Shown: positions 1 through 64,000 of the stretch, one piece after another
Layout: each line of letters begins with the position of its first letter
Numbering within the stretch: position 1 is the stretch's first letter
Virus record (IMG/VR): IMGVR_UViG_3300017963_000011
Location: 41,135-105,134 of that record
Source: a virus
DNA length: 64,000 bases
Reading direction: 5' to 3' (one strand)
The notes under the pieces: generated by a model
What the model saw: the letters and a program-made list of their open reading frames with translations, nothing else
The model's database searches: none
What the model was told of the DNA's origin: nothing
Program-made: the position numbers and the translations under genes

Positions 1-1923
1 AAGGCTCTCAGCGGTCGGGTTGGTAGTTACGAGCTTGCAGACTTTGAAGTCAAGATCGAAAACGTTACCGGGTGGGGATCAAAGGTCTTCACGGATCACA
101 ACATCTCGTTGATCAATACACCATACGAGGTGAACTACGGACTCAAGGACGAGTTCTGGGAAGATTTCCACACCTTGTTCCGTGGTGTTGTTTCTGACAT
201 TCAGTTTGATGGCTTCACGATGGGTCTCAAGTTTACTGATCCAATGCCTCGTTACTTCAATCGCTTGCCGAACCAGTATGTTACATCTGATTCTTTCCCG
301 AGCGTTGCAGATGATTTCGCTGGTTCCGTAGCAGCAATTATCGCGGGCACCGTAGAAACCGATACCGGCGCTCTCAAGGTGACGCCGGTTGATTGGGCTG
401 TTGAAATCACCGATGGTTCTGGTAGTAAGCCGCAGAATGATAAGATCGATTTCAAGTACAAGCCATTCGGCGGTAGCTTGACGACATACGCTGTTACTCT
501 GACAAGCGGTGTCTACACAGATCCTGCGGCGCTCGCCGCCGAAGTCGAAACCAGAATGAACGCGGCGATGGGTTCTCCTCCTGGCGATCCTGGTTTTGAT
601 GTCACTTTTGATACAACAGAACGCAAGTTGCAGATCGAGGTCATCAAGGGTGGAGAGCTTACGCTGCAATGGTCAGAAGGTGCAAACGCCAGCATCAACG
701 CTGCCGATGCTCTTGGTTTTGACAAAGATCAAGACAAGTCAGGTTCCAAGAAGGTCAAGTCAGACCGCAAGTATTGGAACAAGTTCGTTGTCGCAAGGCA
801 CTGGTGCAAAGAAGATTCCAATGCCAAGCTCTGGATCGAAGAAGATTATATTGGAGACAAGGATAGCCAGCAAGTCAATTTCACATTTGACCATGTAACG
901 GCTGACAGTCTCAAGTGGACTCTGGTTCACACGCCATACAAGACGGTTGGCGATAGTGAGGCCAGGGTCAATATCTCTGGCGTGACTGATGATGAGTCCC
1001 CGAGCGGTACGCTCGTCACCGATCCTGTCGACTTCCTTGAGATCGTGCTTTCCAGGTTTGTCGAGTTGCCAGACAGTCTCTTAGACAATGACTCGTTTGT
1101 CACAGCCAAAGTCTTTACTGTTCGCAATAGCTATCAAGTCGCTGGCGCCGTGACACAAGACGTTGAGTGGACCACGTTCATCGAAGAGTATTGCTACAAC
1201 TTCCGCATGGATGTGTGGCTAAAGAACAACGGCAAGATTGCTTGTGGGTTCTTTGAAACAACAGTCAATGATCCTGATGCTCGGCATATCACAGACATCG
1301 TTGACATCTTGGATGGGTCTTACAAGTATAGCACTGAGTTCACAAGCATCATCAATAAGATAAGGTACGAATTCAAGAGGGATTACGTCACAGACACGTA
1401 CCTTCTTTCGAGTTTTGAAGATGATCAGTCATCGATACAGAGGACGAAGCAGGTTTATGAATGGCCAGAGGGCACGCTGCAACTTAACTGGATACGTGAC
1501 ATTGTTACAGCACAGCGTGTCGTAGCTGCTACGATCAATCTCTTTTCCGAGGCCAATCCAATCGTCACGATGGAGATCCCTTTTACAGGGCAGTTCGAGC
1601 CTGTGGATCTAACGGACAAGTTGAACATTACGACTGCACAGGGTCCGTTCTATGATGCAGCTACTAATATTCGTGGATATACTAATCGTTTACATCGAGT
1701 TATCGAGGTAGCGGTTGATATTAACGATTACAAGATGGACATCAAGCTCCAGGACATGTTTAGGCTTTCGTATAACTGTTTCTTTCTCGGAGATGACACC
1801 TGGGATACGGACGAGCTTGACTGGCTCACTGCCAGCGAGGAGAATCAGCAGACTTACGGATACCTCTGTGATGAAACAAGTGGCCAATTCTCAAATGGCG
1901 ATCCTGGAAAGAGACTTTGTTAA
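1..1923 (+). CDS. Tail/baseplate structural protein (5'-truncated by window)
   Basis: Frame is open from base 1 to the TAA ending at 1923. Acidic, beta-rich composition, first gene of a run of virion genes. Confidence 0.6.
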   Translation, partial: KALSGRVGSYELADFEVKIENVTGWGSKVFTDHNISLINTPYEVNYGLKDEFWEDFHTLFRGVVSDIQFDGFTMGLKFTDPMPRYFNRLPNQYVTSDSFPSVADDFAGSVAAIIAGTVETDTGALKVTPVDWAVEITDGSGSKPQNDKIDFKYKPFGGSLTTYAVTLTSGVYTDPAALAAEVETRMNAAMGSPPGDPGFDVTFDTTERKLQIEVIKGGELTLQWSEGANASINAADALGFDKDQDKSGSKKVKSDRKYWNKFVVARHWCKEDSNAKLWIEEDYIGDKDSQQVNFTFDHVTADSLKWTLVHTPYKTVGDSEARVNISGVTDDESPSGTLVTDPVDFLEIVLSRFVELPDSLLDNDSFVTAKVFTVRNSYQVAGAVTQDVEWTTFIEEYCYNFRMDVWLKNNGKIACGFFETTVNDPDARHITDIVDILDGSYKYSTEFTSIINKIRYEFKRDYVTDTYLLSSFEDDQSSIQRTKQVYEWPEGTLQLNWIRDIVTAQRVVAATINLFSEANPIVTMEIPFTGQFEPVDLTDKLNITTAQGPFYDAATNIRGYTNRLHRVIEVAVDINDYKMDIKLQDMFRLSYNCFFLGDDTWDTDELDWLTASEENQQTYGYLCDETSGQFSNGDPGKRLC

Positions 1924-1934
1924 GGAGATAGCCG

Positions 1935-2993
1935 ATGGGCGCTGTCGGAAGCGATGCAATTTTTGTTGATGGGACAGAGTTTGTTCTGAATCAGCTTTTC
2001 GGCTATCAGAGCGCAGAGGCTGGGCGCGAGCGGGGCATTCGCCTGCGCGACGGTTTCGAGTATCAGCACGCATGGGATGATACTTCAACAGATGACCCTG
2101 GCGGCGGCTGGTCGCATGATTGGCCCCTTGGTGCTCATGTGGGGACGATCGGCTGGCCAGCAGATCCTTCGCAGACACAGTTCTACGGTGATGGCGCTGG
2201 TATCACTAACATTGGTTCCAATGGTGGTCTCAAAGATCTCTCGCAGTCATTTTCTAGTGCCCAACAGTGTCTTAGCGCAACTGAATATCCACTTGCTCCG
2301 GGAAACCAGATAAGTCCGTTTCGAGCGATTATTCTGGCAACTTGGTATGACGCCACTGGTATCACTCCTGGAGTCTGGTATGCCAATACCGCAGTGCCGG
2401 GTGGTAGCCGTGTTGCTTATGATTTAACAGCAGCGTCGGGGGGACCATGGCCCACCATTGGAGACATGCCAGTACAAACTTGTATTTGGCTTTCTGGCGA
2501 TTTCACGTTGCATCTTCACTTTATGGTTGTTGCCAAGAATACGAATGGGTTTCAATGGGGCTCTGGCGATTCCATGCTCATTCGTCCCTTGTTCATCGGC
2601 CAGAATGGAACTACTTACTCATATCCATCGGATGATATCTCCATCACTACGGGGAACAATTTCCCAGACAGAGTTCAAACTTGGCACTGGCACTGCCATT
2701 GGGTTGGAAATATCACTTCCATGCCAGCTCAATTCTACTCAATCTTGTGGCAGATACAGGGCTCATGGATAGACTTCTTTAGCGGTGGTGGCGGTCCAGT
2801 TTGGGTTCAATTCTACTGCATGTCCAGAGGGCAGGTTTCCAACATAAACAGTTATGCGCCATCGGCAGGAGGGGCGCTTTTGAACAAAGCACAGCTTGGC
2901 GTTGGGGCATACTCGACTTTCAATGGTCTCGGTCAGACGTACCAATGTCAGGGCATCGACTCCTTCAACATGTTTCCGATTTTCGCTACCTAG
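1935..2993 (+). CDS. Putative virion/tail protein
   Basis: 352 aa, Gly/Trp/Ser-rich; AAGGAG SD upstream; tail-module context. Confidence 0.55.
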   Translation: MGAVGSDAIFVDGTEFVLNQLFGYQSAEAGRERGIRLRDGFEYQHAWDDTSTDDPGGGWSHDWPLGAHVGTIGWPADPSQTQFYGDGAGITNIGSNGGLKDLSQSFSSAQQCLSATEYPLAPGNQISPFRAIILATWYDATGITPGVWYANTAVPGGSRVAYDLTAASGGPWPTIGDMPVQTCIWLSGDFTLHLHFMVVAKNTNGFQWGSGDSMLIRPLFIGQNGTTYSYPSDDISITTGNNFPDRVQTWHWHCHWVGNITSMPAQFYSILWQIQGSWIDFFSGGGGPVWVQFYCMSRGQVSNINSYAPSAGGALLNKAQLGVGAYSTFNGLGQTYQCQGIDSFNMFPIFAT

Positions 2994-3023
2994 TGGTAGC
3001 GCTACCATACGAGAGGAAAACCT

Positions 3024-3428
3024 ATGCCTCGACCGGAACTCGATAGTGACAGGTCACATCTTCTCAAGATCTATATCGGAAACGAGAAGAAGTACAAATT
3101 CGTCCTACGTGACGAGAACAACGATCCGATACCGCTCACCGTGAGTGATATCTTGTATCTCGCAGTCAAGAAGAATCCCAAAACAGAAGATGACGCCGAT
3201 GCCATTTTCAAAAAGACGATCGCACTCACTGGCCAGCCGCCGGCTGATCTCTCAAACGGCATTGTCCGTTTTACAATTACGCCAGCAGAGTCAGGAGCCA
3301 TCACGGTAGTTGGCAGGTTCCGCTGGGATTGCATGGTGTGGAGATCCGCAGGTTCTTCCATTAAGAACGTGCCCGATCCGGCGGGCCATGTCGTTATCGC
3401 ATATCCAGTACGTCGATCCACGACCTAG
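3024..3428 (+). CDS. BppU N-terminal-like baseplate/adaptor protein
   Basis: 134 aa with the pattern IYIGNEKKYKFVLRDENNDPIPLT...GIVRFTITPAES typical of BppU_N-like Ig folds; GAGGA SD. Confidence 0.55.
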   Translation: MPRPELDSDRSHLLKIYIGNEKKYKFVLRDENNDPIPLTVSDILYLAVKKNPKTEDDADAIFKKTIALTGQPPADLSNGIVRFTITPAESGAITVVGRFRWDCMVWRSAGSSIKNVPDPAGHVVIAYPVRRSTT

Positions 3429-3458
3429 AGCCACGGGCTAGAGAGGAGGTCGCCCCAA

Positions 3459-3728
3459 ATGGTGGTCTCGGTAGATTTCGGAGCGTTTGAAGGTGGGGCG
3501 CCTGTCTGGCGTGACGTTTCTGCTTTGACAGAACTCGTTACCAGGCAGCGGTATCAGACCCCGGAAAAATTTATCGAGACGAGTCTGGCCGTTTACTTCA
3601 ACGGTCAAGTCCTAGACCGAGAGTCCGACAATGGCTTTACGGTCATCGATGATGAAACGTTTGAGTTGAAAACAGCGATCCCGGCAGGACGCGTATTTAC
3701 ACTCTTCGTCAGCTACGCCGAACTATAA
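3459..3728 (+). CDS. Small virion protein (fibre-type repeat domain)
   Basis: SLAVYFNGQ...FTVID motif resembles the LLVFVNG/LLVFVDG repeats in 8607..9536; GGAGG SD. Confidence 0.55.
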   Translation: MVVSVDFGAFEGGAPVWRDVSALTELVTRQRYQTPEKFIETSLAVYFNGQVLDRESDNGFTVIDDETFELKTAIPAGRVFTLFVSYAEL

Positions 3729-3745
3729 GATAGAAAGGAAGAGAG

Positions 3746-5113
3746 ATGGGCCAGAAATCCCTTCTCGACCAGGATCTACAAATCCGAGCGTCGACCACCT
3801 ACGATGACGCTATCGCGAGTGCCCAGACTGTTGGTGTTGCCGAGGGACAGACGAACTTGCTCGGCGACCTCAACGTGATGCGCACTCTTCTCAAGCTACA
3901 GATGGGCGTGACCAACTGGTATGACGCACCCGACCAAACGCTGGCCGACATCTATGGCAGGTTCTTCATCAACCTGCTTCAGCAGTCGGGCTTCATCGAT
4001 GTGGCCAGTGGTACGGGCGGATCGACAAACGCCTTCGATACTGCGATCAAGACCATCACCAATCACAATAGCGGTGGAGGTAACAGCACGACAGAGGGTG
4101 TCGTCGTAGACACCACAAAGGTGCATCGCCTGTCGATCCGTAACCACGATACGCAGGACGCCATCGATGATGGATCTGGCAATGAAGTCTACGGTCGTCT
4201 GTCGTGGTCTGGCACCGAGTACATCATCACATGGTACTCGATGGTGTCGGGCACGGAGACCGCTTACAGCTTCACGTCTTCGGTCGATATCGATCTCGCC
4301 TGTGTTCTCGTGTCGCGCGAGTACCAGGATCTGGAATGGGATCGCTTCATCGACCCGTCATTCCACGACATGGCCGGTTTCACCGGGTCCATCTCCGACG
4401 ACAACGTTGTTGTCGATGGCATGCTCTACCTGTACAACGGTCTGACAACTCAGGCTCAGGTCAACGCGCAGGGTGACAAGCTCGGCCACGGCGACACCGC
4501 AGCCGAGGGCGCTCACCTCGTCAAGATCAACGACTCGGCCACGGGTGGCGGCTCCAACGGCTACTTCACCGGGGATGACGTGCAGGACGCTTTCACGGAA
4601 CTGAAGACGCAGATCGGCGGCACGACGTCGACGACCTACAACTTCACCGAGAACAACGTCCTGACCGACAACGACTACATCTACCCCGCGCTGGAGAAGC
4701 TCGATCTCAAGTGGGGAGATCTCGCGAGTGTGGCCACGGGCGAGGGCGCCAGCCTCGTCGGTGTCGAAGACACAGGCGGGTATTTCACGGGCACCGACGT
4801 CGAGGCTGTTCTCCAGGAGATCGGTCAGGAACTCGACGATCAGGGAGTCCAGAAGTACCAGCATACGGAAACCAGCGTCATCACGGGTGGCACCCCATGG
4901 ACCCTCCCCGGCTCGCTCCAGTACACCCCGGACTCCGGTGGTCACGCCCAGAACATGGACGTGTACCTGGAAGGCCAGTTGCAGCACGGCGGTATCCTCA
5001 CGGACACCACGACCGACTACCAGGAAGCCGCAACGGGTGCTCTGCGCACGCAGATCACTTGGAACAAGACCATCCCGGCCAACCGCAATTTCACGTTCAT
5101 GGTTCGCAAGTAG
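3746..5113 (+). CDS. Tail fibre/virion structural protein
   Basis: 455 aa with an internal repeat (EGAHLVKIND..GYFTGDDVQDAFTELK / EGASLVGVEDTGGYFTGTDVEAVLQEIG) and strong codon bias. Confidence 0.65.
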   Translation: MGQKSLLDQDLQIRASTTYDDAIASAQTVGVAEGQTNLLGDLNVMRTLLKLQMGVTNWYDAPDQTLADIYGRFFINLLQQSGFIDVASGTGGSTNAFDTAIKTITNHNSGGGNSTTEGVVVDTTKVHRLSIRNHDTQDAIDDGSGNEVYGRLSWSGTEYIITWYSMVSGTETAYSFTSSVDIDLACVLVSREYQDLEWDRFIDPSFHDMAGFTGSISDDNVVVDGMLYLYNGLTTQAQVNAQGDKLGHGDTAAEGAHLVKINDSATGGGSNGYFTGDDVQDAFTELKTQIGGTTSTTYNFTENNVLTDNDYIYPALEKLDLKWGDLASVATGEGASLVGVEDTGGYFTGTDVEAVLQEIGQELDDQGVQKYQHTETSVITGGTPWTLPGSLQYTPDSGGHAQNMDVYLEGQLQHGGILTDTTTDYQEAATGALRTQITWNKTIPANRNFTFMVRK

Positions 5114-5120
5114 TCTGAAT

Positions 5121-5148
5121 GGCCTCCCCCTGGAGTCAGGGGGAGGCC
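5121..5148 (+). terminator. 12-bp stem hairpin after 3746..5113
   Basis: GGCCTCCCCCTG-GAGT-CAGGGGGAGGCC. No U-tract, so it may be a stabilising or pausing hairpin. Confidence 0.4.
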
Positions 5149-5174
5149 CCTACTCCTAGAAAGGCTTGGATACT

Positions 5175-5654
5175 ATGCCTGACAAGCAAGATACCAAAGC
5201 CCCCGAGTCTCTCGACGACATCAAAACGGAAGTCTTCAACAAGGTGACTGGCCCGAGAGGGGCACACGCTGTTCTCGAAGCCGCGAAGCAGAAGAAGAAA
5301 CGTCTCCTGGATGAGAAGGAGAGACTGAAGCAGAGAGGGGCCTTCATCGAGGGCCAGCTTGCATCGACAGATGAAATCATCGCCACTCTGGAGTTGATGA
5401 TCAAGGAGTGTGGCCTCAGCAATGTGGTCACGTTTGCCACCGGAACGGTCGGAGAGCCGATCGCAAAAGAAGAAACCGTTGTCGCCGACGAGGAGATGGA
5501 GAAGCACAGGGCCGCCGGGCGATGCCTCTACGTCCACTTCGTTCAGGTGAAGGGCGGCAGGAAGAGGAAGTTCTGCAATCGCAAGGGCTCCAAGAAATAC
5601 GGGGGCTACTGCAAGATGCACTGGGATCGAGTGAACGGTGGGAAAGAAAACTGA
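5175..5654 (+). CDS. Hypothetical protein (coiled coil plus C-terminal Cys/His cluster)
   Basis: ORF track; RC...FC...YCKMH could bind Zn. Confidence 0.55.
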   Translation: MPDKQDTKAPESLDDIKTEVFNKVTGPRGAHAVLEAAKQKKKRLLDEKERLKQRGAFIEGQLASTDEIIATLELMIKECGLSNVVTFATGTVGEPIAKEETVVADEEMEKHRAAGRCLYVHFVQVKGGRKRKFCNRKGSKKYGGYCKMHWDRVNGGKEN

Positions 5655-6447
5655 GATTCTCGGTCAGCAGGCAGATGGGGAATTTCTCCTAGAAGAGGAG
5701 TTCCCCATCTCGAAGACCGTGACTCCAGATCACGGTGATGCTCCGGTCTACAATGAAGTCACCGGGAAGTACGAGCCTGCCCCGGTGGCTGGTGGTCACG
5801 CACGCCTTCATGAGATCGAGAGTCCTCTCGATCACAATGTCCAGGGAACCTTGTTGGATCGCCAAACGATCCAGTACAACCTCGCTGATGAGAAATGGGA
5901 ATTCACTGATTTCCCAGACGCGAATGCCACTCTTTTACCTGGCGTGACGATGTTAGGCACTGTGCTGAACTATCCTAAATCAGCATCTTTCGGTGCAGCT
6001 TCCGATATTCAGTATGTCCGTGTTTTCTTGGTTGAGGATGCGGAATACGACTCGTTCGTTGTCTTTGTCACGAATCGAGTTGCCTCTGTCGATATCCGTT
6101 TGGGCATCTATTCCCAGACTGATCCGAGTGATATTGATTTAGATCCCAATTCTAAGGTTGCAGAAACAAATGTGCGAACGATCCTCGCGGCAGATGAGGG
6201 CACATTTGTCGAGGTAGCTCTAACATCAAGCTACACTGTCCCAACAAGCGGCTACTATTGGTTCGCTATGATCTACGACGGAACCCCAAACTCAGTGTCA
6301 TTTGCTACGAGTGAGACTTTCCCTGCCGACTATCTTCCAAGAAGAGAAGAGAGCGGTTCTGGAGATACGCTTCCTGCAACAGCGTCCGGTCTTACTAATC
6401 CAGCAAGCGCGGTCATTCTCGTGGCAGCTAAGAAAGCGGTGACGTAA
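5638..6447 (+). CDS. Putative virion protein
   Basis: 269 aa, overlaps both neighbours, beta-sandwich-like C-terminal half. Confidence 0.55.
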   Translation: MGKKTEILGQQADGEFLLEEEFPISKTVTPDHGDAPVYNEVTGKYEPAPVAGGHARLHEIESPLDHNVQGTLLDRQTIQYNLADEKWEFTDFPDANATLLPGVTMLGTVLNYPKSASFGAASDIQYVRVFLVEDAEYDSFVVFVTNRVASVDIRLGIYSQTDPSDIDLDPNSKVAETNVRTILAADEGTFVEVALTSSYTVPTSGYYWFAMIYDGTPNSVSFATSETFPADYLPRREESGSGDTLPATASGLTNPASAVILVAAKKAVT

Positions 6448-7106
6448 TGCCCGTTATTCCTTGCGATCTTATGGAGCAAGAGTTCAGAGAGCACAAGCTA
6501 GGCATGCTCATCGACGGGGTTTCCTTCGAGCAGGAAGCTAATCTCTGGAGTAACACTCCTCTGCAAATTGCACAAGATTTGCACATCCAAGAAGCGTGGA
6601 TCGAGTGGGAGAGTTGCAAGATAGGAGATTACGGTTTCATTGTGGCCATTCATCCTGAAGGAGAAACCAATCTCAAGGCAAGTGCGTCTCAGGGCGCAAC
6701 CTCTGTGAATGTTGGCGCGGCCTATGCGCCATATTACAATCCGGCGAATGGAAAGCGCTCCATAGAATTCTGGAACGCTGCCGAAACCGAGCTTCTCGAA
6801 GTTCGTACCGTTACTGGTATCTCAAGCCCGAATGTGAACTTCACACCTGGGCTTGCTGCCGCTCGCGATACGACGGTAAAGGTCAAGCCGGTTTACGGTC
6901 GCTACGGTCCAATTCGCGGATCGAATGGAAACCTCGGCGGTTACAGGATGATCGCTTCGGGGGTAGCCCATATCGAGAATCCATTCTCGATTTCAGCGAG
7001 GCTTCCTTCTGGTTTCATCATTGGCGTTCGTGTGAAGACTGTTAGCACCTCTGGCACTCGACAGTTTGCCATCAACTTCTTATTCAGATCACCAGAAGAT
7101 GAATAA
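6447..7106 (+). CDS. Putative virion protein
   Basis: 219 aa, TAATG coupling with the upstream gene. Confidence 0.55.
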   Translation: MPVIPCDLMEQEFREHKLGMLIDGVSFEQEANLWSNTPLQIAQDLHIQEAWIEWESCKIGDYGFIVAIHPEGETNLKASASQGATSVNVGAAYAPYYNPANGKRSIEFWNAAETELLEVRTVTGISSPNVNFTPGLAAARDTTVKVKPVYGRYGPIRGSNGNLGGYRMIASGVAHIENPFSISARLPSGFIIGVRVKTVSTSGTRQFAINFLFRSPEDE

Positions 7107-7653
7107 ACGTGCTGGCGACATAGTGCTGTTCAAGGTGAAAGCCAAGCACCTCTGGAAGAGTCCTCTTTCGTTTTTAATAGGACTCTTTCAGGGAAGTCGC
7201 TGTACGCATACTGCCATTTTGTCAGAGCCGTCTAATAGCGTAGTTGTAGAAGCGTGGTGGCCCCTCTGCCGCGCTCATGCTATCGACTACGATCTCTACG
7301 AGATTGCTTTCATTCGACCTAAACTCATCACTGAAGGTGAGCAGATCTCGGCTGCAATGACAGCCCGACGCATGATCGGGACTAAATGTGCTTATGATGA
7401 GCCGGCCTTAATTGGCTTGGCCAAGTTCTTCCTGATCGAGCGCTTTCTTGGCATCCCGATACGTAAGGCGTTCTATAATACAGACAGTCCAGACAAGTAT
7501 TTCTGCTCCGAACTCGTGGCGGTTTGCTATATGATGGCTGGCTTCTCACTTGCGAGTCTCCTCGGCTTCAAGGACTATTCGCAGATCACCCCGTCCGACT
7601 TCGAGCGACAGATCGACAAGTTTACGATTATAGAAAGAACCGAAGGCTGGTAA
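7099..7653 (+). CDS. Permuted papain-like NlpC/P60 hydrolase (YiiX/YebB-like)
   Basis: GDIVLF, THTAI (His), VVEA, YD, FCSELVA (Cys) and ITPSD occur in the permuted order. Confidence 0.8.
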   Translation: MNKRAGDIVLFKVKAKHLWKSPLSFLIGLFQGSRCTHTAILSEPSNSVVVEAWWPLCRAHAIDYDLYEIAFIRPKLITEGEQISAAMTARRMIGTKCAYDEPALIGLAKFFLIERFLGIPIRKAFYNTDSPDKYFCSELVAVCYMMAGFSLASLLGFKDYSQITPSDFERQIDKFTIIERTEGW

Positions 7654-7657
7654 GCCA

Positions 7658-8323
7658 ATGGCCGAGACGCACATCAAATTCGTCAACGACACCGTTACTC
7701 TCGGCGTCATGATGACGCGCAGGGGCACTCCGGTCACTGGCGAAACCCCCACAGTCGAGATGCGCAGAATGAGCGATGGCCGTTATTGGGATTGGAACAC
7801 GCTCGTCTGGAGCACATCACCGACTGGTACAAAAGAGGCAACCCTCGTTGAGAAAACCTGGCTTGGTGGTTTCTATACAAAGACTTGGGATCATGGAACT
7901 ACCGATCCTGATGCTCAGGGTGAATACACAGCCATCTATCGCAACGTCGGCGCTCCCAATGATTTCACCTCAATCGAGATCTTCTACTTCAGGTTTGACT
8001 GGAGCGAGGGAGCCGGTGTTATCGCTGATCAGGTTTGGGAAGAGGCCCTCGCTGACCATCTCGGTACAGCCGGCAGTGCGGCCGAGCAGCTTGCCATCGT
8101 CCGTGGCATGTGTCAGCAGAACTACATTCTTGACAACACAGTCCACAACTCCCTCGGGCTTCTCCTTGAGGGACGTATTAGAATTTTCGACACCGCTGCA
8201 AACGTGCCTGCTACTGGCGGCGGTAGCGAAACAACCGGGCTCATCGCAACTTACAACATCGAAACAACACCTGAGTCCGGTGATCAGGATCTCGTAGACA
8301 CCTATAGGGTGGTGAAAGCATAG
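7658..8323 (+). CDS. Putative virion protein
   Basis: 221 aa; IADQVWEEALADHLGTAGSAAEQL-type motif seen in phage structural proteins. Confidence 0.55.
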   Translation: MAETHIKFVNDTVTLGVMMTRRGTPVTGETPTVEMRRMSDGRYWDWNTLVWSTSPTGTKEATLVEKTWLGGFYTKTWDHGTTDPDAQGEYTAIYRNVGAPNDFTSIEIFYFRFDWSEGAGVIADQVWEEALADHLGTAGSAAEQLAIVRGMCQQNYILDNTVHNSLGLLLEGRIRIFDTAANVPATGGGSETTGLIATYNIETTPESGDQDLVDTYRVVKA

Positions 8324-8580
8324 TGTCGATTTGCCTTGCAACAAAAGGCGTCATCTGCGGTAGGAAGGAAAGGTATCTTACCTACTTTGAGGAGCCGCTT
8401 AACCTTACCGTGGTCGAGGAAGAAACCGTCGACCTTGAGGTCGTTGCCGAGGAAGAGATCGATATTGCTATTACAGAAGAGGAAGAGATCGATCTTCAAG
8501 TTACAGAGGAAGAAACGATAGAGCTTACTATCGATGAAGAGGAAGAGATTATTCTAATCGTTACCTGCTATGAAGACTGA
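8323..8580 (+). CDS. Small acidic protein with 10-aa repeats
   Basis: Six repeats of about EEEEIDLxVT; GTG start overlaps the upstream stop. Confidence 0.55.
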   Translation: MSICLATKGVICGRKERYLTYFEEPLNLTVVEEETVDLEVVAEEEIDIAITEEEEIDLQVTEEETIELTIDEEEEIILIVTCYED

Positions 8581-8606
8581 TGGTAGCGCTACAACGGGAG
8601 TAGATT

Positions 8607-9536
8607 ATGGCGAACAAGACCGCGCTAGTAGGAACGAACCGGGTCAATAGTTCTGGCGATCCAGCAGTTCAGAACTGGAACACGGGGGATACTCTCACTG
8701 ACCCTGATGGCAATGTCATCCAGACAGGGGCTAATGCGCCATCTCCTTCTGACGCGACTCCTCAACAGGTTGGCACTGGCACTGGTCAGCCTGGAACAAG
8801 CAACGACTACTCGCGAGCCGACCATGTTCACCAGACGAACGCGCAGCCCGGCACTGCTACTCCACAAGACGTGGGCTTGACAGGTGTTGTCGGGACAGCT
8901 ACAGCTTATGCCCGCGAAGATCACGTTCACGGTGGCGCTGTCGTAGGCACTGCGGGCTATCTGGAACAGGCAGCTACGGCAGCGGTGGCCACTTACACGG
9001 TGAACAACTACTCTGTCGGTGCTGATAACTTGCTCGTGTTCGTGAATGGCGCCTACGTGCCGAAGGATCAGTATACCGAGGACAATCCAACGCAGATCAC
9101 TTTCACAACCTATCCTGGTCTTCCTTTTGTTGGTAGCGAAAAGATTGTCACATTCGTACCCAAGGGTGGTCTGGGATTGACAAATCAGCTTTGGGAAAAA
9201 CAAGTTGCTGGAGCAAGTCAAGCAGTCTTCAATCTGGCGGGTTCTTACGATGTCGGCACTCACAGTCTTCTCGTGTTTGTCGATGGGACTCTCAATCTCG
9301 TAGGCGCCAGCGAGGACTACCAAGAGACGGGTACGCAGCAAGTCACGTTCAACACTCCTCTTTCTGGTGGAGAAGAAGTCCTCTTTCTCGTTCCGCGAGG
9401 ATCTACAACCGAGAACTCTGGAGCGTACAGCGCTGGAACCCCCGGCGACTGGAATGGTGCTCCGACAACGATCGGCGATGCGCTTGATAGGCTCGCCGCA
9501 GAGCTTTCGAGACTCATCGGATATCCGATTCCGTAA
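8607..9536 (+). CDS. Tail fibre protein 1
   Basis: YSRADHVH / YAREDHVH fibre repeats, two LLVFV(N/D)G domains, shared N-terminal motif NWNTGDTLTDPDGNVI. Confidence 0.7.
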   Translation: MANKTALVGTNRVNSSGDPAVQNWNTGDTLTDPDGNVIQTGANAPSPSDATPQQVGTGTGQPGTSNDYSRADHVHQTNAQPGTATPQDVGLTGVVGTATAYAREDHVHGGAVVGTAGYLEQAATAAVATYTVNNYSVGADNLLVFVNGAYVPKDQYTEDNPTQITFTTYPGLPFVGSEKIVTFVPKGGLGLTNQLWEKQVAGASQAVFNLAGSYDVGTHSLLVFVDGTLNLVGASEDYQETGTQQVTFNTPLSGGEEVLFLVPRGSTTENSGAYSAGTPGDWNGAPTTIGDALDRLAAELSRLIGYPIP

Positions 9537-9545
9537 GGAGATGGC

Positions 9546-10310
9546 ATGGCAAACGTAATAGCGATGACTGGCAAGCCAAGCATCAACGCATCCAACGACC
9601 CTGAGCTTCGTAACTGGAACACAGGGGATACGCTGGTCACTCCTGATGGAAACGTGATCATGGTCGGTACTCCATCGAGCGCCGAATTGGCAATTCCAGA
9701 TGGGGATGCCACGCCAGATATCAGTGGTGGCGAGAACTTCAAGACTGTGAATACAGTTTTGACGACGATCACGAACTTCATCAATGGTGTCGCCGGAACC
9801 AGAATTCGCGTTAGAATCACAGACACAAATACCATCATCTCCGGTACGCTCACAAAGACGGGACGGACGATCGTATGTCTCGTCGGCGACGTCTTTGAGT
9901 GGGTTTATGATGGTGCTAGTTGGATTCAGGTCGGTGGCAATGTAGGCATGGGTGCCTACATTCGGTATCAGACTCCTATTGATGTTACTGCCGGCACCTG
10001 GATTGGCAATACTGTTATCGTTTACACAACGATTCCAATGGCTTCTTGGCTTCCTCGTCTTGGAGTGGATATGGTGCATGTGTCTTGCAAGGTGAATGCG
10101 TCGGCCGGCACACCTACTCTTTTAGCGAGAGCCGTTGGCGATACGGATAATACCCTGGCCCGCGTTGTAGCCAATTACACTACGGGTTTCTTTGGAGGCG
10201 AAGACTTCTTTGTCAAGCTGAATGATGCTGGCAATTTCGAGGCTAGATGGTGGACGGCTTTCACACCGGCTGGCTGGAACAACCTATATCTTGAAGGCAT
10301 CACACTCTAG
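9546..10310 (+). CDS. Tail fibre / receptor-binding protein 2
   Basis: N-terminus NWNTGDTLVTPDGNVI is paralogous to 8607..9536; YDGASWIQVGG fibre motif. Confidence 0.65.
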   Translation: MANVIAMTGKPSINASNDPELRNWNTGDTLVTPDGNVIMVGTPSSAELAIPDGDATPDISGGENFKTVNTVLTTITNFINGVAGTRIRVRITDTNTIISGTLTKTGRTIVCLVGDVFEWVYDGASWIQVGGNVGMGAYIRYQTPIDVTAGTWIGNTVIVYTTIPMASWLPRLGVDMVHVSCKVNASAGTPTLLARAVGDTDNTLARVVANYTTGFFGGEDFFVKLNDAGNFEARWWTAFTPAGWNNLYLEGITL

Positions 10311-10319
10311 GAGGACGAC

Positions 10320-10913
10320 ATGGCAAATATTCCTGCGCTTGCGGGCTATCAAACAGCTAACGGAGAAGCTGCTCCTGCCAAGTTCGGCGGCAGTGATGTC
10401 CTTACAGATCCTAACGGGAATGTCCTCCTGACCGCTGTCGGTGGTGCTGGTTCTATCGTGCCATTCGATACTCCAGTCATTGTCATGGCATATAACAACA
10501 CGCTCTATAGTGGAGCTACAACTGGCTCTCCATGGAACTACTCTAGCCAACACGCATTCAATGGTGTGATCGATCTTAGTGGCTTGACACCGGCAATTCC
10601 TTCTGGCGCTAAAGCTGTGATTCTGGTAACACTGGCCAATCTGTACAATACAGTGGGGGGTGCAGCGCGAGTCATTAACATGTACGCTGCCAAGCTGCAT
10701 GCTTCTCTCCCAACCGCAGCGCAATACGTCATGAGTAGCGCATACCATGTCGGTGGCGTTGCCGCTGGTGCTGAAGGAGTAGAATACGATGCCAATCCGG
10801 GTTACGGTATTGTGAATTTCAATGGTGACAGGACCGTGGCTATAGCCGCCTATTCTAACAACAGTCCAAACAATGCGTACTGGTACTGGAACGTAGCCGG
10901 GTACACGATCTAG
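10320..10913 (+). CDS. Tail fibre / receptor-binding protein 3
   Basis: N-terminus MANIPALAG...SDVLTDPNGNVL is related to the two upstream genes. Confidence 0.6.
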   Translation: MANIPALAGYQTANGEAAPAKFGGSDVLTDPNGNVLLTAVGGAGSIVPFDTPVIVMAYNNTLYSGATTGSPWNYSSQHAFNGVIDLSGLTPAIPSGAKAVILVTLANLYNTVGGAARVINMYAAKLHASLPTAAQYVMSSAYHVGGVAAGAEGVEYDANPGYGIVNFNGDRTVAIAAYSNNSPNNAYWYWNVAGYTI

Positions 10914-10915
10914 GA

Positions 10916-11446
10916 GTGAACATGCTACCAGTTTTCAAATTGATTTATGATGAGTCAACATATGAAATCGTCGACTCGGTGCCGGCGCAACCCGACAATC
11001 CTCCGTCAACTCTTGTCGACAAACCCGATGGCTTTACCTGGGACGAGCGCACTCTCTGGAAATACGACCCTACAGAAGAAGAAGTCGTCCAGAAAACCGG
11101 CCAGGAGTATGACGATGCTCTCGCGTTAATCAAAGCGAAGATCGCCTCTGATCTCGCCTTGGAGTATACCCGCAAGAACCTCGAAGACATTTTCACGGTC
11201 ATGGGCTCGATGGAGGCTATGCTCGACTGCACAAATCAGATCGTGCAGAAAGTCATGAATGAGGATACGATCACACAGGCTGAGAAGGACGCCTTCAATC
11301 TTCTCGTAAATACTTGTTCGTCCAAGTTCAAGCTAACGCTGACCAACGTTACACAAGCCATCGCCGATGGTATGAAGGCGAAGAAAGAAAAGGCCCGTGA
11401 TACCGAGACAGACATGAAGAACGATCCTAGGTGGCCGTATTCATAG
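10916..11446 (+). CDS. Putative tail-fibre assembly/chaperone protein
   Basis: Follows the fibre genes; WKYDPTEEEVVQK followed by a helical region. Confidence 0.4.
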   Translation: MNMLPVFKLIYDESTYEIVDSVPAQPDNPPSTLVDKPDGFTWDERTLWKYDPTEEEVVQKTGQEYDDALALIKAKIASDLALEYTRKNLEDIFTVMGSMEAMLDCTNQIVQKVMNEDTITQAEKDAFNLLVNTCSSKFKLTLTNVTQAIADGMKAKKEKARDTETDMKNDPRWPYS

Positions 11447-11475
11447 AGTGTAGCGCTACAACGAGGGGGTATTAA

Positions 11476-12465
11476 ATGGGAAGGGATGGGGCAGTGGCCG
11501 ATCAGATTAGAATTCTGGTCGTCGATAATGACGAAACATCTATCCAGTCTCTTCGAGACATGCTTGGTGAATATGATTTCGAGGTCGAGGACGTTCGGGA
11601 TTCTCGCAAAGTCCTAGATCATCTTCGACAAACCAATGACTATTCTCTTCTCATTCTTGACATCAACATGCCTCACAAGGATGGCGTGACGCTGGCGTCT
11701 CAGGTCAGAAATACTCTTCACTACGACACGCCTATCTTGTTCGTATCGGCTGATATCAGCAAGACCAACCTATCGCGCATTCGTAGAATGAGTCTCGGTG
11801 GCCACACCGTAGAGTTTCTGAAGAAGGGTAGCTTCAATTCAGAGATCCTCTTCAACGTAGCTATGGCCTTGATCAAGGAACGCATCTCCACAAACAACGT
11901 TTCTGAGATCAAAGGACGCGTTTCCAAGATGCAGAAATCCCAGGATGAGATCAAAGAAACAATATCTGATTTCATCCTGAAGCTGGAAGACAAGCCACTC
12001 GTGTCCATTGATCATTGCAAGGCTCAATCCGAGGAACTTGTGAAGTCCCTTCGCAAGGAGGTCATTGGCATCACCCTCGGGGAAGCTAGTAAGAAACTAG
12101 ATGAGGCACTGAAGCCTGAGCCTCTCGCTGTGAGGATTGGCGCCGCGCTCACGGAGAAGCCCCAAGCTATCGAGCCTGCTCTTGAACCAAATCTCATGTT
12201 TGCAAAGACACGCCAAGCCGCCGCATGGAAGATGGCCGTCTATTTCTTGCTCGTTATCTTTGCTGGGCTCTGCATTTTCTGGGGAAACATGTGGACCAAA
12301 GCTGATCATGCCGACGATGGGGTTCGTAAGCTAGAGATCCAGCAAAAGCAAGTTATCGATACGATGCAACAACAAACGACTGCGATGAAATCTCATTTCA
12401 GGCGTCTTCAGAAAATGTTCAAGTCCAACCCAAGCATGTGGGTTACAACCAAAACGCACCCGTAA
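11476..12465 (+). CDS. Response-regulator receiver (REC) domain fused to coiled coil and transmembrane helix
   Basis: ILVVDND, LLILDINMP..DG, PILFVSA and FLKK are the canonical REC motifs; TM segment WKMAVYFLLVIFAGLCIFW; lies directly before the endolysin. Confidence 0.85.
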   Translation: MGRDGAVADQIRILVVDNDETSIQSLRDMLGEYDFEVEDVRDSRKVLDHLRQTNDYSLLILDINMPHKDGVTLASQVRNTLHYDTPILFVSADISKTNLSRIRRMSLGGHTVEFLKKGSFNSEILFNVAMALIKERISTNNVSEIKGRVSKMQKSQDEIKETISDFILKLEDKPLVSIDHCKAQSEELVKSLRKEVIGITLGEASKKLDEALKPEPLAVRIGAALTEKPQAIEPALEPNLMFAKTRQAAAWKMAVYFLLVIFAGLCIFWGNMWTKADHADDGVRKLEIQQKQVIDTMQQQTTAMKSHFRRLQKMFKSNPSMWVTTKTHP

Positions 12466-12474
12466 GGAGGTAGC

Positions 12475-12969
12475 ATGGCACTGGTGACGAAGAACGATAT
12501 CAGGAGTACGGAGACCCATTCATACGCATTGAAAGGGCTCGGTGAAATCCGATACGTCGATCTCCCCCGTGGCTACATCAAGATCATCAACGACTTCCCA
12601 CAGAAGTGCCTCATCAGAGAGACCTTTCCCATCATCGGCACGAAGTACGTCCACAAGGTGATGGCTCCAATGCTGATGAAGGTGATGGAGTTCATCCGCC
12701 ACAAGGTCGAGTACGATGCGGAATGGGAGTACATCCTTCACGGGAGCATCTTCAATCCGAGGCACATGTGGTATCACAAGAACAAGCCGATCTCGATGCA
12801 TGCTTTCGCGGCTGCGGTCGACATCAATCCATGGGAGAACCAGCCCGGAACGCCCGGCACCATCCCCCAACATATCATCCACCTGTTCGAGTCCAATGGT
12901 TTCAAGTGGCTCGGGCACATGGATCGACCCGACCCGATGCACTTCGAGGTGGACATCGATAAGCTCTAA
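12475..12969 (+). CDS. Endolysin, peptidase M15 family
   Basis: FNPR, SMHAFAAAVDIN (SxH...D), GFKWLG and DPMHFE Zn-peptidase motifs; AAGGAGG SD. Confidence 0.85.
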   Translation: MALVTKNDIRSTETHSYALKGLGEIRYVDLPRGYIKIINDFPQKCLIRETFPIIGTKYVHKVMAPMLMKVMEFIRHKVEYDAEWEYILHGSIFNPRHMWYHKNKPISMHAFAAAVDINPWENQPGTPGTIPQHIIHLFESNGFKWLGHMDRPDPMHFEVDIDKL

Positions 12970-12991
12970 ATCAAAAGTTCCAACATTTATC

Positions 12992-13020
12992 TTGCAACAT
13001 CCTCCGGGGTGTTGTATCTT
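12992..13020 (+). promoter_or_regulatory. Sigma70-like promoter
   Basis: TTGCAA-17 bp-TATCTT just upstream of 13043. Confidence 0.5.
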
Positions 13021-13042
13021 TTACGGCAGAAAGGGGGTGAGC

Positions 13043-13429
13043 ATGGCAGAGGAGAAAAAGTACAGTCCGTGGGAGAGCGTGATCTGGCATTTTCGTTCTC
13101 GGAAATCCAGGCTTGCCATGGCAGCGGTGATCGCGATAATCCTTGCCAACAGTAAGTGGGTTCAGAGCAAACTCAGCCTCGATCCCTCCACCATCCCGGC
13201 ACTGTCCCAGAACATCGTGATCTGTCTCGGCATCATCATCGCTGCCGTCTCAGGAGAGAAGATCATGATGAACGGTAACGGAAATGGGAAGACGCCCGAT
13301 CCCAAAGAGGGAGTCACACTCAGCGTGGAATCCGTTGTCGACTTGAAGCTCAAGGAGAAGTTACACGAGGAACTCGAAAAGGGCCTCGACAAACTGACTG
13401 ACAAGATCAAGGAGAAACTCAACAAATGA
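13043..13429 (+). CDS. Holin-like membrane protein
   Basis: RSRK followed by two hydrophobic segments and a charged C-terminus; next to the endolysin. Confidence 0.55.
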   Translation: MAEEKKYSPWESVIWHFRSRKSRLAMAAVIAIILANSKWVQSKLSLDPSTIPALSQNIVICLGIIIAAVSGEKIMMNGNGNGKTPDPKEGVTLSVESVVDLKLKEKLHEELEKGLDKLTDKIKEKLNK

Positions 13430-13809
13430 TGACCCTGAAGGCCGCAGAAAAGAAGGGCTACGTTCCGACCAAGATCCAGATCGAGGTGCTCATGCACCCC
13501 GAGACAGGCAACATCCTCTATCCCTGCGACGGCTGCGTGACCAAGGCGTATGACACCTACGCCATCATCTCCGACCCCCTCTACAACGACGACGGCAAGA
13601 AGGAAGACAAGGTGGTCAACCTCGTCTGCAAGAAGCACAAGAAGCGCTACCAGAAACCCTCGGCTCCGACGTTCGAGGGCATGGTTCGCCTCAACCTTCA
13701 GATGCTCGTCGGCAAGAAGTGGGAGAAGATCTCCCAGGCCATGGTCAAGCGCATGCGCAAAAGCCAGGGCTGGTTCGACTGGCTCTACCCGGAGGACGAC
13801 GACGAATGA
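13426..13809 (+). CDS. Hypothetical protein
   Basis: ATGA overlap with the upstream gene; CDGC...CKKH. Confidence 0.6.
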   Translation: MMTLKAAEKKGYVPTKIQIEVLMHPETGNILYPCDGCVTKAYDTYAIISDPLYNDDGKKEDKVVNLVCKKHKKRYQKPSAPTFEGMVRLNLQMLVGKKWEKISQAMVKRMRKSQGWFDWLYPEDDDE

Positions 13810-13844
13810 CTGGCCAGATTTGAGATCAAGGTCAGGTTCTAGGA

Positions 13845-13874
13845 AGCCGGGGCGCAAGGCCCCGGCTCTTTCTT
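13845..13874 (+). terminator. Intrinsic terminator between convergent modules
   Basis: AGCCGGGGC-GCAAG-GCCCCGGCT followed by CTTTCTT. Confidence 0.65.
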
Positions 13875-14481
13875 ATCCCATCTTCTTTTGGATTTCTGCG
13901 ATCTCAGCCGCGACTTGTTGGTCGCTCTTAGCAGCTTTGGCCTTGAAGATCTCAGATGGGCTCATCGGTTCGCCACACTCGCCTACGACTACGCACTTGG
14001 CGTAGTACATCTTAGCCTGCTTCGAGATGTGTTCGAGGTTGGTCTCATACATGTCCTGGATCTTCTTCCAACCATCGTAATCCATACCGAGAATGTGGCA
14101 GTATTCTAGCATGGGTATGTGCTCTTGTGTGAGCTTGTTCATCGCTTTGACGAAGTTGCCCAGGACTTCTATGAAACGCATGATCGACTTGACGGTGAAA
14201 CGCTCGGCGGCCAGTGTAATCTTGGCGTCATCCGTGATGCGCAGATTGCACTTGACGCACTTGAGCTTGCCCTTCTTGATCTGTTCATCGGTGTATGTTC
14301 TAGGCTTGTAGCCACGGTGGTAGATCAATGCTCCCACGAGCAGACGCCCTTTCTCGGGCTTCTTGGCGTAGCAGAAGGCTTCCTCTTTACATTGGCTGCA
14401 TTCGGCATAGAACTTCATGCGTTTCATCATCTGTTCTGCAATTTGTTGGACTTGGGGACCGAGGTTGGGAGGAATTGCCAT
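13873..14481 (-). CDS. Hypothetical protein with CxxC pairs
   Basis: 202 aa; CSQC and CVKC. Confidence 0.6.
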   Translation of the reverse strand: MAIPPNLGPQVQQIAEQMMKRMKFYAECSQCKEEAFCYAKKPEKGRLLVGALIYHRGYKPRTYTDEQIKKGKLKCVKCNLRITDDAKITLAAERFTVKSIMRFIEVLGNFVKAMNKLTQEHIPMLEYCHILGMDYDGWKKIQDMYETNLEHISKQAKMYYAKCVVVGECGEPMSPSEIFKAKAAKSDQQVAAEIAEIQKKMG

Positions 14482-14488
14482 GGTAGCG

Positions 14489-15499
14489 CTACCACTCTTT
14501 CAGTAGTGAGTCCCAATCACTTGAGGCTCGTCTCTTGTTTACGATATGGACGGAATTCTTGACACAGCGCAAGAATTCTTGCGCTGTTTTCAGATCATCG
14601 GCATCTTTGCCATCCGGGAAGATTATTCTTGTGATACTCTCGACTTCCCCCGAGAGTTCTTTGATCATATCCGCAGCACCATCGTTACCTGCCTCGTCGT
14701 TATCGAGGGCTATGAAGACGCTGCTCCAGTTCTCTAGGATAAGAGCAAGGTGGTCGTCCGACGCCACTGCTCCGAAAATGGCAATGGCCGACTTGAAACC
14801 GAATACCGAAAGACGGATGACATCGAGAGGGCCTTCGCAGACAATAACGTATGGAGATCCTTTTGCGCGGTCGAAGTTGTATAGGATGCGGTTGCGGGGC
14901 AGACCCGGCTGGTGATCCCACTTGCCCAGATACGCTTCCTTTCGTATGTCTCGGGCTGTAAAGCCTCTAAGCTCTCCATCAAAGTGAACAGGAAAGAAAA
15001 CGTAATCCGGCCGAGTTCGATCGTAGGAGACGCCAAAGGGACGAAGATCTTTGTTTCGATAACGTCGAGTTTTGGGCCACGGATGATTCCTCGGCATGGG
15101 CTCCAGTGTTCGCGGCCACTCGAAAACGGGAAGGGGTCCATCATCATCCTCTTCTGATACGTCAGGAATGTTCTTGATAATCTGAGCCCACGAGAGTTGC
15201 TCTTTTTGGAAATTGGCTAGGATCTCCAGAGCATGTTCTCGTGAACAGTCAATGCCAGTGAGCTTCTTCTCCATCAACTGAATGAACCGTATGAATTTGC
15301 CACCACCGCACTTCGGCTTGCCTCTCTCTTTAGCAAAACATTTCCATTTGCCATTGTGGCGATTGATCGAGAAGTTGAGGGGCGTCTTGCCACTACTCTC
15401 ATGGAGGGGACACTTGCAGTAGATGTTCTTGTTTGACGTGTTGTCCTTGAGGACGTCAACGAAGTAATGATCGAGGATCTCACGTACAGGCTGGCTCAT
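14489..15499 (-). CDS. dnaG: DNA primase (CHC2 zinc finger plus TOPRIM)
   Basis: CPLH...WKCF...CGGG zinc finger; CEGPLD, ALDNDEAG and GKDAD TOPRIM motifs. Confidence 0.9.
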   Translation of the reverse strand: MSQPVREILDHYFVDVLKDNTSNKNIYCKCPLHESSGKTPLNFSINRHNGKWKCFAKERGKPKCGGGKFIRFIQLMEKKLTGIDCSREHALEILANFQKEQLSWAQIIKNIPDVSEEDDDGPLPVFEWPRTLEPMPRNHPWPKTRRYRNKDLRPFGVSYDRTRPDYVFFPVHFDGELRGFTARDIRKEAYLGKWDHQPGLPRNRILYNFDRAKGSPYVIVCEGPLDVIRLSVFGFKSAIAIFGAVASDDHLALILENWSSVFIALDNDEAGNDGAADMIKELSGEVESITRIIFPDGKDADDLKTAQEFLRCVKNSVHIVNKRRASSDWDSLLKEW

Positions 15500-16119
15500 C
15501 TCCAGTCCTTCCTCAGATCGGATTTCTTTATTTCATTCGGCTTCTTGAACTTGCGCTTCAAGCCACGGCGCACAAGAGCCGGATAGATGTTCCAGTAGAT
15601 GCCTGGACGCTCCTCTGCTTGTATTAGCTGGGCGTATGTGGCATCGCTTGTCATGATCTCGTCCAGTTTAGCACAGAAGTCTTTCCCACTGTACTCGTAA
15701 AGCCTGGCAATCTCTGTACGCTTCCAGGGGCGGCACACTAGATCGAATGCAGTGCCAAATACGAGGAAGACGTCCTGGCAGCAGTAGGGCTTCAGTAGCG
15801 TGGCTTTCCATCTGGAGATCTTCCACCCGCTCGGTGGTAGTTGCCCTATACGCTTGCAAGCCCTGTTGATCACGTCGTTCTTGCCGCGTAAGCCAGAGCC
15901 AAGTTCTTCGCGCAGGGAGATGTACAGATCGTAAGACAAGAGTTGTGGCAAGCTCAGGTAGATCCTGGCAGTTGTATGATGGTCACGTCTGAACTCCCGG
16001 CCAAGGTTTACCCACTCAAGGCCGGGCATCTTGCGTATCGTCTCGCCAACGTTCTTAGACCAGAGTGCTTGATCGTGCCAGAAGAACGCGACGAGATGTC
16101 TTGAAAAATAATGGATCAC
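15496..16119 (-). CDS. Hypothetical protein
   Basis: 207 aa, coupled to both neighbours by 4-bp overlaps. Confidence 0.6.
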   Translation of the reverse strand: MIHYFSRHLVAFFWHDQALWSKNVGETIRKMPGLEWVNLGREFRRDHHTTARIYLSLPQLLSYDLYISLREELGSGLRGKNDVINRACKRIGQLPPSGWKISRWKATLLKPYCCQDVFLVFGTAFDLVCRPWKRTEIARLYEYSGKDFCAKLDEIMTSDATYAQLIQAEERPGIYWNIYPALVRRGLKRKFKKPNEIKKSDLRKDWR

Positions 16120-16457
16120 ATCTCGCCGTTCAGACGTCTAATGAAGTGTGGGTTAACCTCACAAGAGATGAAGGTCTTCTTGCCCTTCATGCCCGCGAAG
16201 AGGCCAGTCTTGGTCCCTTGGCGGGCTCTCTTTTTGAGCCTGATAGTGCAGAAACCACGGAACCACATGTAGCCCTTGTTGCCAACACACTTGGACATCG
16301 CCCGGATGATGGCCGAAGCGATCAGTCTGTGATTGAGCGTACTGATTGAGATGTCCTTGATGATCCCCTTCCGGCTCAGTGTTCGTAGGATCTCGGCGTA
16401 ATCCTCGACACCGAAGAAGTTCTTACTCGTTCCCGTTATTCTCTTGAACCCTGGCAC
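16116..16457 (-). CDS. HU/IHF-like DNA-binding protein
   Basis: WFRGFCTIRLKKRARQG...KKTFISCEVNPHFIRRLN resembles the HU/IHF beta-arm. Confidence 0.6.
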   Translation of the reverse strand: MPGFKRITGTSKNFFGVEDYAEILRTLSRKGIIKDISISTLNHRLIASAIIRAMSKCVGNKGYMWFRGFCTIRLKKRARQGTKTGLFAGMKGKKTFISCEVNPHFIRRLNGEM

Positions 16458-17166
16458 GTGTCACATCTCCTTCTAGTGTAAACCTGATTGCGAGGCCAGC
16501 GCGGGCTGCGTATTCGTCCTCGTTAGTCACCATGATGAGTTGAATATCGAACTCGTCTACTATCTTATGCAGCAGATCCATGAAGTAGTCACGTCGATCT
16601 GGAGAAAGATTGGTTACTGGCTCGTCAGCAAACAAGATACGATCTGGATCGGTCGGGTGGTTCACGAGCAAGATGATGCGAAGAATGAAGAATGCCACAT
16701 CGGCTGCTCCACCACCAGTACATTCGAGGATGGGTTGCTCGATGGTAGCGCTACCATACTGACGAGTGACTGTGAAATAGGTTTCTAGTTGGTTCCTTTT
16801 CTCTATGGTCTTAATGTTGAAAGATACGATGTTGTCGTTGACCAGTTTCTGCAAGATGTCTGTGATGACAGCCTGGATCGCCTTTGTTGGATCGTGTTCG
16901 AGAAGATAGTCAGATGTTGCTACGAGTAGCTTGTGAACGTTCTCCTCGATCTTGAGCGTCACCTTCTTTTCTTTTATAGTCCCTTGGATCTTTTTGGATT
17001 GCTCGATCAAGAGCGCAGCGTTGGCCGCTCTCGCGAGTTGCTCCCGCGACACCTTCTTCGAGATCTCTCTGGCGAACTTGCGCTGCTCGGCCGCCGTCTT
17101 GGTTCCGAGCTTGGAGTCCTGTAACTGATACAAGACCGTTTTCATTTGTATCAAGTCAGCGATCAT
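16423..17166 (-). CDS. SbcC/Rad50 C-terminal half
   Basis: Signature-like TGGG, Walker B ILFADEP and IMVT; N-terminal coiled coil. Confidence 0.75.
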   Translation of the reverse strand: MIADLIQMKTVLYQLQDSKLGTKTAAEQRKFAREISKKVSREQLARAANAALLIEQSKKIQGTIKEKKVTLKIEENVHKLLVATSDYLLEHDPTKAIQAVITDILQKLVNDNIVSFNIKTIEKRNQLETYFTVTRQYGSATIEQPILECTGGGAADVAFFILRIILLVNHPTDPDRILFADEPVTNLSPDRRDYFMDLLHKIVDEFDIQLIMVTNEDEYAARAGLAIRFTLEGDVTRARVQENNGNE

Positions 17167-17558
17167 ACGTCGACTTCCTCGTTGAGGATCTTGTAAACCA
17201 TGCGAGACGCCCGAAAGTAGCCTTGCTGGTACGGATCTTGGAATTCTTCCGGGCCTTCTGGCATGTGTATGCCTTCTACCCATCTGAAGAGGCGAGCGAT
17301 GGTTTCGTACTTGGCCTGATTCATCAAGGCCATGATGATTGCCCAATCCTTGAGCATCCCACATGTTTCCATGCTGTCTGCGGCTTTTCTAGCCTCGATT
17401 ACGTCGGCCGGCGGTTTGTAATACACTTCAAGCGTGTCAATGACGGCTTTGAGATGTCTCGCCTCAATCTCTATGTCATAGGTAAAGCCTTCAGTGTGCT
17501 CCGCTAGTGCCTGCTTGATCGCATCAATGGCTTCTCCAAACTCTTTCTCTTTGTTCAT
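17163..17558 (-). CDS. Hypothetical protein
   Basis: 131 aa, 4-bp overlaps on both sides. Confidence 0.6.
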   Translation of the reverse strand: MNKEKEFGEAIDAIKQALAEHTEGFTYDIEIEARHLKAVIDTLEVYYKPPADVIEARKAADSMETCGMLKDWAIIMALMNQAKYETIARLFRWVEGIHMPEGPEEFQDPYQQGYFRASRMVYKILNEEVDV

Positions 17559-17839
17559 TCTTCACCTTCCAGCTTGTCCAGAGCAGCCTCAACCTCGGAG
17601 ATCTTCTTGTCCAAAGCCTTGTTGAGCTTCTTCTTACGAATGACGATGTGCTTCTTCAACTTGTCATGATCTTCCGGTTTCTTCACACCAAGCTCGCGTA
17701 GGCGCTCATAGCAACCCTCTCGCTCCTTGGCGAGAGCCTTTAACTGACCATCAAGTTCGGCACAGCCCTTGGCCAGCTTGTCGACCTTCTCTGTCAGGTC
17801 GTTGAACTTGTCTCTCAGCGTCGGAGTCTCTTCAGACAT
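17555..17839 (-). CDS. Small coiled-coil protein
   Basis: 94 aa with a heptad pattern. Confidence 0.6.
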   Translation of the reverse strand: MSEETPTLRDKFNDLTEKVDKLAKGCAELDGQLKALAKEREGCYERLRELGVKKPEDHDKLKKHIVIRKKKLNKALDKKISEVEAALDKLEGEE

Positions 17840-18696
17840 AGTTCCACCTCGATCTCACTGTATGTTGAATTCTTGGCCAGAGTTCTCACCACATCCTCGA
17901 TACGGAACGCGCCCATCTCCTTCGATAGCGACTTGAGTGCCGATACCGCGTCATCGAGTCTTTGCTGGCGCACCACATCTTTCTGGCTTGCCTTCTCAGG
18001 TACGGAAATGACATCCTCGGCAGGCTTTGCTGACTGAAGGGCTCTGAAGTAGGCATCGACTTCTCCTCGCTTGGAGATCTCGATAATTGCAACGCTTGGA
18101 ACTTTGCAAATGTCCTCGCTGGATCTTCCGATACGGGCAATAGCCCCAGGTGCGACAAAGTGAACTCTCTTACCACCTCTTGTTTTGATGACGTGATAAC
18201 CTTGACCTGGATGATAATCGCTGACGAGGAAGATGTCGCCTGGGCCTTCGTAGTCGGTCCAAAGGTGATGGGGCCACATGACTGGTTTTCTGACGAATTG
18301 CTCATGGCGACTGTGTACCTTCATCCCGTTGACAGGTATCAATAGATAGCCCTCATGGAGTATGATCAAGTTCATCTCCATGAGGGTCTTGAGAGCAGAT
18401 TTCTCTCGCCAGTCTTCCCAGCGCCCACGCCATTCGTGGTTTCCGAGAACAACGTGAATAGGCAATAGGCGTTTTGGAATTTTATCGAAGAACTCCAGTA
18501 CCCGATTGAGGAGATACACAGACTGGTGGGCTTGATCGAAGAAGTCGCCACCATGGATGATGTAGTCGACTGACAACTCAGTGGCGATCTCGGCTACCTC
18601 AATCAGTTTGAGCATCAACGAATCAAGGTAGTTGTCGATCCGCGAAACCGGGTTCTTCTCCTTGAGATGAGTGTCTGTTAGGTAGAGGATCTTCAT
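17815..18696 (-). CDS. SbcD/Mre11-like metallophosphoesterase nuclease
   Basis: MKILYLTDTH, GGDFFD, GNHE, SDYH and APGAIAR motifs. Confidence 0.85.
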   Translation of the reverse strand: MKILYLTDTHLKEKNPVSRIDNYLDSLMLKLIEVAEIATELSVDYIIHGGDFFDQAHQSVYLLNRVLEFFDKIPKRLLPIHVVLGNHEWRGRWEDWREKSALKTLMEMNLIILHEGYLLIPVNGMKVHSRHEQFVRKPVMWPHHLWTDYEGPGDIFLVSDYHPGQGYHVIKTRGGKRVHFVAPGAIARIGRSSEDICKVPSVAIIEISKRGEVDAYFRALQSAKPAEDVISVPEKASQKDVVRQQRLDDAVSALKSLSKEMGAFRIEDVVRTLAKNSTYSEIEVELCLKRLRR

Positions 18697-19253
18697 AGCG
18701 CGTCCACCCAACAGAACTTTTCTGCCAAGTCTGGATAGCGCTCGTCTATTGGTACTTTACGTTTGTCACCTGGAGTGCGCTTCAGCACCAACAAACCATG
18801 ATGTTTGGCTGAGTCCTCTGGATCGAGCGCTGCGAACCCTTCCAAGTTCTCCCTGAACGGAGGGTAGAGGATGGCATTTTGACCGACACGAGTTAGTACA
18901 GCATAGACTACCTCGCGACTGATGTGGATGAACGTAGCCTGCAAACCTATACCAGTGCCAGCGTTGATACGCTTGCCCATTGTGAGTTGATGGTCCTCTA
19001 GCTGTTTGTCGAAATGAATGGCGAAACCCTTGCGCTTGGGAATCTTCTTGGTTGGGATGTATTTTGCTTCGATGCCAAGAAAGCTAGAGGCCAAGAGAGT
19101 GTTGTCTACGCAGTAGACGTAATCCGGCATTCCCTTCTTTTGGAAGATGCTGCCATGGATCTTGGTGCCGATCGCTATGAATTCTCGGTACACCCACATC
19201 AACGCCGCATGGAATTGGCCGGCGTATTCGTTTTCCTTTTTCTTTTTACTCAT
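18693..19253 (-). CDS. PD-(D/E)xK nuclease, Holliday-junction-resolvase / VRR-NUC-like
   Basis: KGMPDY...FLGIEAK...HQ. Confidence 0.7.
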   Translation of the reverse strand: MSKKKKENEYAGQFHAALMWVYREFIAIGTKIHGSIFQKKGMPDYVYCVDNTLLASSFLGIEAKYIPTKKIPKRKGFAIHFDKQLEDHQLTMGKRINAGTGIGLQATFIHISREVVYAVLTRVGQNAILYPPFRENLEGFAALDPEDSAKHHGLLVLKRTPGDKRKVPIDERYPDLAEKFCWVDAL

Positions 19254-20775
19254 CGAAGAAGTCATCCTCCTCGTCTTCATCTTCACTGTCATCTACCAGA
19301 TCGTCTTGAGGCTCTGATCTCTTGAACTCCGAGAAACCCATCTTCCAGAGTTCCTTGCGGAGATAGAAGTCGCGTGGTTGAAAGTACCTGCCCTTGACGC
19401 ATTGAAGCCTGAGTAGTTGATCTGAAAGAGGCAGAAGGCCCCACATGCCGTCGAGATTGTCCATGATTTTATCGGCATCTCTCAGGTGCTTGGCCGTGAG
19501 TCGCTTGACACCCTCGGCCGATCGGTTCAACTGGAGCGCGGAGAGGATCGGTATTTCACGGGCTCTGGCAAAACCGTGTAACTGTTCGGCGAGTTGACCC
19601 CAATACAGATCGGGCCTTTGAACGTTCGGGGGTACGTAGAGTAGGTTGAAGTAGTCAATGATAACAAGGACATCTTTCCTACCATGCTTGGCAAGGAAGT
19701 TGTCAACCATTCGGAAGATGGTTGTGAGCTTTGTCTGGAGCGGGATGTCGACGATTTGATAGTTCTCGTTGTCTTCGATCGTATTGATCCAAGCATCGAC
19801 ACCCTCCTGTACTTGAGCAATCGTCTCGTCTGAGACTTGCTTGGTCATTAAAGCCTCGAAGCTCACGCCACAAAGATAGGCCATAATGCGATAGCGAAGT
19901 TCTTCAAGGACTGGCATTTCAAGATTGAACTCCAGCACGAGATGGCCTGCCGTAGCAGCCACGTTACCGCACTGGAGAAGTAGTGCAGACTTACCTATAC
20001 CAGAACGGGAGGCGAACATGTAGAGGCGTTTGTCCATCCACCCGCCGATATTCTCTGTGAGTTTGGGAAAGGGAGTAGGCAATCCTTTGACGATGCGGTT
20101 GCCATCCTCATCGACGTCTAGCTTGTCAATGCGGAGCTGCTCAACGCCATCTGGGAGGATCTCCGTGACGTTATAGATACGCACAGAGGTGCCCATCGTA
20201 TCGAGCTTGATCTGCTCGGTCTTGGTTGCAACATGGTCTAGGGTGAAGATGCTACGATCTCGTTCACCCGACTTGATCATGAGCTTGCACTCTTCTTTGT
20301 AATCGCAAGTGCGGCACTTCTCTTCCTTCTTGTCATAGTTGCCCATGCATCTAAGGGTATAGAAGGCCGCCATCTCCCGAGTCAGCACCTTGTGTCTGAA
20401 CTCCCGATACTCGAAGATGAGATCGTCAAGCCGTTCTTTCCACTCCCCTAGCTTGATCTTCCTGTGCTTGCGTAGCTCGTTCCACTTCTTCTTGTAAGAT
20501 GCGATCCTGGCACGGCCTGCCCGTCTAGTTAGGAGCATCTTCTTCACATAGGAGAACGTCACAAGCTCCGCATGTTTCTCGTAGTATTCTAGCGCGCAGT
20601 GTGCAATGAAGATGTTTTCTTTCTTGCCATGCGTCATCTCCGTGCGCTCCGAGAACTCATAGAAGAGATCCTCGCTATAATCTGCACGGGCATAGTGCTC
20701 GACGGCCTTTGTATTGCTAACTAATCCAGCAACCACGAGCGTATGCGTGTCTGGCGCCTTCGAAGCCATACTCAC
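19246..20775 (-). CDS. dnaB: Replicative DnaB-like helicase
   Basis: Walker A SRSGIGKS, FNLEM, IIDY, SALQLNR and KGR. Confidence 0.9.
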   Translation of the reverse strand: MSMASKAPDTHTLVVAGLVSNTKAVEHYARADYSEDLFYEFSERTEMTHGKKENIFIAHCALEYYEKHAELVTFSYVKKMLLTRRAGRARIASYKKKWNELRKHRKIKLGEWKERLDDLIFEYREFRHKVLTREMAAFYTLRCMGNYDKKEEKCRTCDYKEECKLMIKSGERDRSIFTLDHVATKTEQIKLDTMGTSVRIYNVTEILPDGVEQLRIDKLDVDEDGNRIVKGLPTPFPKLTENIGGWMDKRLYMFASRSGIGKSALLLQCGNVAATAGHLVLEFNLEMPVLEELRYRIMAYLCGVSFEALMTKQVSDETIAQVQEGVDAWINTIEDNENYQIVDIPLQTKLTTIFRMVDNFLAKHGRKDVLVIIDYFNLLYVPPNVQRPDLYWGQLAEQLHGFARAREIPILSALQLNRSAEGVKRLTAKHLRDADKIMDNLDGMWGLLPLSDQLLRLQCVKGRYFQPRDFYLRKELWKMGFSEFKRSEPQDDLVDDSEDEDEEDDFFDE

Positions 20776-21215
20776 ACCGTTTCATACTCGATCGTGACAA
20801 AGCAAAAATAGATCAGTTCTTCTTCCTCATTCTTGAAGAATTCCAGGCGTGTGAGCCTGACCTCCAGAATGAGTTTGTGTTTCACCAGGACATTCACGAT
20901 GTCCTTGAGCTTGGCTTTCTTCTTGCCTTTGCCAAGAGTTGTCTTGGCTGGTACGTAGCCGATGTTGAGCCACCCTCTGGAACCAGAGTAGACGTCGATC
21001 GCCACAGCCTTGTCATCGTGTTCGTTCTCTGGTTCAAGCCTGAGTCTTGTTCTGATCGATGCCAGCCCTTGCTTATATTTCAGGCGAGACAAGGCGTCCT
21101 TGAGCTTTCCCCCGGCTCTCTTCTTGAGAACCCTCCGTAGCTTCTTCAGGATAGCCTGACGGCCATCCATTGTGACGCCGGCAACCCTGAATGTATAGAC
21201 TTGTTCCATCCTCAC
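20772..21215 (-). CDS. HIRAN domain protein
   Basis: VAGVT...LRLEPENEHDDKAVAI...IGYVP. Confidence 0.85.
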   Translation of the reverse strand: MRMEQVYTFRVAGVTMDGRQAILKKLRRVLKKRAGGKLKDALSRLKYKQGLASIRTRLRLEPENEHDDKAVAIDVYSGSRGWLNIGYVPAKTTLGKGKKKAKLKDIVNVLVKHKLILEVRLTRLEFFKNEEEELIYFCFVTIEYETV

Positions 21216-22372
21216 CCCTCATCATTCTCGGCGCCGCGAATGGTAGCGCTACCACCAAGCGATAGCTTCTTGGCGCATGCTTCCGGGAGCGGTTCAAGAG
21301 TAAATGGACAGATCTCGTGTTCTTGTAGGAAGAGATAGAGATCGTATTGAGCTTCTTCAAGCTCGTCACGTTTTTCATGAAGATTGTGGTCGACATCTAG
21401 CAAGTATTGCTCGACAACTTCTATACGCTTTGCCTGATCCACCACTTGTAAGTACGCACTGTAGAGTGCCTCGATATCTTCGACACCTTCCCCGGCGGCG
21501 AGTAATTCAGAAGGTTCGAGGTCTGGGATCTCAGGAATGCGATTAGTGATTTCTATGATCGAACCAAGGGAACTGATCTCCTCGACTATAGCAGTAGAAT
21601 CAATAACCTCAAGGCTTGCGCGCAAGTCTGCAAGTTCTTCCTTGACGGCCGCGCTTTCAGCATTGATCTGTTTGAGCTTCTTACTCTTGAGGATCACCTT
21701 AGACAAACGTTGGTGCTCGGCTAAGAGTTCATCACAACATAGATCATCATCCGGGATTGTGGCTTGGATGTTCTCGATCTCTACCTTTTTATTCTCTAAC
21801 TCTTCCTGAGCCGATGTGATGTCTTGTTTGATGTTGCGGATCTGTGCGTTGGTTTCTTTGAGCGCACTATCCACAGCGTTACGGCCAGACATAGAACCAA
21901 GAAGTTTCGATATCTTCGATGGCTTGAGAGCCAGTGGCAAGATGCGATCGAACTGGCCTATGAAGTTGAGCGAGACCTTCTCGTTGACGTCTTCGATGTC
22001 AAGGTTGGCGATGCGTGTGCGCTTAATCAAACCCTCTGGGATCTGCTTCTTGTACTTGCGCCAGGGCTCTTTCTCACCGGAGACTTTGATGTAGTCGTCG
22101 AGGACTCTTCCGGTTGCTGAAATATCAGTGTGCCGCTTCAGCTTGTAGTCGGTGTGATCGACAAGAACTGCCATGTCAGTTTCGCCGCACCGTATCCACG
22201 CCTTGCCCAGAAGATAGGCGTAACGGGTTCCTCGTATGAACGAGGACTTACCAGAGTCAGTCGATCCGTGAATTGCGACTAGCCTTATAGGTTCTCCGTC
22301 GCTACCAGTCAAGGTCAATGTCGTCGTCTTGTGACTCTGAAAGTTCCGAAACTTCGTCTTCCTGATCGGCAT
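21212..22372 (-). CDS. SbcC/Rad50 N-terminal half
   Basis: KFRNFQSH, Walker A GSTDSGKS, Q-loop-like GQFD, long coiled coil, hook-like CPFT. Confidence 0.8.
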   Translation of the reverse strand: MPIRKTKFRNFQSHKTTTLTLTGSDGEPIRLVAIHGSTDSGKSSFIRGTRYAYLLGKAWIRCGETDMAVLVDHTDYKLKRHTDISATGRVLDDYIKVSGEKEPWRKYKKQIPEGLIKRTRIANLDIEDVNEKVSLNFIGQFDRILPLALKPSKISKLLGSMSGRNAVDSALKETNAQIRNIKQDITSAQEELENKKVEIENIQATIPDDDLCCDELLAEHQRLSKVILKSKKLKQINAESAAVKEELADLRASLEVIDSTAIVEEISSLGSIIEITNRIPEIPDLEPSELLAAGEGVEDIEALYSAYLQVVDQAKRIEVVEQYLLDVDHNLHEKRDELEEAQYDLYLFLQEHEICPFTLEPLPEACAKKLSLGGSATIRGAENDEG

Positions 22373-23471
22373 CTTCGTCTTCTTCCTTCTTGAGCGTTTC
22401 GACCTGATCTCTGAGCTTGTTGAAGGTCGTTGGGTAGTTCGCACACCACTCGCGCACTGCACGCATTCCCTGGCCGATGGTCTTCTCCTTGTAGCTGAAC
22501 CACCCGTTGCTGGCCTTCTCGATCAGATCGAATGAGATAGCATCCTCGATGATGAGTGTGTACGGGCAAAAGCCCTCACCGTAGTAGAAGGGGATCTCTA
22601 CCTCTTTGCCGAGACAGGGGCCGACCTGATCCTTCTTGATGACAACCCGGATCACATGGCCGACAGTCTCACCCTTCTCCTTGAGGTTGCGCAACTTGTT
22701 CATGAAGATCCGCATGGCCGCGAAGTGGCGAAATGCCTTGGCGCCGGGCGAGTCCCAATAGACGTAGTTCGAGCCCTTCTGCTGAACGAGGCGAGCCTGA
22801 TTGAGCCATACTACGCAGCAACGGCTTTTGCCAACAGGACCAGAGATCTTGCGGCAATGCTGGGACATGATCCTCGCCTGGAGAGCATAGTGTTGCTTGC
22901 CCACAGCGTTTTCCTCTTCCTCTTTGGGAAGGATCGCTGCGGCTGAGTCACCGACGATCAGATCGAAGGCATGGGACTTGACCAACTGTTCCATCTTGTT
23001 CGTGCCTTCTTCTGCCGTGTCGGGCTGGTAGAAGCGGAAGCCGTTGTCTTCGAGCACCTTCTTCTTTTTGCCTTTGATCTTGATGTACTCGGGATGGACG
23101 AGGCCGTATGTGTTCTCGGCATAGAAGGCGTCATGCTTTGTCTCGAAATCAACAAAGGCTCCCCGGCCGGGAGCCTTTGGATTGGCAGCGTCAAGCGTTG
23201 GAAGATCGTTCTCCTTTGCGATCAGGAACTTCTCCTGGATGACCGACAGGGCTTTGTATGCCTTAGAAGTCTTGCCCACATTCTCTGGAGCAAAGATCTC
23301 GACGATGCGGCCACGGGGGAGGCCACCACCACTGGCTCGATCGAATTCTGGAATGCCCGTAGGAATGCGCTCGATCTTCTTGATGCCGTCGCTGAACGTT
23401 GTCGCCTTGCATAGCTGCTCATCGAGCCGGTTGAGTTCAGCTTGCATGTCGAAGGCTTTCTTCTTTGCCAT
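22302..23471 (-). CDS. recA: RecA recombinase
   Basis: IPTG..FD.A.GGGLPRGRIVEIF.PENVGKT, QPDTAEE, DSAAA, LQARIMSQ, LNQ and PGAKAFRHFA. Confidence 0.95.
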   Translation of the reverse strand: MAKKKAFDMQAELNRLDEQLCKATTFSDGIKKIERIPTGIPEFDRASGGGLPRGRIVEIFAPENVGKTSKAYKALSVIQEKFLIAKENDLPTLDAANPKAPGRGAFVDFETKHDAFYAENTYGLVHPEYIKIKGKKKKVLEDNGFRFYQPDTAEEGTNKMEQLVKSHAFDLIVGDSAAAILPKEEEENAVGKQHYALQARIMSQHCRKISGPVGKSRCCVVWLNQARLVQQKGSNYVYWDSPGAKAFRHFAAMRIFMNKLRNLKEKGETVGHVIRVVIKKDQVGPCLGKEVEIPFYYGEGFCPYTLIIEDAISFDLIEKASNGWFSYKEKTIGQGMRAVREWCANYPTTFNKLRDQVETLKKEEDEDADQEDEVSELSESQDDDIDLDW

Positions 23472-23553
23472 ATCAACTCCGAATTAGGGCAGAGCCGCCC
23501 ACACAAATCCTTCCAGGTACGGAAAGGAGCGCGAACGGCTCTGCCACAGCGTG

Positions 23554-24981
23554 CTAGAACGGAATGTCTTTCTTCTTGACTCTGCCCTTCTTGGCGGCCG
23601 GCTTCTTCTTGGCCGGGGCCTTCTTCTTCGGAGCGGCCTTCTTGGCAGGCGCCTTCTTTTTCGCAGGCGCCTTCTTCTTGGCCGGGGTCTTCTTCTTCCT
23701 GGACTTTTTGGCCGCTGCGATTGCCGCAGCCTCGGCCTCCTCGTCCTCTTCTTCCTCGTCGTCGGACTCGTCCTCGTCTTCTTCTACTTCTTCTTCGGAG
23801 TCGTCCTCCTCCCCGTCTTCATCTTCCTCTTCGTCTTCTTCCTCGCTGTCCTCGTCGTCCTCGTCTTCTTCCTCATCTCCTTCTTCTTCGTCATCGTCTC
23901 CGTCGTCTTCATCCTCCTCGTCGTCCTCTTCTCCGTCCTCTTCCTCTTCTTCCTCTTCGTCGCTCTCGTCGTCGTCGTCTTCCTCGGAGTCCTCGCTTTC
24001 TTCGTCTTCGTCATCGTCATCTTCTTCCTCGTTGTCGGCCTCATCGTCTTCACCTTCTTCCTCGGGCTCGTCGAAGTCGTCCTCGACGTCCTCATCTTCA
24101 TCGCTGGAGGAGCCGACGAAGAGGGGGTTGATGGGACCGATGGCCTTGTCGAGCTTCTTGAAGCTCATCTTGGCCGTGAGGGCTTCGAGATCGGGGAAGG
24201 TGCCGTCGTCGATGGCTTCCTTGATCGCGTTGTACTCGTCGGTGCCCTTCTTGATGGGAACGAATTCCTCGAAGTCGAACTTGTACTCCGTGTCGATTCC
24301 CTTGCCCGACTTGGAGCAGAAGATCTTGTAGCCACCCTTGAGGTCGCCGGGGAGGTCGCGCTTCGGTGGGCAGTTGTCGAGCCAGTGAGCTTCCTGGTCG
24401 ACGCTCTTGAGCTTCTTGATCTCGGGATGCTTCTTCTTCCACTGATTGAGCGTGTACTTCTTCTCCGTGATCAGGGGGAGGAGTTTCTCGCGGAAGTAGT
24501 AAGCCTGGAGCCTGTAGGGTTCGATGCCCACGACGTCGCCATCGTCGTTGTACGTGATCGAGACCCAATAGACCCACTCCTTGGCCTTGGTCCCGTTGTA
24601 CATGCGGGCGATCTCCTTGGCGTGCTTCCTCTTGCCTCTCTCGTCGAGCTTGTCGGCGAATGCCGAAACGGGGTCGAGCTTCTTGCAGACGGGGCATGTG
24701 TCGGTGCCCGAGCCGATGCAGACAGCCTCGTAGAGATCGGACTTGGGGAACATGGACTGCGCCGAGTTCTTGCCCTTCAAGAACCTGTGAAGCCAGATGA
24801 AGATGAACGTCGAGATCGTCTTCTTCCTTGACTTGACAGGACGCAACATCGAGTGCGTGGTTTTGCCGCTCTGGCCCCAATCGTGGAACTTTGCCGTGTT
24901 CCTTTCTCGGGCCTTCTCCTCCATGATGATGCCTACTAGCGCGGCTTCTTCGGCATTCATCTTCCGTTCTTTGGTCGCCAC
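23554..24981 (-). CDS. Single-stranded DNA-binding protein-like, with a long acidic tract and a PAKK-rich tail
   Basis: H...C...CPVC Zn cluster and KSGKGIDTEY recall gp32-type phage SSBs; ends in DIPF; sits between recA and the uvsY-like gene. Confidence 0.65.
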   Translation of the reverse strand: MATKERKMNAEEAALVGIIMEEKARERNTAKFHDWGQSGKTTHSMLRPVKSRKKTISTFIFIWLHRFLKGKNSAQSMFPKSDLYEAVCIGSGTDTCPVCKKLDPVSAFADKLDERGKRKHAKEIARMYNGTKAKEWVYWVSITYNDDGDVVGIEPYRLQAYYFREKLLPLITEKKYTLNQWKKKHPEIKKLKSVDQEAHWLDNCPPKRDLPGDLKGGYKIFCSKSGKGIDTEYKFDFEEFVPIKKGTDEYNAIKEAIDDGTFPDLEALTAKMSFKKLDKAIGPINPLFVGSSSDEDEDVEDDFDEPEEEGEDDEADNEEEDDDDEDEESEDSEEDDDDESDEEEEEEEDGEEDDEEDEDDGDDDEEEGDEEEDEDDEDSEEEDEEEDEDGEEDDSEEEVEEDEDESDDEEEEDEEAEAAAIAAAKKSRKKKTPAKKKAPAKKKAPAKKAAPKKKAPAKKKPAAKKGRVKKKDIPF

Positions 24982-24992
24982 TAGGACTCCTT

Positions 24993-25502
24993 TCAGTCTG
25001 GGCTTCCACGGTTGATAGTTTTCTTCATCGACATGATCATCATTGACTTGGTTGCAAATGGTTCAACAAGGGCTTTCACAGCGGAGTCGAATACGTACTG
25101 AAATCTCAGGATCGCCTCCCTCCTAAGTCGATAGCCCTTCGTCACCATGATCTCGTCGTCAACTTCTCGTTCTTTGACTTCTCCTGGCCTCGGCCCTCTC
25201 AATCTTGTCGCAGTGCCGTAATAGACACTCAGTTGATGCTTCCTTTCTTCGTGTATCTTCACCCGGACGGCGCGCCTTCTTCGAGCCATCCAGATCTTGA
25301 ACTCTTCTTGCGCTGATTCGAGCTTCCCTTTCACCTCGGCCCAGAAGAGGCCGATATCTGCCATCGTGTCGGCTGCCTTCTCTCCGTCCTTTATCAGTCC
25401 AACGGCATCGCGAGAGATTGGGAGTTGTTTGCGTAACTTCCCGATCTCTTTAGTCTTCTCCTGAGCCCACTTCTTCGAGCCCTTCCAAGAGTCCTTTATC
25501 AC
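24993..25502 (-). CDS. UvsY-like recombination mediator (putative)
   Basis: Helical 169-aa protein; EREVDDEI...AVKALVEPFATKSMMIMSM pattern and gene context. Confidence 0.45.
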   Translation of the reverse strand: MIKDSWKGSKKWAQEKTKEIGKLRKQLPISRDAVGLIKDGEKAADTMADIGLFWAEVKGKLESAQEEFKIWMARRRRAVRVKIHEERKHQLSVYYGTATRLRGPRPGEVKEREVDDEIMVTKGYRLRREAILRFQYVFDSAVKALVEPFATKSMMIMSMKKTINRGSPD

Positions 25503-28179
25503 GAGCCCACTCCGTCACTGCTTTCTTGTCTGAGACGTGCATAGACTTCATTCCCCACATGAGAGTATATGCACGATCACGTCGTTTTGGATCACTCAGT
25601 CCTTTCTTAAATCTCTCTATTCTCTTCTGTCTTTTAGCCTCGTCGTCAGGGTTGCACGACTCCCATGGGATGTCGGGTTGTACAGCGTCGAGTACCCTCT
25701 TCAACTTGGAAAAGATGAGTTTCGACCAGTAGTGATTGCGGTCGAGTTTGAGATCCCTTTGGAGGAAACGCTCGATCTGCTCACCTTGTTGTAGCTTCTC
25801 GTCAGACTCGATGATGACGTATCGCAACACATCGCCGATGAAGAACTGATCTTTGTCGGTCCACATCTTGCGAACAATCCTGGCGTGGACAGGTTCATTA
25901 GCGTAGTCATCCGGCGCCTTCAAGACCCTCGTATGGATCACGAACTGCTCGATGATGTCTGTATCGTCAATCGCCATCTCGAAGAACTTGTCGGCTTCTT
26001 TGAGAACCCACCTACGCAACTTCTCTGGGTCGTTGAATGAACGCTTCAGGATCAACTTGCGCACCAGCTTTTTCTGGAGCTTGGCGGCATAGGGGATCGT
26101 GTTACGCTTTACGTAGTCGATGCCCATCGCCTCCCACTCTTTGGAGTGGCGGTTCCAGCCAATGTAGTTCTTCTTGCCGATCAGGAGAAACCGATGATAC
26201 ATCAACTTCGGTTCGATGCCGTACTTATGCTCGTCAATGTTGAAGTAGTATTTGAGGTTCTCATCCATGAACGATCTGAACCAGCGATTGAATGCACGAT
26301 CGAACTTGCGCAGAGCCTTGCGAGTTCCAAGACGTAGCAAGAAGAAGATCGAGTCCGTGTCACCGTAGATAGCCGGCGTGCCGAACTTCTCCATGGCGCC
26401 TGTGCGGATCATGTTGATGATGACCTGGCACCCTAGTGTGATCGTGCAAGCGATGGCGTGAGAGTAGCAGCGATTCTTGTGACTCGACATGTAGCCGAAC
26501 ACCACGTTACCCATCAACTTGTAGGCGAGGTTGTACTGCTTGGCGATTTTATACTCGCGGCTCTCCCTGTACAAGAGATCGGTGTCTTCGGCGTGTTCGA
26601 TGTCAATGCGCTTCATCTCATCTTTATAGACGCTGCGCTCTTGAACGAAGGTCTCTAACATCTCATGGACGAGCGATGTTGGCTCCTTGAGAAAGAAGAC
26701 TTGCTTCTTGTAGACAAACACCAGATCGCCGCCGCAATGCTCCGTCTTGACGAATGGCTTCAGGATGTTTAGAGACTTGAGCGTGATGTGTTTCTGGATC
26801 TCGACAGTGAGCCACGAGTGTAGCGCTACCACGGCTTCTTCATCAATATCCTTGATCCGTATGCGCCACCAGTCTTTAGAATGCTTGACTCTGTAGCCAG
26901 TCTTCTCACACCACTCTTCGATCAACTTGTACATCAACTTGATGACGATGTAGATAGGAGAGACGATCATCTCTGAGGTGTCATGTTTGTGAAGATCTTG
27001 CTCGTCGATGATCCTGAGAGTTTCAGGCGAGATGTTGAAGGCCCGCATGGTTGTCGAGTAATACTGGTTCAAGTCCCACACGTATGCGTTGTCATAGATG
27101 CCAGTGTCTTCTCGGATGACTCGGCCCCCCGGCATCTGGATCTTCAGACGCTCGTGCTTGGTTGGCAGCGCCACCTTCCTCCCGTGAGCCAGCCGCAGAA
27201 GATACATGTCAGTGAGACGAGTATTCCAGAAGCGGTTGATGAAGTTGCCACAGAGCTTGCACTGGAGCACCATCGTGTCGATGGCTTCGAGATGCTCGTC
27301 GAGCTTCTTGAGGAGCACAACGTCCTTGATGTTGTATTGCTTGTGGACTTCTGGATATTTCTTCCACGTCTCGTAGAACCCTGCCGGCATCACCATCTTT
27401 CTTTCGTTGAGGAAGTGTTCAGACAGGGCGTCCAGGGAGAAACGGCTCGGGCCTTCCTTGTCAAACTTGAACAGGTCTACAATCCGCTCGTGGAGATCGA
27501 TGTGGATCATGTCGCTAAGATCGAATTCGATGCCGTGGTAGCGGCACCTTGCCTTGATGTACGGAAGGTCAAACTCTCGACTGTAGAAGCCGACGATCAT
27601 CGTGTAGCGACGTAGCGTCTGGACCATTTTGCGCAGGAGCCGTCCCTCGTTACCGGAGGTGAGGTAACGAACTTCCCCGTAGTTGTCGACCACAGCCATC
27701 GAAAGGATACGTGTGGCACCGATCTCGATCTCCTTGTTGCGGTCGTCGGTCTCGATGTCGAAGTAGCCCTTGTAGTAATCGTCCTCGATCTCTGGGCGTA
27801 GGTCGATGAGTAGTCGGTCCAGGGATGTCAGGTCTGACTCGAAATCCTCGATGCCAAGCGCTGCTAGTCGATCGAGGAGTTCGAGCTTCTGATCTGTTTC
27901 GCCATCCTCGATCTTGAATTCCGGGAGGTTTTTGTTCTTGACGTAGATCCGCACGAAGTCATCACCATAGGGGGCGTAACCCTGGATTTCTTTGTCTCTC
28001 TTCATGCACTTGAACATGTCCTTGTGTTGAAGAAAGTCTGTCTTCTTGATCAAGAAGTAGTAGCGATGGCGACTTTGCGGGACGTCGATGAACTTGCGAA
28101 CATGGCCGACCTGATAAAAAAGACGCACGGTACTGCCTAAGCAGATACCGTGCGTAAATTTTCTATTCGGAAGTTCCAT
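25450..28179 (-). CDS. Family B DNA polymerase
   Basis: Exo FDIETD, FDLPYI, YNIKDV; pol WDLNQYY...NISPET, YKLMGN..FG, YGDTDS and KKNY. Confidence 0.92.
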   Translation of the reverse strand: MELPNRKFTHGICLGSTVRLFYQVGHVRKFIDVPQSRHRYYFLIKKTDFLQHKDMFKCMKRDKEIQGYAPYGDDFVRIYVKNKNLPEFKIEDGETDQKLELLDRLAALGIEDFESDLTSLDRLLIDLRPEIEDDYYKGYFDIETDDRNKEIEIGATRILSMAVVDNYGEVRYLTSGNEGRLLRKMVQTLRRYTMIVGFYSREFDLPYIKARCRYHGIEFDLSDMIHIDLHERIVDLFKFDKEGPSRFSLDALSEHFLNERKMVMPAGFYETWKKYPEVHKQYNIKDVVLLKKLDEHLEAIDTMVLQCKLCGNFINRFWNTRLTDMYLLRLAHGRKVALPTKHERLKIQMPGGRVIREDTGIYDNAYVWDLNQYYSTTMRAFNISPETLRIIDEQDLHKHDTSEMIVSPIYIVIKLMYKLIEEWCEKTGYRVKHSKDWWRIRIKDIDEEAVVALHSWLTVEIQKHITLKSLNILKPFVKTEHCGGDLVFVYKKQVFFLKEPTSLVHEMLETFVQERSVYKDEMKRIDIEHAEDTDLLYRESREYKIAKQYNLAYKLMGNVVFGYMSSHKNRCYSHAIACTITLGCQVIINMIRTGAMEKFGTPAIYGDTDSIFFLLRLGTRKALRKFDRAFNRWFRSFMDENLKYYFNIDEHKYGIEPKLMYHRFLLIGKKNYIGWNRHSKEWEAMGIDYVKRNTIPYAAKLQKKLVRKLILKRSFNDPEKLRRWVLKEADKFFEMAIDDTDIIEQFVIHTRVLKAPDDYANEPVHARIVRKMWTDKDQFFIGDVLRYVIIESDEKLQQGEQIERFLQRDLKLDRNHYWSKLIFSKLKRVLDAVQPDIPWESCNPDDEAKRQKRIERFKKGLSDPKRRDRAYTLMWGMKSMHVSDKKAVTEWARDKGLLEGLEEVGSGED

Positions 28180-28456
28180 TGGGCATCTTCTTCCCAAACA
28201 TCTCGATGAGCTTCTGTGCGATCACAAGCCGCTGACTGTCGCAGAACTGGAATGCCTCCGGGTCGTTCTGCCAGAGATGGGCTGCCGCTGCGCCGCCAGC
28301 GATGTCCAGCCTTTCTCCGAGCTTCTCAAGAGCACCACATGCGCCACTGTACTCGTCGGTCACGCGCAAGTCGAGTTCTGGGATGCGGGCTTCTCCGTAA
28401 CCGCTGTCTTCGCCTTCCACGATGATGTGGAATGTCTTCATCATGTCAAGCCTCAC
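28163..28456 (-). CDS. Hypothetical protein
   Basis: 97 aa ORF overlapping both neighbours. Confidence 0.5.
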   Translation of the reverse strand: MRLDMMKTFHIIVEGEDSGYGEARIPELDLRVTDEYSGACGALEKLGERLDIAGGAAAAHLWQNDPEAFQFCDSQRLVIAQKLIEMFGKKMPNGTSE

Positions 28457-28709
28457 TCTCTGTTAATTCTGCGAAACCATCGCCATGCCTGCTCTTGATA
28501 ACCTTGATCGTGAGAGCCCTAGCGCCATCTGGCAACAAAGCCATTACGCTTGAGCAGTGATCGGCTACTCTGGTGCTCTCTGTGAGTGCTGACAATGGAG
28601 GGCGGCGTGAGTTGAGAGGCGCAACATAGATGGCCAAGCCGTTCTTGCCATACTTCAATGCATGTAGCAGTTCTTGAAAGATCCGTTCCCTAATCAGTTC
28701 GTATGCCAT
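28446..28709 (-). CDS. Degenerate DnaB C-terminal-like fragment
   Basis: APLNSRRPPLSALTESTRVADHCSSVMALL...IKVIKSRHG parallels DnaB SQLNR..RP.LSDLRESG.IEQDAD.V..L...K.R.G. Confidence 0.5.
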   Translation of the reverse strand: MAYELIRERIFQELLHALKYGKNGLAIYVAPLNSRRPPLSALTESTRVADHCSSVMALLPDGARALTIKVIKSRHGDGFAELTESEA

Positions 28710-28725
28710 TGTCTTCTCCGTCCTG

Positions 28726-28899
28726 TTATAGAACCCCAATGTAGTCCACAAACTGGATGTCGTTATCTTCTGGAAACCACCCGAGATAAATGAGCCTGTC
28801 TTTTGGAATTTGCTTGGCGTAGAAAAAATAGTTATCGTTTTCTTCTAATATACTCAGCTTATTTACTGTTTCTTGTATCTCTTCCCAGGATGGTTTCAT
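28726..28899 (-). CDS. Hypothetical 57-aa protein
   Basis: MKPSWEEIQE..., with a GAAAGGA SD directly after the palindrome at 28916. Confidence 0.55.
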   Translation of the reverse strand: MKPSWEEIQETVNKLSILEENDNYFFYAKQIPKDRLIYLGWFPEDNDIQFVDYIGVL

Positions 28900-28929
28900 G
28901 ATCCGTCCTTTCTAGTCTCGGCGCCGAGA

Positions 28930-29066
28930 CTGATTGCGGTAGCGGGAGATGGAATTCTACCACCCGATCATCCTTTGGTTCACGGGAACGCTAGGCATAT
29001 AGGCTCCATCCTTCCCTAGCCAGCCGCAGGGGGCCTATTCCTGCGAGCCCCGCTACCGTCAATCAG
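28930..29066 (-). ncRNA. Enlarged cloverleaf-like structured RNA
   Basis: Closing stem CGGTAGCGGG/CCCGCTACCG extended by CTGATTG/CAATCAG; internal hairpins CGCAGG/CCTGCG and GCTAGG/CCTAGC; T-arm-like GGTGG-TAGAATT-CCATC. Confidence 0.5.
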
Positions 29067-29075
29067 AATTCTCAT

Positions 29076-29150
29076 TGGGGCTGGTGACAGGAATCGAACC
29101 CGCAACCACCTCATTACAAGTGAGGCGCTCTACCATTGAGCCACACCAGC
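29076..29150 (-). tRNA. tRNA-Thr(UGU)
   Basis: GCTGGTG/CACCAGC acceptor, CCTCA-CTTGTAA-TGAGG anticodon arm, GGTTCGATTCC T-arm, encoded CCA. Confidence 0.92.
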
Positions 29151-29239
29151 CCGTCAATAGGCCGAGGGGCGACTATCCGCTTAGGCGCAGACCGGGACCG
29201 CCCTAAGTTTCAGAGGTCGCCTTTCTCCTCGATGATCTT

Positions 29240-29345
29240 TGGTGGAGGGGGCAGGATTCGAACCTGCAACTGAGACACGGGCGTATGGCGCCTTAAACCC
29301 GCGCTCACCGCTTAACGGCGCGTCTGCCACTTCCGCCACCCCTCC
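29240..29345 (-). tRNA. Aberrant tRNA-Leu-like RNA
   Basis: GGAGGGG/CCCCTCC-A-CCA acceptor, Leu-type D arm GGCGGAAGTGGCAGACGC, perfect T arm; shrunken anticodon arm (TAA) and oversized variable arm. Confidence 0.65.
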
Positions 29346-29357
29346 TTGTTCTATACG

Positions 29358-29450
29358 TGCCGGTGCGCGGGAGTCGAACCCACCACTCCGAGTCTAGTGC
29401 CCCGGCGATCATGAGGAGTCGAACCTCACCGTTTCCGAAGGACACCGGCA
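29358..29450 (-). ncRNA. Structured RNA with two T-arm hairpins
   Basis: TGCCGGTG/CACCGGCA closing stem; TGAGG-TTCGACT-CCTCA and GTGGG-TTCGACT-CCCGC. Confidence 0.55.
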
Positions 29451-29456
29451 ACTTAG

Positions 29457-29547
29457 CGGGAGAGTGAGGGATTTCAACCCTCGGGTGACATGCGCCGGCC
29501 CCGGAGGTTCAAACCGGGGACCACTCCGTCACGGAGCCCGCTCTCCC
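29457..29547 (-). ncRNA. tRNA-Ser/Sec-like aberrant RNA
   Basis: GGGAGAG/CTCTCCC-G acceptor, 6-bp D-like stem GCTCCG/CGGAGT, CCCCGG-TTTGAACCT-CCGGGG arm, GAGGG-TTGAAAT-CCCTC T-like arm; no encoded CCA. Confidence 0.5.
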
Positions 29548-29556
29548 TGTGATCAC

Positions 29557-29772
29557 CTATTCCTGATTGCGGGCCAGCGCTGCGTTGGCCCACATGATGC
29601 CTTCCTCGATCTTCCTGATCGCGAGCGTTTGCTCGGCGCACTGCGGCGTGTACTTGAGGATCGCCTCAGCCGTGATCTTGCCCATGTTGCGGAGACTCTC
29701 GAACTTGTGGATGTTCTCTTCCTGCGGTTTGTGGTACGTGAAGATCCTCTTGATGTCGGCTTCCGTGATCAT
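29557..29772 (-). CDS. Acb2/Tad1-like helical hairpin protein (putative immune-signal sponge)
   Basis: FTYHKP...FESLR...P...EQTLAIRKIEEGIMWANAALAR matches the family pattern FTYH.P...RE.SLA.TKLEEA.MWANA.IAR. Confidence 0.7.
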   Translation of the reverse strand: MITEADIKRIFTYHKPQEENIHKFESLRNMGKITAEAILKYTPQCAEQTLAIRKIEEGIMWANAALARNQE

Positions 29773-30012
29773 TTCTGTCCTCTCAGTATGCACCCTCGGG
29801 AGCGCGCCACGGGGACAGGATGGCATCTCTCCCGAGAGCGACTTTCAGTCCCCTGAGCCAGCCATGGCTATCGGCCTATCGTGCGCTAAGTATTCTACCC
29901 TAGCGCAAGGTAACGGAGCGCTACCACCGGCTGATCCTGGGAAGTATATCCTGCCCCTTTCCCAGGCCACCGTGTCAGGTCACTTTTTCAACACGGTGGT
30001 AGCGCTACCACT

Positions 30013-30978
30013 TTACTTCTTCTTGCCCTTGCCAGCAGCGAGCACGTCCTTGATGACGGAGCGCCACTCGTTGATCTCTTCCAGGTTGAGCTTGAGGGCT
30101 TCCTGCGCGCCAGCGTCGAGGACGAGGCTCTTGCGCTTGGCGAGCTTCTTGGCGTCCTGGAACTTGCCCTGGAGATTGGTGGTCGTGTTCTTGACGAACT
30201 TGATGAACAGTTCCACCGGGTCTTTCCGGCCGGGATCTTCGTCACCGAGCAGCTTGGCCCGGTCCTTCATCACGCTCTCGCGGAACTCGCGGCTCGTCTG
30301 GTCGGCGATCTTCTTTTGGTTCTTCTCTAGGTACTTGACCGGGTTCGGGTGGGCCAGGACGGCGAACAGCTTGTACTGGCCATCGACCGAATCGAGGAGT
30401 TCGGGCTTGTCCTTGAAGGTCTTGTACGCTTTGATGTACCGGATGCAGACGGAGCGCTCGTAGTTGATCTTCTCGCGGCACCACTTGTCGAAGTCGTCGG
30501 GTGTGAGGATCTCCTGGACCTCTTGCATGAGGGGTGCCGACTTCATCACGAGATTGACGAAGGCCGTGCGGGTCTTGTCCTTGAGGTCGTTGATCTTGAC
30601 CGCTGCCTCGGCGGCCCTCTTCTTGGCCTCCTTCGCCGAGACTGCCTTCTTCTCGGGCTTGGCGAGCTTCTTGCCGACCTTCTTCTTGACCTTCTCCTTC
30701 GGCTTCTCGGCCTTGATCTTGAGGGGCTTCTTGACCTTCTTCTTCTTGCTGGCGAGCTTCTTGACGGCCGCCTTCTTCTGCTCGGCCGTGGGCTTTTTCT
30801 TGACTACCTTCTTCTTGACCACCTTCTTCTTGGCAGCGGCCTTCTTGACCACCTTCTTCTTGGCAGCGGCCTTCTTCTTCGGGCTGGACCCCTTGCACTT
30901 CTCGGCCTGATCGCAGAGTTCGCACTCGAAGTCGTTCTCGTCGTAATTTCCGAATCGGTCGCACTTGTCCTTTGCCAT
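30013..30978 (-). CDS. Histone H1-like Lys/Ala-rich protein with a DUF3102-like domain
   Basis: KKAAAKKKVV repeats, N-terminal Cys cluster, FDKWCREKINYERSVCIRYIKAY. Confidence 0.65.
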   Translation of the reverse strand: MAKDKCDRFGNYDENDFECELCDQAEKCKGSSPKKKAAAKKKVVKKAAAKKKVVKKKVVKKKPTAEQKKAAVKKLASKKKKVKKPLKIKAEKPKEKVKKKVGKKLAKPEKKAVSAKEAKKRAAEAAVKINDLKDKTRTAFVNLVMKSAPLMQEVQEILTPDDFDKWCREKINYERSVCIRYIKAYKTFKDKPELLDSVDGQYKLFAVLAHPNPVKYLEKNQKKIADQTSREFRESVMKDRAKLLGDEDPGRKDPVELFIKFVKNTTTNLQGKFQDAKKLAKRKSLVLDAGAQEALKLNLEEINEWRSVIKDVLAAGKGKKK

Positions 30979-30979
30979 C

Positions 30980-31543
30980 CTATACCTCCGTGGTAACGGC
31001 TCTGGTCGCCTTTCGGATCTGTTTGAGTATGGGTTTCACCTGATGCGTTTCCAGGTAGAGTTCCTCGCCTATTTCACGCTTGGACATCCCCGCCAAGCGC
31101 CCGATGAACACGCGTTTCTGGATCGGACTCAGCCTCTCCATCACTTCCTCGATTATGTCGTGAACGACTCCCTTCAATCCAACCATGCTCGGCAAGAGTG
31201 GTACGGTAGTTAGGTTCTTACGTCTCAGAAATCTATGCCGAAGGATCATCTTGATCCTATTGTGCGCTGCATCCCAGAAATACTTGAAGAATGAAAAGCT
31301 CTCGTAGCACTCTTGGCATCGTCGGGCGCACTGCCAGAGAACTTCGTCGAGCAACACCGCGACTTCCTCACCTTCCTCCCAAACGACTCGGCCATACTGT
31401 TTGCCGATCTTGTAGTATACTCCGAGCACCCGACTTCTCAAACTATTAAATGCACGATCACGTTCAATCGGACACGCGCCTGCACGATTAATAGCCCGGA
31501 CCTCGAATTTCCATTCATCCCCTTCCAGTCTTTTCCGCTCCAT
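30980..31543 (-). CDS. Phage-encoded sigma70-family (SigH/ECF-like) sigma factor
   Basis: Region-2-like LWQCARR...SFFKYFWDAAHNRIKMILR and region-4 HTH LSPIQKRVF...GMSKREIGEEL. Confidence 0.7.
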   Translation of the reverse strand: MERKRLEGDEWKFEVRAINRAGACPIERDRAFNSLRSRVLGVYYKIGKQYGRVVWEEGEEVAVLLDEVLWQCARRCQECYESFSFFKYFWDAAHNRIKMILRHRFLRRKNLTTVPLLPSMVGLKGVVHDIIEEVMERLSPIQKRVFIGRLAGMSKREIGEELYLETHQVKPILKQIRKATRAVTTEV

Positions 31544-33321
31544 TAGCGCCTTAGACCTTTCGCGATCTGGCGAAGAGTTTTTGAGTTGATGAACTTCAAA
31601 AAATTCTTTCGCTCCCTAAGACACTTCCTCACCGGCATGTCGATTGACGACATAGCCAGAAGATCGTACACTACCACCTTTCCCCCGTGTAGCTGCTTGG
31701 CCTTGTTGTCGTAGTTGCGGGCCTCTGCCTGTTCACGCTCGGCGAGTAAGTGCCGATTCTCGTAGAAGACCATGTACTTGGCCTGCGAGAGGCTCAGTCC
31801 CATACTCAGCATCGTTGGGTTGGCAACCATCACCGAACAGTTGTCGTCGTTCTGGAACTTGTACTTCTGCTCGTGCCGCTCCCTGTCCGTCATTGTGCCA
31901 TCGACACCGGACACCAGAGCGTAGTTAATCCCTTCCTTTATTAACATGTTCCTGATCATGTCCATCGTCTCGTGGTGGAAGCCCCAGACCACGATCTTAC
32001 GACCCTTGCGGATCACTTGATCGAGGATCTCTCGGAGCTTCTTCAGCTTTGGATTGTTCGGGAACAAGTAGCGAGTACCGTCTGGCAAATACATGAAGCC
32101 GGATGTGATCTGAACCATCTTCATGGTCTTGGTCAGGATCGTGGCCTCGATGATCTGCCCATCTATCTCGGTTGCAAGTTCTTCGCAGAGTTCTCGATGT
32201 GCTTTCTTCTGCTCCTTTGTTAGCTCGACCTTGCCTGTAGTGTAGAGCCGGTCGGGCATGTCATGACATTCCTCGATGCGCACCTTGTGAGAGAACTTGT
32301 TGATGCGGCGCCATAGTTCTTTTTGGTTCTCGCGCCTTGGTCTGTCGTAGATCTGGTGGCCACCGATGGTCTTGAAGATGCAATACTGCGCTCCGAAGCC
32401 ATCCTCATCTTCCGGGAAGATGTAGTTGTTAATGATCTTCATCTGCTGGTAGGCGTCCAGCGGCGACTTCGTGATGATGGTCCCTGTGAGCCCCACCCTG
32501 CGTGGTATCCAGCGGCGTAGCTCCAGCATTCCTTGCGTGCGTGCTGACGTCCTGTGCTTGAACAGATGGATCTCATCCACGCAGAGCATGTCGAAGTTGA
32601 ATTCCTTGAAAGCCTTAACGAGTTCTTGATTGCGTAGCGAGTCCGTGTTTGTGATGTAGAGATCAGCGTGGCCTGGCACACGGCGAACGTATGGACCATC
32701 TACCACCGTGATCTGATCGTCTCGTTGTAGCGCTACCATCTGTTGCTTTGTGCCGGTCCCGAGGATGAGACACTTGAGGTCTGTGAAGTCAGAACACTCC
32801 TGAACCCAATTAATGCGAATGTCCTTGGGGCACACTACCAGACCGCGTTTCACGATCCCCTGCTGTTTCAGAAACTCGAACGCTGAAGCGAATGCATAGG
32901 TCTTCCCCGTGCGCATGTCCCAGAGAAGCATCACCCCGGAGCAGTTGATGATGAGGCGGAAACCGATTAGCTGATTGTTCCACGGCTTGACCTTGAACTT
33001 GTAGAAATCGATCTCCTGATTCGGCATCCTCTTGATCTTGCGAATGCGATCGGCGATCTCCTTCGTTTCGTCGAATTCTCTCTCTGCTGCTTTGAAATCC
33101 CGTATCAGATCCGGGTGGATCTCGATCTTCCTGAAGCGGTCCTGGAGCGTCTCTATCACCTGTACGTTACACGGTAGCATGAAGCCGTTCCAGGACTCGT
33201 GAAACTTGGCCTCCCTCTTGAAGATGCGCAGGATCTTGAAGTATTGCTTCTCCGAGAAACCCTTGAGTAGCAGACAGTGCGGGCTGCGCACGCGCTTGAT
33301 CGTCATAGCCATGGATCGCAC
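31543..33321 (-). CDS. SNF2-family helicase
   Basis: DMRTGKT, LVVCP, VDEIH, GLTGT, GLSLSQA and QAEAR. Confidence 0.9.
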   Translation of the reverse strand: MRSMAMTIKRVRSPHCLLLKGFSEKQYFKILRIFKREAKFHESWNGFMLPCNVQVIETLQDRFRKIEIHPDLIRDFKAAEREFDETKEIADRIRKIKRMPNQEIDFYKFKVKPWNNQLIGFRLIINCSGVMLLWDMRTGKTYAFASAFEFLKQQGIVKRGLVVCPKDIRINWVQECSDFTDLKCLILGTGTKQQMVALQRDDQITVVDGPYVRRVPGHADLYITNTDSLRNQELVKAFKEFNFDMLCVDEIHLFKHRTSARTQGMLELRRWIPRRVGLTGTIITKSPLDAYQQMKIINNYIFPEDEDGFGAQYCIFKTIGGHQIYDRPRRENQKELWRRINKFSHKVRIEECHDMPDRLYTTGKVELTKEQKKAHRELCEELATEIDGQIIEATILTKTMKMVQITSGFMYLPDGTRYLFPNNPKLKKLREILDQVIRKGRKIVVWGFHHETMDMIRNMLIKEGINYALVSGVDGTMTDRERHEQKYKFQNDDNCSVMVANPTMLSMGLSLSQAKYMVFYENRHLLAEREQAEARNYDNKAKQLHGGKVVVYDLLAMSSIDMPVRKCLRERKNFLKFINSKTLRQIAKGLRR

Positions 33322-33776
33322 TCTCCAAACTTGAGCTTCAGCCCGTTCTTGAAGATCACAAGCCCTGACTTTGCAGCAACTAAGTTGCGAGCTTCTAACC
33401 AGATCCGCCCGTGGTAGGCTTCTAGTGCGTATTCTATGGCCTTGTACTCTCGTGAAAGAGGTGACGCGAGGCCGCCGTGGAATAGGACGATCTCTTCCTT
33501 GCCGAGCTTGGAAAGATTGAACAACATATTCCTAACCGTGCATCGTAGATCGGTCAGGATCAGTCCGGGCGACCCTACCTCCACGACGACCTCGCATCGA
33601 AATAGAGTGATACAGTATTGGAGCAGTTCCATGACGTGCTTGTTGGCTTTCTTGAGTGAGCAGTAATCCTCGGCGCGTTTCAGTTCGATCTGAAGGCCAA
33701 CCGGCAGCGTACGGCCGGCCAGAATTTTCCTTATCATCTTCTTTATGCGGGCCGCACGTCGCTCGGCTGCGTTCAC
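33303..33776 (-). CDS. Hypothetical protein
   Basis: 157 aa ORF in a tight operon. Confidence 0.55.
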   Translation of the reverse strand: MNAAERRAARIKKMIRKILAGRTLPVGLQIELKRAEDYCSLKKANKHVMELLQYCITLFRCEVVVEVGSPGLILTDLRCTVRNMLFNLSKLGKEEIVLFHGGLASPLSREYKAIEYALEAYHGRIWLEARNLVAAKSGLVIFKNGLKLKFGECDPWL

Positions 33777-34151
33777 TCAGATCACCTTGACCTTGTGGAC
33801 CTGCTTCGTGTTCTCCTCCTTGAGCTTCTTTTCAAGCTCGTCGAAGTCCTTGCCGAACTCCTCGCAGAGTTCTTGTGCCACGGTCTTCCAGGAGATGGAG
33901 GTCTTGGGGCCTTCGGTCACGATGAGTTGCAGCTTGCCCTCACCTTTGGCGCTGCGTTTTCCATCCTTGTGCGCCTCGATAAAGAGGTTTTCCAGGTCTT
34001 CCTTGCGCGACTTCTCGAACTTGAGTTTTGCAGCCCACTTGGCCATTGTGCGCACGATGTTCTGGAATTCCTTGAGAGCTTCTTGCGTGACGAACTTCCC
34101 CTTCGTCACCTTGATCTCGTCCTCGAACATGAGACCGTTTTGCTTTGCCAT
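33777..34151 (-). CDS. Hypothetical protein
   Basis: GAAAGGA SD before MAKQNG; Lys/Glu-rich. Confidence 0.6.
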   Translation of the reverse strand: MAKQNGLMFEDEIKVTKGKFVTQEALKEFQNIVRTMAKWAAKLKFEKSRKEDLENLFIEAHKDGKRSAKGEGKLQLIVTEGPKTSISWKTVAQELCEEFGKDFDELEKKLKEENTKQVHKVKVI

Positions 34152-34520
34152 TGTCAACGCTCCTTTCCGTACCTGTGTACGATTGTAACCATGCAGCGCC
34201 ACCTTGTCAATCTCTTTTTTCCAGTCTGACTCGGCAGTTTTCACCGGGCCAGTGGTAGCGCTACCATCCTCTACTTAGTAGTTGCCACGAATGGCGAGCC
34301 ACTTTTCGATCAGTTTGTACAGCACCAGCACCACCAGCACGACTAGCGGCGGCACGAAGATCTCGACCAAGGAAGACTCCTTCTCTTTGTATACATATAT
34401 ACCCGTAGCCTAGCTCAGGAGAATCTATCTCCTACTCCGTAGGAGTAGGGATAGATAATCATGATAGATAGAGAGTAAGAAAGAGAGGGGGTGTGGGGGA
34501 GAGAAAGGGAGAGAGAAAGA

Positions 34521-34742
34521 TCACTCCCTTTTCACACCGTCTCCACACCATTCCGCTCGGACTGTTTGAGGCCACCTCTTGGTGACGACATCGAATCCTG
34601 AGTTTGGATTGCGGTATTTCACCACCACCGGGGCGTGCCGGCGGCACTCTCCGTCGATTGGATCATCGTCGGGCTCGGTTGCACCGTCGATGATGGGCGA
34701 CCAGAACTTGCAGTCGTCACAGTGGACGCATTCACTCGCCAT
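34521..34742 (-). CDS. Small Cys-rich phage protein
   Basis: CDDCKFW...GECRRHAP...WP...WCG; GGAGG SD. Confidence 0.65.
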   Translation of the reverse strand: MASECVHCDDCKFWSPIIDGATEPDDDPIDGECRRHAPVVVKYRNPNSGFDVVTKRWPQTVRAEWCGDGVKRE

Positions 34743-34908
34743 CCTTCACCTCCCGCTTGTAGCAGTTCTCGTATTTCCTGATCCGTTTCTTCTCTGCTTG
34801 GATCATATCGCAGATGAGAGTCCTTGGCATGTTCTGGCTCAAGTCATAGTCATCCAGGTCATTGGTCACTGTGAAGACTTCACCCCCGCAGATGATAGCT
34901 AGTTTCAT
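34732..34908 (-). CDS. Hypothetical protein
   Basis: AAAGGAG SD and ATGA overlap. Confidence 0.5.
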   Translation of the reverse strand: MKLAIICGGEVFTVTNDLDDYDLSQNMPRTLICDMIQAEKKRIRKYENCYKREVKDGE

Positions 34909-35252
34909 CGAAGCTCCTTTTCGGTCAGTTCTTTGTTCTTGCGCAGTTCGGGGAAATACTGGTCGACCAGTTGTTTGGCATGCCAGTTGGCTTGCTCGAA
35001 CATCTCGGGCTCGCCGTCCCAATCGTACATGGTCACGTGTGCGCTGTCGAATTCGAGTTCGCGCCTCATCTTCTTCAGGATCGAGGTGCGGTTCCACTTG
35101 AACGCCTCACGCTCGATCTCGTGTACGGTGAGGCAAGATTGGAATTCTCTGAGCAGCACATTGATGATCTTGTACCTGCCGACTCGATGCTTCACCGAGA
35201 TCGAGAGCCTTGGCACACCGTCCTTGCTCACTGTCGCTTTCATTCTTGCCAT
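34905..35252 (-). CDS. Hypothetical protein
   Basis: Start MARMKAT directly follows the palindrome at 35267 and an SD. Confidence 0.6.
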   Translation of the reverse strand: MARMKATVSKDGVPRLSISVKHRVGRYKIINVLLREFQSCLTVHEIEREAFKWNRTSILKKMRRELEFDSAHVTMYDWDGEPEMFEQANWHAKQLVDQYFPELRKNKELTEKELR

Positions 35253-35522
35253 GTCAACCTTCCTAATCTCGGCGCCGAGAATGCCACCACTCGGGAGGCT
35301 GGCCGACACCGCCATCGAAGAGATCGCACTTTGGTTGATCCCCGGAGTTCTTGAGGTCAGGGTTGTTTCCGTAGGGGCACTTCTTGCCCCACCAGAGCTT
35401 GCACTGTTTGCACTGCATTGTAGCGCTACCACCATTCCGCTGTTACGAGAAGAAGTGTAAGTACGAAGCCGACGATCAGGCCGGCGGCGATCGGGCCGGG
35501 CGGGATCTCCCACCACGGTGCT

Positions 35523-35921
35523 TCATCCAAGTGCTTCCTCGGTCGAGAAGGCGATGCGGCTCCGGTCAGTGAGGAAAGAGACGTAGCAGTTAACGAGGGC
35601 CTGGTGCCACGTGTTCGCCCAGCCACGGTAGGTCGTTTCGTATTCGGAGTATTCACCCCGCTCGATGAACTCGCATTGGATGCGGTACATCTTCTTGGCT
35701 TTCGAGAAGCCGTGACTTCTCCCGCCGACTCCAGCATGGCCGAAGTACCATGCGGTTGCTCGGGTGAGGAGATCCCAGAAGGCGATCTTTTCAGCGAGGT
35801 TGCCGGCGTGGTATTCCTTGCCCCCGTTGTCATATTCTTTCGGCCGGCGCATCTCTCCGTAAAGGCTGCTCGCTTCGATTTTTTCCGGCGCTTTGCTCTC
35901 GCTCGTTTTCTTCCCATTCAT
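35523..35921 (-). CDS. Hypothetical protein
   Basis: 132 aa; GAAAGGA SD. Confidence 0.55.
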   Translation of the reverse strand: MNGKKTSESKAPEKIEASSLYGEMRRPKEYDNGGKEYHAGNLAEKIAFWDLLTRATAWYFGHAGVGGRSHGFSKAKKMYRIQCEFIERGEYSEYETTYRGWANTWHQALVNCYVSFLTDRSRIAFSTEEALG

Positions 35922-36102
35922 CCGGTTCCTTTCTGACTCTACAGATCCGAAAGTTGTACTTGCGCTGATCGGGCCGGTCGATTATACTACGGACTGAAGC
36001 TGGCGTCGGGGGCGAACCCCCCAGCCCCCGGTGCTTGCTCCGTTCAAGACTCACCACCTTTCCGAGCCCCCTGAACCACCAGACAGGGGGCTCGAACTTT
36101 AT

Positions 36103-36131
36103 TTGACATCTTTCATCCCAGGATGTATACT
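36103..36131 (+). promoter_or_regulatory. Strong sigma70 promoter
   Basis: TTGACA-17 bp-TATACT. Confidence 0.8.
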
Positions 36132-36137
36132 CTTGTT

Positions 36138-36228
36138 AACCGGCTTGTCCGGTTCTTTGGCTCCCGTCCGGTGCGTTAGCATCGGCCCCTAGCGGTTCTT
36201 GGCAGATCTGTTGGGACGGGGGCCAAAA
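36138..36228 (+). ncRNA. Putative small RNA or structured leader
   Basis: AACCGG/CCGGTT hairpin at the predicted TSS, then a 13-bp stem TTGGCTCCCGTCC/GGACGGGGGCCAA. Confidence 0.4.
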
Positions 36229-36305
36229 ATCTTTATTAGCACTTGACTTATGTGCGACTCTGGTGCATAGTATAGCACTGCCAAGAACAAGGCTAAGGAG
36301 TCAAG

Positions 36306-37304
36306 ATGCTAACCGAGACACTCAGAAAGTTCCACCGCTCGCAGAGCGGTTCGCCCGTATTCTCACTCCCTTCCGGGAAGCGCGTTGATCTGCGAGAGAA
36401 GCGCTCTCGGCAGGATCTTGCCAAGTGGATCGCCGAGCAGTTCAACGGCGATCTTGATGCGGCCGACGACGCAGTGAGTTCTGTCATGGCAAGGGCATTG
36501 AGGGAAGCCCGAGCCCCTTGGCCATACCTCCTATCGGCTCTCCGTGGTATCGCCGAAGAAGCTGACACGAGAGAGCCTCTTTCTCGCCAATGCACGAATG
36601 CCATGTTCTCCTCTCGCATCGGCAAGTGCCACTACCGCATCGCTCGCAATGTGCTCGGCGACCTTACCGACCCCCTCACCCTTAGTGGCCGAGAATACAA
36701 CCTGTCAAATTCCGACGACTACTCGCTGGCCGTTCAAGAACTTCTAGGCGATGACCCTTTCCCGCTGTTCATGGCCACTGCCCCTCAGTTCGCCAAGTTC
36801 ATTACGAGCCGGCGCCTCGTCGATGACTTGATCCAGTACCGTGCCATCACCAACGACGTGAGCGAGGCAAAGGAAGCTCAGGCTACCTTTCTCGGCTTTG
36901 TCGGGCAGGCACTTGCACAGTGTGTTTTGACGAATGAGTTCCGTGAATGTCTCAAGGTCATCAAGAGCTTCTATTCCCGGTTCTTCCACCCGGCTATCCT
37001 CGGGGTGAGGGTGCCGGGTATCGGAGTCATGCGCTGTCTTAGCAACGCAGGCTATCGTGAGTTTCTCCACGCCCTCTTCAGGCACCGGCAGGATCACGAA
37101 CTCCTACGCTCCGATTGGTTGCGGCAGGCGTTGCACCTGGGCATCGTAACGAACCCTATTTCGTGGCTCGTGTTCATACTCACCCGGAACGTTGATACCG
37201 CCGAGGACTGGATGGATGTCCAGTGGTATGATACAATTAAGATGACGCAGGAGTTTGGACTCAGGCGTGTAACTGAGCTTTTCCCGAATCTGGTGGCGGT
37301 ATGA
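36306..37304 (+). CDS. Hypothetical protein
   Basis: 332 aa; TAAGGAG SD; opposite strand to its surroundings. Confidence 0.75.
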   Translation: MLTETLRKFHRSQSGSPVFSLPSGKRVDLREKRSRQDLAKWIAEQFNGDLDAADDAVSSVMARALREARAPWPYLLSALRGIAEEADTREPLSRQCTNAMFSSRIGKCHYRIARNVLGDLTDPLTLSGREYNLSNSDDYSLAVQELLGDDPFPLFMATAPQFAKFITSRRLVDDLIQYRAITNDVSEAKEAQATFLGFVGQALAQCVLTNEFRECLKVIKSFYSRFFHPAILGVRVPGIGVMRCLSNAGYREFLHALFRHRQDHELLRSDWLRQALHLGIVTNPISWLVFILTRNVDTAEDWMDVQWYDTIKMTQEFGLRRVTELFPNLVAV

Positions 37305-37867
37305 GTAAAGATCCAGCAGTCGAGGTCTATGACGACGATGATGAGTTCTTCGATACCGAGGAAGACGAGGAACTCACTAGCGTTCAGAAGGTTTGGAGAG
37401 CCCGGCAAGTAGCCGTGTTCTTCTGCACCGGCAAGAACTTCGAGGACATCGCTCAAGAACTTGAAGTGACCGCTGACACGGTGCGTCGATGGTTCAACAC
37501 GCCCGAGTGTCAGAAGGTCATCAACAAGATCCAGCACAGCGACATCAAGCTGGCTCGGAATAGTCTCCGTGAAGTTCTCCCTGATTTCTGCGATCGGCTC
37601 AAGACCGACATCCAGAACGAGGGCGATAACACGTACCAAGCGATGAAGCTGTACGCCAAGGTGATGGGCCTTGATGAGCGGCAGAAGGGCACGGACGCTG
37701 CGCTCTCGAACTACGAGGAAGTCATGCGCATGGTCTTTGGCGATGACGATGAGGATGACATCACCGAAATCGCGCATCCTAGTCAACTCCTTTCTGAGAC
37801 AACAGAAACCAACTCTCACGATGATGACGATGAAGAGGAGGCTTCTAGCGAGGTAGACGACACATAA
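37301..37867 (+). CDS. Helix-turn-helix protein with acidic termini
   Basis: GKNFEDIAQELEVTADTVRRW HTH; ATGA overlap with the upstream gene. Confidence 0.75.
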   Translation: MSKDPAVEVYDDDDEFFDTEEDEELTSVQKVWRARQVAVFFCTGKNFEDIAQELEVTADTVRRWFNTPECQKVINKIQHSDIKLARNSLREVLPDFCDRLKTDIQNEGDNTYQAMKLYAKVMGLDERQKGTDAALSNYEEVMRMVFGDDDEDDITEIAHPSQLLSETTETNSHDDDDEEEASSEVDDT

Positions 37868-37914
37868 CTGAGATGCACGCAATCGAGCGAACGATGCGTC
37901 TCTACATACTGAGC

Positions 37915-38409
37915 TTATCTGAACCCTGCCAGAGTGGCGGGGTTTAGTGTTAGTAGCCTCCTTTTCCTGGGCGACTCCTTGAAGCTGTAGTAGTCATCCT
38001 CTCCGATGATGATGTGGTCGAGCACCTCGATCTTGAGGAAGGCGCAGAGCATCACCACTGCCTTAGTGAGCATCACATCCGGCATACTGGGCTCAGGCCC
38101 ACAGCCGGGGTGGTTGTGGAAGATGACGATCTTCTTGCCGCCCACCATGATGATGTGGCGTAGCAGGGCAGTGATATCTACCACTGACATGTCAGAGTCT
38201 CCAGCGTTGATCTGAGACTCGCCGATGTACCTCTTCTCCAGGTCCAGCGCTACCACCAGGAAGCGCTCGTTGGTGTACTTGCCGATGGCCTTCCTGCCGT
38301 GCTCGGCGATGTCGCAGACGTACTCGAAATTGATGTGGTCGATGCGTCGGTCAGTCGTCTTCCAGACGACCTCGAATTCTTTGGCGAATCTAGGCGTCTC
38401 CTCCTCCAT
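37915..38409 (-). CDS. JAB/MPN (RadC-like) domain protein
   Basis: ERFLVVALD, HNHPGCGPEPSMPD and LDHIIIG. Confidence 0.85.
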   Translation of the reverse strand: MEEETPRFAKEFEVVWKTTDRRIDHINFEYVCDIAEHGRKAIGKYTNERFLVVALDLEKRYIGESQINAGDSDMSVVDITALLRHIIMVGGKKIVIFHNHPGCGPEPSMPDVMLTKAVVMLCAFLKIEVLDHIIIGEDDYYSFKESPRKRRLLTLNPATLAGFR

Positions 38410-38593
38410 CGTCGTCCACCTCCAGTGCTCGACCATCGCTGGTGTGCATGAGTGCGCAGGCCATGCAGACGTAGATCCTGCGGCCATATTTCTCGCTTTC
38501 TTGTGGATCGTATTCGAGGATCTCCCCGCACTCGGAGCATTCGATCGGATCATTGTACTCGTCATAGATTGCCAGGACCAGATCGTCATCCAC
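38390..38593 (-). CDS. Small Zn-ribbon protein
   Basis: CSECG...CMAC. Confidence 0.5.
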   Translation of the reverse strand: MDDDLVLAIYDEYNDPIECSECGEILEYDPQESEKYGRRIYVCMACALMHTSDGRALEVDDDGGGDA

Positions 38594-38792
38594 AGTACAC
38601 GTTTCCTTTCGGGTAGGGGTAGGCGATGGTCTTGCCGTCTTCGGTCTTGATCTCTCCGTGCTTGATCTTGTCCGTCTTGCCCAGGAAGAAATCGTGACGG
38701 ATGTTGTGATCGGGGCACTCGATCGTGCCATCCTGATTGAAGATGAAGACTAGCTTCTCGGGCTTATCCACATCGTTGTCCACAGTATCCAC
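38586..38792 (-). CDS. Hypothetical protein
   Basis: Starts just after the palindrome at 38803 and an SD. Confidence 0.55.
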   Translation of the reverse strand: MDTVDNDVDKPEKLVFIFNQDGTIECPDHNIRHDFFLGKTDKIKHGEIKTEDGKTIAYPYPKGNVYCG

Positions 38793-39076
38793 ACCCTCTC
38801 ATTCTCGGCGCCGAGATTAGTTGACCTCTGGGTGGCTGCTTGCGTAGAGGTTGATCTCGGCCCACCATACGAGGTAGTCGTCGTCCTTTGACCAGAGCCA
38901 GTTCCAGTAGTGGTGCTCCCCCGGCCAGTTAGGCCGGTCCCGCATTAGATAGTGGAAGGACTCAGGGTCATCCTCGAATAGCAGGAACAGCCTCTGGCGC
39001 AAGAGGCGGAACTCCAGCTTCTTCTTGTACTGGTAGAACAGAACCCTCTTGCGCCTGACCGGATCGAAGACCCAAC

Positions 39077-39298
39077 TCAGGTCGTCATCTTGACCTTCGG
39101 CTTCGGTTTCACCTTGTCGTCGTCGTAGTACGTCTCCTTCTTCGTCTCGTCCAGGGTCACGAAGCCGTCTGTCAGCCATTTCGTCTTCTCACATGCCTTC
39201 CCTTTGAAGCCTTGCATGTCGATGTTGATCTTGCCGTCTTTCCAGGTCACGATGATGCGCTTGCCATCGTACTCGCTTACGAAGCCGTCACCTGCCAT
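39077..39298 (-). CDS. DUF2997-like protein
   Basis: DGKINIDMQGFKGKAC...YY pattern, downstream of the DUF1257-like and AAA genes. Confidence 0.7.
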   Translation of the reverse strand: MAGDGFVSEYDGKRIIVTWKDGKINIDMQGFKGKACEKTKWLTDGFVTLDETKKETYYDDDKVKPKPKVKMTT

Positions 39299-39299
39299 G

Positions 39300-39767
39300 T
39301 TACCACCCCGCGCTCACTTTCTGCTTGCCCTTGGGGCGAAGCTCCATGTAGTTCGTGCCGTCCGGGAGCACCTTGCGCTCGAACGTCATCCATTCCTGGC
39401 CTTCCATTGTTTCGGCCAGTTTCTTGCGCACCTGACCCTCGGGATAGATCTGCTCGATCTTCTCCTGGAAGCCGAGGTTGAGGTTCACGTCGTTGACCTT
39501 CAGGGCGTAGGTGCCATCGTCTTGCAGCTTGAAGCCGATGTCCTTGTGGTAGTGCCGCCGCCCCTGGATCTCCGTAGTTCCCCCGAGGATCGTGATGTCG
39601 GCGAATTCGTCGCCATGATCAAAGCCGGCATAACCGACCATCTTGCGGTTCGGGGTCAGGTCGATCTTCTCCTTGGGGATGCCCAGGCCCCACTCCTTGT
39701 TGGTCAGGCACTCGATCAGTAGCTCTCGATCCGTGAACGGGAGAGCCGATTGCAGGAACTTACTCAT
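39300..39767 (-). CDS. DUF1257-like protein
   Basis: MSKF...TDRELLIECL...ADI...DIGFKLQDDGTY...IEQIY. Confidence 0.7.
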   Translation of the reverse strand: MSKFLQSALPFTDRELLIECLTNKEWGLGIPKEKIDLTPNRKMVGYAGFDHGDEFADITILGGTTEIQGRRHYHKDIGFKLQDDGTYALKVNDVNLNLGFQEKIEQIYPEGQVRKKLAETMEGQEWMTFERKVLPDGTNYMELRPKGKQKVSAGW

Positions 39768-39789
39768 CTCGTCTCCTCTCGTGGTAGCG

Positions 39790-41610
39790 CTACAACCTGA
39801 CTTTCTTCTTCACGCGCTTCTTGCCGTTTCCTTTGGCACGGTGCTTGTCGGGATCGTAGGCGAGCGGGATGTTGCCGTCCAGTGCCCACTGCCTGTACTG
39901 CTCGGTCCTCTCTGGGTGAGTCACGCTTGCCGGCGTGGTATTCTTGATCGTCTCCAGGAACATAGCCGTTGTGGCCTTCTGGTCTGGAGCCCGGTAGGCT
40001 TTCTTGAGCACGGCCTTCGCCAAGCTCTCGATTTCGGAACCGGACCACCCTTCCAGGTCCACAGCGATGCGGCAGATCTCGAAGTCCTCGGAGTTGTAGT
40101 TGTTCATCTCGTTCCGTCGCTTGTCGATGTGATATCGCAGGATCTGCTCGCGAGCCTCTGGCTCGGTCGGGAGATCCATGAACCACTTGCCATCGGTGTC
40201 GATGCGGTGGCCACCGAACAACTCGGGCGGCAGCTTGCTTGGGTCGTTGCTGGTGAAGATGAAGTAGACGCCCTCCCGCTTCTTATGATCCGAGAGAAAG
40301 CTCAGGAACGTTCCGAAGAAGCGCTTGGTCGTGCCGGCGTCCACTTTGTCGGAACTGTCCGACCCGCCCAGCCCCTTCTCCACCTCGTCGATCACCACGA
40401 ACACCGGGCTCAGTGCCACACAGGTGTCCAGCGCCCGCCTGAGCTTGGCGTTCGTTTCACCGATGTGCGAGGAGAAGCATTTCTCCAGGCGCAGGATCAG
40501 CGTGGGCTTCTTCGCCTTGCTCCCGAGCCTCTTGGCTACGGCCGTTTTGCCGGTCCCGGAGGGGCCGACGAGCAGACAACCGAGAGGCCACGAGCCGATG
40601 AACTCTTTGGCTTTTTTGGTGAAGGCATCGACCAGTTCGTCGAAATACGCCATCAAGTCATCGCAGCCTTTGATGCCTTCGAGTGGTTCGTCCGGGTCAC
40701 AGAACTCCATGATGCCATCCTTGGCGAGGATCTCGGCCTTCATCCGTCCGACCACGAGAGGATCGAGCACGCCATCCCGACTCAGCGAGAGAGCCGTGAT
40801 ATTCATTGCCTCCTGACGAGTCAGACCTCGGAGCCCTTCGGCGATCTCCGAAACGGTGAACTCGCCAAGGATCTCGGCTCGTTCCTCGTCCGTTTCTGCG
40901 TTCTCAAGGATGACCTCGACAACCTTCTCCAGGTCAGGCTGCGTAGGCAGTGGCAGATGGAACTTGCGGAAGCATCGGCTCAAGCGCTCGGGCACCTCAT
41001 CGTTGCCGGTGAGGATGATGATGAGCGAGCCTGTGCTCTCGTATTCCATCTTGCGAAGTCGCAGCATGTCGGCCACGCCTTCACGATCGAAGTAGCGGTC
41101 GAAGTCTTTGAGGACAACGCAGACCGGCTCATCCTCGGTGGAAGGGACATTCACGGCATCGTCCAGGGCAGCGCCGAATTGCCGGAAGAAGTTGCGTAGC
41201 GAGAGGAAGCGCTCGTTCGGGGCCGGCTCGATGCTGATGCCGCTCTTGAAACGTTGCTTCAACTCGGGTCGGCTGGAGATCATCTCGCGGATCGTGAACA
41301 GCTTGTTGTCCACCGGGCGAGTGACCATCATCTGGCGAATGGGAGCGACGATGTTGCCGTCCTCATCGACCTCGTTGTCCTCGTAGTCGGCCAGACCACG
41401 GGATGCGTCCCACTCATACACATGCAGCGGCGGGTAGTATTCGTCCTCTCCCTCTTTCGGCCGCTTGCGTTTGACCTTCTTGTGGACCGCTTCCGCGATC
41501 AGTTCCATGGCTTCCTCGTAGTCGTGGGACACCAGCCATGCGGCGCCCCCTCCCGACGAGGCGAAGTGGTGCAAGTCCTTGACGATGGGCTTGCTGAACT
41601 CCTGATCCAT
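39790..41610 (-). CDS. AAA+ ATPase (Ycf46-like)
   Basis: Walker A GPSGTGKT, Walker B VIDEVEKG, TSND.SKLPPEL; degenerate N-terminal AAA domain (VLKDFD). Confidence 0.9.
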   Translation of the reverse strand: MDQEFSKPIVKDLHHFASSGGGAAWLVSHDYEEAMELIAEAVHKKVKRKRPKEGEDEYYPPLHVYEWDASRGLADYEDNEVDEDGNIVAPIRQMMVTRPVDNKLFTIREMISSRPELKQRFKSGISIEPAPNERFLSLRNFFRQFGAALDDAVNVPSTEDEPVCVVLKDFDRYFDREGVADMLRLRKMEYESTGSLIIILTGNDEVPERLSRCFRKFHLPLPTQPDLEKVVEVILENAETDEERAEILGEFTVSEIAEGLRGLTRQEAMNITALSLSRDGVLDPLVVGRMKAEILAKDGIMEFCDPDEPLEGIKGCDDLMAYFDELVDAFTKKAKEFIGSWPLGCLLVGPSGTGKTAVAKRLGSKAKKPTLILRLEKCFSSHIGETNAKLRRALDTCVALSPVFVVIDEVEKGLGGSDSSDKVDAGTTKRFFGTFLSFLSDHKKREGVYFIFTSNDPSKLPPELFGGHRIDTDGKWFMDLPTEPEAREQILRYHIDKRRNEMNNYNSEDFEICRIAVDLEGWSGSEIESLAKAVLKKAYRAPDQKATTAMFLETIKNTTPASVTHPERTEQYRQWALDGNIPLAYDPDKHRAKGNGKKRVKKKVRL

Positions 41611-41642
41611 TGTATTCCGTCCTCTCATTCTCGGCGCCGAGA

Positions 41643-42665
41643 TTAGAAGCGAACCATCCGGCGCTTGCGCTTGGCGAGAGTGTTGAGCTTCTTGTTGGTC
41701 TTGTTCTCCTCGGTCCCTATCTTCCTCTCGATTTGCACGATCTTGTTGTAGATGTCCTGCGGGGTACTCCCCTCGTTGGCCGATGCGTAGTCGGACTCTG
41801 GCAGAATGTCGATCAACTCCTGCATGAGCCCGATGATCTTGTCATCGCCGAAGTAGTTGGAGAGGATGTGGTCACGCAGGAAGAAGCGAGCATTCTTGAT
41901 CTGGTGCCCCTTGATTTTGATGGGCTTGCCTTTCTCGTCCTCGCCGCCTTCGGCCACCTTCTTCAGGGCTGAGAGGCGATCGACGAGCAGCTTGCACCAT
42001 GTGATCTTGTGGGCGAGTTCGATCTCGGCTTCGTCGAGCTTGGCGAGACGGATCAGCTTGTTCCTGGCCTCGGCTCCCTTCTTGTCGAGTTCGGTCAGGA
42101 ACTCCTCGCCCTCTCGCGTCGGCAGGAGAGCCATTGTCTTGCTCGGGAGAAGGCGTGCCTTCAGCCTTTCCGGGAGGGACTCCTTTGCCGGATAGGCGGC
42201 CTTGAACTCGCGGATCAGTTCGTTGATGATGGCCCGGTCGATGTCCGGGTTCTTTGCAATCAGATCCTCCTTGATCTCCTTGAGTTGCTGACGCATGATC
42301 GAGTCGTAGTTCTCCTGAAGCTCGGCGATGACTGCGTTGTAGTCGGCCAGCTTCTGCTCCCATCCCTTCTTGCCGGCCTCCTCGTCACCGTACATGAACT
42401 TGTTCCACAGTGCGTCCGGGATCAGAAAGACCGACGAGGTGGACTCCAGTTTGAAGCCGCCTGCGTGCTTCGGGTGATCCCGTAGCGCCTGACTCTTGGC
42501 GTGGATCTTCTTGCTGTGCTCTTTCGGGAGTAGCTTGACGCCACCCTTGCGGAAGTATTCCGCACTCAGCTTGGCGCCTCCGAGGCGAGTCTGGTCGAAC
42601 GAATGGTCGCCGCCCCATGCATCAATCTCAACGCAGATGGCGACTCCTTTGTGGAAAACGGACAT
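41643..42665 (-). CDS. DUF3150-like protein
   Basis: V.I.AWGG...GGVKLLPKE...FLIP...LQENYD pattern; AAA-associated context. Confidence 0.5.
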   Translation of the reverse strand: MSVFHKGVAICVEIDAWGGDHSFDQTRLGGAKLSAEYFRKGGVKLLPKEHSKKIHAKSQALRDHPKHAGGFKLESTSSVFLIPDALWNKFMYGDEEAGKKGWEQKLADYNAVIAELQENYDSIMRQQLKEIKEDLIAKNPDIDRAIINELIREFKAAYPAKESLPERLKARLLPSKTMALLPTREGEEFLTELDKKGAEARNKLIRLAKLDEAEIELAHKITWCKLLVDRLSALKKVAEGGEDEKGKPIKIKGHQIKNARFFLRDHILSNYFGDDKIIGLMQELIDILPESDYASANEGSTPQDIYNKIVQIERKIGTEENKTNKKLNTLAKRKRRMVRF

Positions 42666-42666
42666 G

Positions 42667-43416
42667 TTACCTCCTTGACAGCCGGTACAAGACCGGCTTC
42701 TGTTTGAACCAGGGGCGCAGCGCATTCTTGTGTAGCGCTACCACCTCGTCAATGTCGAACAGGTTCGTGATGGCTCGGGTGTTCCTGCGCTTGGCTTTCT
42801 TGGAGAAGAAGCCCTTGGGCAGCACCACCACCGCGCGTGCTTTCTCGTAGAGCTTGGCGACTCGCAGTAGCATCGTCATTGCTATGTCAGCCACGCCTTG
42901 CTGTTTCCCGGTCGGTGGGTTGAGCAGCACCACGTTGGGTTGGAACGTAGGACGTGTCAGTGAGAAATTCTTATACTCGACATGTTCGTATCTCGGGTAT
43001 TCGAGAAAGTCCCGGCACATGATGTGTAGCTTCGGGTCCAGTTCCTTTGATACCTCGACGAGCCACTTGTCGATCTCGTAGCCGATGGTTTTGCCACCCG
43101 CAGCTTGTGCTACCTTGAGCAGCACACCGATGCCGGCGCAAGGGTCCATGACTGTCTCACCTTCTTCGATCTCGGCAAGCTCGACCATCTTGATCGCCAC
43201 CTTCTTCGGCGTGAACCATGCCGACTTGGGCGCACCCTTGATGTTGATGAGGTGATCCCACAACTCGATCGCCAGGGCGAATGGTGTGTCCTCGTATTCG
43301 AGTTCAGTGAGATGCCCTAACTTGCTGAAGCCGAAAATGGATCGAGCATAGCGCTCTCGCCAGTTGCTAGAGTTAGAGATAAACTCGGCGTACTCGACCA
43401 CCGATAGCTTGCTCAT
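42667..43416 (-). CDS. N6-adenine DNA methyltransferase-like protein
   Basis: FTP, DPCAGIG, YEID, DFL and NPPT (variant of NPPY/F). Confidence 0.75.
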   Translation of the reverse strand: MSKLSVVEYAEFISNSSNWRERYARSIFGFSKLGHLTELEYEDTPFALAIELWDHLINIKGAPKSAWFTPKKVAIKMVELAEIEEGETVMDPCAGIGVLLKVAQAAGGKTIGYEIDKWLVEVSKELDPKLHIMCRDFLEYPRYEHVEYKNFSLTRPTFQPNVVLLNPPTGKQQGVADIAMTMLLRVAKLYEKARAVVVLPKGFFSKKAKRRNTRAITNLFDIDEVVALHKNALRPWFKQKPVLYRLSRR

Positions 43417-43574
43417 ACGCCTCCATCTCCTTTGCGATCATCCAGAGGACGAGCCCAGGTTCTTCCGAGTCCCATAGGTCGCCCTCGCCTTCCTCCGGTG
43501 ACATGTCAGAGTTGAAGCACCGGATGGCAGCACGTTTCGCGGCTGCGTTGTCACAGAGCCCTACCCAGACGGGC

Positions 43575-43946
43575 TCAGTAGTTCCTTCGTTTCGCTTCTT
43601 CATGCCTGTCCTTCTCGTGTTGTAGGACTAGGCGTATGGCTCTCACGAGTCCGGGTTTCTTCTCCAGAGTATTCACGCACCAGTCGAGGTAGTCCGGGTC
43701 CATCTGAAAGACCTCGTTGATTGGGAAGCCCTTGTACTTGCCGAACATGAACCGCGTACTGAGCGCTTCGTCCAGAGTCAACGTATCGTTGAGTAGGATT
43801 TCGCCACGCTCGTAAGCTGTGAGGAGCCTCTCGAATGTGACTCGGGCGCTGCCGGCGAGATACTTCCAGTCGATTTCACTCCCGCCGGCAGCGGCCTTGT
43901 TGTAGTCGGCGAGCCAGACGCGCAGTCCATTGAGCGTGTCTTTCAT
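43575..43946 (-). CDS. Protein with an FGKYKG (exonuclease X C-terminal-like) domain
   Basis: FMFGKYKG.PI.EV...DPDYLDW. Confidence 0.65.
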   Translation of the reverse strand: MKDTLNGLRVWLADYNKAAAGGSEIDWKYLAGSARVTFERLLTAYERGEILLNDTLTLDEALSTRFMFGKYKGFPINEVFQMDPDYLDWCVNTLEKKPGLVRAIRLVLQHEKDRHEEAKRRNY

Positions 43947-43949
43947 GGC

Positions 43950-44234
43950 TCACCTCTTGAACTTGAGCTTGATCTCCTGTTCCTTGCCATCCTTAATGGC
44001 CTGCGGGCCGACAACGTACACGTGGCAGAAGATTTCCTTCTCACCCTCCTTCCCGTTGGGCATGTCGCTCACGCGCACCTCGATCCTGAGTTCGGTGGGG
44101 CTGATGTCGCCTTCCTCCCGGAAGAGGACGCGTTCGTAGCTGCCACCGTTGCCGTTCTTCGGGCCAGTCTCTACCTTGCTCGTGCGGCCGTCCACTTCGA
44201 GCATGTGCCAGACGTTTCTTACGTTTCGAGGCAT
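43950..44234 (-). CDS. Hypothetical protein
   Basis: Palindrome 44252, GAAAGGA SD, then ATG. Confidence 0.65.
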   Translation of the reverse strand: MPRNVRNVWHMLEVDGRTSKVETGPKNGNGGSYERVLFREEGDISPTELRIEVRVSDMPNGKEGEKEIFCHVYVVGPQAIKDGKEQEIKLKFKR

Positions 44235-44265
44235 GGTTTCAGTCCTTTCATTCTCGGCGCCGAGA

Positions 44266-44778
44266 TTAGCTGATGTTGATTTCTTCTCCGCTGAGAAACT
44301 CGTGGCTATCGTCGTCATCGGAATTCTTGCCGGTGTCGTTGCTCGACGAGCAACCCGGCAGAAGATCCTTGGGGTCGCTCTCGTCATCGAGGTCGCTCTC
44401 GAAGACCAGGGCGTCGTCCCAGCCCATGTTGAACACTGTCCAGGCGTCTTTCTCCAAGCGGAGCACGGCCTCGTCGAAGACTTCTCGGATGATCTTGAGC
44501 ACATCCGGTAAAGACACAGGCAGTGAGCGCCGCCGGTTGTAGGTTTTCACCCGCAACTCCCTGCCTTCGATTCCATGGGCCGCCCAGATGTGAACCTTCT
44601 GGCACCGACAGAAGGTGTCGTGGTTCTTGCTGTCATCTACGTGTTCGAGGTAGATGTTGAACAGCTTGGGCACCTTCCAGACCATGCGCTCCATCTCGGG
44701 CTCGTTCCAGTCGAAGATACCCGTGGACTGGAGGAAGCTGGTCAACTGCCCCCAGTATACTTTCTTCACTTTCGCCAT
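44266..44778 (-). CDS. Hypothetical protein
   Basis: Own promoter motif at 44793-44817; stop abuts the palindrome. Confidence 0.65.
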   Translation of the reverse strand: MAKVKKVYWGQLTSFLQSTGIFDWNEPEMERMVWKVPKLFNIYLEHVDDSKNHDTFCRCQKVHIWAAHGIEGRELRVKTYNRRRSLPVSLPDVLKIIREVFDEAVLRLEKDAWTVFNMGWDDALVFESDLDDESDPKDLLPGCSSSNDTGKNSDDDDSHEFLSGEEINIS

Positions 44779-44820
44779 TGTGTTTCTCCCTTCACCCTAT
44801 AGGGCCGCGATTGGCAAGCC

Positions 44821-45240
44821 CTAGATTGAGCCGTAGTGCATTCTGATCCAGGGATCTGGCTCGAACTGCTTCTGATCCTTGAAGCGGTGCATGGTCGTGA
44901 CCCACCCTTTGGTTCGGGCAGCGCCGTACCACCAGACACCGTGGACGTCCTTGGCGTGCCACCATACGCAGCTTCCACAGAAGCCGCGCCTTGTTGTGTA
45001 GGTGCTCGTCACCGTGGCCAGCTTTCCCCCGCTCCATGTGGTGATGAGCTTGCCGTCGCTGGAGAGGTAAGCCTGGAACTTGGTGGCCGTCTTGAGTTCC
45101 TTGCGCTGGGCTTTGTTGGCGCAAGCATAGCACATGGTCTTTCCAGTCTCCCGGTCGTGGCACACGCCAGTAGCGCAGCTACCTTTCTTGCGCCTTGTGG
45201 GGAGGTGCCCACAGTCGAGCAGTGTTCCAGTTTTTGCCAT
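44821..45240 (-). CDS. Hypothetical phage protein
   Basis: Palindrome 45257 and SD; Cys pairs, AYLS...ITTW.G..L motif. Confidence 0.65.
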   Translation of the reverse strand: MAKTGTLLDCGHLPTRRKKGSCATGVCHDRETGKTMCYACANKAQRKELKTATKFQAYLSSDGKLITTWSGGKLATVTSTYTTRRGFCGSCVWWHAKDVHGVWWYGAARTKGWVTTMHRFKDQKQFEPDPWIRMHYGSI

Positions 45241-45278
45241 GTCAGAGTCCTTTCAGTCTCGGCGCCGAGACTAGGCGT

Positions 45279-45524
45279 CTAGTAGCGGTAGCTGATCTTG
45301 CGGGCGACGACGCGCCGGAACCCGTTGCGGTAGATGAAGACGAGCCGGCCACGGTAGCCGCGCCCGATGTTCAGACTCGCCCAGTAGAGGCCAACCAGCC
45401 CTGACTTTCTCTTGTCGAACGTCCAGCGGCGCTCGTAGGCGCTGCGTTCGGTCGGGCGCTTGGTCGACTCGATGGCGATCTTCACGACGTTCTTGGGGAT
45501 CTCGATAGTGCGTTGCTGGTTCAC
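45279..45524 (-). CDS. Hypothetical basic protein
   Basis: GAGGAGG SD; tight operon. Confidence 0.55.
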   Translation of the reverse strand: MNQQRTIEIPKNVVKIAIESTKRPTERSAYERRWTFDKRKSGLVGLYWASLNIGRGYRGRLVFIYRNGFRRVVARKISYRY

Positions 45525-45526
45525 GT

Positions 45527-45805
45527 TCAGTCCTCCTCATAGTATCCGCGCTTCTCGCGCATGGTGGTGAGACGGTCGAGGGTCTTCTCGAAGCCGTGCT
45601 TGTTGAAGTAGTCCTGGGCTTCGACCTGCGCCTCCCAGGACACGGAGATGTAGTCGATCCCTCTAGGGTTCGTTGCAATCTCGATTTCCTCGGCAAGCTC
45701 ATGGGCGAGCTTCTCGTGCAGACTCAGGTAGGAACCGGGTCGTTTCAGGTCTGAGAAGTCAACCTTGCTCTCCATCAACTTCTGAACTCCCTTGGATACT
45801 GCCAT
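45527..45805 (-). CDS. Hypothetical protein
   Basis: GGAGG SD. Confidence 0.6.
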   Translation of the reverse strand: MAVSKGVQKLMESKVDFSDLKRPGSYLSLHEKLAHELAEEIEIATNPRGIDYISVSWEAQVEAQDYFNKHGFEKTLDRLTTMREKRGYYEED

Positions 45806-46207
45806 CTAGTCCTCCTCCGTATCTTCCCCGTCCTCGGTCAGGCCGAAGAATTCTGTGTCGGAACCATGTTCGCCAAGCAGACGAGCGGCTGTTCTTGCGC
45901 AGATGACCTCATCCTTCTGATTGCGGGTGATGCCGGAAGCATAGCTGTTATCGCCGAAGCAAGCCGCATCGACTTCTTCGAGGGTCATGTCTACCGGCAG
46001 TTCGCTCTCGCTCAGGATCTCGAACGTGATTGTGCGCTTGTAGAACTTGCGCTGGCTCTTGGCCGCCTCTTTCCTACACTCTTCCGAGCAGACGTAGGTG
46101 AACGCCTTCTTTCCGCAGAGGCCGCCCTCGATCAAGCGGCCGTTTCGAGTAGTAAGTCTGAGCCGCTTGTTGCACGCCGCACAGTGCGAGAAGAACGTCT
46201 TGTCCAT
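45806..46207 (-). CDS. Hypothetical protein with Cys motifs
   Basis: CAAC...CSEEC; AAGGAGG SD. Confidence 0.6.
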   Translation of the reverse strand: MDKTFFSHCAACNKRLRLTTRNGRLIEGGLCGKKAFTYVCSEECRKEAAKSQRKFYKRTITFEILSESELPVDMTLEEVDAACFGDNSYASGITRNQKDEVICARTAARLLGEHGSDTEFFGLTEDGEDTEED

Positions 46208-46881
46208 TACTCCTCCTTCAACGTAGCGCTACCATCCTTGACAGCCTGCTGCGCATCTTCGAGGCTCTCGGGCAAGCCGTGCATCTTGCGAGTGAGCTTC
46301 TTTTCGTCGCTGTCGCTCTCGCTGTAGCGGTACAGCCCGGCGAGCACGTCACCCTTGAGCATGTCCCACCCGGTCGAGCCGATCTTGTTCTGGCCACGAT
46401 CCATCTCGAAACCGAACGTGATGCCGAGTATGGCCAGATCCTTGTGCATCTTTCGCCAGAGCTTCTTGATGTTGTTGCCGTTCTCCTGCCACACGATGGC
46501 GCCGAAGCCATAGTCGGATAGGATCTGCACACGGAAGTTCGGATCGTCCAGAGGCATCTGGGCCAGGTCTTCCTCTGTCCAGCCGCAGGAGTCGACCGCT
46601 TCTTTCCAGCCCTTCTCGCCGGCCTCGCTTGGCGAGATGGCCTTGACTTCCACTCCGTAGGTTGCGCCGACCTCTTCCTTGCAACCGTGTTCCTCCCACG
46701 GGATGATTTCCGCGACGAGCCAGAAGTAGAACTCGCCATTGCACATGCGCTGGGAGATGAACTTCCCCCCGTAGGTGAGGTAGTTTACGTCTCCCGTGAG
46801 GAATTTGAAGATGGGCTTTGCGATGTGGATGCGGGCGCACTCGCTGATCGGATTCTTACGCGGCGGTTTCCAGCCTAGCAT
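46207..46881 (-). CDS. Hypothetical protein
   Basis: 224 aa, coupled to both neighbours. Confidence 0.65.
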   Translation of the reverse strand: MLGWKPPRKNPISECARIHIAKPIFKFLTGDVNYLTYGGKFISQRMCNGEFYFWLVAEIIPWEEHGCKEEVGATYGVEVKAISPSEAGEKGWKEAVDSCGWTEEDLAQMPLDDPNFRVQILSDYGFGAIVWQENGNNIKKLWRKMHKDLAILGITFGFEMDRGQNKIGSTGWDMLKGDVLAGLYRYSESDSDEKKLTRKMHGLPESLEDAQQAVKDGSATLKEE

Positions 46882-47066
46882 TTGTCACCGTCCTTTTCAT
46901 AGAGCCAGTGCAGTTCTTTGTACGGACACTTCGAGCAGTCGACCTCGAATGCGTTGCGCCCGATGATCGACGGGTGCTTGCAGGAGAAGTCCCATGCGCT
47001 GCGCCACTTGCATGTGTGGTCAGAGGCTGCCGGGCCATCCGGTAGCCAGAACCTCGGTCTTGCCAT
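46875..47066 (-). CDS. Small Cys-rich protein
   Basis: Palindrome 47079 and GGAGG SD. Confidence 0.55.
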   Translation of the reverse strand: MARPRFWLPDGPAASDHTCKWRSAWDFSCKHPSIIGRNAFEVDCSKCPYKELHWLYEKDGDKC

Positions 47067-47093
47067 AGCAGCCTCCATTCTCGGCGCCGAGAC

Positions 47094-47321
47094 TCAGTAG
47101 TTTACAGCGTGGACCAACGTGTCGAGACAGTTGATGCCATCGGGCCATGTGAAGCAGTCGATGTCTTCGATCTCCTCGACCCACACGCCATCTTTCAGGA
47201 CGCCGGGATCGGCTGCGCGGTTCACCACGCAGCCGCCCTCGACGACATACCAGTCACCGTACACGAGCACCATGCAAGGGGTGCCTTCGGAACCGTAGGT
47301 TCCCCGGATCGTTCGTCTCAT
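47094..47321 (-). CDS. Hypothetical protein
   Basis: ATGA overlap; stop abuts the palindrome. Confidence 0.55.
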   Translation of the reverse strand: MRRTIRGTYGSEGTPCMVLVYGDWYVVEGGCVVNRAADPGVLKDGVWVEEIEDIDCFTWPDGINCLDTLVHAVNY

Positions 47322-48019
47322 TCCCATTCTCCCGTCACGTTGCCGTCGTCGTCGATCTTGCGGGTCATGTAGGGCTTTTTCTCGAACCATTCGGTGTCGA
47401 TGGCGAAGCAGCACACGCCGCTCGTCGGGCTCCAGTAGCTCTCGCGGCCAGTCATGTACTCCTCGAAGCTGGATGGAGTGCCCAGGTCGCCGGCATTGGG
47501 CACGCACGGCGAACAGCGATGGGCGAAGGTCACGATGGGAGCATCGAGGACGAAGATGATCTCCGCCCCGCCGAGGTAGGACATCTCGTAGATGAAACCG
47601 CCCTCTTCCAGCCGGTACGTCGGCTCGTCGCACTCCCACTGTTCCATGTAGGCGTCGATGAGTTCGGTTTCACCGTCGAATTCGACATCGACAGACACAT
47701 TGGTAGTGATGATGTCTCCGTCGTCATCGTCGATGATTTCGTCGAAATCGTGGATGAGATCGGCGCAGACTTGCTCGCGGATCGTGTCGATCATGTTGTC
47801 GGCCCTGCGCTTGGCTTCTTCCAGAGCCTTGCGGATTTGCTGCTTGATCTCTTCTCGTTTCTGCTCGACGGTCACGTTGGTGCCGTGCTCGAAGATGTGC
47901 TCCATGAGTTCGGGTACCCTGTTCCCGTAGATTGTGCCGTAGGCGATGCCCTTCTTCGGATGCACGTTGGCGATCTGCCCATCGTGAGGCAGGTTCGGAT
48001 TGATGGTCGATCTTGCCAT
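47318..48019 (-). CDS. Acidic hypothetical protein
   Basis: Palindrome 48036 and GAAAGGA SD; CSPCVPNAGDL motif. Confidence 0.7.
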   Translation of the reverse strand: MARSTINPNLPHDGQIANVHPKKGIAYGTIYGNRVPELMEHIFEHGTNVTVEQKREEIKQQIRKALEEAKRRADNMIDTIREQVCADLIHDFDEIIDDDDGDIITTNVSVDVEFDGETELIDAYMEQWECDEPTYRLEEGGFIYEMSYLGGAEIIFVLDAPIVTFAHRCSPCVPNAGDLGTPSSFEEYMTGRESYWSPTSGVCCFAIDTEWFEKKPYMTRKIDDDGNVTGEWE

Positions 48020-48049
48020 GTCAGAGTCCTTTCATTCTCGGCGCCGAGA

Positions 48050-48493
48050 TTAGGCGGCGTTGTTCAACTCTTTCTCGAATCTGCAAGCCGGGCAGCAACC
48101 GGCCTTTGTGGGCTCGCGCTTGTCACGGCCGCACTTCTCGCACTTGTATTTCTCTTCGATCTCCTCGATAGTGGTGACGTACACGAAGCCCTGATCGCTC
48201 TCCTCCAGATGAACTTCCCTGACCCCCTCCAACTCCGGGAACATGGCGACATCTTCTTCCGTGACCTGGAAGATGTCGATGGGCTTGTGCGGGCACTCGT
48301 CGGCCTCGCAGCCGTCCTCACCGTAAGCCTCGCACTTCTCTTCGTCGCACGGGTACTCTCGCTCGCCGCCCCCTTCCATCATGATGTCGTAGAAGTAGGG
48401 AGCGTAGAGCATTTCTGCCTCGAACTTGCCGGGCGAGCGGATCACGCCATGCTCGTCCACCTTGTAGTCTCTGAGGATTTTTTCTCTGGTCAT
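48050..48493 (-). CDS. Acidic hypothetical protein with a C-terminal Zn ribbon
   Basis: PGKFEAE..Y..YFY, ESDQGFV, CEKC..CPAC. Confidence 0.65.
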   Translation of the reverse strand: MTREKILRDYKVDEHGVIRSPGKFEAEMLYAPYFYDIMMEGGGEREYPCDEEKCEAYGEDGCEADECPHKPIDIFQVTEEDVAMFPELEGVREVHLEESDQGFVYVTTIEEIEEKYKCEKCGRDKREPTKAGCCPACRFEKELNNAA

Positions 48494-48597
48494 CCCGACC
48501 ACCTTTCAGTCTCGGCGCCGAGATTGCTCGGCGCCGGCTAGTTCCATGTACCCTCACCCTATAGGGCCGAGAATGGCAACCGTGGTAGCGCTATCCC

Positions 48598-49194
48598 CTA
48601 GTCTTTGTACTCATCAGTCTTGAGCCAGTTCAGGAACCACTCGCTCTCCTTGAACTCTGAAACGCAGACAGGCCAGGAACCATCCCAGGTTCCATCGTGA
48701 GTGTGTTCGTCGTGGAAGTCCTGCACGTAGTCATCGTAGGCACGGAGAACTTGTTTGTCGTCTGCTTCACTCGGGTCGAGGAAGATTACGTCGTCGAAGT
48801 GACCGAAGCCCCGAGCCCCCTCGTCGAGCTTGTCGGTCAAGATCCCCCACACTTCCGTGCGTGACCAGAAACCAGAACCATGCCCTTGTCGAGAGAGCCA
48901 GAAGTCGCACGCTGCTTTCTCGATACGATGCGGGCCTATCATGCGCCCGAATCTTTGAAGGAATCGGGCGCAGTCTTCGCGCATCTTCTTGAGCGTGTCT
49001 TTCCCTAACTCTTCCCGTAGATTCTCCGTGCTTGAATTCGTGCGGCTGTCCGGGCACTCGGCCCAGCACGCGGAGTCCACGTAGGTTTCATAGAAGCGGT
49101 CCAGGTCTTTGTACGGGCACTTGAGCCCGCAGTTTTCTTGTTGAGATGCGCTTGCATCACACTCGATCCTGCCTTCTTTGCAGAACATAGGCAT
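48598..49194 (-). CDS. Phage early-type hypothetical protein
   Basis: DFWLSRQGHGSGFWSR recalls the DFWLTRNGHG.GFWDR phage family; palindrome 49203 and SD. Confidence 0.7.
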   Translation of the reverse strand: MPMFCKEGRIECDASASQQENCGLKCPYKDLDRFYETYVDSACWAECPDSRTNSSTENLREELGKDTLKKMREDCARFLQRFGRMIGPHRIEKAACDFWLSRQGHGSGFWSRTEVWGILTDKLDEGARGFGHFDDVIFLDPSEADDKQVLRAYDDYVQDFHDEHTHDGTWDGSWPVCVSEFKESEWFLNWLKTDEYKD

Positions 49195-49216
49195 CCTTTC
49201 ATTCTCGGCGCCGAGA

Positions 49217-49609
49217 TTAGAAGTCGATGTAATCGAGAATCTTCTTGAGCAGATTGATAGGCGCAAGGTCATCCCACTTGGTCTTGCGCTTCTCGTTGAG
49301 AGACTCGTCGGCGTTGCTGTAGAATGCCCCCGTTTCGATCCTGTCAATGGCGAAGATCTCTACCCCGCAGTAGCCGTGCCTGCGATTGATTGTGAGCACG
49401 TAGGTGTACGGCACCTTCACGCCCCACTGGTCGCGAATCAACTCGCGGAAGACATGGATCTCATCTGACTCTCCAGCCTGGAGAGTGACCGTGTGCCTGC
49501 CCACTTTGTCTCGGTACGTGAGCGTGAGAGCACGGTTGTAGCGCTGGGCTTCCCGCGCCTCGTCCCACGTTTCGTGCTTGATCTCGTAGTTGCGCACCGT
49601 TCTGATCAT
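49217..49609 (-). CDS. Hypothetical protein
   Basis: ATGA overlap; stop abuts the palindrome. Confidence 0.6.
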   Translation of the reverse strand: MIRTVRNYEIKHETWDEAREAQRYNRALTLTYRDKVGRHTVTLQAGESDEIHVFRELIRDQWGVKVPYTYVLTINRRHGYCGVEIFAIDRIETGAFYSNADESLNEKRKTKWDDLAPINLLKKILDYIDF

Positions 49610-50166
49610 TCGATACCCTCTCCGTCACCGATGAATTCGGCGCTCTTGCCTTCCTCGAAGGTGTTCTGGATGTCGTCCCAGTTGTCGTACCCACAGCCCT
49701 CACAGGCGAAGGTATCCTCTCCAGGTTCCCCCACCTTGAAGTCTCTTCCGCAGTTGTAGCACGTGAAGCGGCCGTCCCAGTTTCCACGCTTGAGCATGCA
49801 GTACAGGCGCTGGAACTGTGTTGAGATGTTGAAGCTCGACGCTCCCCACGGGTCATGCTTGTCGCCTGACACATCAGGAAGCTCCGGCCAGCCCAGGCCA
49901 AGGGCTTGCTTGATCTCGACATAGCCGGCGGCCATGCTGAGAGCTTGCGAGATACGTGCGATGATCTTGTCACGGAGTTCGTTGCTGATCTGGCGGTATA
50001 GCTTGCCCTTCATTTTGCACCAGAAGAATTGCGGGATACCGCCTTCGTTCAAGTCGTGCTCGATGATGAGCGCCTTGCCATCCTCACGTGGCTCGAAACC
50101 GATGCTTCCACACTGATACTGTACCAGTTTCACGCGGTCCTCCTTGCACTTGCGTAGTGATTGCAC
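49606..50166 (-). CDS. Hypothetical protein with a Zn ribbon
   Basis: CYNC...CEGC; start position uncertain. Confidence 0.6.
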   Translation of the reverse strand: MQSLRKCKEDRVKLVQYQCGSIGFEPREDGKALIIEHDLNEGGIPQFFWCKMKGKLYRQISNELRDKIIARISQALSMAAGYVEIKQALGLGWPELPDVSGDKHDPWGASSFNISTQFQRLYCMLKRGNWDGRFTCYNCGRDFKVGEPGEDTFACEGCGYDNWDDIQNTFEEGKSAEFIGDGEGIE

Positions 50167-50354
50167 TTGTTCGTGCGCATTGCCTCGTTGAACTCGTCCT
50201 TCGTCACGTAGCGATTGTCACAAGCGGCCTCATCCTTTGGACAGGTGGGCGTACACTTGCATCCCTTGTAGAAGAAGAGACATCCCGAGCACAGGTCGCC
50301 GATGTGATCCTCTTCTGTCTCGCCGTACCACGGCATCCTCTTAGGCTTTCGCAT
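50130..50354 (-). CDS. Small Cys-rich protein
   Basis: Palindrome 50367 and AAGGAGG SD. Confidence 0.55.
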   Translation of the reverse strand: MRKPKRMPWYGETEEDHIGDLCSGCLFFYKGCKCTPTCPKDEAACDNRYVTKDEFNEAMRTNKCNHYASARRTA

Positions 50355-50823
50355 TGCCCTCCTTAGTCTCGGCGCCGAGACTGGGCTCGATGAGCCCGAG
50401 CCTCGTGTTCACCTCGTTACGCAGGCGTTTGTACTCGACGAGCATCTTGTCCCACACGGCTTGCATGCCATGCTTGACGTAGGTGCAAGCGAGCGAGATA
50501 CCATCCCCGCTGGAGCTATCCGTGCGTGCCGGTCGTCCGTTGATGAGCCAACAGCCCGGCCTCCCGTTCTTTTCGTCATACGCATGCCAGGAGACGCACC
50601 TGCCTCGCACCGCTTTCTGGCACCCCGTTTTGACGATGGAGCCGTTTTCCTCGATCCGTTCTACGATGCCCGTATATAGATCGAAACGCACCGCAGCATA
50701 CATGTTGTCCGTCACTACGAAGATGTAATCGCGCTCGAAAACATCACCAGGTACGTAGCCTTCGCCGTTGTTTCTCCCGCTCACATAGAGCTTGAACTCG
50801 ATCTCAGGCATGTCATTCTCCAA
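50341..50823 (-). CDS. Hypothetical protein
   Basis: 160 aa; the palindrome is encoded in its last codons (LGAE). Confidence 0.6.
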   Translation of the reverse strand: MENDMPEIEFKLYVSGRNNGEGYVPGDVFERDYIFVVTDNMYAAVRFDLYTGIVERIEENGSIVKTGCQKAVRGRCVSWHAYDEKNGRPGCWLINGRPARTDSSSGDGISLACTYVKHGMQAVWDKMLVEYKRLRNEVNTRLGLIEPSLGAETKEGNAKA

Positions 50824-51190
50824 TCAATGCGTAGAGTTCCCCCACGGCTTTTGCCATGAGACTACGTAGTTTCCGTCCGATTCGAGACGACTCTTCAACG
50901 CTGATACCAGTGGGCTGCACCACTCCCGAACCTACTGTGCGAGGGATATGCAGTCCACCGCCCTGGCGCCAGATCGCATGCGCCTGTCCGAAGGCGACCA
51001 GCGCATGCTCTAGTTCATCCCGCCCGATACGCGCCAGGCATTTGGCGATAGCGCTCTCCATAGAGCGCACGAGCTTGTCTTCGTCCAGGCAGTAGTAGAC
51101 CTTGCGCTGGAATGCGAGATCCGCGTCATGCGCTTTCGGTTGCGTCATGATCTTGAGCACGAGTCCGTTGAACTCATTGATGACCGACAT
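50813..51190 (-). CDS. Hypothetical protein
   Basis: Palindrome 51206 and GGGAG SD. Confidence 0.6.
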   Translation of the reverse strand: MSVINEFNGLVLKIMTQPKAHDADLAFQRKVYYCLDEDKLVRSMESAIAKCLARIGRDELEHALVAFGQAHAIWRQGGGLHIPRTVGSGVVQPTGISVEESSRIGRKLRSLMAKAVGELYALIGE

Positions 51191-51191
51191 C

Positions 51192-51533
51192 TCACTCCCA
51201 TTCATTCTCGGCGCCGAGAATGGGCTCGATCTCTTGCCAAGCCCATCCCATGCGCTTCCAGAAATTGTCGAGCACAGGGCTGGAGATGTGCAGCCACCAC
51301 ATGATCCCGAGCGTAATCCCGAGATTGATCTGTGCGCTTTTCACGTTGTCCTCGTCGAGAGCCGCAGTGACTTTCTTGAGAGTCTCTCGCATGCGCAAGG
51401 CCAGTTCGCGCGGGGTCTGTGTACGGAAGAAGTCATCGTAGATGACCTTCATGCGGAGCCGAGCCACGCATGGATGCTTCTCGATGATCTTGTCGACGAG
51501 CCTCTGAAGTTCCATCATCCTGTCACGCTTCAC
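51192..51533 (-). CDS. Hypothetical protein
   Basis: GTGA overlap with the upstream gene. Confidence 0.55.
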   Translation of the reverse strand: MKRDRMMELQRLVDKIIEKHPCVARLRMKVIYDDFFRTQTPRELALRMRETLKKVTAALDEDNVKSAQINLGITLGIMWWLHISSPVLDNFWKRMGWAWQEIEPILGAENEWE

Positions 51534-51832
51534 ACCATCCCCCTCGCGTGGAGTTCGTCTTGCAGGCGGATCTTGAGCTTGGCCAGCTTCTGAAACTGCG
51601 TGACGAGATCGCCGCAATACGCCTTCTGCACGATCTTGTTGTCCTGCGCCGTCTTGAATGAGTCTACGGCTGCCTTGATCCGAACCCATGCGCTTCGCAG
51701 GCAGCCGATGCGCCTGTCCTTGTGCATGCAGTCGACGAAGTTCTGGACTGCGAGCGAGGCATCGGCTACGCTCTCCTTCAGATGGTTGACGAGCCCTAGC
51801 CCTACCTTCTCCGCAGGATTGATCCCAGACAT
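51530..51832 (-). CDS. Hypothetical protein
   Basis: Variant palindrome 51845 and GGAGG SD. Confidence 0.6.
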   Translation of the reverse strand: MSGINPAEKVGLGLVNHLKESVADASLAVQNFVDCMHKDRRIGCLRSAWVRIKAAVDSFKTAQDNKIVQKAYCGDLVTQFQKLAKLKIRLQDELHARGMV

Positions 51833-51858
51833 AGTTGCCTCCATTCTCGGTGCCGAGA

Positions 51859-52071
51859 TTACTTGCTCATCAGCGTGCGCCACACGCTGCCTTCACCCTT
51901 GAGAACGACCCGACTCGTGGGCTCACCGTTGACGAGATCCACGACGAGCATGAGAGCCGTGACCCATGCTTGCTTGGCGAGTTCTCTGTACTTGGCGAGC
52001 GCTCTCCCGTAGTTCGTAAACGGCTCTGGCTTAGTCTTGCCGAATTGCGGGTTCACGATGACGAAGTACAT
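51859..52071 (-). CDS. Hypothetical protein
   Basis: Palindrome 52087 and GAGGAG SD. Confidence 0.6.
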   Translation of the reverse strand: MYFVIVNPQFGKTKPEPFTNYGRALAKYRELAKQAWVTALMLVVDLVNGEPTSRVVLKGEGSVWRTLMSK

Positions 52072-52189
52072 TCGGGCTCCTCTCATTCTCGGCGCCGAGA
52101 TTGATCGGCACCGAATTCGTACTTGGCTTCTCAGGGGCGATGTGCATGCCCCTCTACCCTATAGGGCCGAGAATGGCAAGGTTGTACGC

Positions 52190-52217
52190 AAAAAAAAAAG
52201 CCAGCCCGAAGGCTGGC
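52190..52217 (-). terminator. Intrinsic terminator
   Basis: GCCAGCC-TTCG-GGCTGGC followed by T10 on the minus strand. Confidence 0.85.
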
Positions 52218-52264
52218 GTGGAGAGTTCAACGCGATTGGAGCATTGTCGTTGTGGGGCGTGCCC

Positions 52265-52279
52265 CTACCCCGGACGCAT
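52265..52279 (-). other. Minigene MRPG behind a perfect SD
   Basis: GGGAGGTGAT-TGAG-ATG CGT CCG GGG TAG, between a promoter motif and a terminator. Confidence 0.5.
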
Positions 52280-52348
52280 CTCAATCACCTCCCGATCAAG
52301 GGAACACATTGTTCAACCTATAGTGCCGAGAATGGCAACGTGGTAGCG

Positions 52349-52681
52349 CTACGCTCTGGGATCTCCGATGTAGGTGCCATCGGCTCTGAAGTCGCCGCCC
52401 TTGTGGCCAACGATCCGAGCCATCTTTCCCTCGCCAGCGTACCATAGATCACCGAGCCAGTCACAGATGTTGCACGCGGCCCAATAAGCAAACTTCTCGC
52501 CATTGCCGCAACCAAAGTCTTCGTACTTAGGCCACGCCTGATTGGGGAAGCGTACCTCGATCCGGCGCATGCGCTTGTAGAGCGGGCAGGCTTTGCCACC
52601 GTGTCTGTCTTCGAGGAAGCAATGCCAGGCAATGAAGAGGTCCATTCGAGTGAAGGTGCCATCCCAATGACCCTTGAACAT
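52349..52681 (-). CDS. Hypothetical protein
   Basis: Promoter motif 52747, palindrome 52693, GGAGG SD. Confidence 0.6.
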   Translation of the reverse strand: MFKGHWDGTFTRMDLFIAWHCFLEDRHGGKACPLYKRMRRIEVRFPNQAWPKYEDFGCGNGEKFAYWAACNICDWLGDLWYAGEGKMARIVGHKGGDFRADGTYIGDPRA

Positions 52682-52715
52682 TCAGCCTCCATTCTCGGCG
52701 CCGAGAATGAGCGCC

Positions 52716-52859
52716 GATCCGATCCGATGCGATTCGCAAATGCTCTCACCCTATAGGGCCGAGAATGGCAACGTTGATCCGGCGCGATTGATCCCATGCG
52801 ATTCGCTCATGATCCGACGCGATTCGCCTTGATCCGACGCATGATCCCATGCGATTCGC
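52716..52859. repeat. Direct repeats GATCC(G/C)A(T/C)GCGATTCGC
   Basis: Full copies at 52721, 52790, 52811 and 52843; partial copies at 52776 and 52831. Confidence 0.75.
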
Positions 52860-52863
52860 GTAT

Positions 52864-52895
52864 AAAAAAAAAAGCCCCGCACATTGTGCGGGGCT
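52864..52895 (-). terminator. Intrinsic terminator
   Basis: AGCCCCGCACA-A-TGTGCGGGGCT followed by a long T run on the minus strand. Confidence 0.85.
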
Positions 52896-52943
52896 CGTCT
52901 CCGTCGCCTCTTGCGGCCGATAGAATGTTGGGTATATGTTGTG

Positions 52944-52961
52944 TCAATGATCGGGATGCAT
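52944..52961 (-). other. Minigene MHPDH behind an SD
   Basis: GGAGGT-AGTC-ATG CAT CCC GAT CAT TGA, upstream of a terminator. Confidence 0.4.
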
Positions 52962-54132
52962 GACTACCTCCAGAGTAAGAGCGCGCCCCCCTGTTTTATT
53001 AGACGGCGGGGGGCTAGTTAGTACCGTCATCCTCTTGATCGTTGGATGTACGCCGGGCGGCTCAACTGCTCACGAGTTATGCCTTGCAATTATCACGACT
53101 TGTGCCGTGTGCGTGGGGCCTCGGTCACAGGAGCCTTGTGCCCGTAAAACGAAACCCGGCTAGGGAGGATGGGAAGTGTCGTAGTTGTTACGGAGCACTG
53201 ATCCTCATTCCATTCTCGGCGCCGAGAATGCCGGTCACTCTCGGCCGCCCTTCGGCTTTGGGCTTGCTGCCCGTCACCCTATAGTGCCGAGAATGGCAAG
53301 CCTCTGCCGGGACGCGTTTCTACATCTATTATATAGCATGTTTCCAGGTCGTATTCCACTACCCTCTCGCGCGCGTGCGCACGCACCACTACCCTCTCGC
53401 ATGTGTGTTCTCGTTTTCACCACCTTACCCGTCACCACCCTCTCATGCGCGTTATCACCACCTTACCCCCCACCACCTTATCGACGCGTATCACCCCCGT
53501 GCGTCATGGTTGACGCCTCGACGGGTCTACGCGCGGGCGGGCGCGGGTTGACGGGTCTACGCGGGCGGGCGCGCGTATAGTATATATAGACACGAGAGAC
53601 GCGCGCGGGCGCCCGCGCCCGCGAAGAAAGGAATCGCACGCGCGCATGCGGGCGCGCGTCCTATAGACGGGCGGGCGCGTCTATCGGGCCGGCTCGCTTC
53701 CTTTTCTTCGGGCGTGCGGGCGGGCGCATGCGTGCGCGCGTCCTATAGACGGCGCGCGAATCCATTGAATCAGCGGGCGCCGCCCATGCTACGTCTCATG
53801 GCGTAGCGCTACCACGGGCGGGCGCCGGCCGCCGGCTCGGGCCGGCGGCCCGAGCGGCCCGCAAGGCGGCGCCAGATTCGCCACGAGAGCGCCGGAATCG
53901 GCCCGAATTGGGCCGCAAGCCAGCCGGCCCGAGTATCGGCCCGGCTCGGCCCCTTGCGGCCGTTAGACGGCGAATCTGCTAGACGCTACGCACGCGCCCG
54001 CGTCTATATAGTACATGACGCACGGGCACGGGCGCGCGAAGAAAAGGAAAGGGCCGGCCCTTTCAATGCGTAGACGGGCGCGCGTATAAAGAAAGCCGCC
54101 GGGCACGGCCCGGCGGCGCTGGCGCTCGGCTG

Positions 54133-54312
54133 TCAGCCGAGCCATGCGAGCATACGCACGAGAGCGAGCCCGCCGGCCGTGCCGATCGCCATGGCGAAGG
54201 CGGCCCCTAGCAGAATCACGCGCGCCCGCATTCGACGGGCGGCGCGCTCGGCTCGTATGTCTTCGATACGAGACGGAATCACTCGAAATGAAACGCACAT
54301 GGCTTGTCTCAT
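54133..54312 (-). CDS. Small membrane protein (59 aa)
   Basis: MRQAMC...VILLGAAFAMAIGTAGGLALVRMLAWLG; ATGA overlap upstream; followed by a terminator. Confidence 0.55.
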   Translation of the reverse strand: MRQAMCVSFRVIPSRIEDIRAERAARRMRARVILLGAAFAMAIGTAGGLALVRMLAWLG

Positions 54313-54773
54313 GGCGTCTCGATTCCAGCCACGCTATATACGTCTTCGATAACGTAATACGTGGCGCCGCGCCGCCCGATATAGACAACGCGGCCCGGCT
54401 TGAAAAACGAGCCGCCCGAGCAAGACGCTTGCACGTCTTCGAAGCGGCCCATGTGTACTGTCGCCGTCTCGCCGTCTCGTGCGCGTATCACGCCGATTCG
54501 GTTATCAAGCTCGTATACATGGAATTCGGCGCCCGTACCACGGGCGGCCGGCGCTACGGTCGCCGAGCCCGGCGCAATGCCGAGCCCGGCGCCGTTTGCC
54601 GCGCCGTTTCATCCTACAAGCGAGACGAGCACGAGCACGAGCATGACGAGCCCGAGCACGGCCGAGCCGGCCCGCTTCGCCAGCCGCAAGCGGCGGGCGT
54701 CTCGCTCGGCGAGAATGGCGCGGGCGGCGCGCCGCGTTTCCTTGCGAATCTTCTTCGCCACGATACCTCGCAT
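54309..54773 (-). pseudogene. Lipoprotein-like gene with an in-frame TGA at the lipobox Cys position (pseudogene or recoded)
   Basis: MRGIVAKK...VMLVLVLVSLVG-TGA(54609-54611)-NGAANG... continues in frame to 54309; GAAAGGGG SD and a sigma54 promoter upstream. Confidence 0.6.
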
Positions 54774-54854
54774 GTGTGTTCCCCTTTCGGGAGTCTCGGC
54801 CGGCCGCTCGGCTCGGCGGCTCGGGCCGTCTAACCTATGTCGCCGAGAATGGCA

Positions 54855-54870
54855 AGCAAGGGCCGTGCCA
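54855..54870 (-). promoter_or_regulatory. Sigma54 -24/-12 promoter
   Basis: TGGCAC-GGCCC-TTGCT. Confidence 0.8.
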
Positions 54871-55302
54871 GCCGGGCCGCATTCTCGGCGCCGAGAATGA
54901 GCCGGCGCTTCGTATCATGACGCCCGATTCATTAAATTTTTTTGCCCCTGTATAGTACGCGTGCATGCGTCTATATATAGGGGCCAAATTGCTTCCTTTT
55001 CTTCGGGCGCACGGGCGCGCGCCCGTGCGGGCGCGTGCGTATAGTATATATAGACATGTATCGTCTAGCAGATTCGCCGTCTAACGGCCGATCGCCTTTC
55101 ATGCGGCCCGATACTCGGGCGGCCGGCCGATCGGCCGAATCCGGCCCGATTCCGGGCGTCTCGTGGCGAATCTGGCGCGCCGCTCGGGCGCCCGAGCGGG
55201 CCGCCGGCCGGCGGCGGGCGTAGCGCTACCACGAGACGGCGCGCGCGCGTATAAGAAAAGCCGCCGGCCGATCGGCCGGCGGCCCGAGTCTCGGCGCCGA
55301 GA

Positions 55303-55710
55303 CTACATGCGGCGGCGGCGCCGGCTCTCGTGCTCTCGCCATTCGCGCCGCATGCGGGCGTCTCGGCGGCGGGCGTCTCGATCGCGCCGCTTGTAAAGCC
55401 TACGTATGGCGTGCTCGGCGCGCTTATACGTCTCGCTCTCGGGCTCGAATTGCCCGAGTAGATTCCACAGTGGCGAATCGTCACACGTCATGCCTTCGCC
55501 GTGCTCGTTTACGGCTTGCGCTACTCGATTCAGCGCTTCGGCCGCGCCTTTTGCCATGTCTCGGGCCGTGCGGCGCTCTCGCTCGGCGCCGGGCCGGCCG
55601 GCGGCTTCGGCGAAGATTCGCATGTCGTCTTGTCTCGTGGCGTTTTTGTACATGACGCCCGCCATGAGACGCAACATGAAGGCGACGACGTTTCGCGTGT
55701 CTTTGTCCAT
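55303..55710 (-). CDS. Hypothetical protein
   Basis: 135 aa; stop abuts palindrome 55289, then a terminator. Confidence 0.6.
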   Translation of the reverse strand: MDKDTRNVVAFMLRLMAGVMYKNATRQDDMRIFAEAAGRPGAERERRTARDMAKGAAEALNRVAQAVNEHGEGMTCDDSPLWNLLGQFEPESETYKRAEHAIRRLYKRRDRDARRRDARMRREWREHESRRRRRM

Positions 55711-55712
55711 GT

Positions 55713-55997
55713 CTAGTCTACTCGCTTCCCGTGCTCGTCAATCTCGTATGCGTCAAGATACATGGTCACACTGGCTTCGGCGGGCTCGGCGACGGCGGCG
55801 CGGCGCTGGCGCCAGCCGTCCATGCGCGGGCCGAGCGAGCGGCCCGCCGAGACGAGCCCGAGAGCGAGCACGGCGCCGAGCACGAGCCCGGCGGCCCATG
55901 CGAAGGCGCGGCGGCGGCGGCGCCGGCGGCCGGCGGCCCGTGCGCGAATGATAGACCGTGCCATGTGGCTTCGGCCCTTAATCGTTTCGTCTTTCAC
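55713..55997 (-). CDS. Small membrane protein
   Basis: GAAAGGGGAA SD and GTG; Arg-rich stretch followed by hydrophobic AFAWAAGLVLGAVLALGLVS. Confidence 0.6.
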   Translation of the reverse strand: MKDETIKGRSHMARSIIRARAAGRRRRRRRAFAWAAGLVLGAVLALGLVSAGRSLGPRMDGWRQRRAAVAEPAEASVTMYLDAYEIDEHGKRVD

Positions 55998-56050
55998 GTG
56001 TTCCCCTTTCGGCCCGGCGCCGCTCGGCCGGCGGCGCACGCATTCGACTA

Positions 56051-56066
56051 TGCAAGGGCCGTGCCA
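56051..56066 (-). promoter_or_regulatory. Sigma54 -24/-12 promoter
   Basis: TGGCAC-GGCCC-TTGCA. Confidence 0.85.
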
Positions 56067-56434
56067 TTCTCGGCCATGACATGTCAGCCGTGCCCGAGCA
56101 CGGCGCCGAGAGCGAGCCGGCCCATGTTCTTGGCGCCGAGAATGGCGGGCGCCAGCCGGGCCGAGACTGACAGCCATGCCAGTCTCGCCGAAGCATACAA
56201 TGTCAGCCGAGCGGCTGAAAGCCGCTTCCAGAGCGGATTAGAGCCTACTGACAAAAATGTCAGTATGGCTGACATGGATGCCAGCCGGGCCGGCCTTATA
56301 GTAGACGGGCGCATGACGCGCGCCCGCACGCGCGCCCGCACGCGCGCCCGAAGAATCGGAAGCGATCGGCCATACAACGCGCGCGGGCGGGCGCGTAGAC
56401 TGCGCCCGCGTCATGTATATAGGGCCGCCGAGCT

Positions 56435-56450
56435 TGGCACGGCCCTTGCA
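56435..56450 (+). promoter_or_regulatory. Sigma54 -24/-12 promoter
   Basis: TTGGCAC-GGCCC-TTGCA. Confidence 0.85.
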
Positions 56451-56662
56451 TAGCAATCGGCGGCCGAAGGGGAAGCGAGGAAACGGCCGGCGCCATTCTC
56501 GGCGCCGAGAATATGACGGCCCGAGCCGGGCCGAGTATTGCCAGACATAGCACGGGCACGGGAAAGGCGGCCGGCGCCGGCCGAGAGCGGCGCGCGATAG
56601 TTCTTTGACATGTGAATACGAATCAACGCGTATCAACTACTGACATGCGAAAGGGAACACGC

Positions 56663-58102
56663 ATGAAGAAGAAACGCAAGAAAGGCGAATCCGTCAAGAC
56701 GGGCGCGCGTGGCGCAAACGTGCCGAAACAAAAAGCCGCCGCCGAGCGCAAGGCGGCCGAGAGCAACGCCCGAGACAAGAAAGCAGCCGGAATCAAGCCG
56801 CCGCCGCCCGTCAAGCCGAGCCCGGCGCCCGAGCCGAAGCCGGCCGAGCCCGCGCCGAATCCCATGGCGGCGCCCGAGACGCTTCATGACGGCAAGACGA
56901 GCAAGCCGAACACGCCCGGCGCGCCCGTAGCGCTGCATGGCTCGCTCATTCTCGAAACGTTCATGGGCGCCGCCGTCGCTCTCGTGTGTCGTCTCATGCT
57001 CGGCGCGCTTTATGACGAAGCCGCCGCGCTCATGGAAGCGACGAAGGCCGAACGCGCCGAGCTTGACGGCAAGACGGCGCCGAAGACGGCCCGAGACATG
57101 GACAAGAAACGCGCCGCTCTCACTACGCGCTACACTCGCACGCAAGACAATGCAATCAAACGCGGCGCGTATCTCGCCGTGATTCTGGCGACATGGGACA
57201 TTCGCCTTGACTTTACGGGAACGAACACGGCCGCATGGACATGGGCGCGTGACATTAACGGGAAAATCGTGAAAGACGAAAAGACGGGCAAGCCGAAGCG
57301 CATGACTGTCAAGCTACAAGACGTGTTCATGTCCGTACTGACACAAAACTACGGAAGCGCCATGAAGGAATTGCAATGCCTTCGCACGGCCGCCGAATTC
57401 CTGCCAGTATGCCCGGAAGCGATCCGGGCCGCTCTCGTGCCCGAGAGCGACGGCGCACGGCCCGAGAGCGAGAGCGCGGCAAGCATGGGGCTCGTGCTCG
57501 ATTTTCTTGCCAAACACGTGCATACCGATTCCGTGCCATACGTAAGGAAACACGCGAAGGAAAAGGGAATCGGCGTCACGTGGCAAGCTCTCACAAACGA
57601 GAGCGAGCGCGCCGCGCTCGGCCGGCCCGACAAAGGCAAGGGGAAGGGGAAAGACAAGACGAAAGGCAAGCCGCCCGCGAAGAAAAAGCAAAAGCATGTG
57701 AACGTCTACAACGCACGCGGCGAAAAGGTTACGCTTGACATGGAACGCGCCAAGAATGCAGCCGCCGCCGCCGAAGGCAAGGCCGAAGAGAGTGAAACGG
57801 AGCGCGCCGCCCGTATCGTCGATGGAGTAGACATGAGCGAAACGGAGCGCGAAGCCGTCAAAAAGGCGCGCGAAGCCGGTCTGAATGACGGATGGGCCGC
57901 GCTTCGAAGCCTCGCGTCTCAACTCATGGGCGATCCGAGCACCGAAGGCTTCGACATGACGGGCGCCATGATTTTCGTCGAATGGCTCTCGGGACAAATC
58001 GCGGCGGCCGGAGACGCCGCCGCCGAGCGGGCCGAGCTTAGGCATGCCACGTCGAAGGCTAACAAGGCGGCCGTAGTGGGCGCCGCCCGAGTGAACGCGT
58101 AG
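56663..58102 (+). CDS. Lys/Ala-rich hypothetical protein (479 aa)
   Basis: Long ORF with a GAAAGGGAA SD; followed by a hairpin and T-tract at 58111-58145. Confidence 0.75.
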   Translation: MKKKRKKGESVKTGARGANVPKQKAAAERKAAESNARDKKAAGIKPPPPVKPSPAPEPKPAEPAPNPMAAPETLHDGKTSKPNTPGAPVALHGSLILETFMGAAVALVCRLMLGALYDEAAALMEATKAERAELDGKTAPKTARDMDKKRAALTTRYTRTQDNAIKRGAYLAVILATWDIRLDFTGTNTAAWTWARDINGKIVKDEKTGKPKRMTVKLQDVFMSVLTQNYGSAMKELQCLRTAAEFLPVCPEAIRAALVPESDGARPESESAASMGLVLDFLAKHVHTDSVPYVRKHAKEKGIGVTWQALTNESERAALGRPDKGKGKGKDKTKGKPPAKKKQKHVNVYNARGEKVTLDMERAKNAAAAAEGKAEESETERAARIVDGVDMSETEREAVKKAREAGLNDGWAALRSLASQLMGDPSTEGFDMTGAMIFVEWLSGQIAAAGDAAAERAELRHATSKANKAAVVGAARVNA

Positions 58103-58580
58103 AGTCTCCCGAGCCGCCGGGCCGTGCCCGGCGGCTCTCTTTTTCTACGCGCGCATGGTAGCGCTACCACGGGCCGCACGCTCGGCGCCAGCCGGGCCGA
58201 AAGGGGCCGCCGAGCCGCCCGAGATTCGCCACGAGACGCCCGGAATCGGCCCGGATTCGTCCGATCGCATGGCGAGACGGGCCGAGACAAGGGCCGGCCG
58301 CCTTGCGGGCGTTAAACGGCGAATCTGCTAGACAAGCGGCGCGCATGCGCGTCCTATATATACATGACGCATGCGCAGTCTACGCACGCACGCCCGCACG
58401 CCCGCACGCGCCCGCGCGTGCGCACGCCCGAAGAATGGAAGCGATCCGGCCCATGAGACGCGCGCACGTCTATAAGGTCGAATCCCTACCTTTTCTTCGG
58501 GCGCACGCGTGCGTGCGGGCGCGCATGTATATAAGAAAAGCCGCCGGCCCGAGCGGGCCGGCGGCGCTGGCGCCGGGCGT

Positions 58581-59003
58581 TTAGACGTACACATGCCCGC
58601 AACGATAGCAATGGAGAGCGGGCATGTCAGTCTCGCCATACGTGCAAGGCGAGAGCAACGCGCCGCACACGCTACATTCTTCGCATTCGTGCGCTTCGGG
58701 TGCGTCGTATCCTTGCCACAATTCGCGCCCGTGCTCGTCTCTCGGCCATTCGCCGTTGATAGTCAGCCGGCCCGTATCTCGCGCCCATTGCAGCGCGGCG
58801 CGGCGGGCGTCTTTCTTGCGCGCCTTATCCGCAATGGAGAGCGCCAGCCGCCGGCCGCTCGGGCAAGCCGGCCCGGCGCCGATTCCTTCGACGTGCCAGC
58901 CGTAGGATTCATGCGTGACAGTAGCAAGGCGGGCGCCGTCGAAAAGCCGCACGAGCACGAGCCGGCGCCGGCTCTCGCGCTTCCATGCATAGTCGTTTAC
59001 CAT
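58581..59003 (-). CDS. Hypothetical protein with C-terminal Zn ribbon(s)
   Basis: GAAAGGGG SD; CSVC...CYRC; sigma54 promoter upstream and terminator downstream. Confidence 0.65.
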   Translation of the reverse strand: MVNDYAWKRESRRRLVLVRLFDGARLATVTHESYGWHVEGIGAGPACPSGRRLALSIADKARKKDARRAALQWARDTGRLTINGEWPRDEHGRELWQGYDAPEAHECEECSVCGALLSPCTYGETDMPALHCYRCGHVYV

Positions 59004-59032
59004 TCTCGGCCCCTTTCGTCGCCTTTTTCACG

Positions 59033-59048
59033 TGCAAGCGCCGTGCCA
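59033..59048 (-). promoter_or_regulatory. Sigma54 -24/-12 promoter
   Basis: TGGCAC-GGCGC-TTGCA. Confidence 0.85.
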
Positions 59049-59367
59049 TGTTTCGGCTGACATAGCAGACATGAGCGAGCCCGCATGACTACGGCCGGCG
59101 GCCCGCTCATTCTCGGCGCCGAGACTGGCGAGACTGGCATGGCTGTCAGTCTCGCCGAAGCCCGGAATGTCGGCCGAGAGCCCGAGAGCCGCCATGGAAG
59201 CGGATTTGAGCCTACTGACATTTTTGTCACTACGGCTGACATGGATGCCAGCCGCCGGCCCTATATAGTATACGCTCGCATGACGCGCGCGCCCGCGCGT
59301 GCCCGAAGAAAAGGAAGCGATCCGGCCCATGAACGTGCGCGCGTCATGTATATAGGGCCGCCGAGCT

Positions 59368-59383
59368 TGGCACGGCCCTTGCA
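59368..59383 (+). promoter_or_regulatory. Sigma54 -24/-12 promoter
   Basis: TTGGCAC-GGCCC-TTGCA. Confidence 0.85.
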
Positions 59384-59589
59384 TTGTCAATCGGCGCCGA
59401 AGAGGAAGCCGGGCCGAGCAAGGCGGGCGCGGCGGGCCGCAAGGCCGAAGCAAGAAATGCCACGAGCACGAGCCGGCGCATGTGTTCGCAAAATATGGCC
59501 GGCCCGAGTAGCCGAGCCGCCGCAAGGCGGCCCGGCTTCGGGACATGAGAGCGGCCCGAGCCGGGCCGCACGTATCGAAGGGAACACAC

Positions 59590-59916
59590 ATGAGAATCGA
59601 CGTCGAAGCGATCATGAGCGGGCATGCGCTTGCCGAGCGCGGCAAGCTGCGCAAGCGGCGCGCGCTCTCTCACTCCATGCGCTCTCGGGCCGTGCGCGGC
59701 ATTCGGGCCGATCGGGAAGCCGCCGCCGAGAGCGCCGAGCCGCCCGCCCGGCGGCCCGAGCCCGCCGGCCGCCGGCCGATCGCCATGAGCGTGCCCGAGC
59801 CCGCCACGTACCACGGCGAGACGCCCGCGCCGTGCCACGTCGAAGGCGCCGGCTCGTGCGGCTCGTGCCCGGATTGCATGAACGTGCGCCACGAGCCCGA
59901 GCCGCCGGCCGAGTAG
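59590..59916 (+). CDS. Hypothetical protein with a Cys cluster
   Basis: GAAGGGAA SD; CH..GAGSCGSCPDC; terminator near 59960-59990. Confidence 0.55.
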   Translation: MRIDVEAIMSGHALAERGKLRKRRALSHSMRSRAVRGIRADREAAAESAEPPARRPEPAGRRPIAMSVPEPATYHGETPAPCHVEGAGSCGSCPDCMNVRHEPEPPAE

Positions 59917-60329
59917 CGCGCCGCCGGGCTCTCGGCCCCTTGCCCGGCGCTTGCCACGAGACGCCCGCCCGTGCGGGCGTCTTTCTTTATACGTGCGCGC
60001 GCCCGTAGTAGTGCCGAATCCCTTCCTTTTCTTGGCGGGCGCGGGCGCGGGCGTGCGTCATGTACTATATAGACGCGGGCGCGTGCGGCTTGTCTTACAG
60101 ATTCGCCGTCTAACGGCCGATCGGCCGGCGGGCCGGCCCAACATACGGCCCGAGCCGAGAGCGGCCCTATACGGCCCGATTCCGGCCGTCTCGTGGCGAA
60201 TCTCGGCGCCCGTCTCGGCCCCTATGGGCCGGCGCCGGCCCGCGTGCGCATGGTAGCGCTACCACGGCCGCCCGCGCGCGCGTATAGAAAAAGCCGCCGG
60301 CCCTTCGGCCGGCGGCTCTCGTGCGCCGT

Positions 60330-60656
60330 CTAGTGAATCGCCTTGAAGCGGGCGCCCGTCTCGGGCATGGCTTCGATCGGCACGAGCCATGCGCCGTCTC
60401 TGTAGTAGACATGGCGGCCGTCTTGCCAGACAACGCGCCAGCCGCCGAGCACGGCGCGGGCGCCGGGCCGCTGGATTTTCACGTATCCGATTCGGCGCCA
60501 GCCGTAGCGCGCCGCCTTCGGCCCGCTGATTTGAATCGCGCCGTCGCTCTCCCGATACGGCGCGAGCGTCAAATCCAGACACAAGCCGCGATTCACAAGC
60601 ATGCGGCTCGTGAAAAGCTCGCCAGTCTCCATGCTGATTTTCTCGAATGTCGCCAT
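60330..60656 (-). CDS. Hypothetical protein
   Basis: GAAAGGGG SD before MATFEKIS; terminator downstream. Confidence 0.65.
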   Translation of the reverse strand: MATFEKISMETGELFTSRMLVNRGLCLDLTLAPYRESDGAIQISGPKAARYGWRRIGYVKIQRPGARAVLGGWRVVWQDGRHVYYRDGAWLVPIEAMPETGARFKAIH

Positions 60657-60707
60657 GTCGGCCCCTTTCGTCTCGGCCCGGCGGCTTGCCGTGCTCGATT
60701 TTTGATA

Positions 60708-60723
60708 TGCGATTCCCGTGCCA
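60708..60723 (-). promoter_or_regulatory. Sigma54 -24/-12 promoter
   Basis: TTGGCAC-GGGAA-TCGCA. Confidence 0.75.
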
Positions 60724-61432
60724 AGTCTCGGCGCTGGCATGTCAGCCGAGAGCCCGAGCGCGCACGAGAGCCGGCGCCGGGCCGGCTGCTCGCTAGTCTC
60801 GGCGCCGAGAATGCCGCAAGGGCCGAATCGGAATTCTCGATTCCGATTTTTTCGGCGAGAGGCTCTCAAATCCGCTTCCAGAGCGGCTTTCCAGCGATCG
60901 GAACTCCCGGTTCCGATCGGAATTGTCAGTTCCGATTTTGCCCGCAAGCCGCCATGAGAGCCGAAGACAGCCGAGCCGGTCCCTATAGTATACATGCCCG
61001 TGCGCACGCCCGCATGACGCGCGCACGGGCGCGGGCGCGAAGAAAAGGAAGCGATCCGGCCCATGCTACGCGCGCCCGCGCCCGTCTTGTGTCTATATAG
61101 ACACAAAAGACGCCCGCACGGCGGCCGGCCACCGATTCCGGCTGGCGCGGCCCCAAAATACGCCACGAGAGCGCCGGAATCGGCCCGGATTCGGCCGATC
61201 GCAAGCCGGCCCCTATCTCGGCCCGTCTCGCCGAGCGATCGGCCCGGATTCGGCGAATCTGCTAGACAAGCGGCGCGCGCACGCGTCTATATAGAGACAT
61301 GGCGCACATGCGCGCACGCCCGCCCGCGCACGCGAAGAAAAGGAAGGGGAAAAGCCCCCTATAGACGCGCACGGGCACGCGCGCACATGAGAAAAGCCGC
61401 CGGGCCGGCCCGGCGGCTCTCGTGCGGCTCTC

Positions 61433-61624
61433 CTATCCTACGAGCAAGAGAGAGCCGTCCATGAACGCGCTAACCTTTTCGCCCGGCTTCATGTTGCCCG
61501 CATAATCGTACATTTCGCCAGCCGAGACGGTAAACCATGCATAGTCGTCTCGATTCATAATCACCTTGACTTGAATCGCGCTGGCTCTGTTTACCGCGTT
61601 CATAAGCTCGTGTCGGTCCATCAT
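61433..61624 (-). CDS. Hypothetical protein (63 aa)
   Basis: GAAAGGGG SD before MMDRHELMNAV; terminator downstream. Confidence 0.6.
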   Translation of the reverse strand: MMDRHELMNAVNRASAIQVKVIMNRDDYAWFTVSAGEMYDYAGNMKPGEKVSAFMDGSLLLVG

Positions 61625-61675
61625 TTTCGGCCCCTTTCGTCTTGCGGGCGGCTTGCCCGGCTCGCCATTCTTCAA

Positions 61676-61691
61676 TGCAAAGCGTGTGCCA
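61676..61691 (-). promoter_or_regulatory. Sigma54 -24/-12 promoter
   Basis: TTGGCAC-ACGCT-TTGCA. Confidence 0.85.
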
Positions 61692-62138
61692 AGTCTCGCG
61701 CCCGCTGTACACTCTACCACGCCCGCGCCCGTATTCCCCTATAGACGCACGGCGCGAAGAGCAAGGAAGCGAAAAAAGCCGCCCGAGCCGCCGGCCGCCG
61801 CCCGGCGCTACTGACAGCCATGCCAGTCTCGGCGCCGAGAATGACCACGAATCCGGGCCGGCCGGCTGCGCTCAAATCCGCCATGGGCGCCGTTTTGCGG
61901 CCCATACTGACATTTGTGTCACTAGCCGACATTGAGAGCACCGAATCGGCCGAGAGCCGCGCCAGCAAAGCAATACAAGCCGGCCGCCGGCTCGTGCTAC
62001 TGACAAAAATGTCAGTCCCTATATACGTATAAGCGCACGCCCGCATGCGCGCGCCCGTGCGAAGAAAAGGAAGGGATTCGGCCCTATAGACGCGCACGCG
62101 CCCGCATGCGCAGTGTAGCGCTACCACGAGCCGAAACA

Positions 62139-62154
62139 TGGCACGGCGCTTGCA
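62139..62154 (+). promoter_or_regulatory. Sigma54 -24/-12 promoter
   Basis: TGGCAC-GGCGC-TTGCA. Confidence 0.85.
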
Positions 62155-62180
62155 CTAAGGCAAGCGAAAGGGGAAACGAA

Positions 62181-62291
62181 ATGAGCAAGCGAGAACGAAA
62201 CGCCCGCCGCCTCGACTGGCTTATGCAATCGTTCATGGTCGCCGTTATGACGGCCGCCATTCTGGCCTATAACGGTACGATCGTATTCTAG
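62181..62291 (+). CDS. 36-aa membrane peptide
   Basis: GAAAGGGGAA SD; basic N-terminus then a hydrophobic helix. Confidence 0.55.
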   Translation: MSKRERNARRLDWLMQSFMVAVMTAAILAYNGTIVF

Positions 62292-62307
62292 GAAAGGGGA
62301 AAAGACA

Positions 62308-62574
62308 ATGACGCACGAGGAATTCATGAAGCGCCGCGCCGAGCTTTTCGAGGAAGCGAAGCGCATTCTTCGCACGCTGGCGCCCGAGACTCGCATGGCG
62401 AGTGAAACCGAAAAGAGCACGGCCGAGCTTTTCGAAGCCGCGCCGCTCTCGTGCCCGTACTGCGCAAGCAATAACACGAGCACATGCGATTTTGGCGGCC
62501 CGTTTTGCCTCGATTGTGGCGCCACGTTTGACGGCGCCGGCTTCGTCAACGGCGAATGGACGGGCCGCCAGTAA
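62308..62574 (+). CDS. Small Zn-ribbon protein
   Basis: GAAAGGGGAA SD; CPYC...CLDC; terminator near 62595-62625. Confidence 0.65.
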   Translation: MTHEEFMKRRAELFEEAKRILRTLAPETRMASETEKSTAELFEAAPLSCPYCASNNTSTCDFGGPFCLDCGATFDGAGFVNGEWTGRQ

Positions 62575-64000
62575 ATACGCCCGCAAGCATGCAGCCGGCC
62601 GCCGAAAGGCGGCCGGCTCTCTTTATACGCGCATGCCCGCGCCCGCCGTCTTTATTCCCCCTTTATGCGCATGCTTTATATACGCATACGCCCGTATATA
62701 AGGCAAGGAATCCCTACCTTTTCTTCGCACACGCGGGCGCTTATACGCTAGTAATATACATATACGAGCCCGCTTATACATGTATAAGCGTCTATGCGTG
62801 CGCTACTGTACACACGCACGCACGAAGGAAACGGCTCGGCACGGCTGGCAGTATGGCCACGAGGAGGGCCGCAAACGGCCCATTTTGGGCCGATCGGCCT
62901 TCGGCCCTTGCATCGGTATGGCTCGGGCGTATATCGGGCCGGATTCGGGCGCTTAGGGGCTCGGCTTTCTCGTCAATCTCTCGGGCTCGGCTGAACCTTC
63001 CCGCACGCACGCGCGCATGTACGCGTGGCGATCCGAAACATGGCATGCTGGCCAGTGTAGCGCTACCACGAGACGGCGGCCCGGCTTGCGGCTGACATGG
63101 CAAGGCGGCGGGCTCGGCGCTGGCTTGTCAGTCTCGGCGCCGAGAATGCGGCGGCTGACAAGTCAAGGCGCGGGCGTGCTACTGTCAACGCTGTCATATC
63201 AAGCACGTATCCCTTTACTGGCGCGCGTTTCGGCATTGACATGACAACGTTGCCAGTATGGCGCGGCTGACAAGTCAACGCGCAAGAGACGGGCACGGGC
63301 GGGCGTGTGTAGCGTATAGCGCGGGCGCCCGATTCCTTTCCTGGCGCGGGCGCGGGCGTGTGTAGCATATACCACGGACGCGGGCGCCCGTCGACGGGCG
63401 CGGGCGTCTTGCGCGCTCCGTGTGGCCTACCGGGAAACGTTAGACGTATACGTACGAGGCGGCCCACTCCCACGCAGATTTTTTTCAGAAATCCTGGACG
63501 ACCGGAATTCCGTGGTAGCGCTACCACTCGATGCGACTTTGCGCATCGAGTACGACGGTGGTACAGGCTACCAATGGTAGCTGCAACATCAGAAATAAAG
63601 CCGAGGGCCGCCTGAAATCTCAGTATCAAAAAGGTTGCAAACGTATGTGTACACGCTACATTGTGTACATATTACATCGCAAAATGTACCGAGAGCGACT
63701 ACAAAAGTGCGCGTTTTATCCGCTTTTCGCTCATAACAGCGTATTTCTTATTGATCTCTATGCCGATGTAGCGCCTGCTCAGAGAGCAAGCAGCGAGTCC
63801 TGTAGTACCTGCGCCAGAGAATGGATCTAACACGATGCAAGGTACGGTTTCTTCGGTATCGCATGCGCACATCTGCTGCCAGCCTAGTGTGTGATAATCT
63901 GCTACTCCGCGGGTTACGGTCTCGTCTAGTGCTTCTCGTTTGCCTATTTCTCTGAAGCCAGATGCTACCGGGCCTTTGCGTGTAGAGGACTTCCGTTCAA

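Follow-up and report, generated by a model that had tools for sequence, protein, structure and literature searches.

The moment of lysis largely sets the burst size and fitness of a phage. Known inputs to lysis timing are holin accumulation and membrane potential, with superinfection as a further input in T4 and N4. In both T4 (holin T, antiholins RI and RIII) and N4 (gp62/gp63), holin triggering is timed by a membrane-level regulator that responds to a signal. N4 gp63 has been described as an N-in/C-out protein with a single TMD and a cytoplasmic regulatory stretch (PMC12642591). The 'Receiver domain' of N4 is a receiver in name only and not the REC domain of two-component systems.

Receivers without an enzymatic or DNA-binding output act through protein contact in CheY, Spo0F, DivK and CpdR. 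Each of these is soluble and about 120 aa long, and its cognate kinase is encoded by the same genome. NtrC1 and DctD are controlled through a helical stalk after alpha5 of the receiver. A long helix continuous with alpha5 is likewise found in WspR (3bre), EutV (6ww6) and RssB (3f7a), whose outputs are enzymatic, RNA-binding or adaptor and are cytoplasmic. Two-component input to holin- or antiholin-like systems is known from LytSR, which acts on lrgAB/cidAB, and from the lysis cassette of Yersinia entomophaga, which is under PhoB-like control; in both, the control is transcriptional and cellular (PMC4830213, PMC10101115). Our literature searches gave no paper on receiver proteins in phage lysis cassettes, and all the two-component control that they returned acted on the transcription of holin-like systems of cells.

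Here we describe REC-TM, a protein with a receiver and a predicted transmembrane (TM) helix that is encoded next to the endolysin of an uncultured phage. The window that we analysed is 64,000 nucleotides long and covers bases 41135–105134 of a complete 105,134-bp genome with direct terminal repeats.

Domain layout of REC-TM

The REC-TM gene (11476–12465, + strand) follows a Shine–Dalgarno sequence, GAGGGGG, at 11463–11469 and encodes 329 aa. From the open reading frame, Pfam, hydropathy, an AF2 model and a family alignment, the protein is divided into a receiver, a helical stalk, a linker, one predicted TM helix and a short tail. The receiver comprises residues 10–125 (11503–11850, + strand), with D17/N18, D62, S91 and K117 at its active site positions. 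Residues 13–101 match Pfam Response_reg (PF00072) with an E value of 8.5e-16 and 58.5 bits, against a gathering cut-off of 30.2. CheY was the phmmer match in the PDB (E 3e-9), and its alignment with REC-TM places D17 at D12, N18 at D13 and D62 at D57. The same alignment sets FVSAD (with S91) opposite MVTAE of CheY, a segment which we take to contain T87. The AF2 model of the receiver (pLDDT ~86) has five strands alternating with helices in a (beta-alpha)5 fold, and its best Foldseek matches were CheY4 (TMt 0.86, rmsd 2.1 Å), WspR, RssB and EutV. CheY is the best match of this receiver in both sequence and fold. REC-TM carries a true receiver domain.

Within the family, the phospho-acceptor D62 is kept in every alignment row that covers the column and S91 is invariant in the REC-bearing rows. 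K117 is kept in all nine REC-bearing rows and closes beta5, a strand taken from the AF2 model; we read its segment, VEFLKKG, as the counterpart of the DDYLxKP motif with which this strand usually ends. The acidic pair is D17–N18 in REC-TM and DD in each of the seven homologues with the REC N-terminus present. By analogy with mutants of CheY Asp13, N18 in place of the second pocket Asp may weaken the phosphorylation of REC-TM. The original prediction had called a REC domain with its acidic pocket, phospho-acceptor, Ser and Lys all present; the domain itself was confirmed, as were D17, D62, S91 and K117, but the second pocket residue is an Asn.

That prediction also held that REC-TM has no DNA-binding output domain, and neither such a domain nor any other output domain was found in Pfam, PHROGs, NCBIfam or PADLOC. 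Among the named response-regulator subfamilies of NCBIfam (OmpR, NarL, NtrC, CheY and others), the best score was 47 bits against cut-offs of at least 180, and these matches were confined to the REC part.

Beyond the receiver core, residues 126–172 (11851–11991, + strand) form a predicted stalk that prolongs alpha5, modelled by AF2 as a helix over residues 122–172. The longest Foldseek alignments, those to WspR, RssB and EutV, run through 157–199 columns, past the REC core of about 125 residues. The stalk leads into a linker predicted to be cytoplasmic (residues 173–247; 11992–12216, + strand), which AF2 models as low-confidence helices. Cys181 of the linker is present in nine of the ten aligned rows and Pro238 in all ten. 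A single TM helix is predicted at about residues 250–272 (12223–12291, + strand), limits that were set by eye around the best 19-residue hydropathy window (250–268, KD 2.13). The remaining 57 residues (273–329; 12292–12462, + strand) make up a helical tail that is predicted to be periplasmic, in which W273, A276, A279, V283 and L286 are near-conserved and Q300 is invariant. Across the family, this tail is 48–90 residues long.

In most family members, Lys and Arg are richer on the N-side flank of the TM helix, which fits a cytoplasmic receiver and an external tail. We infer from this an N-in/C-out topology, with about 250 residues (receiver, stalk and linker) in the cytoplasm and about 57 in the periplasm. 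Mean pairwise identity in the family is 32–34% in the TM helix and juxtamembrane segment, compared with 23–27% in the stalk and linker. The original prediction had placed one TM helix between two coiled coils. The TM helix was supported by its hydropathy, but the coiled coils were not. The long predicted helices have a heptad a/d occupancy of at most 6/8 in what is a crude test, no better than the mean of 5.7 for shuffled sequence, and a coiled coil is therefore not demonstrated.

The late operon and its lysis genes

REC-TM lies near the end of a + strand late operon. Three tail-fibre-like ORFs (8607–10913) and a 176-aa ORF are followed by four tightly packed genes for REC-TM (329 aa), an M15 endolysin (164 aa), a two-TM protein (128 aa) and a 127-aa protein. 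Past the stop of the 176-aa ORF and ahead of the ribosome site of REC-TM, we read directly a 12-bp palindrome, TGTAGCGCTACA (11449–11460), which is one copy of a genome-wide GTAGCGCTAC repeat. A related JGI contig, L001, has at the matching place a palindrome that differs from TGTAGCGCTACA.

The endolysin gene (12475–12969, + strand) matches Peptidase_M15_4 in Pfam (E 2.2e-10, 41.4 bits vs a cut-off of 25). Its zinc-ligand motif, H-x6-D ... H, consists of H109, D116 and H156, which are conserved in the L001 homologue, and the protein has neither a signal nor a SAR segment. Exactly 9 nt separate the REC-TM stop from the endolysin start, as the original prediction had stated, and these contain a Shine–Dalgarno sequence, AAGGAGG. 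That prediction had taken 11476–12969 as a single feature; the REC-TM ORF is real, but the span covers two genes (11476–12465 and 12475–12969).

After the endolysin come a 10-bp hairpin and UCUUUU (12993–13016, + strand), and L001 has an 11-bp hairpin and UUUU at the same position, between its endolysin and two-TM genes. The two-TM gene (13043–13429, + strand) overlaps at ATGA with the start of the last gene (13426–13809, + strand), which encodes the 127-aa soluble protein with a CxxC...CxxH motif. The operon is closed by a strong predicted intrinsic terminator (13845–13867, + strand) with a 9-bp stem of which eight pairs are G–C; its local fold has an energy of -33.4 kcal/mol and a z of -2.9. 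Minus-strand replication genes, including a primase (14489–15499), start past this terminator. A profile search of the complete phage found no HisKA or HATPase_c domain, so any phosphoryl donor for the receiver must come from the host.

L001 is a 1,928-bp contig that carries REC-TM, M15 and two-TM genes in the same order, with protein identities of 38–47%; its M15 gene starts 8 nt after the REC-TM stop. Contigs of equal size also link M15 protein P0019 with REC-TM member P0009 (4,787 bp) and M15 protein P0020 with REC-TM member P0003 (2,267 bp). The pair occurs in this way on four contigs, of which two were read directly and the other two are deduced from equal contig sizes, and the recurrence of REC-TM beside endolysins, a check proposed with the original prediction, was observed to that extent. 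No M15 homologue was found on a contig of the same size for three distant members (P0004, P0005 and P0007, on contigs of 12,034, 4,304 and 17,293 bp). A related 103-kb contig has a two-TM homologue (P0013), and no REC-TM member was recorded on a contig of that size. Taken together, the neighbourhoods support membership of REC-TM in a conserved cassette with the endolysin. As the REC-TM family is small and belongs to one phage lineage, this synteny may reflect only shared descent.

The family comprises ten proteins, all metagenomic, including two cluster members and L001. A search of 5.8 billion clustered proteins gave four relatives with 29–47% identity. Querying with residues 135–329 alone (exhaustive HMMER, 1.84 billion representatives) added only P0007 and P0006, and there were no matches to the C-terminal module from outside the family among these representatives. 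P0006 is 185 aa long and has no REC, while the linker with its Cys, the TM helix and the tail are retained. P0006 suggests that the membrane module can occur by itself, with REC as an input joined to it.

Other searches for relatives gave little. A metagenome scan found one true relative, L001; fifteen other metagenome loci and four genome-contig loci were ordinary soluble bacterial regulators with no TM helix. No relatives came from IMG/VR when it was scanned with the family alignment or with the endolysin, P0006, P0007 or P0013, and a scan with the primase gave distant loci only. The genome-contig scan contained no endolysin relatives. For the C-terminal module, there was no match in cultured phages and nothing usable in the ESM Atlas. 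A tblastn search of cultured phages with REC-TM returned REC-level matches only. A match in the Pseudomonas 'phage' Y1 lies in a chemotaxis-type cluster and one on a faecal scaffold lies in a regulator–kinase pair; both look bacterial and were set aside. Jumbo phages have a divergent cREC, which belongs with NAD+ systems and has no bearing on REC-TM.

Split receiver modules in cultured Alteromonas phages

Three cultured Alteromonas phages (R8W, R9Y2 and XX1924) carry, inside the lysis cluster, a stand-alone REC gene that is start-overlapped with the gene of a one-helix membrane protein. In R9Y2, genes with overlapping starts encode a protein of 121 aa whose TM helix is at the N-terminus (gp13), a 150-aa REC (gp12; Pfam E 1.8e-23) and a GH108 endolysin, and the end of the REC gene overlaps the start of the endolysin gene. 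XX1924 encodes a helical protein of 101 aa whose TM helix is at the C-terminus, a REC annotated as a 'response regulator', a DUF5675 protein and a GTA_holin_3TM holin. The cluster of R8W includes a holin (phrog_1356), a TM-helical protein (R8W/H4 gp47), the REC (R8W/H4 gp48) and a membrane protein. The R8W paper (PMC8228385) lists gp48 among metabolic genes, as 'PhoB', but a DNA-binding domain is absent from it.

These receivers resemble that of REC-TM in having no kinase and in their position, since the late operon ends with them amid the genes for holin and endolysin. Their DD/D/S/K set is intact. The helical domain of the membrane partner is predicted to be cytoplasmic. REC and membrane protein are two genes in the Alteromonas phages, whereas REC-TM is one chain. 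The receivers share only about 26% identity with that of REC-TM, and no homology of the C-terminal module to the membrane partners was detected (hhalign probability <3%). The lysis enzymes also differ (GH108 and DUF5675 there, M15 here). On these sequence comparisons, the Alteromonas-phage modules are analogous to REC-TM in architecture and position and not homologous to it. The original prediction had asked whether such genes recur beside lysis genes in other phages, and for these split forms the answer was positive.

Possible roles of REC-TM in lysis

An endolysin without a signal or SAR segment requires a large-hole holin, and the cassette offers two membrane proteins. The 128-aa two-TM protein is basic at its N-terminus and highly charged at its C-terminus, and it is conserved in L001, P0012 and P0013. 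It has no Pfam or PHROG family, and its neighbours in the ESM Atlas are unnamed small phage proteins. From these features, we consider the two-TM ORF a better holin candidate than REC-TM.

Our preferred but tentative reading is that REC-TM may regulate the membrane step of lysis and be sensitive to phosphorylation in doing so. The two-TM protein would form the hole, and REC-TM would regulate the membrane step as an antiholin, a holin activator or a co-holin. A host histidine kinase or acetyl-phosphate would phosphorylate D62, and this would change the pairing of the receiver and stalk, as in regulators of the WspR/EutV/NtrC1 type. The TM helix and juxtamembrane segment would then associate differently with themselves or with the holin, and the time of lysis would follow the phosphorylation state of the host.

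On the favourable side, we count the real receiver with its conserved acceptor residues, the continuity of alpha5 and stalk, the conservation of the TM and juxtamembrane region, the gene order in L001, the two further REC-TM and M15 pairs on contigs of equal size, the REC-less P0006, the absence of a phage kinase and the Alteromonas analogues. On the other side are N18, the possibility that synteny reflects shared descent, the three distant members whose contig sizes no M15 homologue shares, and the P0013 contig with no recorded REC-TM member. The part of REC-TM outside the receiver has no detectable homology to any lysis protein. The original prediction had further tied lysis control to sigma-54 cassettes in this phage; we found nothing bearing on such a link, which is pure speculation.

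An orphan receiver with no output domain, in a phage with no kinase, could also be a membrane-tethered phosphate sink or decoy. Late in infection, it would drain or block a host membrane histidine kinase (e.g. one that is envelope-stress or defence-linked), and its proximity to the lysis genes would be incidental. Single-domain receivers are established as phosphate sinks in bacteria (e.g. CheY1 of Sinorhizobium), and a membrane anchor would put REC-TM beside host kinases. However, the tight coupling to the endolysin is conserved, REC genes recur in the lysis clusters of unrelated cultured phages, and the TM helix and tail are conserved beyond the need of a simple anchor. We regard a sink as unlikely.

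It is less likely still that REC-TM forms the hole, as a holin of the single-TMD (class III-like) type gated by its cytoplasmic receiver, with the two-TM protein as an antiholin or accessory. The gene sits in the classic holin slot, adjoining the endolysin gene and coupled to it directly on the 5' side (9 nt here and 8 nt in L001). It occurs with an M15 endolysin on all four contigs that could be checked, and the two-TM family is also found on the 103-kb contig without a recorded M15 or REC-TM relative. Holins with one TMD, an N-in/C-out topology and a regulatory region in the cytoplasm have been reported, e.g. N4 gp63 (PMC12642591). Against this, none of the holin families of Pfam and PHROGs matched REC-TM at E values up to 1, and there was no match in cultured phages. 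Its build is also unlike that of known holins: a length of 329 aa is far above theirs, about 250 residues are predicted to lie N-terminally in the cytoplasm and the C-terminal tail is predicted to be periplasmic. With a soluble endolysin, the phage depends on a large-hole holin, and the two-TM ORF has the features of a textbook holin. The original description of REC-TM as 'holin-like' was not upheld.

Pseudo-receivers are common in bacteria, and the D17–N18 pair in place of DD would suit a scaffold that is independent of phosphorylation, in which the REC fold only dimerises or binds a lysis or envelope protein. The seven homologues with a REC N-terminus all have DD, however, and the retention of D62, S91 and K117 in the family argues for selection on phosphotransfer chemistry and against such a scaffold, which we consider improbable.

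Finally, we rejected a role as an i-spanin-like or other component of outer-envelope disruption as very improbable: the TM helix and tail do match phrog_312 (Rz-like spanin) and no recognisable spanin is present elsewhere in the cassette, but the match is not significant (E 0.016–0.09), no ORF with a lipobox (o-spanin), embedded or separate, was found on the + strand of 10800–13900, and a tail of 48–90 residues is judged too short to cross the periplasm like Rz, which has about 130 periplasmic residues.

If REC-TM does regulate the membrane step of lysis, the receiver in the cassette would be a direct line from the two-component or acetyl-phosphate state of the host to the lysis clock, and phages would have a means of reading the physiology of the host in the final step of infection. 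With greater reserve, we suggest a possible generalisation: some tailed phages may have within the lysis cassette a bacterial phospho-receiver, fused to or paired with a membrane helix, that acts post-translationally on holin triggering, so that the kinase or acetyl-phosphate state of the host would set when lysis occurs. Control of lysis timing would then have a new class, of which REC-TM would be the fused form. Since the split module is found in cultured phages (R9Y2, R8W and XX1924), the idea is approachable by ordinary phage genetics even though the phage studied here is uncultured.

In the proposed role, REC-TM would share with the T4 and N4 regulators the control of holin triggering by a membrane-level protein that responds to a signal. 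The sequences are unrelated, and the signal in T4 and N4 is superinfection and not phosphorylation. With LytSR and the Yersinia entomophaga cassette, REC-TM would share two-component input to a holin/antiholin-like system; control there is exerted on transcription in the cell, whereas the receiver of REC-TM is physically within a phage membrane protein. The helix continuous with alpha5 is a feature in common with WspR, EutV and RssB, but in REC-TM it leads to a predicted TM helix and short external tail in place of their cytoplasmic outputs. Like CheY, Spo0F, DivK and CpdR, REC-TM has a receiver without an enzymatic or DNA-binding output. Those proteins are soluble and have their own kinases, whereas REC-TM is predicted to be membrane-anchored and is encoded by a phage with no kinase. 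The architecture of REC-TM is new, and it draws on two known kinds of protein, the single-domain receivers and the lysis regulators.

Sequence features flanking the lysis genes

The ribosome site of the REC-TM gene, which encodes a receiver domain and a single predicted transmembrane helix, is immediately preceded by a palindrome both in the window and in L001, a metagenome contig from a related phage with the same gene order. The window palindrome, TGTAGCGCTACA (11449-11460), is a copy of a genome-wide repeat, and that of L001, TCGTATCTGATACGA (54-68), differs from it. Past the endolysin stop, and ahead of the ribosome site for the two-TM gene (the best holin candidate), both phages also have a hairpin with a short U-run after it. 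These hairpins differ in sequence, with a 10-bp stem in the window (12993-13016) and an 11-bp stem in L001 (1560-1589; local fold z -2.5). Such a hairpin could be a partial terminator that fixes the endolysin-to-holin ratio.

A soluble 127-aa ORF (13426-13809) begins within the end of the two-TM gene, in an ATGA overlap. With its CDGC ... CKKH motifs, it is possibly a small zinc-binding protein. No family matched this ORF in our search, so we regard it as possibly a fourth gene of the lysis cassette.

Upstream tail-fibre-like ORFs

Three consecutive tail-fibre-like ORFs (8607-9536, 9546-10310, and 10320-10913) share a similar N-terminus of about thirty-five residues (...NWNTGDTL(T/V)(D/T)PDGNVI...) and diverge completely beyond it. 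This looks like a common anchor with three distinct receptor-binding heads; none of the three has a Pfam or PHROG family. Acidic repeats with the pattern EEE-x-(I/V)-(D/E)-L make up most of an 85-aa ORF (8323-8580).

Receiver genes in cultured-phage records

Two records in the phage collection, matched by the REC-TM protein at the receiver domain only, look like bacterial DNA and not phage genes: OQ572403.1 (‘Pseudomonas phage Y1’) contains a bacterial chemotaxis-type cluster, and MT835753.1 a response-regulator/kinase pair.

The published and deposited annotation of gp48 of Alteromonas phage R8W (L026 4492-4953) as a ‘DNA-binding response regulator / PhoB’ is unsupported. The protein has 153 aa, and Pfam gives a receiver domain alone. 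The gene lies between a holin on one side and the small terminase on the other, start-overlapped with a one-helix membrane protein, and Alteromonas phage XX1924 has a counterpart locus (L028 2044-2457).

Follow-up and report, generated by a model that had tools for sequence, protein, structure and literature searches.

The palindrome and its genomic setting

The window analysed here, 64,000 nucleotides in length, comprises bases 41135-105134 of the 105,134-bp virus record of an uncultivated tailed phage, which carries a 123-bp terminal overlap; the phage is a siphovirus and is non-temperate by appearance. Between 14 and 56 kb of the window the coding strand is the minus strand. The 14-base palindrome TCTCGGCGCCGAGA is present in exactly 22 copies, agreeing in position with the initial annotation, which had counted at least 22, where chance predicts none and 100 dinucleotide-preserving shuffles yield no occurrence. 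A mismatch-tolerant search adds four near-copies (21226, 51845 and 56128 with one mismatch each, 56098 with two), giving 26 sites. The exact copies are confined to the last 35 kb, the early-gene arm, and are absent from the first 70 kb of the genome; no multi-copy occurrence was found among the other virus and bacterial genomes searched. The earlier label of this region as an accessory arm suits 38-53 kb, where the genes are ORFans; copies also precede replication-module genes and populate a non-coding, GC-rich region of repeats. The same phage has another, unrelated array, that of the palindrome GTAGCGCTAC with 35 copies, which has the central GCGC in common with the first.

The true repeating unit is 18 bp, A-N-core-N-T (A-N-TCTCGGC|GCCGAGA-N-T), as the flank extension proposed in the initial annotation implied. 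All 14 core positions are invariant over the 22 copies and all of these have A at -2 and T at +2, while similarity is lost more than about 11 nt out on each side, indicating that selection acts position by position and not on pairing. Only 9 of the 22 exact sites have complementary bases at ±1, and such variable positions inside an invariant next pair are typical of outer dimer contacts on duplex DNA. Compensatory change is absent, each of the four variants altering one strand only (one centre change, one G·A mismatch, one C·A mismatch and one with multiple changes). The RNA form of the core folds into a weak hairpin with a 5-bp stem and a GCGC loop (-4.7 kcal/mol), which in native context reaches P > 0.7 in only 8 of 16 sites. 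These tests likewise favour a dimeric DNA-binding protein over a plain RNA stem, the preference already expressed in the annotation. Subfamilies of palindrome plus Shine-Dalgarno sequence (SD) have 8-11 nt in common, SD included, and the SD portion is loosely conserved (aTGaaaGGa).

Copies at translation starts

In sixteen sites (the 14 exact copies at 28.9-52.7 kb plus the variants at 21226 and 51845) the minus-strand end of the palindrome lies 10-18 nt ahead of a start codon, and a purine-rich SD follows it at a distance of 3-8 nt. This linkage has a binomial P of ~1e-21 even against intergenic positions alone, computed by script on 15 of the 16 sites, 51845 having been placed by hand; seven of the downstream starts are identical to public gene calls. 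Eight exact sites are abutted by a stop codon: seven of them, among which is 55289 in the GC-rich region, have TAA or TAG at -3, and the eighth has TGA at -4. In long leaders, with 90-643 free positions, four palindromes end 11-16 nt from the start (joint chance ~9e-7). Palindrome plus SD makes up seven of the nine short spacers in 38-52 kb, and overlapping gene pairs are without it; in the replication module, most same-strand junctions between non-overlapping genes lack it too. The description of the palindrome as a marker of gene junctions holds on the minus strand for all 14 exact sites at 28.9-52.7 kb; the eight copies at 53.2-63.1 kb have no start linkage.

The near-copy at 21226..21239, which reads TCGCGGCGCCGAGA on the minus strand, directly follows a copy of the second palindrome and precedes an SD and the ATG of gene 20772-21215, 16 nt downstream. 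At 28916..28929 an exact copy lies at the end of a tRNA-containing non-coding stretch, with the SD AAAGGA and, 16 nt downstream on the minus strand, the ATG of the 57-aa gene 28726-28899, and the copy at 35267..35280 is followed by the SD AGGAAGG and the ATG of gene 34905-35252 at 14 nt. Stop codons lead into many of the intercistronic copies: 38803..38816 is abutted by the TAA of gene 38817-39179 and followed by the SD GAGAGGG and the start of 38586-38792; 41629..41642 comes after the TAA of the 360-aa gene 41643-42725 and before the SD and ATG of the AAA ATPase gene 39790-41610; 44252..44265 is abutted by the TAA of 44266-44778, with ATGAAAGGAC and the ATG of 43950-44234 at 17 nt; and 45257..45270 is abutted by the TAG of 45271-45702 and followed by CTGAAAGGACTCTGAC and the ATG of 44821-45240. 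The copy at 47079..47092 shares its flank with the TGA that ends the 75-codon gene 47094-47321, and is followed by GGAGG and the ATG of 46875-47066. The arrangement cited in the initial annotation at 48036..48049 is correct on the minus strand, where TAA, palindrome, ATGAAAGGACTCTGAC and the ATG of 47318-48019 follow one another; the copy at 49203..49216 is similarly abutted by the TAA of 49217-49609 and followed by ATGAAAGGA and the ATG of 48598-49188, and the near-copy at 51845..51858, in which the central GCGC becomes GCAC on the mRNA strand, has TAA at -3, GGAGG and an ATG at 12 nt. Two copies are encoded within the final codons (LGAE) of the upstream ORF, as had been reported, in reading frames derived by hand from the ORF coordinates: 50367..50380 in ORF 50341-50823, with AAGGAGGG and the ATG of 50130-50354 12 nt downstream, and 51206..51219 in ORF 51192-51689, with GGGAG and the ATG of 50813-51190 15 nt downstream. 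The site at 35267 may be a third of this type.

Three start-linked copies lie in leaders behind promoter-like motifs. The copy at 48510..48523 is 36 nt after the motif at 48556-48579, is preceded by a right-half remnant, GGCGCCGAGCAA, and has the ATG of 48050-48493 16 nt downstream; that at 52087..52100 is 59 nt after the motif at 52156-52179, is preceded by a degenerate right half, GGTGCCGATCAA, and has the ATG of 51859-52071 15 nt downstream; and that at 52693..52706 is 45 nt after the motif at 52748-52771, with GGAGG and the ATG of 52349-52681 11 nt downstream.

Half-sites, promoter-like motifs and distal copies

A 24-nt promoter-like motif, with five copies and two variants, incorporates the left half-site CCATTCTCGGC, which stops exactly at the dyad centre and stands immediately upstream of CTATAGG; this is in keeping with the earlier report of a half-site inside a repeated promoter motif. 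Because the motif stands after terminators and ahead of leaders, transcription probably starts downstream of the half-site. The five copies are on the minus strand, at 48556..48579 (TTGCCATTCTCGGCCCTATAGGGT, with the half-site running up to the exact dyad centre), 52156..52179 (a terminator with a T10 run just upstream), 52315..52338 (palindrome B immediately upstream and no full palindrome after the motif), 52748..52771 and 53276..53299. A variant, TTGCCAATCGCGGCCCTATAGGGT, at 44794..44817 on the same strand has a degenerate half-site and stands directly before the SD and ATG of 44266-44778. Full palindromes lie 36-59 nt downstream of the arm's repeated motifs, and the distances from promoter half-site to palindrome, 49, 72, 58 and 65 bp by our own arithmetic, show no helical phasing. 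All four promoter-proximal leaders contain an upstream right-half remnant that can pair with the left half, once via a G·U pair, giving alternative structures. Half-sites also overlap or flank three sigma-54-like elements; the one at 54842..54870 on the minus strand is directly followed by TTGCCATTCTCGGC, so that the half-site overlaps the expected start.

None of the eight exact copies at 53.2-63.1 kb is start-linked. The copy at 53214..53227, extended by CAT/ATG flanks to a 20-bp perfect palindrome, lies 52 nt after the motif at 53276-53299 and heads an ORF-less stretch of ~300 nt that ends at the terminator 52896-52872. The sigma-54-like element TGGCACGGCCCTTGC (54856-54870, minus strand) comes 13 nt after the copy at 54883..54896, which is centred at about -45 relative to the expected start. 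This copy falls in the gap from a strong terminator to the next promoter, a stretch expected to be untranscribed. At 55289..55302 a copy sits between the TAG of gene 55303-55710 and a strong intrinsic terminator (55285-55258), with no gene downstream. Two degenerate copies, 56098-56111 with two mismatches and 56128-56141 with one, are upstream of the minus-strand sigma-54-like element 56052-56066, and the exact copy at 56497..56510 is ~43 nt downstream of the expected start of a plus-strand element of this kind (56435-56449), in the 5′ region of ORF 56663-58102. The remaining copies lie in the GC-rich repeat region, at 59111..59124, heading a 126-nt repeat in common with 56162-56287, and at 60797..60810, 61827..61840 and 63132..63145.

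Candidate regulators, related arrays and competing readings

No binder for the palindrome is recognised among the phage genes, the early genes being ORFans. The few recognisable DNA-binding candidates include a 188-aa acidic protein (37301..37867, plus strand) with a weak HTH_23 match, which is at most a candidate palindrome binder. A 187-aa ECF-like sigma factor (30980..31543, minus strand), with a region-4 HTH and a full-length TIGR02937 match just under the cut-off (E 2.4e-10), could be the reader of the promoter-like motif.

The kind of repeat is already described in a few actinophages, and the nearest known elements are the Cluster K SAS/ESAS and the 17-bp palindromes of Cluster O. SAS/ESAS are start-associated sequences with extended inverted repeats in Cluster K mycobacteriophages, with similar motifs in Microbacterium Cluster EF phages, and their function was not established as of 2025 (PMC3203893, PMC7302621, PMC12699233). 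Like the present palindrome they are repeats of the 10-20-copy type limited to the non-structural genome half, in which certain genes have an inverted repeat immediately before their SD, the motif sometimes takes in the stop codon of the preceding gene and ATG starts are strongly preferred. They differ in that the SAS is a highly conserved, asymmetric, SD-containing 13-bp sequence, whereas the SD portion is only loosely conserved here, and in that the arms of ESAS are imperfect 17-mers set apart by a spacer that varies from 4 to 13 bp, whereas the present arms are perfect invariant 7-mers (9 with flanks) without spacer; moreover, the phage half-site is built into promoters and one third of its copies are away from starts. 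The Cluster O palindrome TGTTCGG-N3-CCGAACA (PMC4351075) likewise has invariant 7-bp arms, numbers over 20 copies in a seemingly non-temperate siphovirus, is densest in an arm of small leftward genes and has many intergenic copies. Unlike TCTCGGCGCCGAGA, it is genome-wide, one third intragenic and explicitly without a link to translation starts (PMC4351075), a description that fits the second palindrome better. The stoperators of L5 and Cluster A are also many short identical sites in short intergenic gaps, at which one bound repressor blocks elongation, the mechanism proposed here, but they are asymmetric, oriented with transcription and found on both arms of temperate phages, where they serve prophage silencing (PMC3203893, PMC4351075), while the present element is a perfect dyad on one arm of a phage in which no tyrosine integrase was found. 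In T4-like phages, PeSL cassettes are comparable as repeated regulatory units between small ORFan early genes and are proposed to drive modular shuffling (PMC2839356, PMC4122927). A PeSL combines a sigma-70 promoter with a terminator stem-loop, whereas the intercistronic copies here have neither promoter nor U-tract. In Streptomyces phage phiC31, the phage repressor binds conserved inverted repeats (CIRs), likewise multi-copy dyad operators tied to near-identical non-canonical phage promoters, although phiC31 is temperate. The lambda nut/boxB and Mu Com targets resemble the palindrome RNA as small 5-bp-stem hairpins read by phage proteins, boxB tens of nucleotides downstream of early promoters and the Com target just upstream of an SD, but a genome contains one or two of them, and their recognition depends mainly on the loop, as opposed to 22 copies with invariant stems here.

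Among the readings that compete with a DNA operator, the chief one is an element acting in mRNA, which is possible, if somewhat doubtful. A short hairpin or single-stranded palindrome 3-8 nt before the SD would be a shared operator for a phage factor, jointly repressing or activating translation of ~16 cistrons or directing the cutting of a polycistronic RNA into its units. The factor could be a protein, with RegA-like logic and a structured operator or a Cas6/Csy4-like cutter, or an RNA such as the ~300-nt unit headed by the copy at 53214, since every copy is complementary to every other; pairing in trans would likewise account for invariance at every position. Some connection with translation is suggested by the SD lying directly at the 3′ foot of 16 of the 26 sites, long leaders included, and the composition of the short spacers, the avoidance of overlapping gene pairs, the SD-containing subfamilies, the remnants in all four promoter-proximal leaders and a zinc ribbon with weak similarity to Mu Com, encoded at another place in the genome (match below cut-off), point the same way. 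Against it, the hairpin is weak and often outcompeted, covariation is lacking, the promoter half-sites lie outside the likely transcripts and would have no RNA role, and eight copies are not near any SD, one of them probably untranscribed; the element is mostly missing at replication-module junctions and so is not a general translation requirement, and no RNase or RegA-like protein is recognised among the phage genes.

An unlikely reading is that of a recombination or mobility site at which genes or promoter units are gained, lost or shuffled, either by a site-specific enzyme that acts on the dyad centre or, as has been suggested for PeSLs, by homologous recombination among identical copies. 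The variant strain X4 lacks the 75-codon gene, its deletion ending 1 nt from palindrome 47079; the promoter-like motifs look as though foreign sequence had been fused to a left half precisely at the dyad centre, a right-half remnant lying further downstream; the abutting stop codons recall cassette ends, even at 55289 where no gene follows; and the flanking genes are ORFans. The X4 ends, however, share a TGAG microhomology outside the palindrome, which is kept, as in an ordinary gene-boundary indel. This is the single supporting event, two other X4 replacements (44684-44774 and 56157-56294) lie away from palindromes, the site is too short and too perfect for attC, and a search confined to tyrosine integrases and RAYTs found neither. 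Another DNA-level role, or none, is also improbable: the palindrome, with its GGCGCC centre, might be a target of the phage's own methyltransferases or be recognised by a restriction or nicking enzyme of the host; it might instead serve as a signal for replication or packaging, or be a selfish small repeat that spreads with its SD. The phage encodes two DNA methyltransferases, both of its palindromes contain GCGC and the subfamilies suggest copying, but restriction to one arm and start linkage are unexpected for methylation, nicking or packaging, diverged flanks around an invariant core argue for selection over recent spread, and the multi-copy occurrence is peculiar to this phage among the genomes searched.

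The best-supported of the three functions originally suggested is the operator or roadblock network, the crossover site drawing weak support. Our preferred reading, at a probability of about 0.45, is that the palindrome is the multi-copy operator through which one dimeric DNA-binding regulator, encoded by the phage, would control the early, ORFan-rich arm. Several features do not sit easily with an operator: a DNA site does not require tight linkage to ribosome-binding sites, the promoter distances lack helical phasing, the invariant centre GGCGCC is unusual for helix-turn-helix operators, and at 55289 a roadblock so close ahead of a terminator would serve no evident purpose. For published arrays of similar type, the authors also predict dimeric DNA-binding proteins (Cluster O: PMC4351075; ESAS: PMC3203893). 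One sequence-specific dimeric regulator would recognise the 18-bp unit throughout the arm, as full palindromes heading translational units downstream of repeated promoters and as single half-sites inside these promoters and beside the sigma-54-like promoters of the GC-rich region. On accumulating, it would fill promoters and palindromes together and shift expression of the whole arm at once, most likely as a shut-off through promoter occlusion and elongation roadblocks. A distant relative has a palindrome array of its own, and together with the second array in this phage it suggests that dispersed dyad sites are a habit of the lineage.

Placement and symmetry of the palindrome

The initial annotation had counted at least 22 exact copies of the 14-bp palindrome TCTCGGCGCCGAGA; exactly 22 are found, at the coordinates given, with none arising in 100 shuffles. 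The palindrome is restricted to the last 35 kb of the 105-kb genome, the remaining 70 kb containing none, and four near-copies are found in addition (21226, 51845, 56098 and 56128; sites are named by their window start coordinate). As the sequence is found in DNA runs from at least two studies, it is not an assembly artefact. Fourteen exact copies between 28.9 and 52.7 kb, together with the variants 21226 and 51845, end 10-18 nt 5′ of a start codon on the minus strand, which is ATG in 15 of the 16 cases, and are followed by a purine-rich SD that starts 3-8 nt past the palindrome (loose consensus aTGaaaGGa). Seven of the downstream starts agree with public gene calls. The 10-18 nt spacing holds by script for 15 of the 16 sites compared with 3% of intergenic positions (P about 1e-21), and the 16th, 51845, which lies 12 nt upstream of its start, was added by hand. 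Four of the start-linked sites lie in long leaders, and for these alone the joint chance of SD adjacency is about 9e-7; the non-random placement, long leaders included, indicates that genome compaction alone cannot account for SD adjacency.

The abutting stop codons and the copies encoded as LGAE that the initial annotation had described are both borne out. The TAA, TAG or TGA of the upstream gene adjoins the palindrome in seven start-linked sites, and in variant 51845 too (TAA), and at least two copies (50367 and 51206) are encoded in the last codons of the upstream ORF, the frame having been worked out manually from ORF coordinates. Of the nine short spacers (20-45 nt) between 38 and 52 kb, seven consist of the palindrome plus SD and nothing more, and gene pairs that overlap or touch never contain it. 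The palindrome is missing from most non-overlapping junctions of the replication module on the same strand, and translation in general thus does not depend on it. Several palindromes (45257-45215 and 48036-47994 on the minus strand, and also 35267 and 47079) are followed by the same start context, CTGACATGGCAA(G/A)A, and the promoter-like motif discussed below has the complement of this context, TTGCCAT, at its 5′ end.

All 22 sites carry A at -2 and T at +2, which extends the palindrome unit to 18 bp. The intervening ±1 positions are T, G or A and never C on the half-site strand and, in keeping with the earlier observation that they do not always pair, are complementary in just 9 of 22 sites. 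Three palindrome-plus-SD subfamilies extend 8-11 nt downstream, with unrelated flanks farther out, and none of the four near-copies contains a compensatory change. Folded as RNA, the core gives a stem of 5 bp capped by a GCGC loop, with an energy of -4.7 kcal/mol that falls to -9.3 when CAU/AUG flanks are included, and in native 79-nt contexts the probability of hairpin formation exceeds 0.7 in only 8 of 16 sites. The invariant positions, lack of covariation and weak hairpin indicate that each position is selected for identity rather than for pairing. Such selection suggests that both halves are recognized in a sequence-specific manner, as is characteristic of a dimer on duplex DNA or of base pairing to another nucleic acid.

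Genome context and neighboring elements

The window forms the final 64 kb of a 105,134-bp IMG/VR record whose ends overlap by 123 bp, indicating a circularly closed assembly. The gene set is siphovirus-like (portal, protease, major head and tape-measure proteins) and includes replication genes for a family-B DNA polymerase, SNF2 helicase, DnaB and RecA, along with Toprim, ThyX and two DNA methyltransferases. Structural genes run rightward to about 14 kb of the window and genes run leftward from 14 to 56 kb, the early genes being mostly ORFans, and the region from 53.5 to 63.5 kb has 63-68% GC, dense repeats and few credible ORFs. Two sigma factors are encoded on the minus strand, an RpoS/RpoD-like protein of 252 aa (9929-10687 of the full record), directly upstream of which lies a zinc-ribbon ORF with a weak Mu Com-like match (10862-11230 of the record), and an ECF-like protein of 187 aa (window 30980-31543). 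Also on the minus strand are an Acb2/Tad1-family anti-defence sponge gene (29557-29826; PF24729, E 4e-13) and, in the non-coding stretch 3′ of it, a tRNA-Thr(TGT) gene (29076-29150); this stretch terminates on palindrome 28916. A plus-strand island of two genes (36306-37867), encoding a 332-aa protein of unknown function and a 188-aa acidic HTH protein, lies within the minus-strand array. Searches of the whole 105-kb genome found no tyrosine integrase (PF00589; search controls positive) and no repressor was recognized; Rfam found the single tRNA and nothing else in 28-64 kb.

The 24-nt motif TTGCCATTCTCGGC(C/A)CTATAGG(G/T)T occurs on the minus strand in five copies plus two variants and is very probably a promoter, since strong intrinsic terminators directly precede two copies and every copy heads a leader. 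The embedded half-site noted in the initial annotation is confirmed: the motif carries the left half of the palindrome together with the CAT flank, and the match to the palindrome ends exactly at the dyad center. The motif resembles T7-class promoters, though probably only superficially, as PF00940 revealed no single-subunit RNA polymerase (a search for which the control genomes were uninformative) and none of the large unknown ORFs matches an RNAP. Canonical sigma-70-like sites are depleted (2 found, 5.8 expected), and one of the two phage-encoded sigma factors may read the motif. In the gene array, a full palindrome lies 36-59 nt past the TATA/GGG junction of four of the six promoter-like motifs, and all four of these leaders carry a degenerate right half 5′ of the full palindrome. 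The other two lead directly to an SD with no full palindrome, and by our own arithmetic no helical phasing was found between promoter half-sites and downstream palindromes.

The GC-rich region also contains eight sigma-54-like elements (TGGCAC-N5-TTGC) on both strands, compared with about 0.1 expected by our own estimate, five of which are identical (TGGCACGGCCCTTGC). They include elements at 54856-54870, 56052-56066, 59034-59048 and 61677-61691 on the minus strand and at 56435-56449, 59368-59382 and 62139-62153 on the plus strand. Palindromes or half-sites around these elements are, by our arithmetic, centered near -45, -63 and -93, overlap the -24 element or the start, or lie near +43. A phage-encoded enhancer-binding activator for sigma-54-like promoters was sought and rejected, as PF00158 gave only a generic P-loop match. 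Palindrome 55289 has a stop codon on one side and a terminator on the other. An ORF-less transcription unit (52872-53279, minus strand) comprises a promoter-like motif, a 20-bp perfect palindrome (53214), about 300 nt of non-coding sequence and a strong terminator; it may encode a phage non-coding RNA and has no Rfam match.

A second palindrome, here called palindrome B (GTAGCGCTAC, often TGGTAGCGCTACCAC), is present in 35 copies throughout the 105-kb genome, roughly one per 3 kb, with 23 copies at junctions and 12 within genes (in the window, for example, 2996, 8583, 21243, 39784, 52343, 55220 and 63057). It lies directly 5′ of two promoter-like motifs, adjoins variant 21226 and has a central GCGC in common with the palindrome under study.

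Relatives and comparison with known repeats

The nearest readable relative, IMGVR_UViG_3300014208_000033 (107.7 kb, 42% GC), is distant, with 32% identity in PolB and helicase, and contains no copy of the palindrome. Its own dyad, TTCCGAA-NN-TTCGGAA, is present in 41 copies genome-wide, many within genes and some at the tips of terminator-like hairpins, and it corresponds to palindrome B and not to the start-linked palindrome; a 7-copy motif, TCACATGATGCAAAAAACC, is found there as well. No close relative was found by DNA in INPHARED, where the best PolB matches have 22-26% identity, indicating that there is no close cultured relative, nor in IMG/VR searched with AAA ATPase and helicase peptides. 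Helicase homologues at 42-48% identity exist, one of them on a 103-kb contig, and profile searches returned relatives at 23-32% identity only. Single chance matches to the 14-mer in viral contigs, four single matches to the 17-mer and 27 single matches to the 18-mer in unrelated bacterial genomes, with no second copy near any, were the only occurrences elsewhere, and the promoter-like motif had zero matches. The palindrome is not multi-copy in any other virus or bacterial genome searched, and a host multi-copy operator was rejected on the basis of these searches.

A variant strain in the soil DNA run X4 has about 91-98% nucleotide identity to this phage, with two proteins 95% and 99% identical. 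One of its contigs skips 47095-47313, corresponding to a 75-codon gene (47094-47321, minus strand) that lies between the stop of a 233-aa gene and palindrome 47079, is coupled to that upstream gene by an ATGA overlap and is missing in the X4 strain. The indel ends share TGAG just outside palindrome 47079, which is retained. This is the one X4 indel adjoining a palindrome, compared with two X4 replacements away from palindromes; it appears to be an ordinary gene-boundary indel and hints only faintly at cassette exchange. Loose ends at 45253, 48049 and 48054 in another DNA run (X2) were rejected as rearrangements, as they reflect cross-mapping among the genome's own palindrome-plus-SD copies.

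In behavior, the palindrome comes closest to the ESAS/SAS pairs found in Cluster K mycobacteriophages, which are start-linked, confined to the non-structural arm and associated preferentially with ATG, and whose function was unknown when described (PMC3203893) and still so in 2025 (PMC12699233); similar motifs are found in Microbacterium phages (PMC7302621). As with ESAS, an inverted repeat lies immediately 5′ of the SD of selected non-structural genes, here at 16 sites all in the non-structural arm, but ESAS has imperfect 17-bp arms and a variable 4-13 bp spacer, whereas the arms here are invariant at 7 bp (9 bp with flanks) with no spacer. SAS is a highly conserved asymmetric 13-bp motif that includes the SD and lies 3-7 bp from the start codon, in contrast to the loose aTGaaaGGa and three subfamilies found here. 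In appearance the palindrome is closest to the dyad of Cluster O phages, which is invariant and 17 bp long (PMC4351075), yet that type has more than 30 genome-wide copies, about one third in genes, and is not start-linked, a description that fits palindrome B (35 copies, 12 in genes) rather than a start-linked element of one arm. The stoperators of Cluster A are asymmetric 13-bp sites that occupy both genome arms and follow the direction of transcription, whereas the present element, a perfect dyad of 14 bp (18 bp counting the flanks), has no orientation and lies in the last 35 kb of 105 kb only. Stoperators are targets of a temperate phage's immunity repressor; in this genome no tyrosine integrase was found and no repressor recognized. 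PeSL combines a sigma-70 early promoter with a terminator stem-loop, whereas no U-tract follows the palindrome here and sigma-70-like sites are scarce. PeSL elements would also delimit indels between close relatives, and of the X4 differences one adjoins a palindrome and two do not. An integron attC array was rejected because the IntI tyrosine recombinase domain is absent from the genome, and attC sites are imperfect 57-141 nt palindromes differing per cassette, unlike the identical 14-18 bp sites here. Also rejected were REP elements (RAYT Y1 transposase PF01797 absent), intrinsic terminators (a T-run after 0 of 22 copies, the real terminators of the region being separate hairpins), an RNase III site (stem too short) and a ParB/parS-like system (no ParB_N domain). 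The palindrome lacks one or more defining features of each of the ESAS/SAS, Cluster O, stoperator, PeSL, attC, REP and terminator classes.

Possible functions of the array

The best explanation, to which we assign a probability of roughly 0.45, is that the palindrome copies serve as an array of DNA operators for a single dimeric regulator, encoded by the phage, that controls the early arm. It is favored by invariance without covariation, by an invariant outer pair across an unpaired position, by the weak hairpin, by half-sites inside promoters and by copies in probably untranscribed spacer DNA. Such a regulator would most likely shut off the arm through promoter occlusion and roadblocks. The recognizable DNA-binding candidates are the ECF-like sigma factor (30980-31543) and the HTH protein (37301-37867). 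The main argument against a DNA operator is the coupling to ribosome-binding sites, which is statistically solid and keeps alive, as the main rival at a lower probability, an mRNA-level operator acting in translational control, processing or palindrome-to-palindrome RNA pairing.

It is unlikely, though conceivable, that the palindrome is a post-transcriptional master switch, a 14-20 nt self-complementary mRNA site with the SD at its 3′ foot through which one phage factor would control about 16 early cistrons. That factor could be a protein with a structured operator, either a translational repressor or a nuclease, or else the transcript of about 300 nt that starts with the perfect 20-nt copy at 53214 and would be able to pair with every site. 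Silencing or processing would then affect all of the ORFan arm at a single stroke, and the promoter half-sites would be relics of the element's evolutionary origin. Other DNA roles or selfish spread are improbable, and so is a recombination site, to which the X4 indel lends slight support; both are less likely than a DNA or an mRNA operator.

The palindrome is real and clean, and belongs to a kind of phage repeat that is already known and functionally unsolved, which limits the weight of the finding. To our knowledge, dispersed and invariant short repeats at the starts of genes have been on record for 15 years (the Cluster O palindrome, SAS/ESAS and the Microbacterium motifs), and no function has been demonstrated for any of them. 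The version in this phage is very clean, with a perfect dyad, fixed SD-adjacent placement and a half-site in a conserved promoter, so that simple experiments could decide between DNA and mRNA action of such arrays. If the operator network is true, one protein would be enough for a lytic phage to switch an entire arm comprising about 40 small genes, and the array would supply a compact orthogonal operator and RBS module.

Follow-up and report, generated by a model that had tools for sequence, protein, structure and literature searches.

Eight sigma-54-type sites, each standing ahead of a gene in a block of standardised expression cassettes, were found in the window, i.e. the whole 64-kb stretch of viral DNA that was analysed here, part of a genome of 105,134 bp. 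Judging from sequence, these sites are probably (at a rough probability of 0.6) genuine promoters for host sigma-54 that depend on activators not encoded by the phage. The cassette block spans 54.1-62.6 kb and holds eight units, each consisting of a promoter, a CGAAAGGGG ribosome site, cargo and a terminator (Table 1).

Sigma-54-type sites

The window contains eight exact matches to TGGCACNNNNNTYGCW (TGGCAC-N5-TYGCW); dinucleotide-shuffled versions of the same sequence contained 0.19 on average and never more than 1. A preliminary description had listed eight TGGCAC-N5-T(T/C)GC(A/T) sites, and all eight were recovered at their positions. The whole genome holds nine such sites, eight of them in the cassette block; the ninth lies at genome position 17855(+), 36 nt 5' of the start of the terminase large subunit. 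A weighted RpoN-type scan of the genome was bimodal, with the nine sites at scores of 21-23 out of 23 and, at score 20, 14 background sites versus about 10 expected. None of the nine top sites falls within a gene body, so equally good matches are not scattered in coding DNA. As had been claimed, all eight sites of the block are intergenic and face the next gene in the same orientation. Sigma-54 promoters are expected to initiate about 11 nt past the -12 box; starts predicted from sequence on this basis lie 16-202 nt before the start codon across P1-P8.

The -24 GG and -12 GC doublets are exactly 10 nt apart in all eight window sites and all nine genome sites, the spacing expected of sigma-54, which supports the earlier reading of the motif as the RpoN -24/-12 consensus. 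The -12 box is TTGC in seven of the eight cassette sites and TCGC in P6. The core variants P6 and P7 differ mainly in the spacer, besides this TCGC, and both retain GG-N10-GC. Since the flanks of P1-P8 are dissimilar between most copies while core variation is concentrated in the spacer and GG-N10-GC is kept, selection appears to act on the promoter element itself.

Table 1. Predicted promoters, cargo, terminators, dyads and spacers of the cassette block (window positions)
Feature	Position	Strand	Description
P1	54855-54870	-	TGGCACGGCCCTTGCT; leads directly into a copy of the TTGCCATTCTCGGC..ATAGG motif; predicted start near 54844, 71 nt before ATG at 54773
Cassette 1 cargo	54133-54773	-	54-aa protein with C-terminal hydrophobic helix (54609-54773), then one to three small ORFs (possible further ORFs 54309-54491 and 54133-54312)
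T1 terminator	54095-54117	-	Hairpin GCCGCCGGGCCGTGCCCGGCGGC, then TTTCTTTATA
P2	56051-56066	-	TGGCACGGCCCTTGCA; predicted start near 56040, 43 nt before GTG at 55997
Cassette 2 cargo	55303-55997	-	94-aa membrane-type protein (55713-55997) and 135-aa Arg-rich protein (55303-55710)
T2 terminator	55258-55285	-	Hairpin/T-tract
Dyad	56249-56262		TGACAAAAATGTCA; halfway from P2 to P3, at about -215 and -205 relative to their predicted starts; candidate activator site
P3	56435-56450	+	TGGCACGGCCCTTGCA; predicted start near 56461; leader 202 nt
Cassette 3 cargo	56663-58102	+	479-aa Lys/Ala/Glu-rich orphan protein
T3 terminator	58111-58137	+	
P4	59033-59048	-	TGGCACGGCGCTTGCA; predicted start near 59022, 19 nt before ATG
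Cassette 4 cargo	58581-59003	-	140-aa orphan with Cys-rich C-terminus
T4 terminator	58540-58565	-	
Dyad	59216-59229		TGACATTTTTGTCA; in the P4-P5 control region, at about -200 and -171 relative to their predicted starts
P5	59368-59383	+	TGGCACGGCCCTTGCA; leader 196 nt
Cassette 5 cargo	59590-59916	+	108-aa orphan with CxxC pair
T5 terminator	59958-59983	+	Variant hairpin/T-tract
P6	60708-60723	-	TGGCACGGGAATCGCA; predicted start near 60697, 41 nt before ATG
Cassette 6 cargo	60330-60656	-	108-aa protein
T6 terminator	60286-60316	-	
Three ATCGGAA-N7-TTCCGAT dyads	60827-60936		Start at 60827, 60897 and 60916; about -140 to -229 from P6
P7	61676-61691	-	TGGCACACGCTTTGCA; predicted start near 61665, 41 nt before ATG
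Cassette 7 cargo	61433-61624	-	63-aa orphan
T7 terminator	61390-61417	-	
Two TGACA-N4-TGTCA dyads	61908-61921 and 62001-62014		Between P7 and P8
P8	62139-62154	+	TGGCACGGCGCTTGCA; predicted start near 62165, 16 nt before ATG
Cassette 8 cargo	62181-62574	+	36-aa membrane peptide (62181-62291) and 88-aa zinc-ribbon-like protein (62308-62574)
T8 terminator	62593-62618	+	Variant hairpin/T-tract
Composite spacer, ~230 bp, six copies	53795-54030, 55020-55245, 58150-58375, 60045-60275, 61085-61310, 62800-63010	+, -, +, -, +, +	Last copy degenerate

Cassette architecture

The preliminary description had proposed that the cassettes share a GAA(A)GGG ribosome site and end in similar terminators, and both proposals stand. 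CGAA(A)GGG(G/A)-N-ATG/GTG has nine genomic copies, of which eight lie in the block, where each cassette's first gene has one. All six genomic occurrences of GCCGCCGG-loop-CCGGCGGC followed by a T tract are located in the block, and variant hairpin/T-tract terminators end the remaining two cassettes (5 and 8). The cargo reading frames are supported by GC3>GC1>GC2. Proteins of different cassettes show no mutual similarity, and the sole similarity of the cassette 6 protein is weak, repeat-like and to very long proteins. The presence of unrelated genes in repeated modules suggests that the cargo may be interchangeable.

Six of the promoters form three divergent pairs (56051-/56435+, 59033-/59368+ and 61676-/62139+), as previously noted, and the control regions of these pairs are homologous to each other and carry TGACA-N4-TGTCA dyads. 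The ATCGGAA-N7-TTCCGAT dyads, of which the genome has only three, all at the P6 control region, are candidate binding sites of a second activator. These enhancer-like dyads are confined to cassette control regions, at -140 to -250; such distances are among the longest that are usual, which counts against the favoured sigma-54 reading. The same holds for the TCTCGGCGCCGAGA palindrome, which lies near several promoters but also at 15 places that have no sigma-54 motif.

Three parts make up the composite spacer: the palindrome GGTAGCGCTACC, a putative hairpin that AGATTCGCC/GGCGAATCT would close, and a TATATAG box. A TATA-flanked GC-rich element with GAAGAAAAGGAAG is present in about 13 copies among the spacers (53795-63010). 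Since the genome-wide palindromes GTAGCGCTAC and TCTCGGCGCCGAGA continue through the cassette block, and cargo proteins are recorded on three contigs, the block is not an assembly artefact.

Phage gene content and relatives

The phage is complete and tailed, with a tape-measure protein, and is probably virulent. Its cassette block, at 63-68% GC versus 48-60% in the rest of the genome, sits in a GC-rich accessory arm. The absence of a GAFTGA-containing bEBP, noted earlier for the window, extends to the whole 105-kb genome, in which neither a GAFTGA motif nor a bEBP domain was found, and no rpoN domains are encoded there either. Because the phage has no gene for the activator that such promoters need, a borrowed host route is probable.

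No nucleotide match was obtained among 50,697 phage records, and neither a close relative nor a related phage with the same cassette scaffold was found. By terminase the best cultured relatives are Microbacterium phages, at about 30% identity. Bacterial-looking natural metagenome loci with the same order of promoter, then GAAAGGGG, then ATG do exist.

Alternative readings and proposed mechanism

It is unlikely that the sites dock host sigma-54 polymerase yet are served by an unrecognised phage activator, or that the phage has made initiation activator-independent. In either case the cassettes would follow the phage clock and not host physiology. Such an activator would fit with the lack of a bEBP in this phage and in five other site-rich viral records tested (one of them 100% complete), with the many orphans among the phage proteins, and with a 612-aa AAA ATPase and a REC-domain protein that the phage encodes; the AAA protein, however, was rejected as a bEBP, being of the classic PF00004 family, without GAFTGA loop and matched by the sigma-54 activator model only at Walker A. 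Sigma-54 is not known to have activators other than bEBPs.

We also regard as doubtful that sigma-54 polymerase, or sigma-54 alone, binds unproductively here, the sites being decoys, roadblocks or insulators and the cassettes being read from other, unrecognised promoters. Closed complexes of sigma-54 are stable and silent when no activator is present, and three other viral contigs (L082, L104 and L126) have the consensus in tight tandem or face-to-face arrays without genes, which are unlike promoters and hint at a non-promoter use of such sites. In this phage, by contrast, every site is single, faces a gene and precedes, at the distances given above, a start codon with the standard ribosome site. 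Moreover, alternative promoters are not detectable: a scan of 52-64 kb for sigma-70-type promoters of the cassette genes gave one match versus 3.0 expected, inside a gene. Good TTGACA-N17-TATAAT sites are present elsewhere in the phage genome.

The phage encodes its own sigma-70-family factor with regions 2, 3 and 4 and has several other phage-specific, promoter-like repeated motifs, which makes a reader other than sigma-54 conceivable. That this factor or a DNA-binding regulator of the phage reads the motif, its sigma-54 likeness being chance or mimicry, is nevertheless very unlikely, given that six sites agree with the consensus at each of its 11 specified positions, the extra G of TGGCACG included, that 5 nt separate the two boxes whereas a sigma-70-family factor requires about 17 nt, and that the same consensus is found in unrelated viral contigs of 35-66% GC. 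It is highly improbable that the copies are functionless products of passive duplication of a repeated spacer element: although the whole block is repeat-rich and some copies share their surroundings (about 75 identical nt around P3 and P5, 10 nt upstream of P4 and P8, 7 nt for P6 and P7), P1 and P2 share just the core with other copies, conservation falls at the motif edges in most pairs, and orientation and gene distance are regular.

The favoured reading is that of host sigma-54 promoters, which do not fire without an ATP-hydrolysing activator. Host RNA polymerase with sigma-54 would dock at each site as a silent closed complex, firing only upon ATP hydrolysis by an AAA+ enhancer-binding activator. 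This activator, not encoded by the phage, would bind the upstream dyads 140-250 bp away, the TGACA-N4-TGTCA dyads serving the three divergent pairs and the three ATCGGAA-N7-TTCCGAT dyads serving P6; two kinds of dyad suggest at least two inputs. Terminators would insulate each unit. In all this we infer the sigma-54 reading of the sites, the firing by a host activator and the timing in infection, which the preliminary description had put as probably early. A more speculative and rather improbable extension is a plug-and-play platform, in which cargo would be swapped among standard sigma-54 promoter/RBS/terminator modules bounded by the ~230-bp spacer repeats of alternating orientation. Host stress- or damage-sensing activators (e.g. 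a PspF- or RtcR-like bEBP), or an unrecognised phage activator, would fire these modules, each cargo being released only at a given host alarm, for instance for counter-defence.

Comparison with known systems

The nearest type are bacterial sigma-54 promoters such as glnAp2, pspA and nifH, including the divergent nifH/nifJ pair with its shared upstream activator site. Shared features are the TGGCAC-N5-TTGCW boxes with their GG-N10-GC spacing, leaders of short to medium length, pairs that diverge from a common control region and dyads one to two hundred bp upstream. Here, however, the carrier is a virus without rpoN or activator gene, and eight copies lie within 8.5 kb, each with the same ribosome site and terminator and with orphan genes.

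Morons of tailed phages are likewise autonomous units with unrelated cargo, and the present cassettes resemble them in having their own promoter, their own terminator and an atypical GC content. Classical morons are single units between core genes, described in temperate phages and with sigma-70 promoters, whereas the present phage has eight standardised sigma-54-type units and no detectable integrase. Expression as a moron from a prophage was rejected, as no integrase or recombinase families were found among 103 ORFs scanned against Pfam and the phage looks virulent. Integron cassettes are promoterless, each ending in attC, next to an integron integrase; an integron cassette array was dismissed because each unit has its own promoter, both orientations occur, no integrase was found and the spacers lack the R''/R' core pair.

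For the Pseudomonas aeruginosa phage YuA (Yuavirus), a dependence on host sigma-54 has been reported (PMC5053324, PMC10914365); like the present phage it is tailed, and it is said to use this factor in part of its programme. In its GenBank record, three active '-24/-12' promoter fragments are annotated, and no bEBP is annotated in the 50 kb examined. These fragments contain no match to the strict consensus and, unlike the sites described here, are placed in the structural (late) module without a cassette arrangement. A YuA-like phage was rejected on the nucleotide and terminase comparisons given above. Many of the other viral contigs that were examined (L028/L018, L024/G011, L082, L104, L126) likewise contain clusters of sigma-54-type sites, with the same consensus in several copies each, but these contigs have no sequence or scaffold in common with this phage.

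Significance

The preliminary description knew of no phage region built in this way. This holds for the standardised cassette layout, which is new, but sigma-54 use as such has a precedent in YuA, and site clusters exist in other viral contigs. Use of sigma-54 by phages has been called rare, with YuA as the sole example cited (PMC5053324), and published phage transcription work is almost entirely on sigma-70, phage sigma factors and phage polymerases. As sigma-54 promoters need an ATP-burning activator, the phage would tie the genes of eight cassettes to a signal.

The sigma-54 consensus is very well conserved across bacteria, so a heterologous holoenzyme could serve to test the eight promoters in vitro. 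The uniform cassettes are also of interest as naturally occurring expression units of an insulated, standardised kind. A phage-encoded activator would be a new kind of sigma-54 activator; with a host activator, the phage would sense host physiology or stress before expressing its cassette genes.

Sigma-54-type sites in the phage genome

The eight TGGCAC-N5-TYGCW sites (P1-P8) reported in the preliminary description were reproduced exactly (Table), against 0.19 expected from shuffled sequences, and the whole 105-kb genome (record L002) contains nine. In the weighted genome-wide scan which that description had proposed, the nine sites score 21-23 of 23 and the other 14 matches lie at the threshold score of 20, approximately the number given by shuffles; therefore the sites stand apart from the upper end of chance matches. 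Scatter of equally good matches through coding DNA, named beforehand as counting against promoters, was not seen, none of the nine sites lying within a gene body. For sigma-70-type promoters the 52-64 kb region gave a single match, inside a gene, against 3.0 expected.

The ninth site overlaps a near-perfect sigma-70-type promoter, TTGACA-N17-TATTAT, and the two possibly form a dual promoter where the structural arm begins. In two terminase relatives of 58% identity (L123, L124) the ninth site is not conserved.

The flanks of the sites were compared. Around the site, P3 and P5 are identical over about 75 bases, beyond which they differ up to the ribosome site; P4/P8 and P6/P7 have 7-10 bases in common upstream of the site, and P1 and P2 resemble the other sites in the core alone. 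Core variants keep GG-N10-GC, as in P6 (GGGAA spacer, TCGC) and P7 (ACGCT spacer). This pattern is the one expected of a constrained protein-binding element within modules that have also undergone duplication.

Cassette anatomy and cargo

Transcription starts were predicted by assigning -12 to the C in the GC doublet; distances to the first start codon of the faced cassette are listed in the Table. The common ribosome site claimed earlier was found as CGAA(A)GGG(G/A) ahead of the first gene in 8/8 cassettes, and the genome has only one further copy with a start codon behind it. Likewise the terminators are indeed similar: GCCGCCGG-loop-CCGGCGGC plus a T tract closes six of the eight cassettes and is absent from the remaining genome, while two cassettes have a variant hairpin/T-tract.

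Called cargo frames display GC3>GC1>GC2, a pattern that is not clear in overlapping long ORFs of other frames. The 12 cargo proteins (36-479 aa, several with a single hydrophobic helix or a Cys-rich ribbon) show, as was claimed, no relationship to one another, and the genome encodes no paralogue of them. None matched a Pfam or PHROG family above threshold, and no usable hint of function came from Pfam, PHROGs, the ESM Atlas, a representative search or a search of 5.8 billion proteins; three cargo proteins searched more deeply are orphans or nearly so.

An integron-like cassette array was rejected, since every unit has its own promoter, both orientations occur, no integrase was found among 103 ORFs scanned and the ~230-bp spacer repeats show no R''/R' core pair.

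Control regions and candidate enhancer dyads

The three divergent pairs are confirmed as divergent intergenic control regions, which are homologous to each other. From the minus-strand promoter rightwards they consist of palindrome TCTCGGCGCCGAGA, inverted repeat CGAGACTGACA…TGCCAGTCTCG, CCGC-N7-GCGG, a TGACA-N4-TGTCA dyad, a TATA-flanked GC-rich element with GAAGAAAAGGAAG, and the plus-strand promoter. All four genomic copies of TGACA-N4-TGTCA are in divergent control regions, at -157 to -343 relative to the two flanking promoters (-157 to -250 for the copy closest to each). The upstream region of P6 differs, with three ATCGGAA-N7-TTCCGAT dyads at approximately -140, -210 and -229 that have no other copies in the genome. 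Dyads of these two kinds are the strongest enhancer-site candidates and imply two or more distinct binders.

Four minus-strand promoters have TCTCGGCGCCGAGA at about -46 to -107; because this palindrome is also found at 15 gene junctions without a sigma-54 site, it is not specific to sigma-54-type promoters. All its copies belong to the replication/accessory arm, the structural arm having none, and most stand after a stop codon and ahead of the ribosome site that follows.

Reader and activator

Sigma-54 holoenzyme requires an AAA+ enhancer-binding protein (bEBP), and sigma-70-family factors need about 17 nt between their boxes, where sigma-54-type sites have 5 nt. The phage genome has no Sigma54_DBD, CBD or AID domain, and encodes one clear sigma-70-family factor with regions 2, 3 and 4. 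Because the phage has no sigma-54 domains and its own sigma factor belongs to the family with ~17-nt spacing, the host sigma-54 holoenzyme is the only known reader to fit the sites. We put the probability that the eight sites are promoters, a reading well supported by sequence logic, at roughly 0.6-0.7.

The preliminary description saw no GAFTGA bEBP in the window, and this extends to the whole phage genome, in which no frame encodes a GAFTGA-like or ESGTGKE-like peptide. The only Sigma54_activat signal in the phage is confined to Walker A and comes from an AAA protein of the classic PF00004 family with an uncharacterised 340-aa N-terminal part, by sequence not a bEBP. The candidate activator is either a host bEBP or an unrecognised phage protein.

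A second protein shows a faint region-2 match only, with a strong sigma-70-type promoter ahead of its gene. The sole two-component-type part found in the phage is a REC (receiver) domain protein, which has a coiled coil, a membrane helix and no output domain.

Other repeated elements

Composite spacer repeats of ~230 bp stand between cassette units, mostly in alternating orientation. They contain a GGTAGCGCTACC palindrome, a TATATAG box and a possible hairpin closed by AGATTCGCC/GGCGAATCT, which has a few compensatory changes. The GAAGAAAAGGAAG(C/G)GAT element immediately precedes each of the three plus-strand sigma-54 sites and is found by itself in spacers as well; read on the other strand, some copies resemble weak hairpin/CTTTTCTTC terminators.

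TTGCCATTCTCGGCnCTATAGG(G/T)T, which ends in a T7-like CTATAGG, probably represents a phage-specific promoter class; two copies follow terminators and one is fused to P1. A T7-like polymerase reading these boxes was considered and set aside, there being no PF00940 match (in a search whose control was uninformative) and the large orphan ORFs having no Pfam match. Palindrome GTAGCGCTAC, often at gene junctions, shows enrichment in the two 58% terminase relatives too, with 3 and 6 copies in 10-16 kb.

Features of the phage and of compared records (window coordinates unless a record is named; distance is from predicted start to first start codon)
Feature	Coordinates	Strand	Remarks
P1	54855	-	71 nt
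P2	56051	-	43 nt; pair with P3
P3	56435	+	202 nt
P4	59033	-	19 nt; pair with P5
P5	59368	+	196 nt
P6	60708	-	41 nt
P7	61676	-	41 nt; pair with P8
P8	62139	+	16 nt
Ninth site, TGGCACGACGCTTGCT	L002:17855-17910		perfect; 36 nt before terminase large-subunit gene; outside window
Composite spacer repeat, ~230 bp	53795-54030, 55020-55245, 58150-58375, 60045-60275, 61085-61310, 62800-63010		six copies
TATA-flanked GC-rich inverted repeat, purine run GAAGAAAAGGAAG(C/G)GAT	53600-63360, e.g. 59280-59345, 61014-61080, 62036-62100		~13 copies
TTGCCATTCTCGGCnCTATAGG(G/T)T	48567, 52167, 52326, 52759, 53287, 54843	-	six co-oriented copies
GTAGCGCTAC, 10-bp palindrome	e.g. 2996, 8583, 11450, 53803, 55220, 58158, 60253, 62115, 63057, 63515		35 copies in 105 kb
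TCTCGGCGCCGAGA, 14-bp palindrome	28916-63145		22 perfect copies, one variant
Sigma-70-family factor	L002:9932-10687	-	252 aa; outside window
Second protein, faint region 2	36306-37301		332 aa
PF00004 AAA protein	39790-41628	-	612 aa
REC-domain protein	11476-12462	+	
Identical co-oriented sites	G011: 10431, 17455, 22475		three sites
TGGCACGGCGCTTGCA tandem arrays	L082:9778-9950, L104:7376-7500		gene-free; spacing 19-30 bp
Contig-end array	L126:1-600		73-bp tandem units

Phage genome, relatives and host

The window comprises the final 64 kb of one IMG/VR virus record, which is 105,134 bp long, carries direct terminal repeats and has a completeness rating of 100%. Structural genes (large terminase, head protease, tape-measure protein, tail proteins) and replication genes (family-A-like DNA polymerase, DnaB-like helicase, a further helicase, exonuclease) are present, as are ThyX, primase Toprim domains and methylases. 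The phage looks virulent and tailed, because no integrase family was found among 103 ORFs scanned. GC content is 63-68% in the cassette block versus 48-60% in the remaining window.

No nucleotide relative was found in 50,697 phage records and no close cultured relative is known to us from these searches; single-protein scans of viral contigs found nothing, and the relatives obtained with a terminase profile were all short or distant and lacked the accessory arm. A terminase relative of 55% identity sits on a 103-kb contig. Palindrome TCTCGGCGCCGAGAATG was matched in viral contigs four times, each time as an isolated single copy unaccompanied by other motifs of the phage. Two further indications of kinship were rejected: 13-mers shared with other GC-rich loci are low-complexity sequence only, and metagenome matches to promoter plus ribosome site resemble ordinary bacterial promoter-RBS-ATG units. 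Terminase relatives of 28-34% identity are on contigs binned in two Planctomycetia MAGs; this kinship is too weak to name a host, and the MAGs have no excess of sigma-54 sites.

Sigma-54-type sites in other phages

The preliminary description knew of no described phage region built in this way, and literature searches likewise brought up no paper on arrays of sigma-54 promoters in phages, but sigma-54 use by a phage is precedented: Pseudomonas aeruginosa phage YuA was described as strictly dependent on host sigma-54, such use being called rare (PMC5053324), and one YuA promoter was linked to a sigma-54-like region by ONT-cappable-seq (PMC10914365). This published precedent is thin. In GenBank, the YuA record has three active '-24/-12' fragments annotated within its structural module; none of the three matches the strict consensus.

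An IMG/VR scan for TGGCACGGCNCTTGCA yielded at least 118 loci, roughly the number expected by chance. Among the loci listed there are 47 further strict sites, where about 3 would be expected, and two or more strict sites are present in 31 of the 118. The three identical sites of G011 are in a complete 36.6-kb phage record, and records L028/L018 show four sites in 300 bp. The TGGCACGGCGCTTGCA arrays of two other contigs are listed in the Table. L126 (IMGVR_UViG_3300002231_000542, 35% GC) is a distant terminase relative of the phage at 32% identity; each of its tandem units has two sites face to face, five in all, with further short tandem repeats following and no gene downstream, and the array does not look like a promoter. 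A bEBP gene was found in none of five site-rich viral records tested. Judged from these arrangements, clusters of sigma-54-type sites are a phenomenon not limited to this phage, some instances appearing not promoter-like and the present one promoter-like.

What the preliminary description observed held up in all its details, and the regulatory story built on the promoter reading is plausible; we infer, as did the preliminary description, that expression may be early, that a host bEBP may drive it and that the cargo may be interchangeable. Sigma-54 use by a phage as such was already known; what is notable in this phage is the number and perfection of the sites, their occurrence without an activator gene, and the standardised cassette design.
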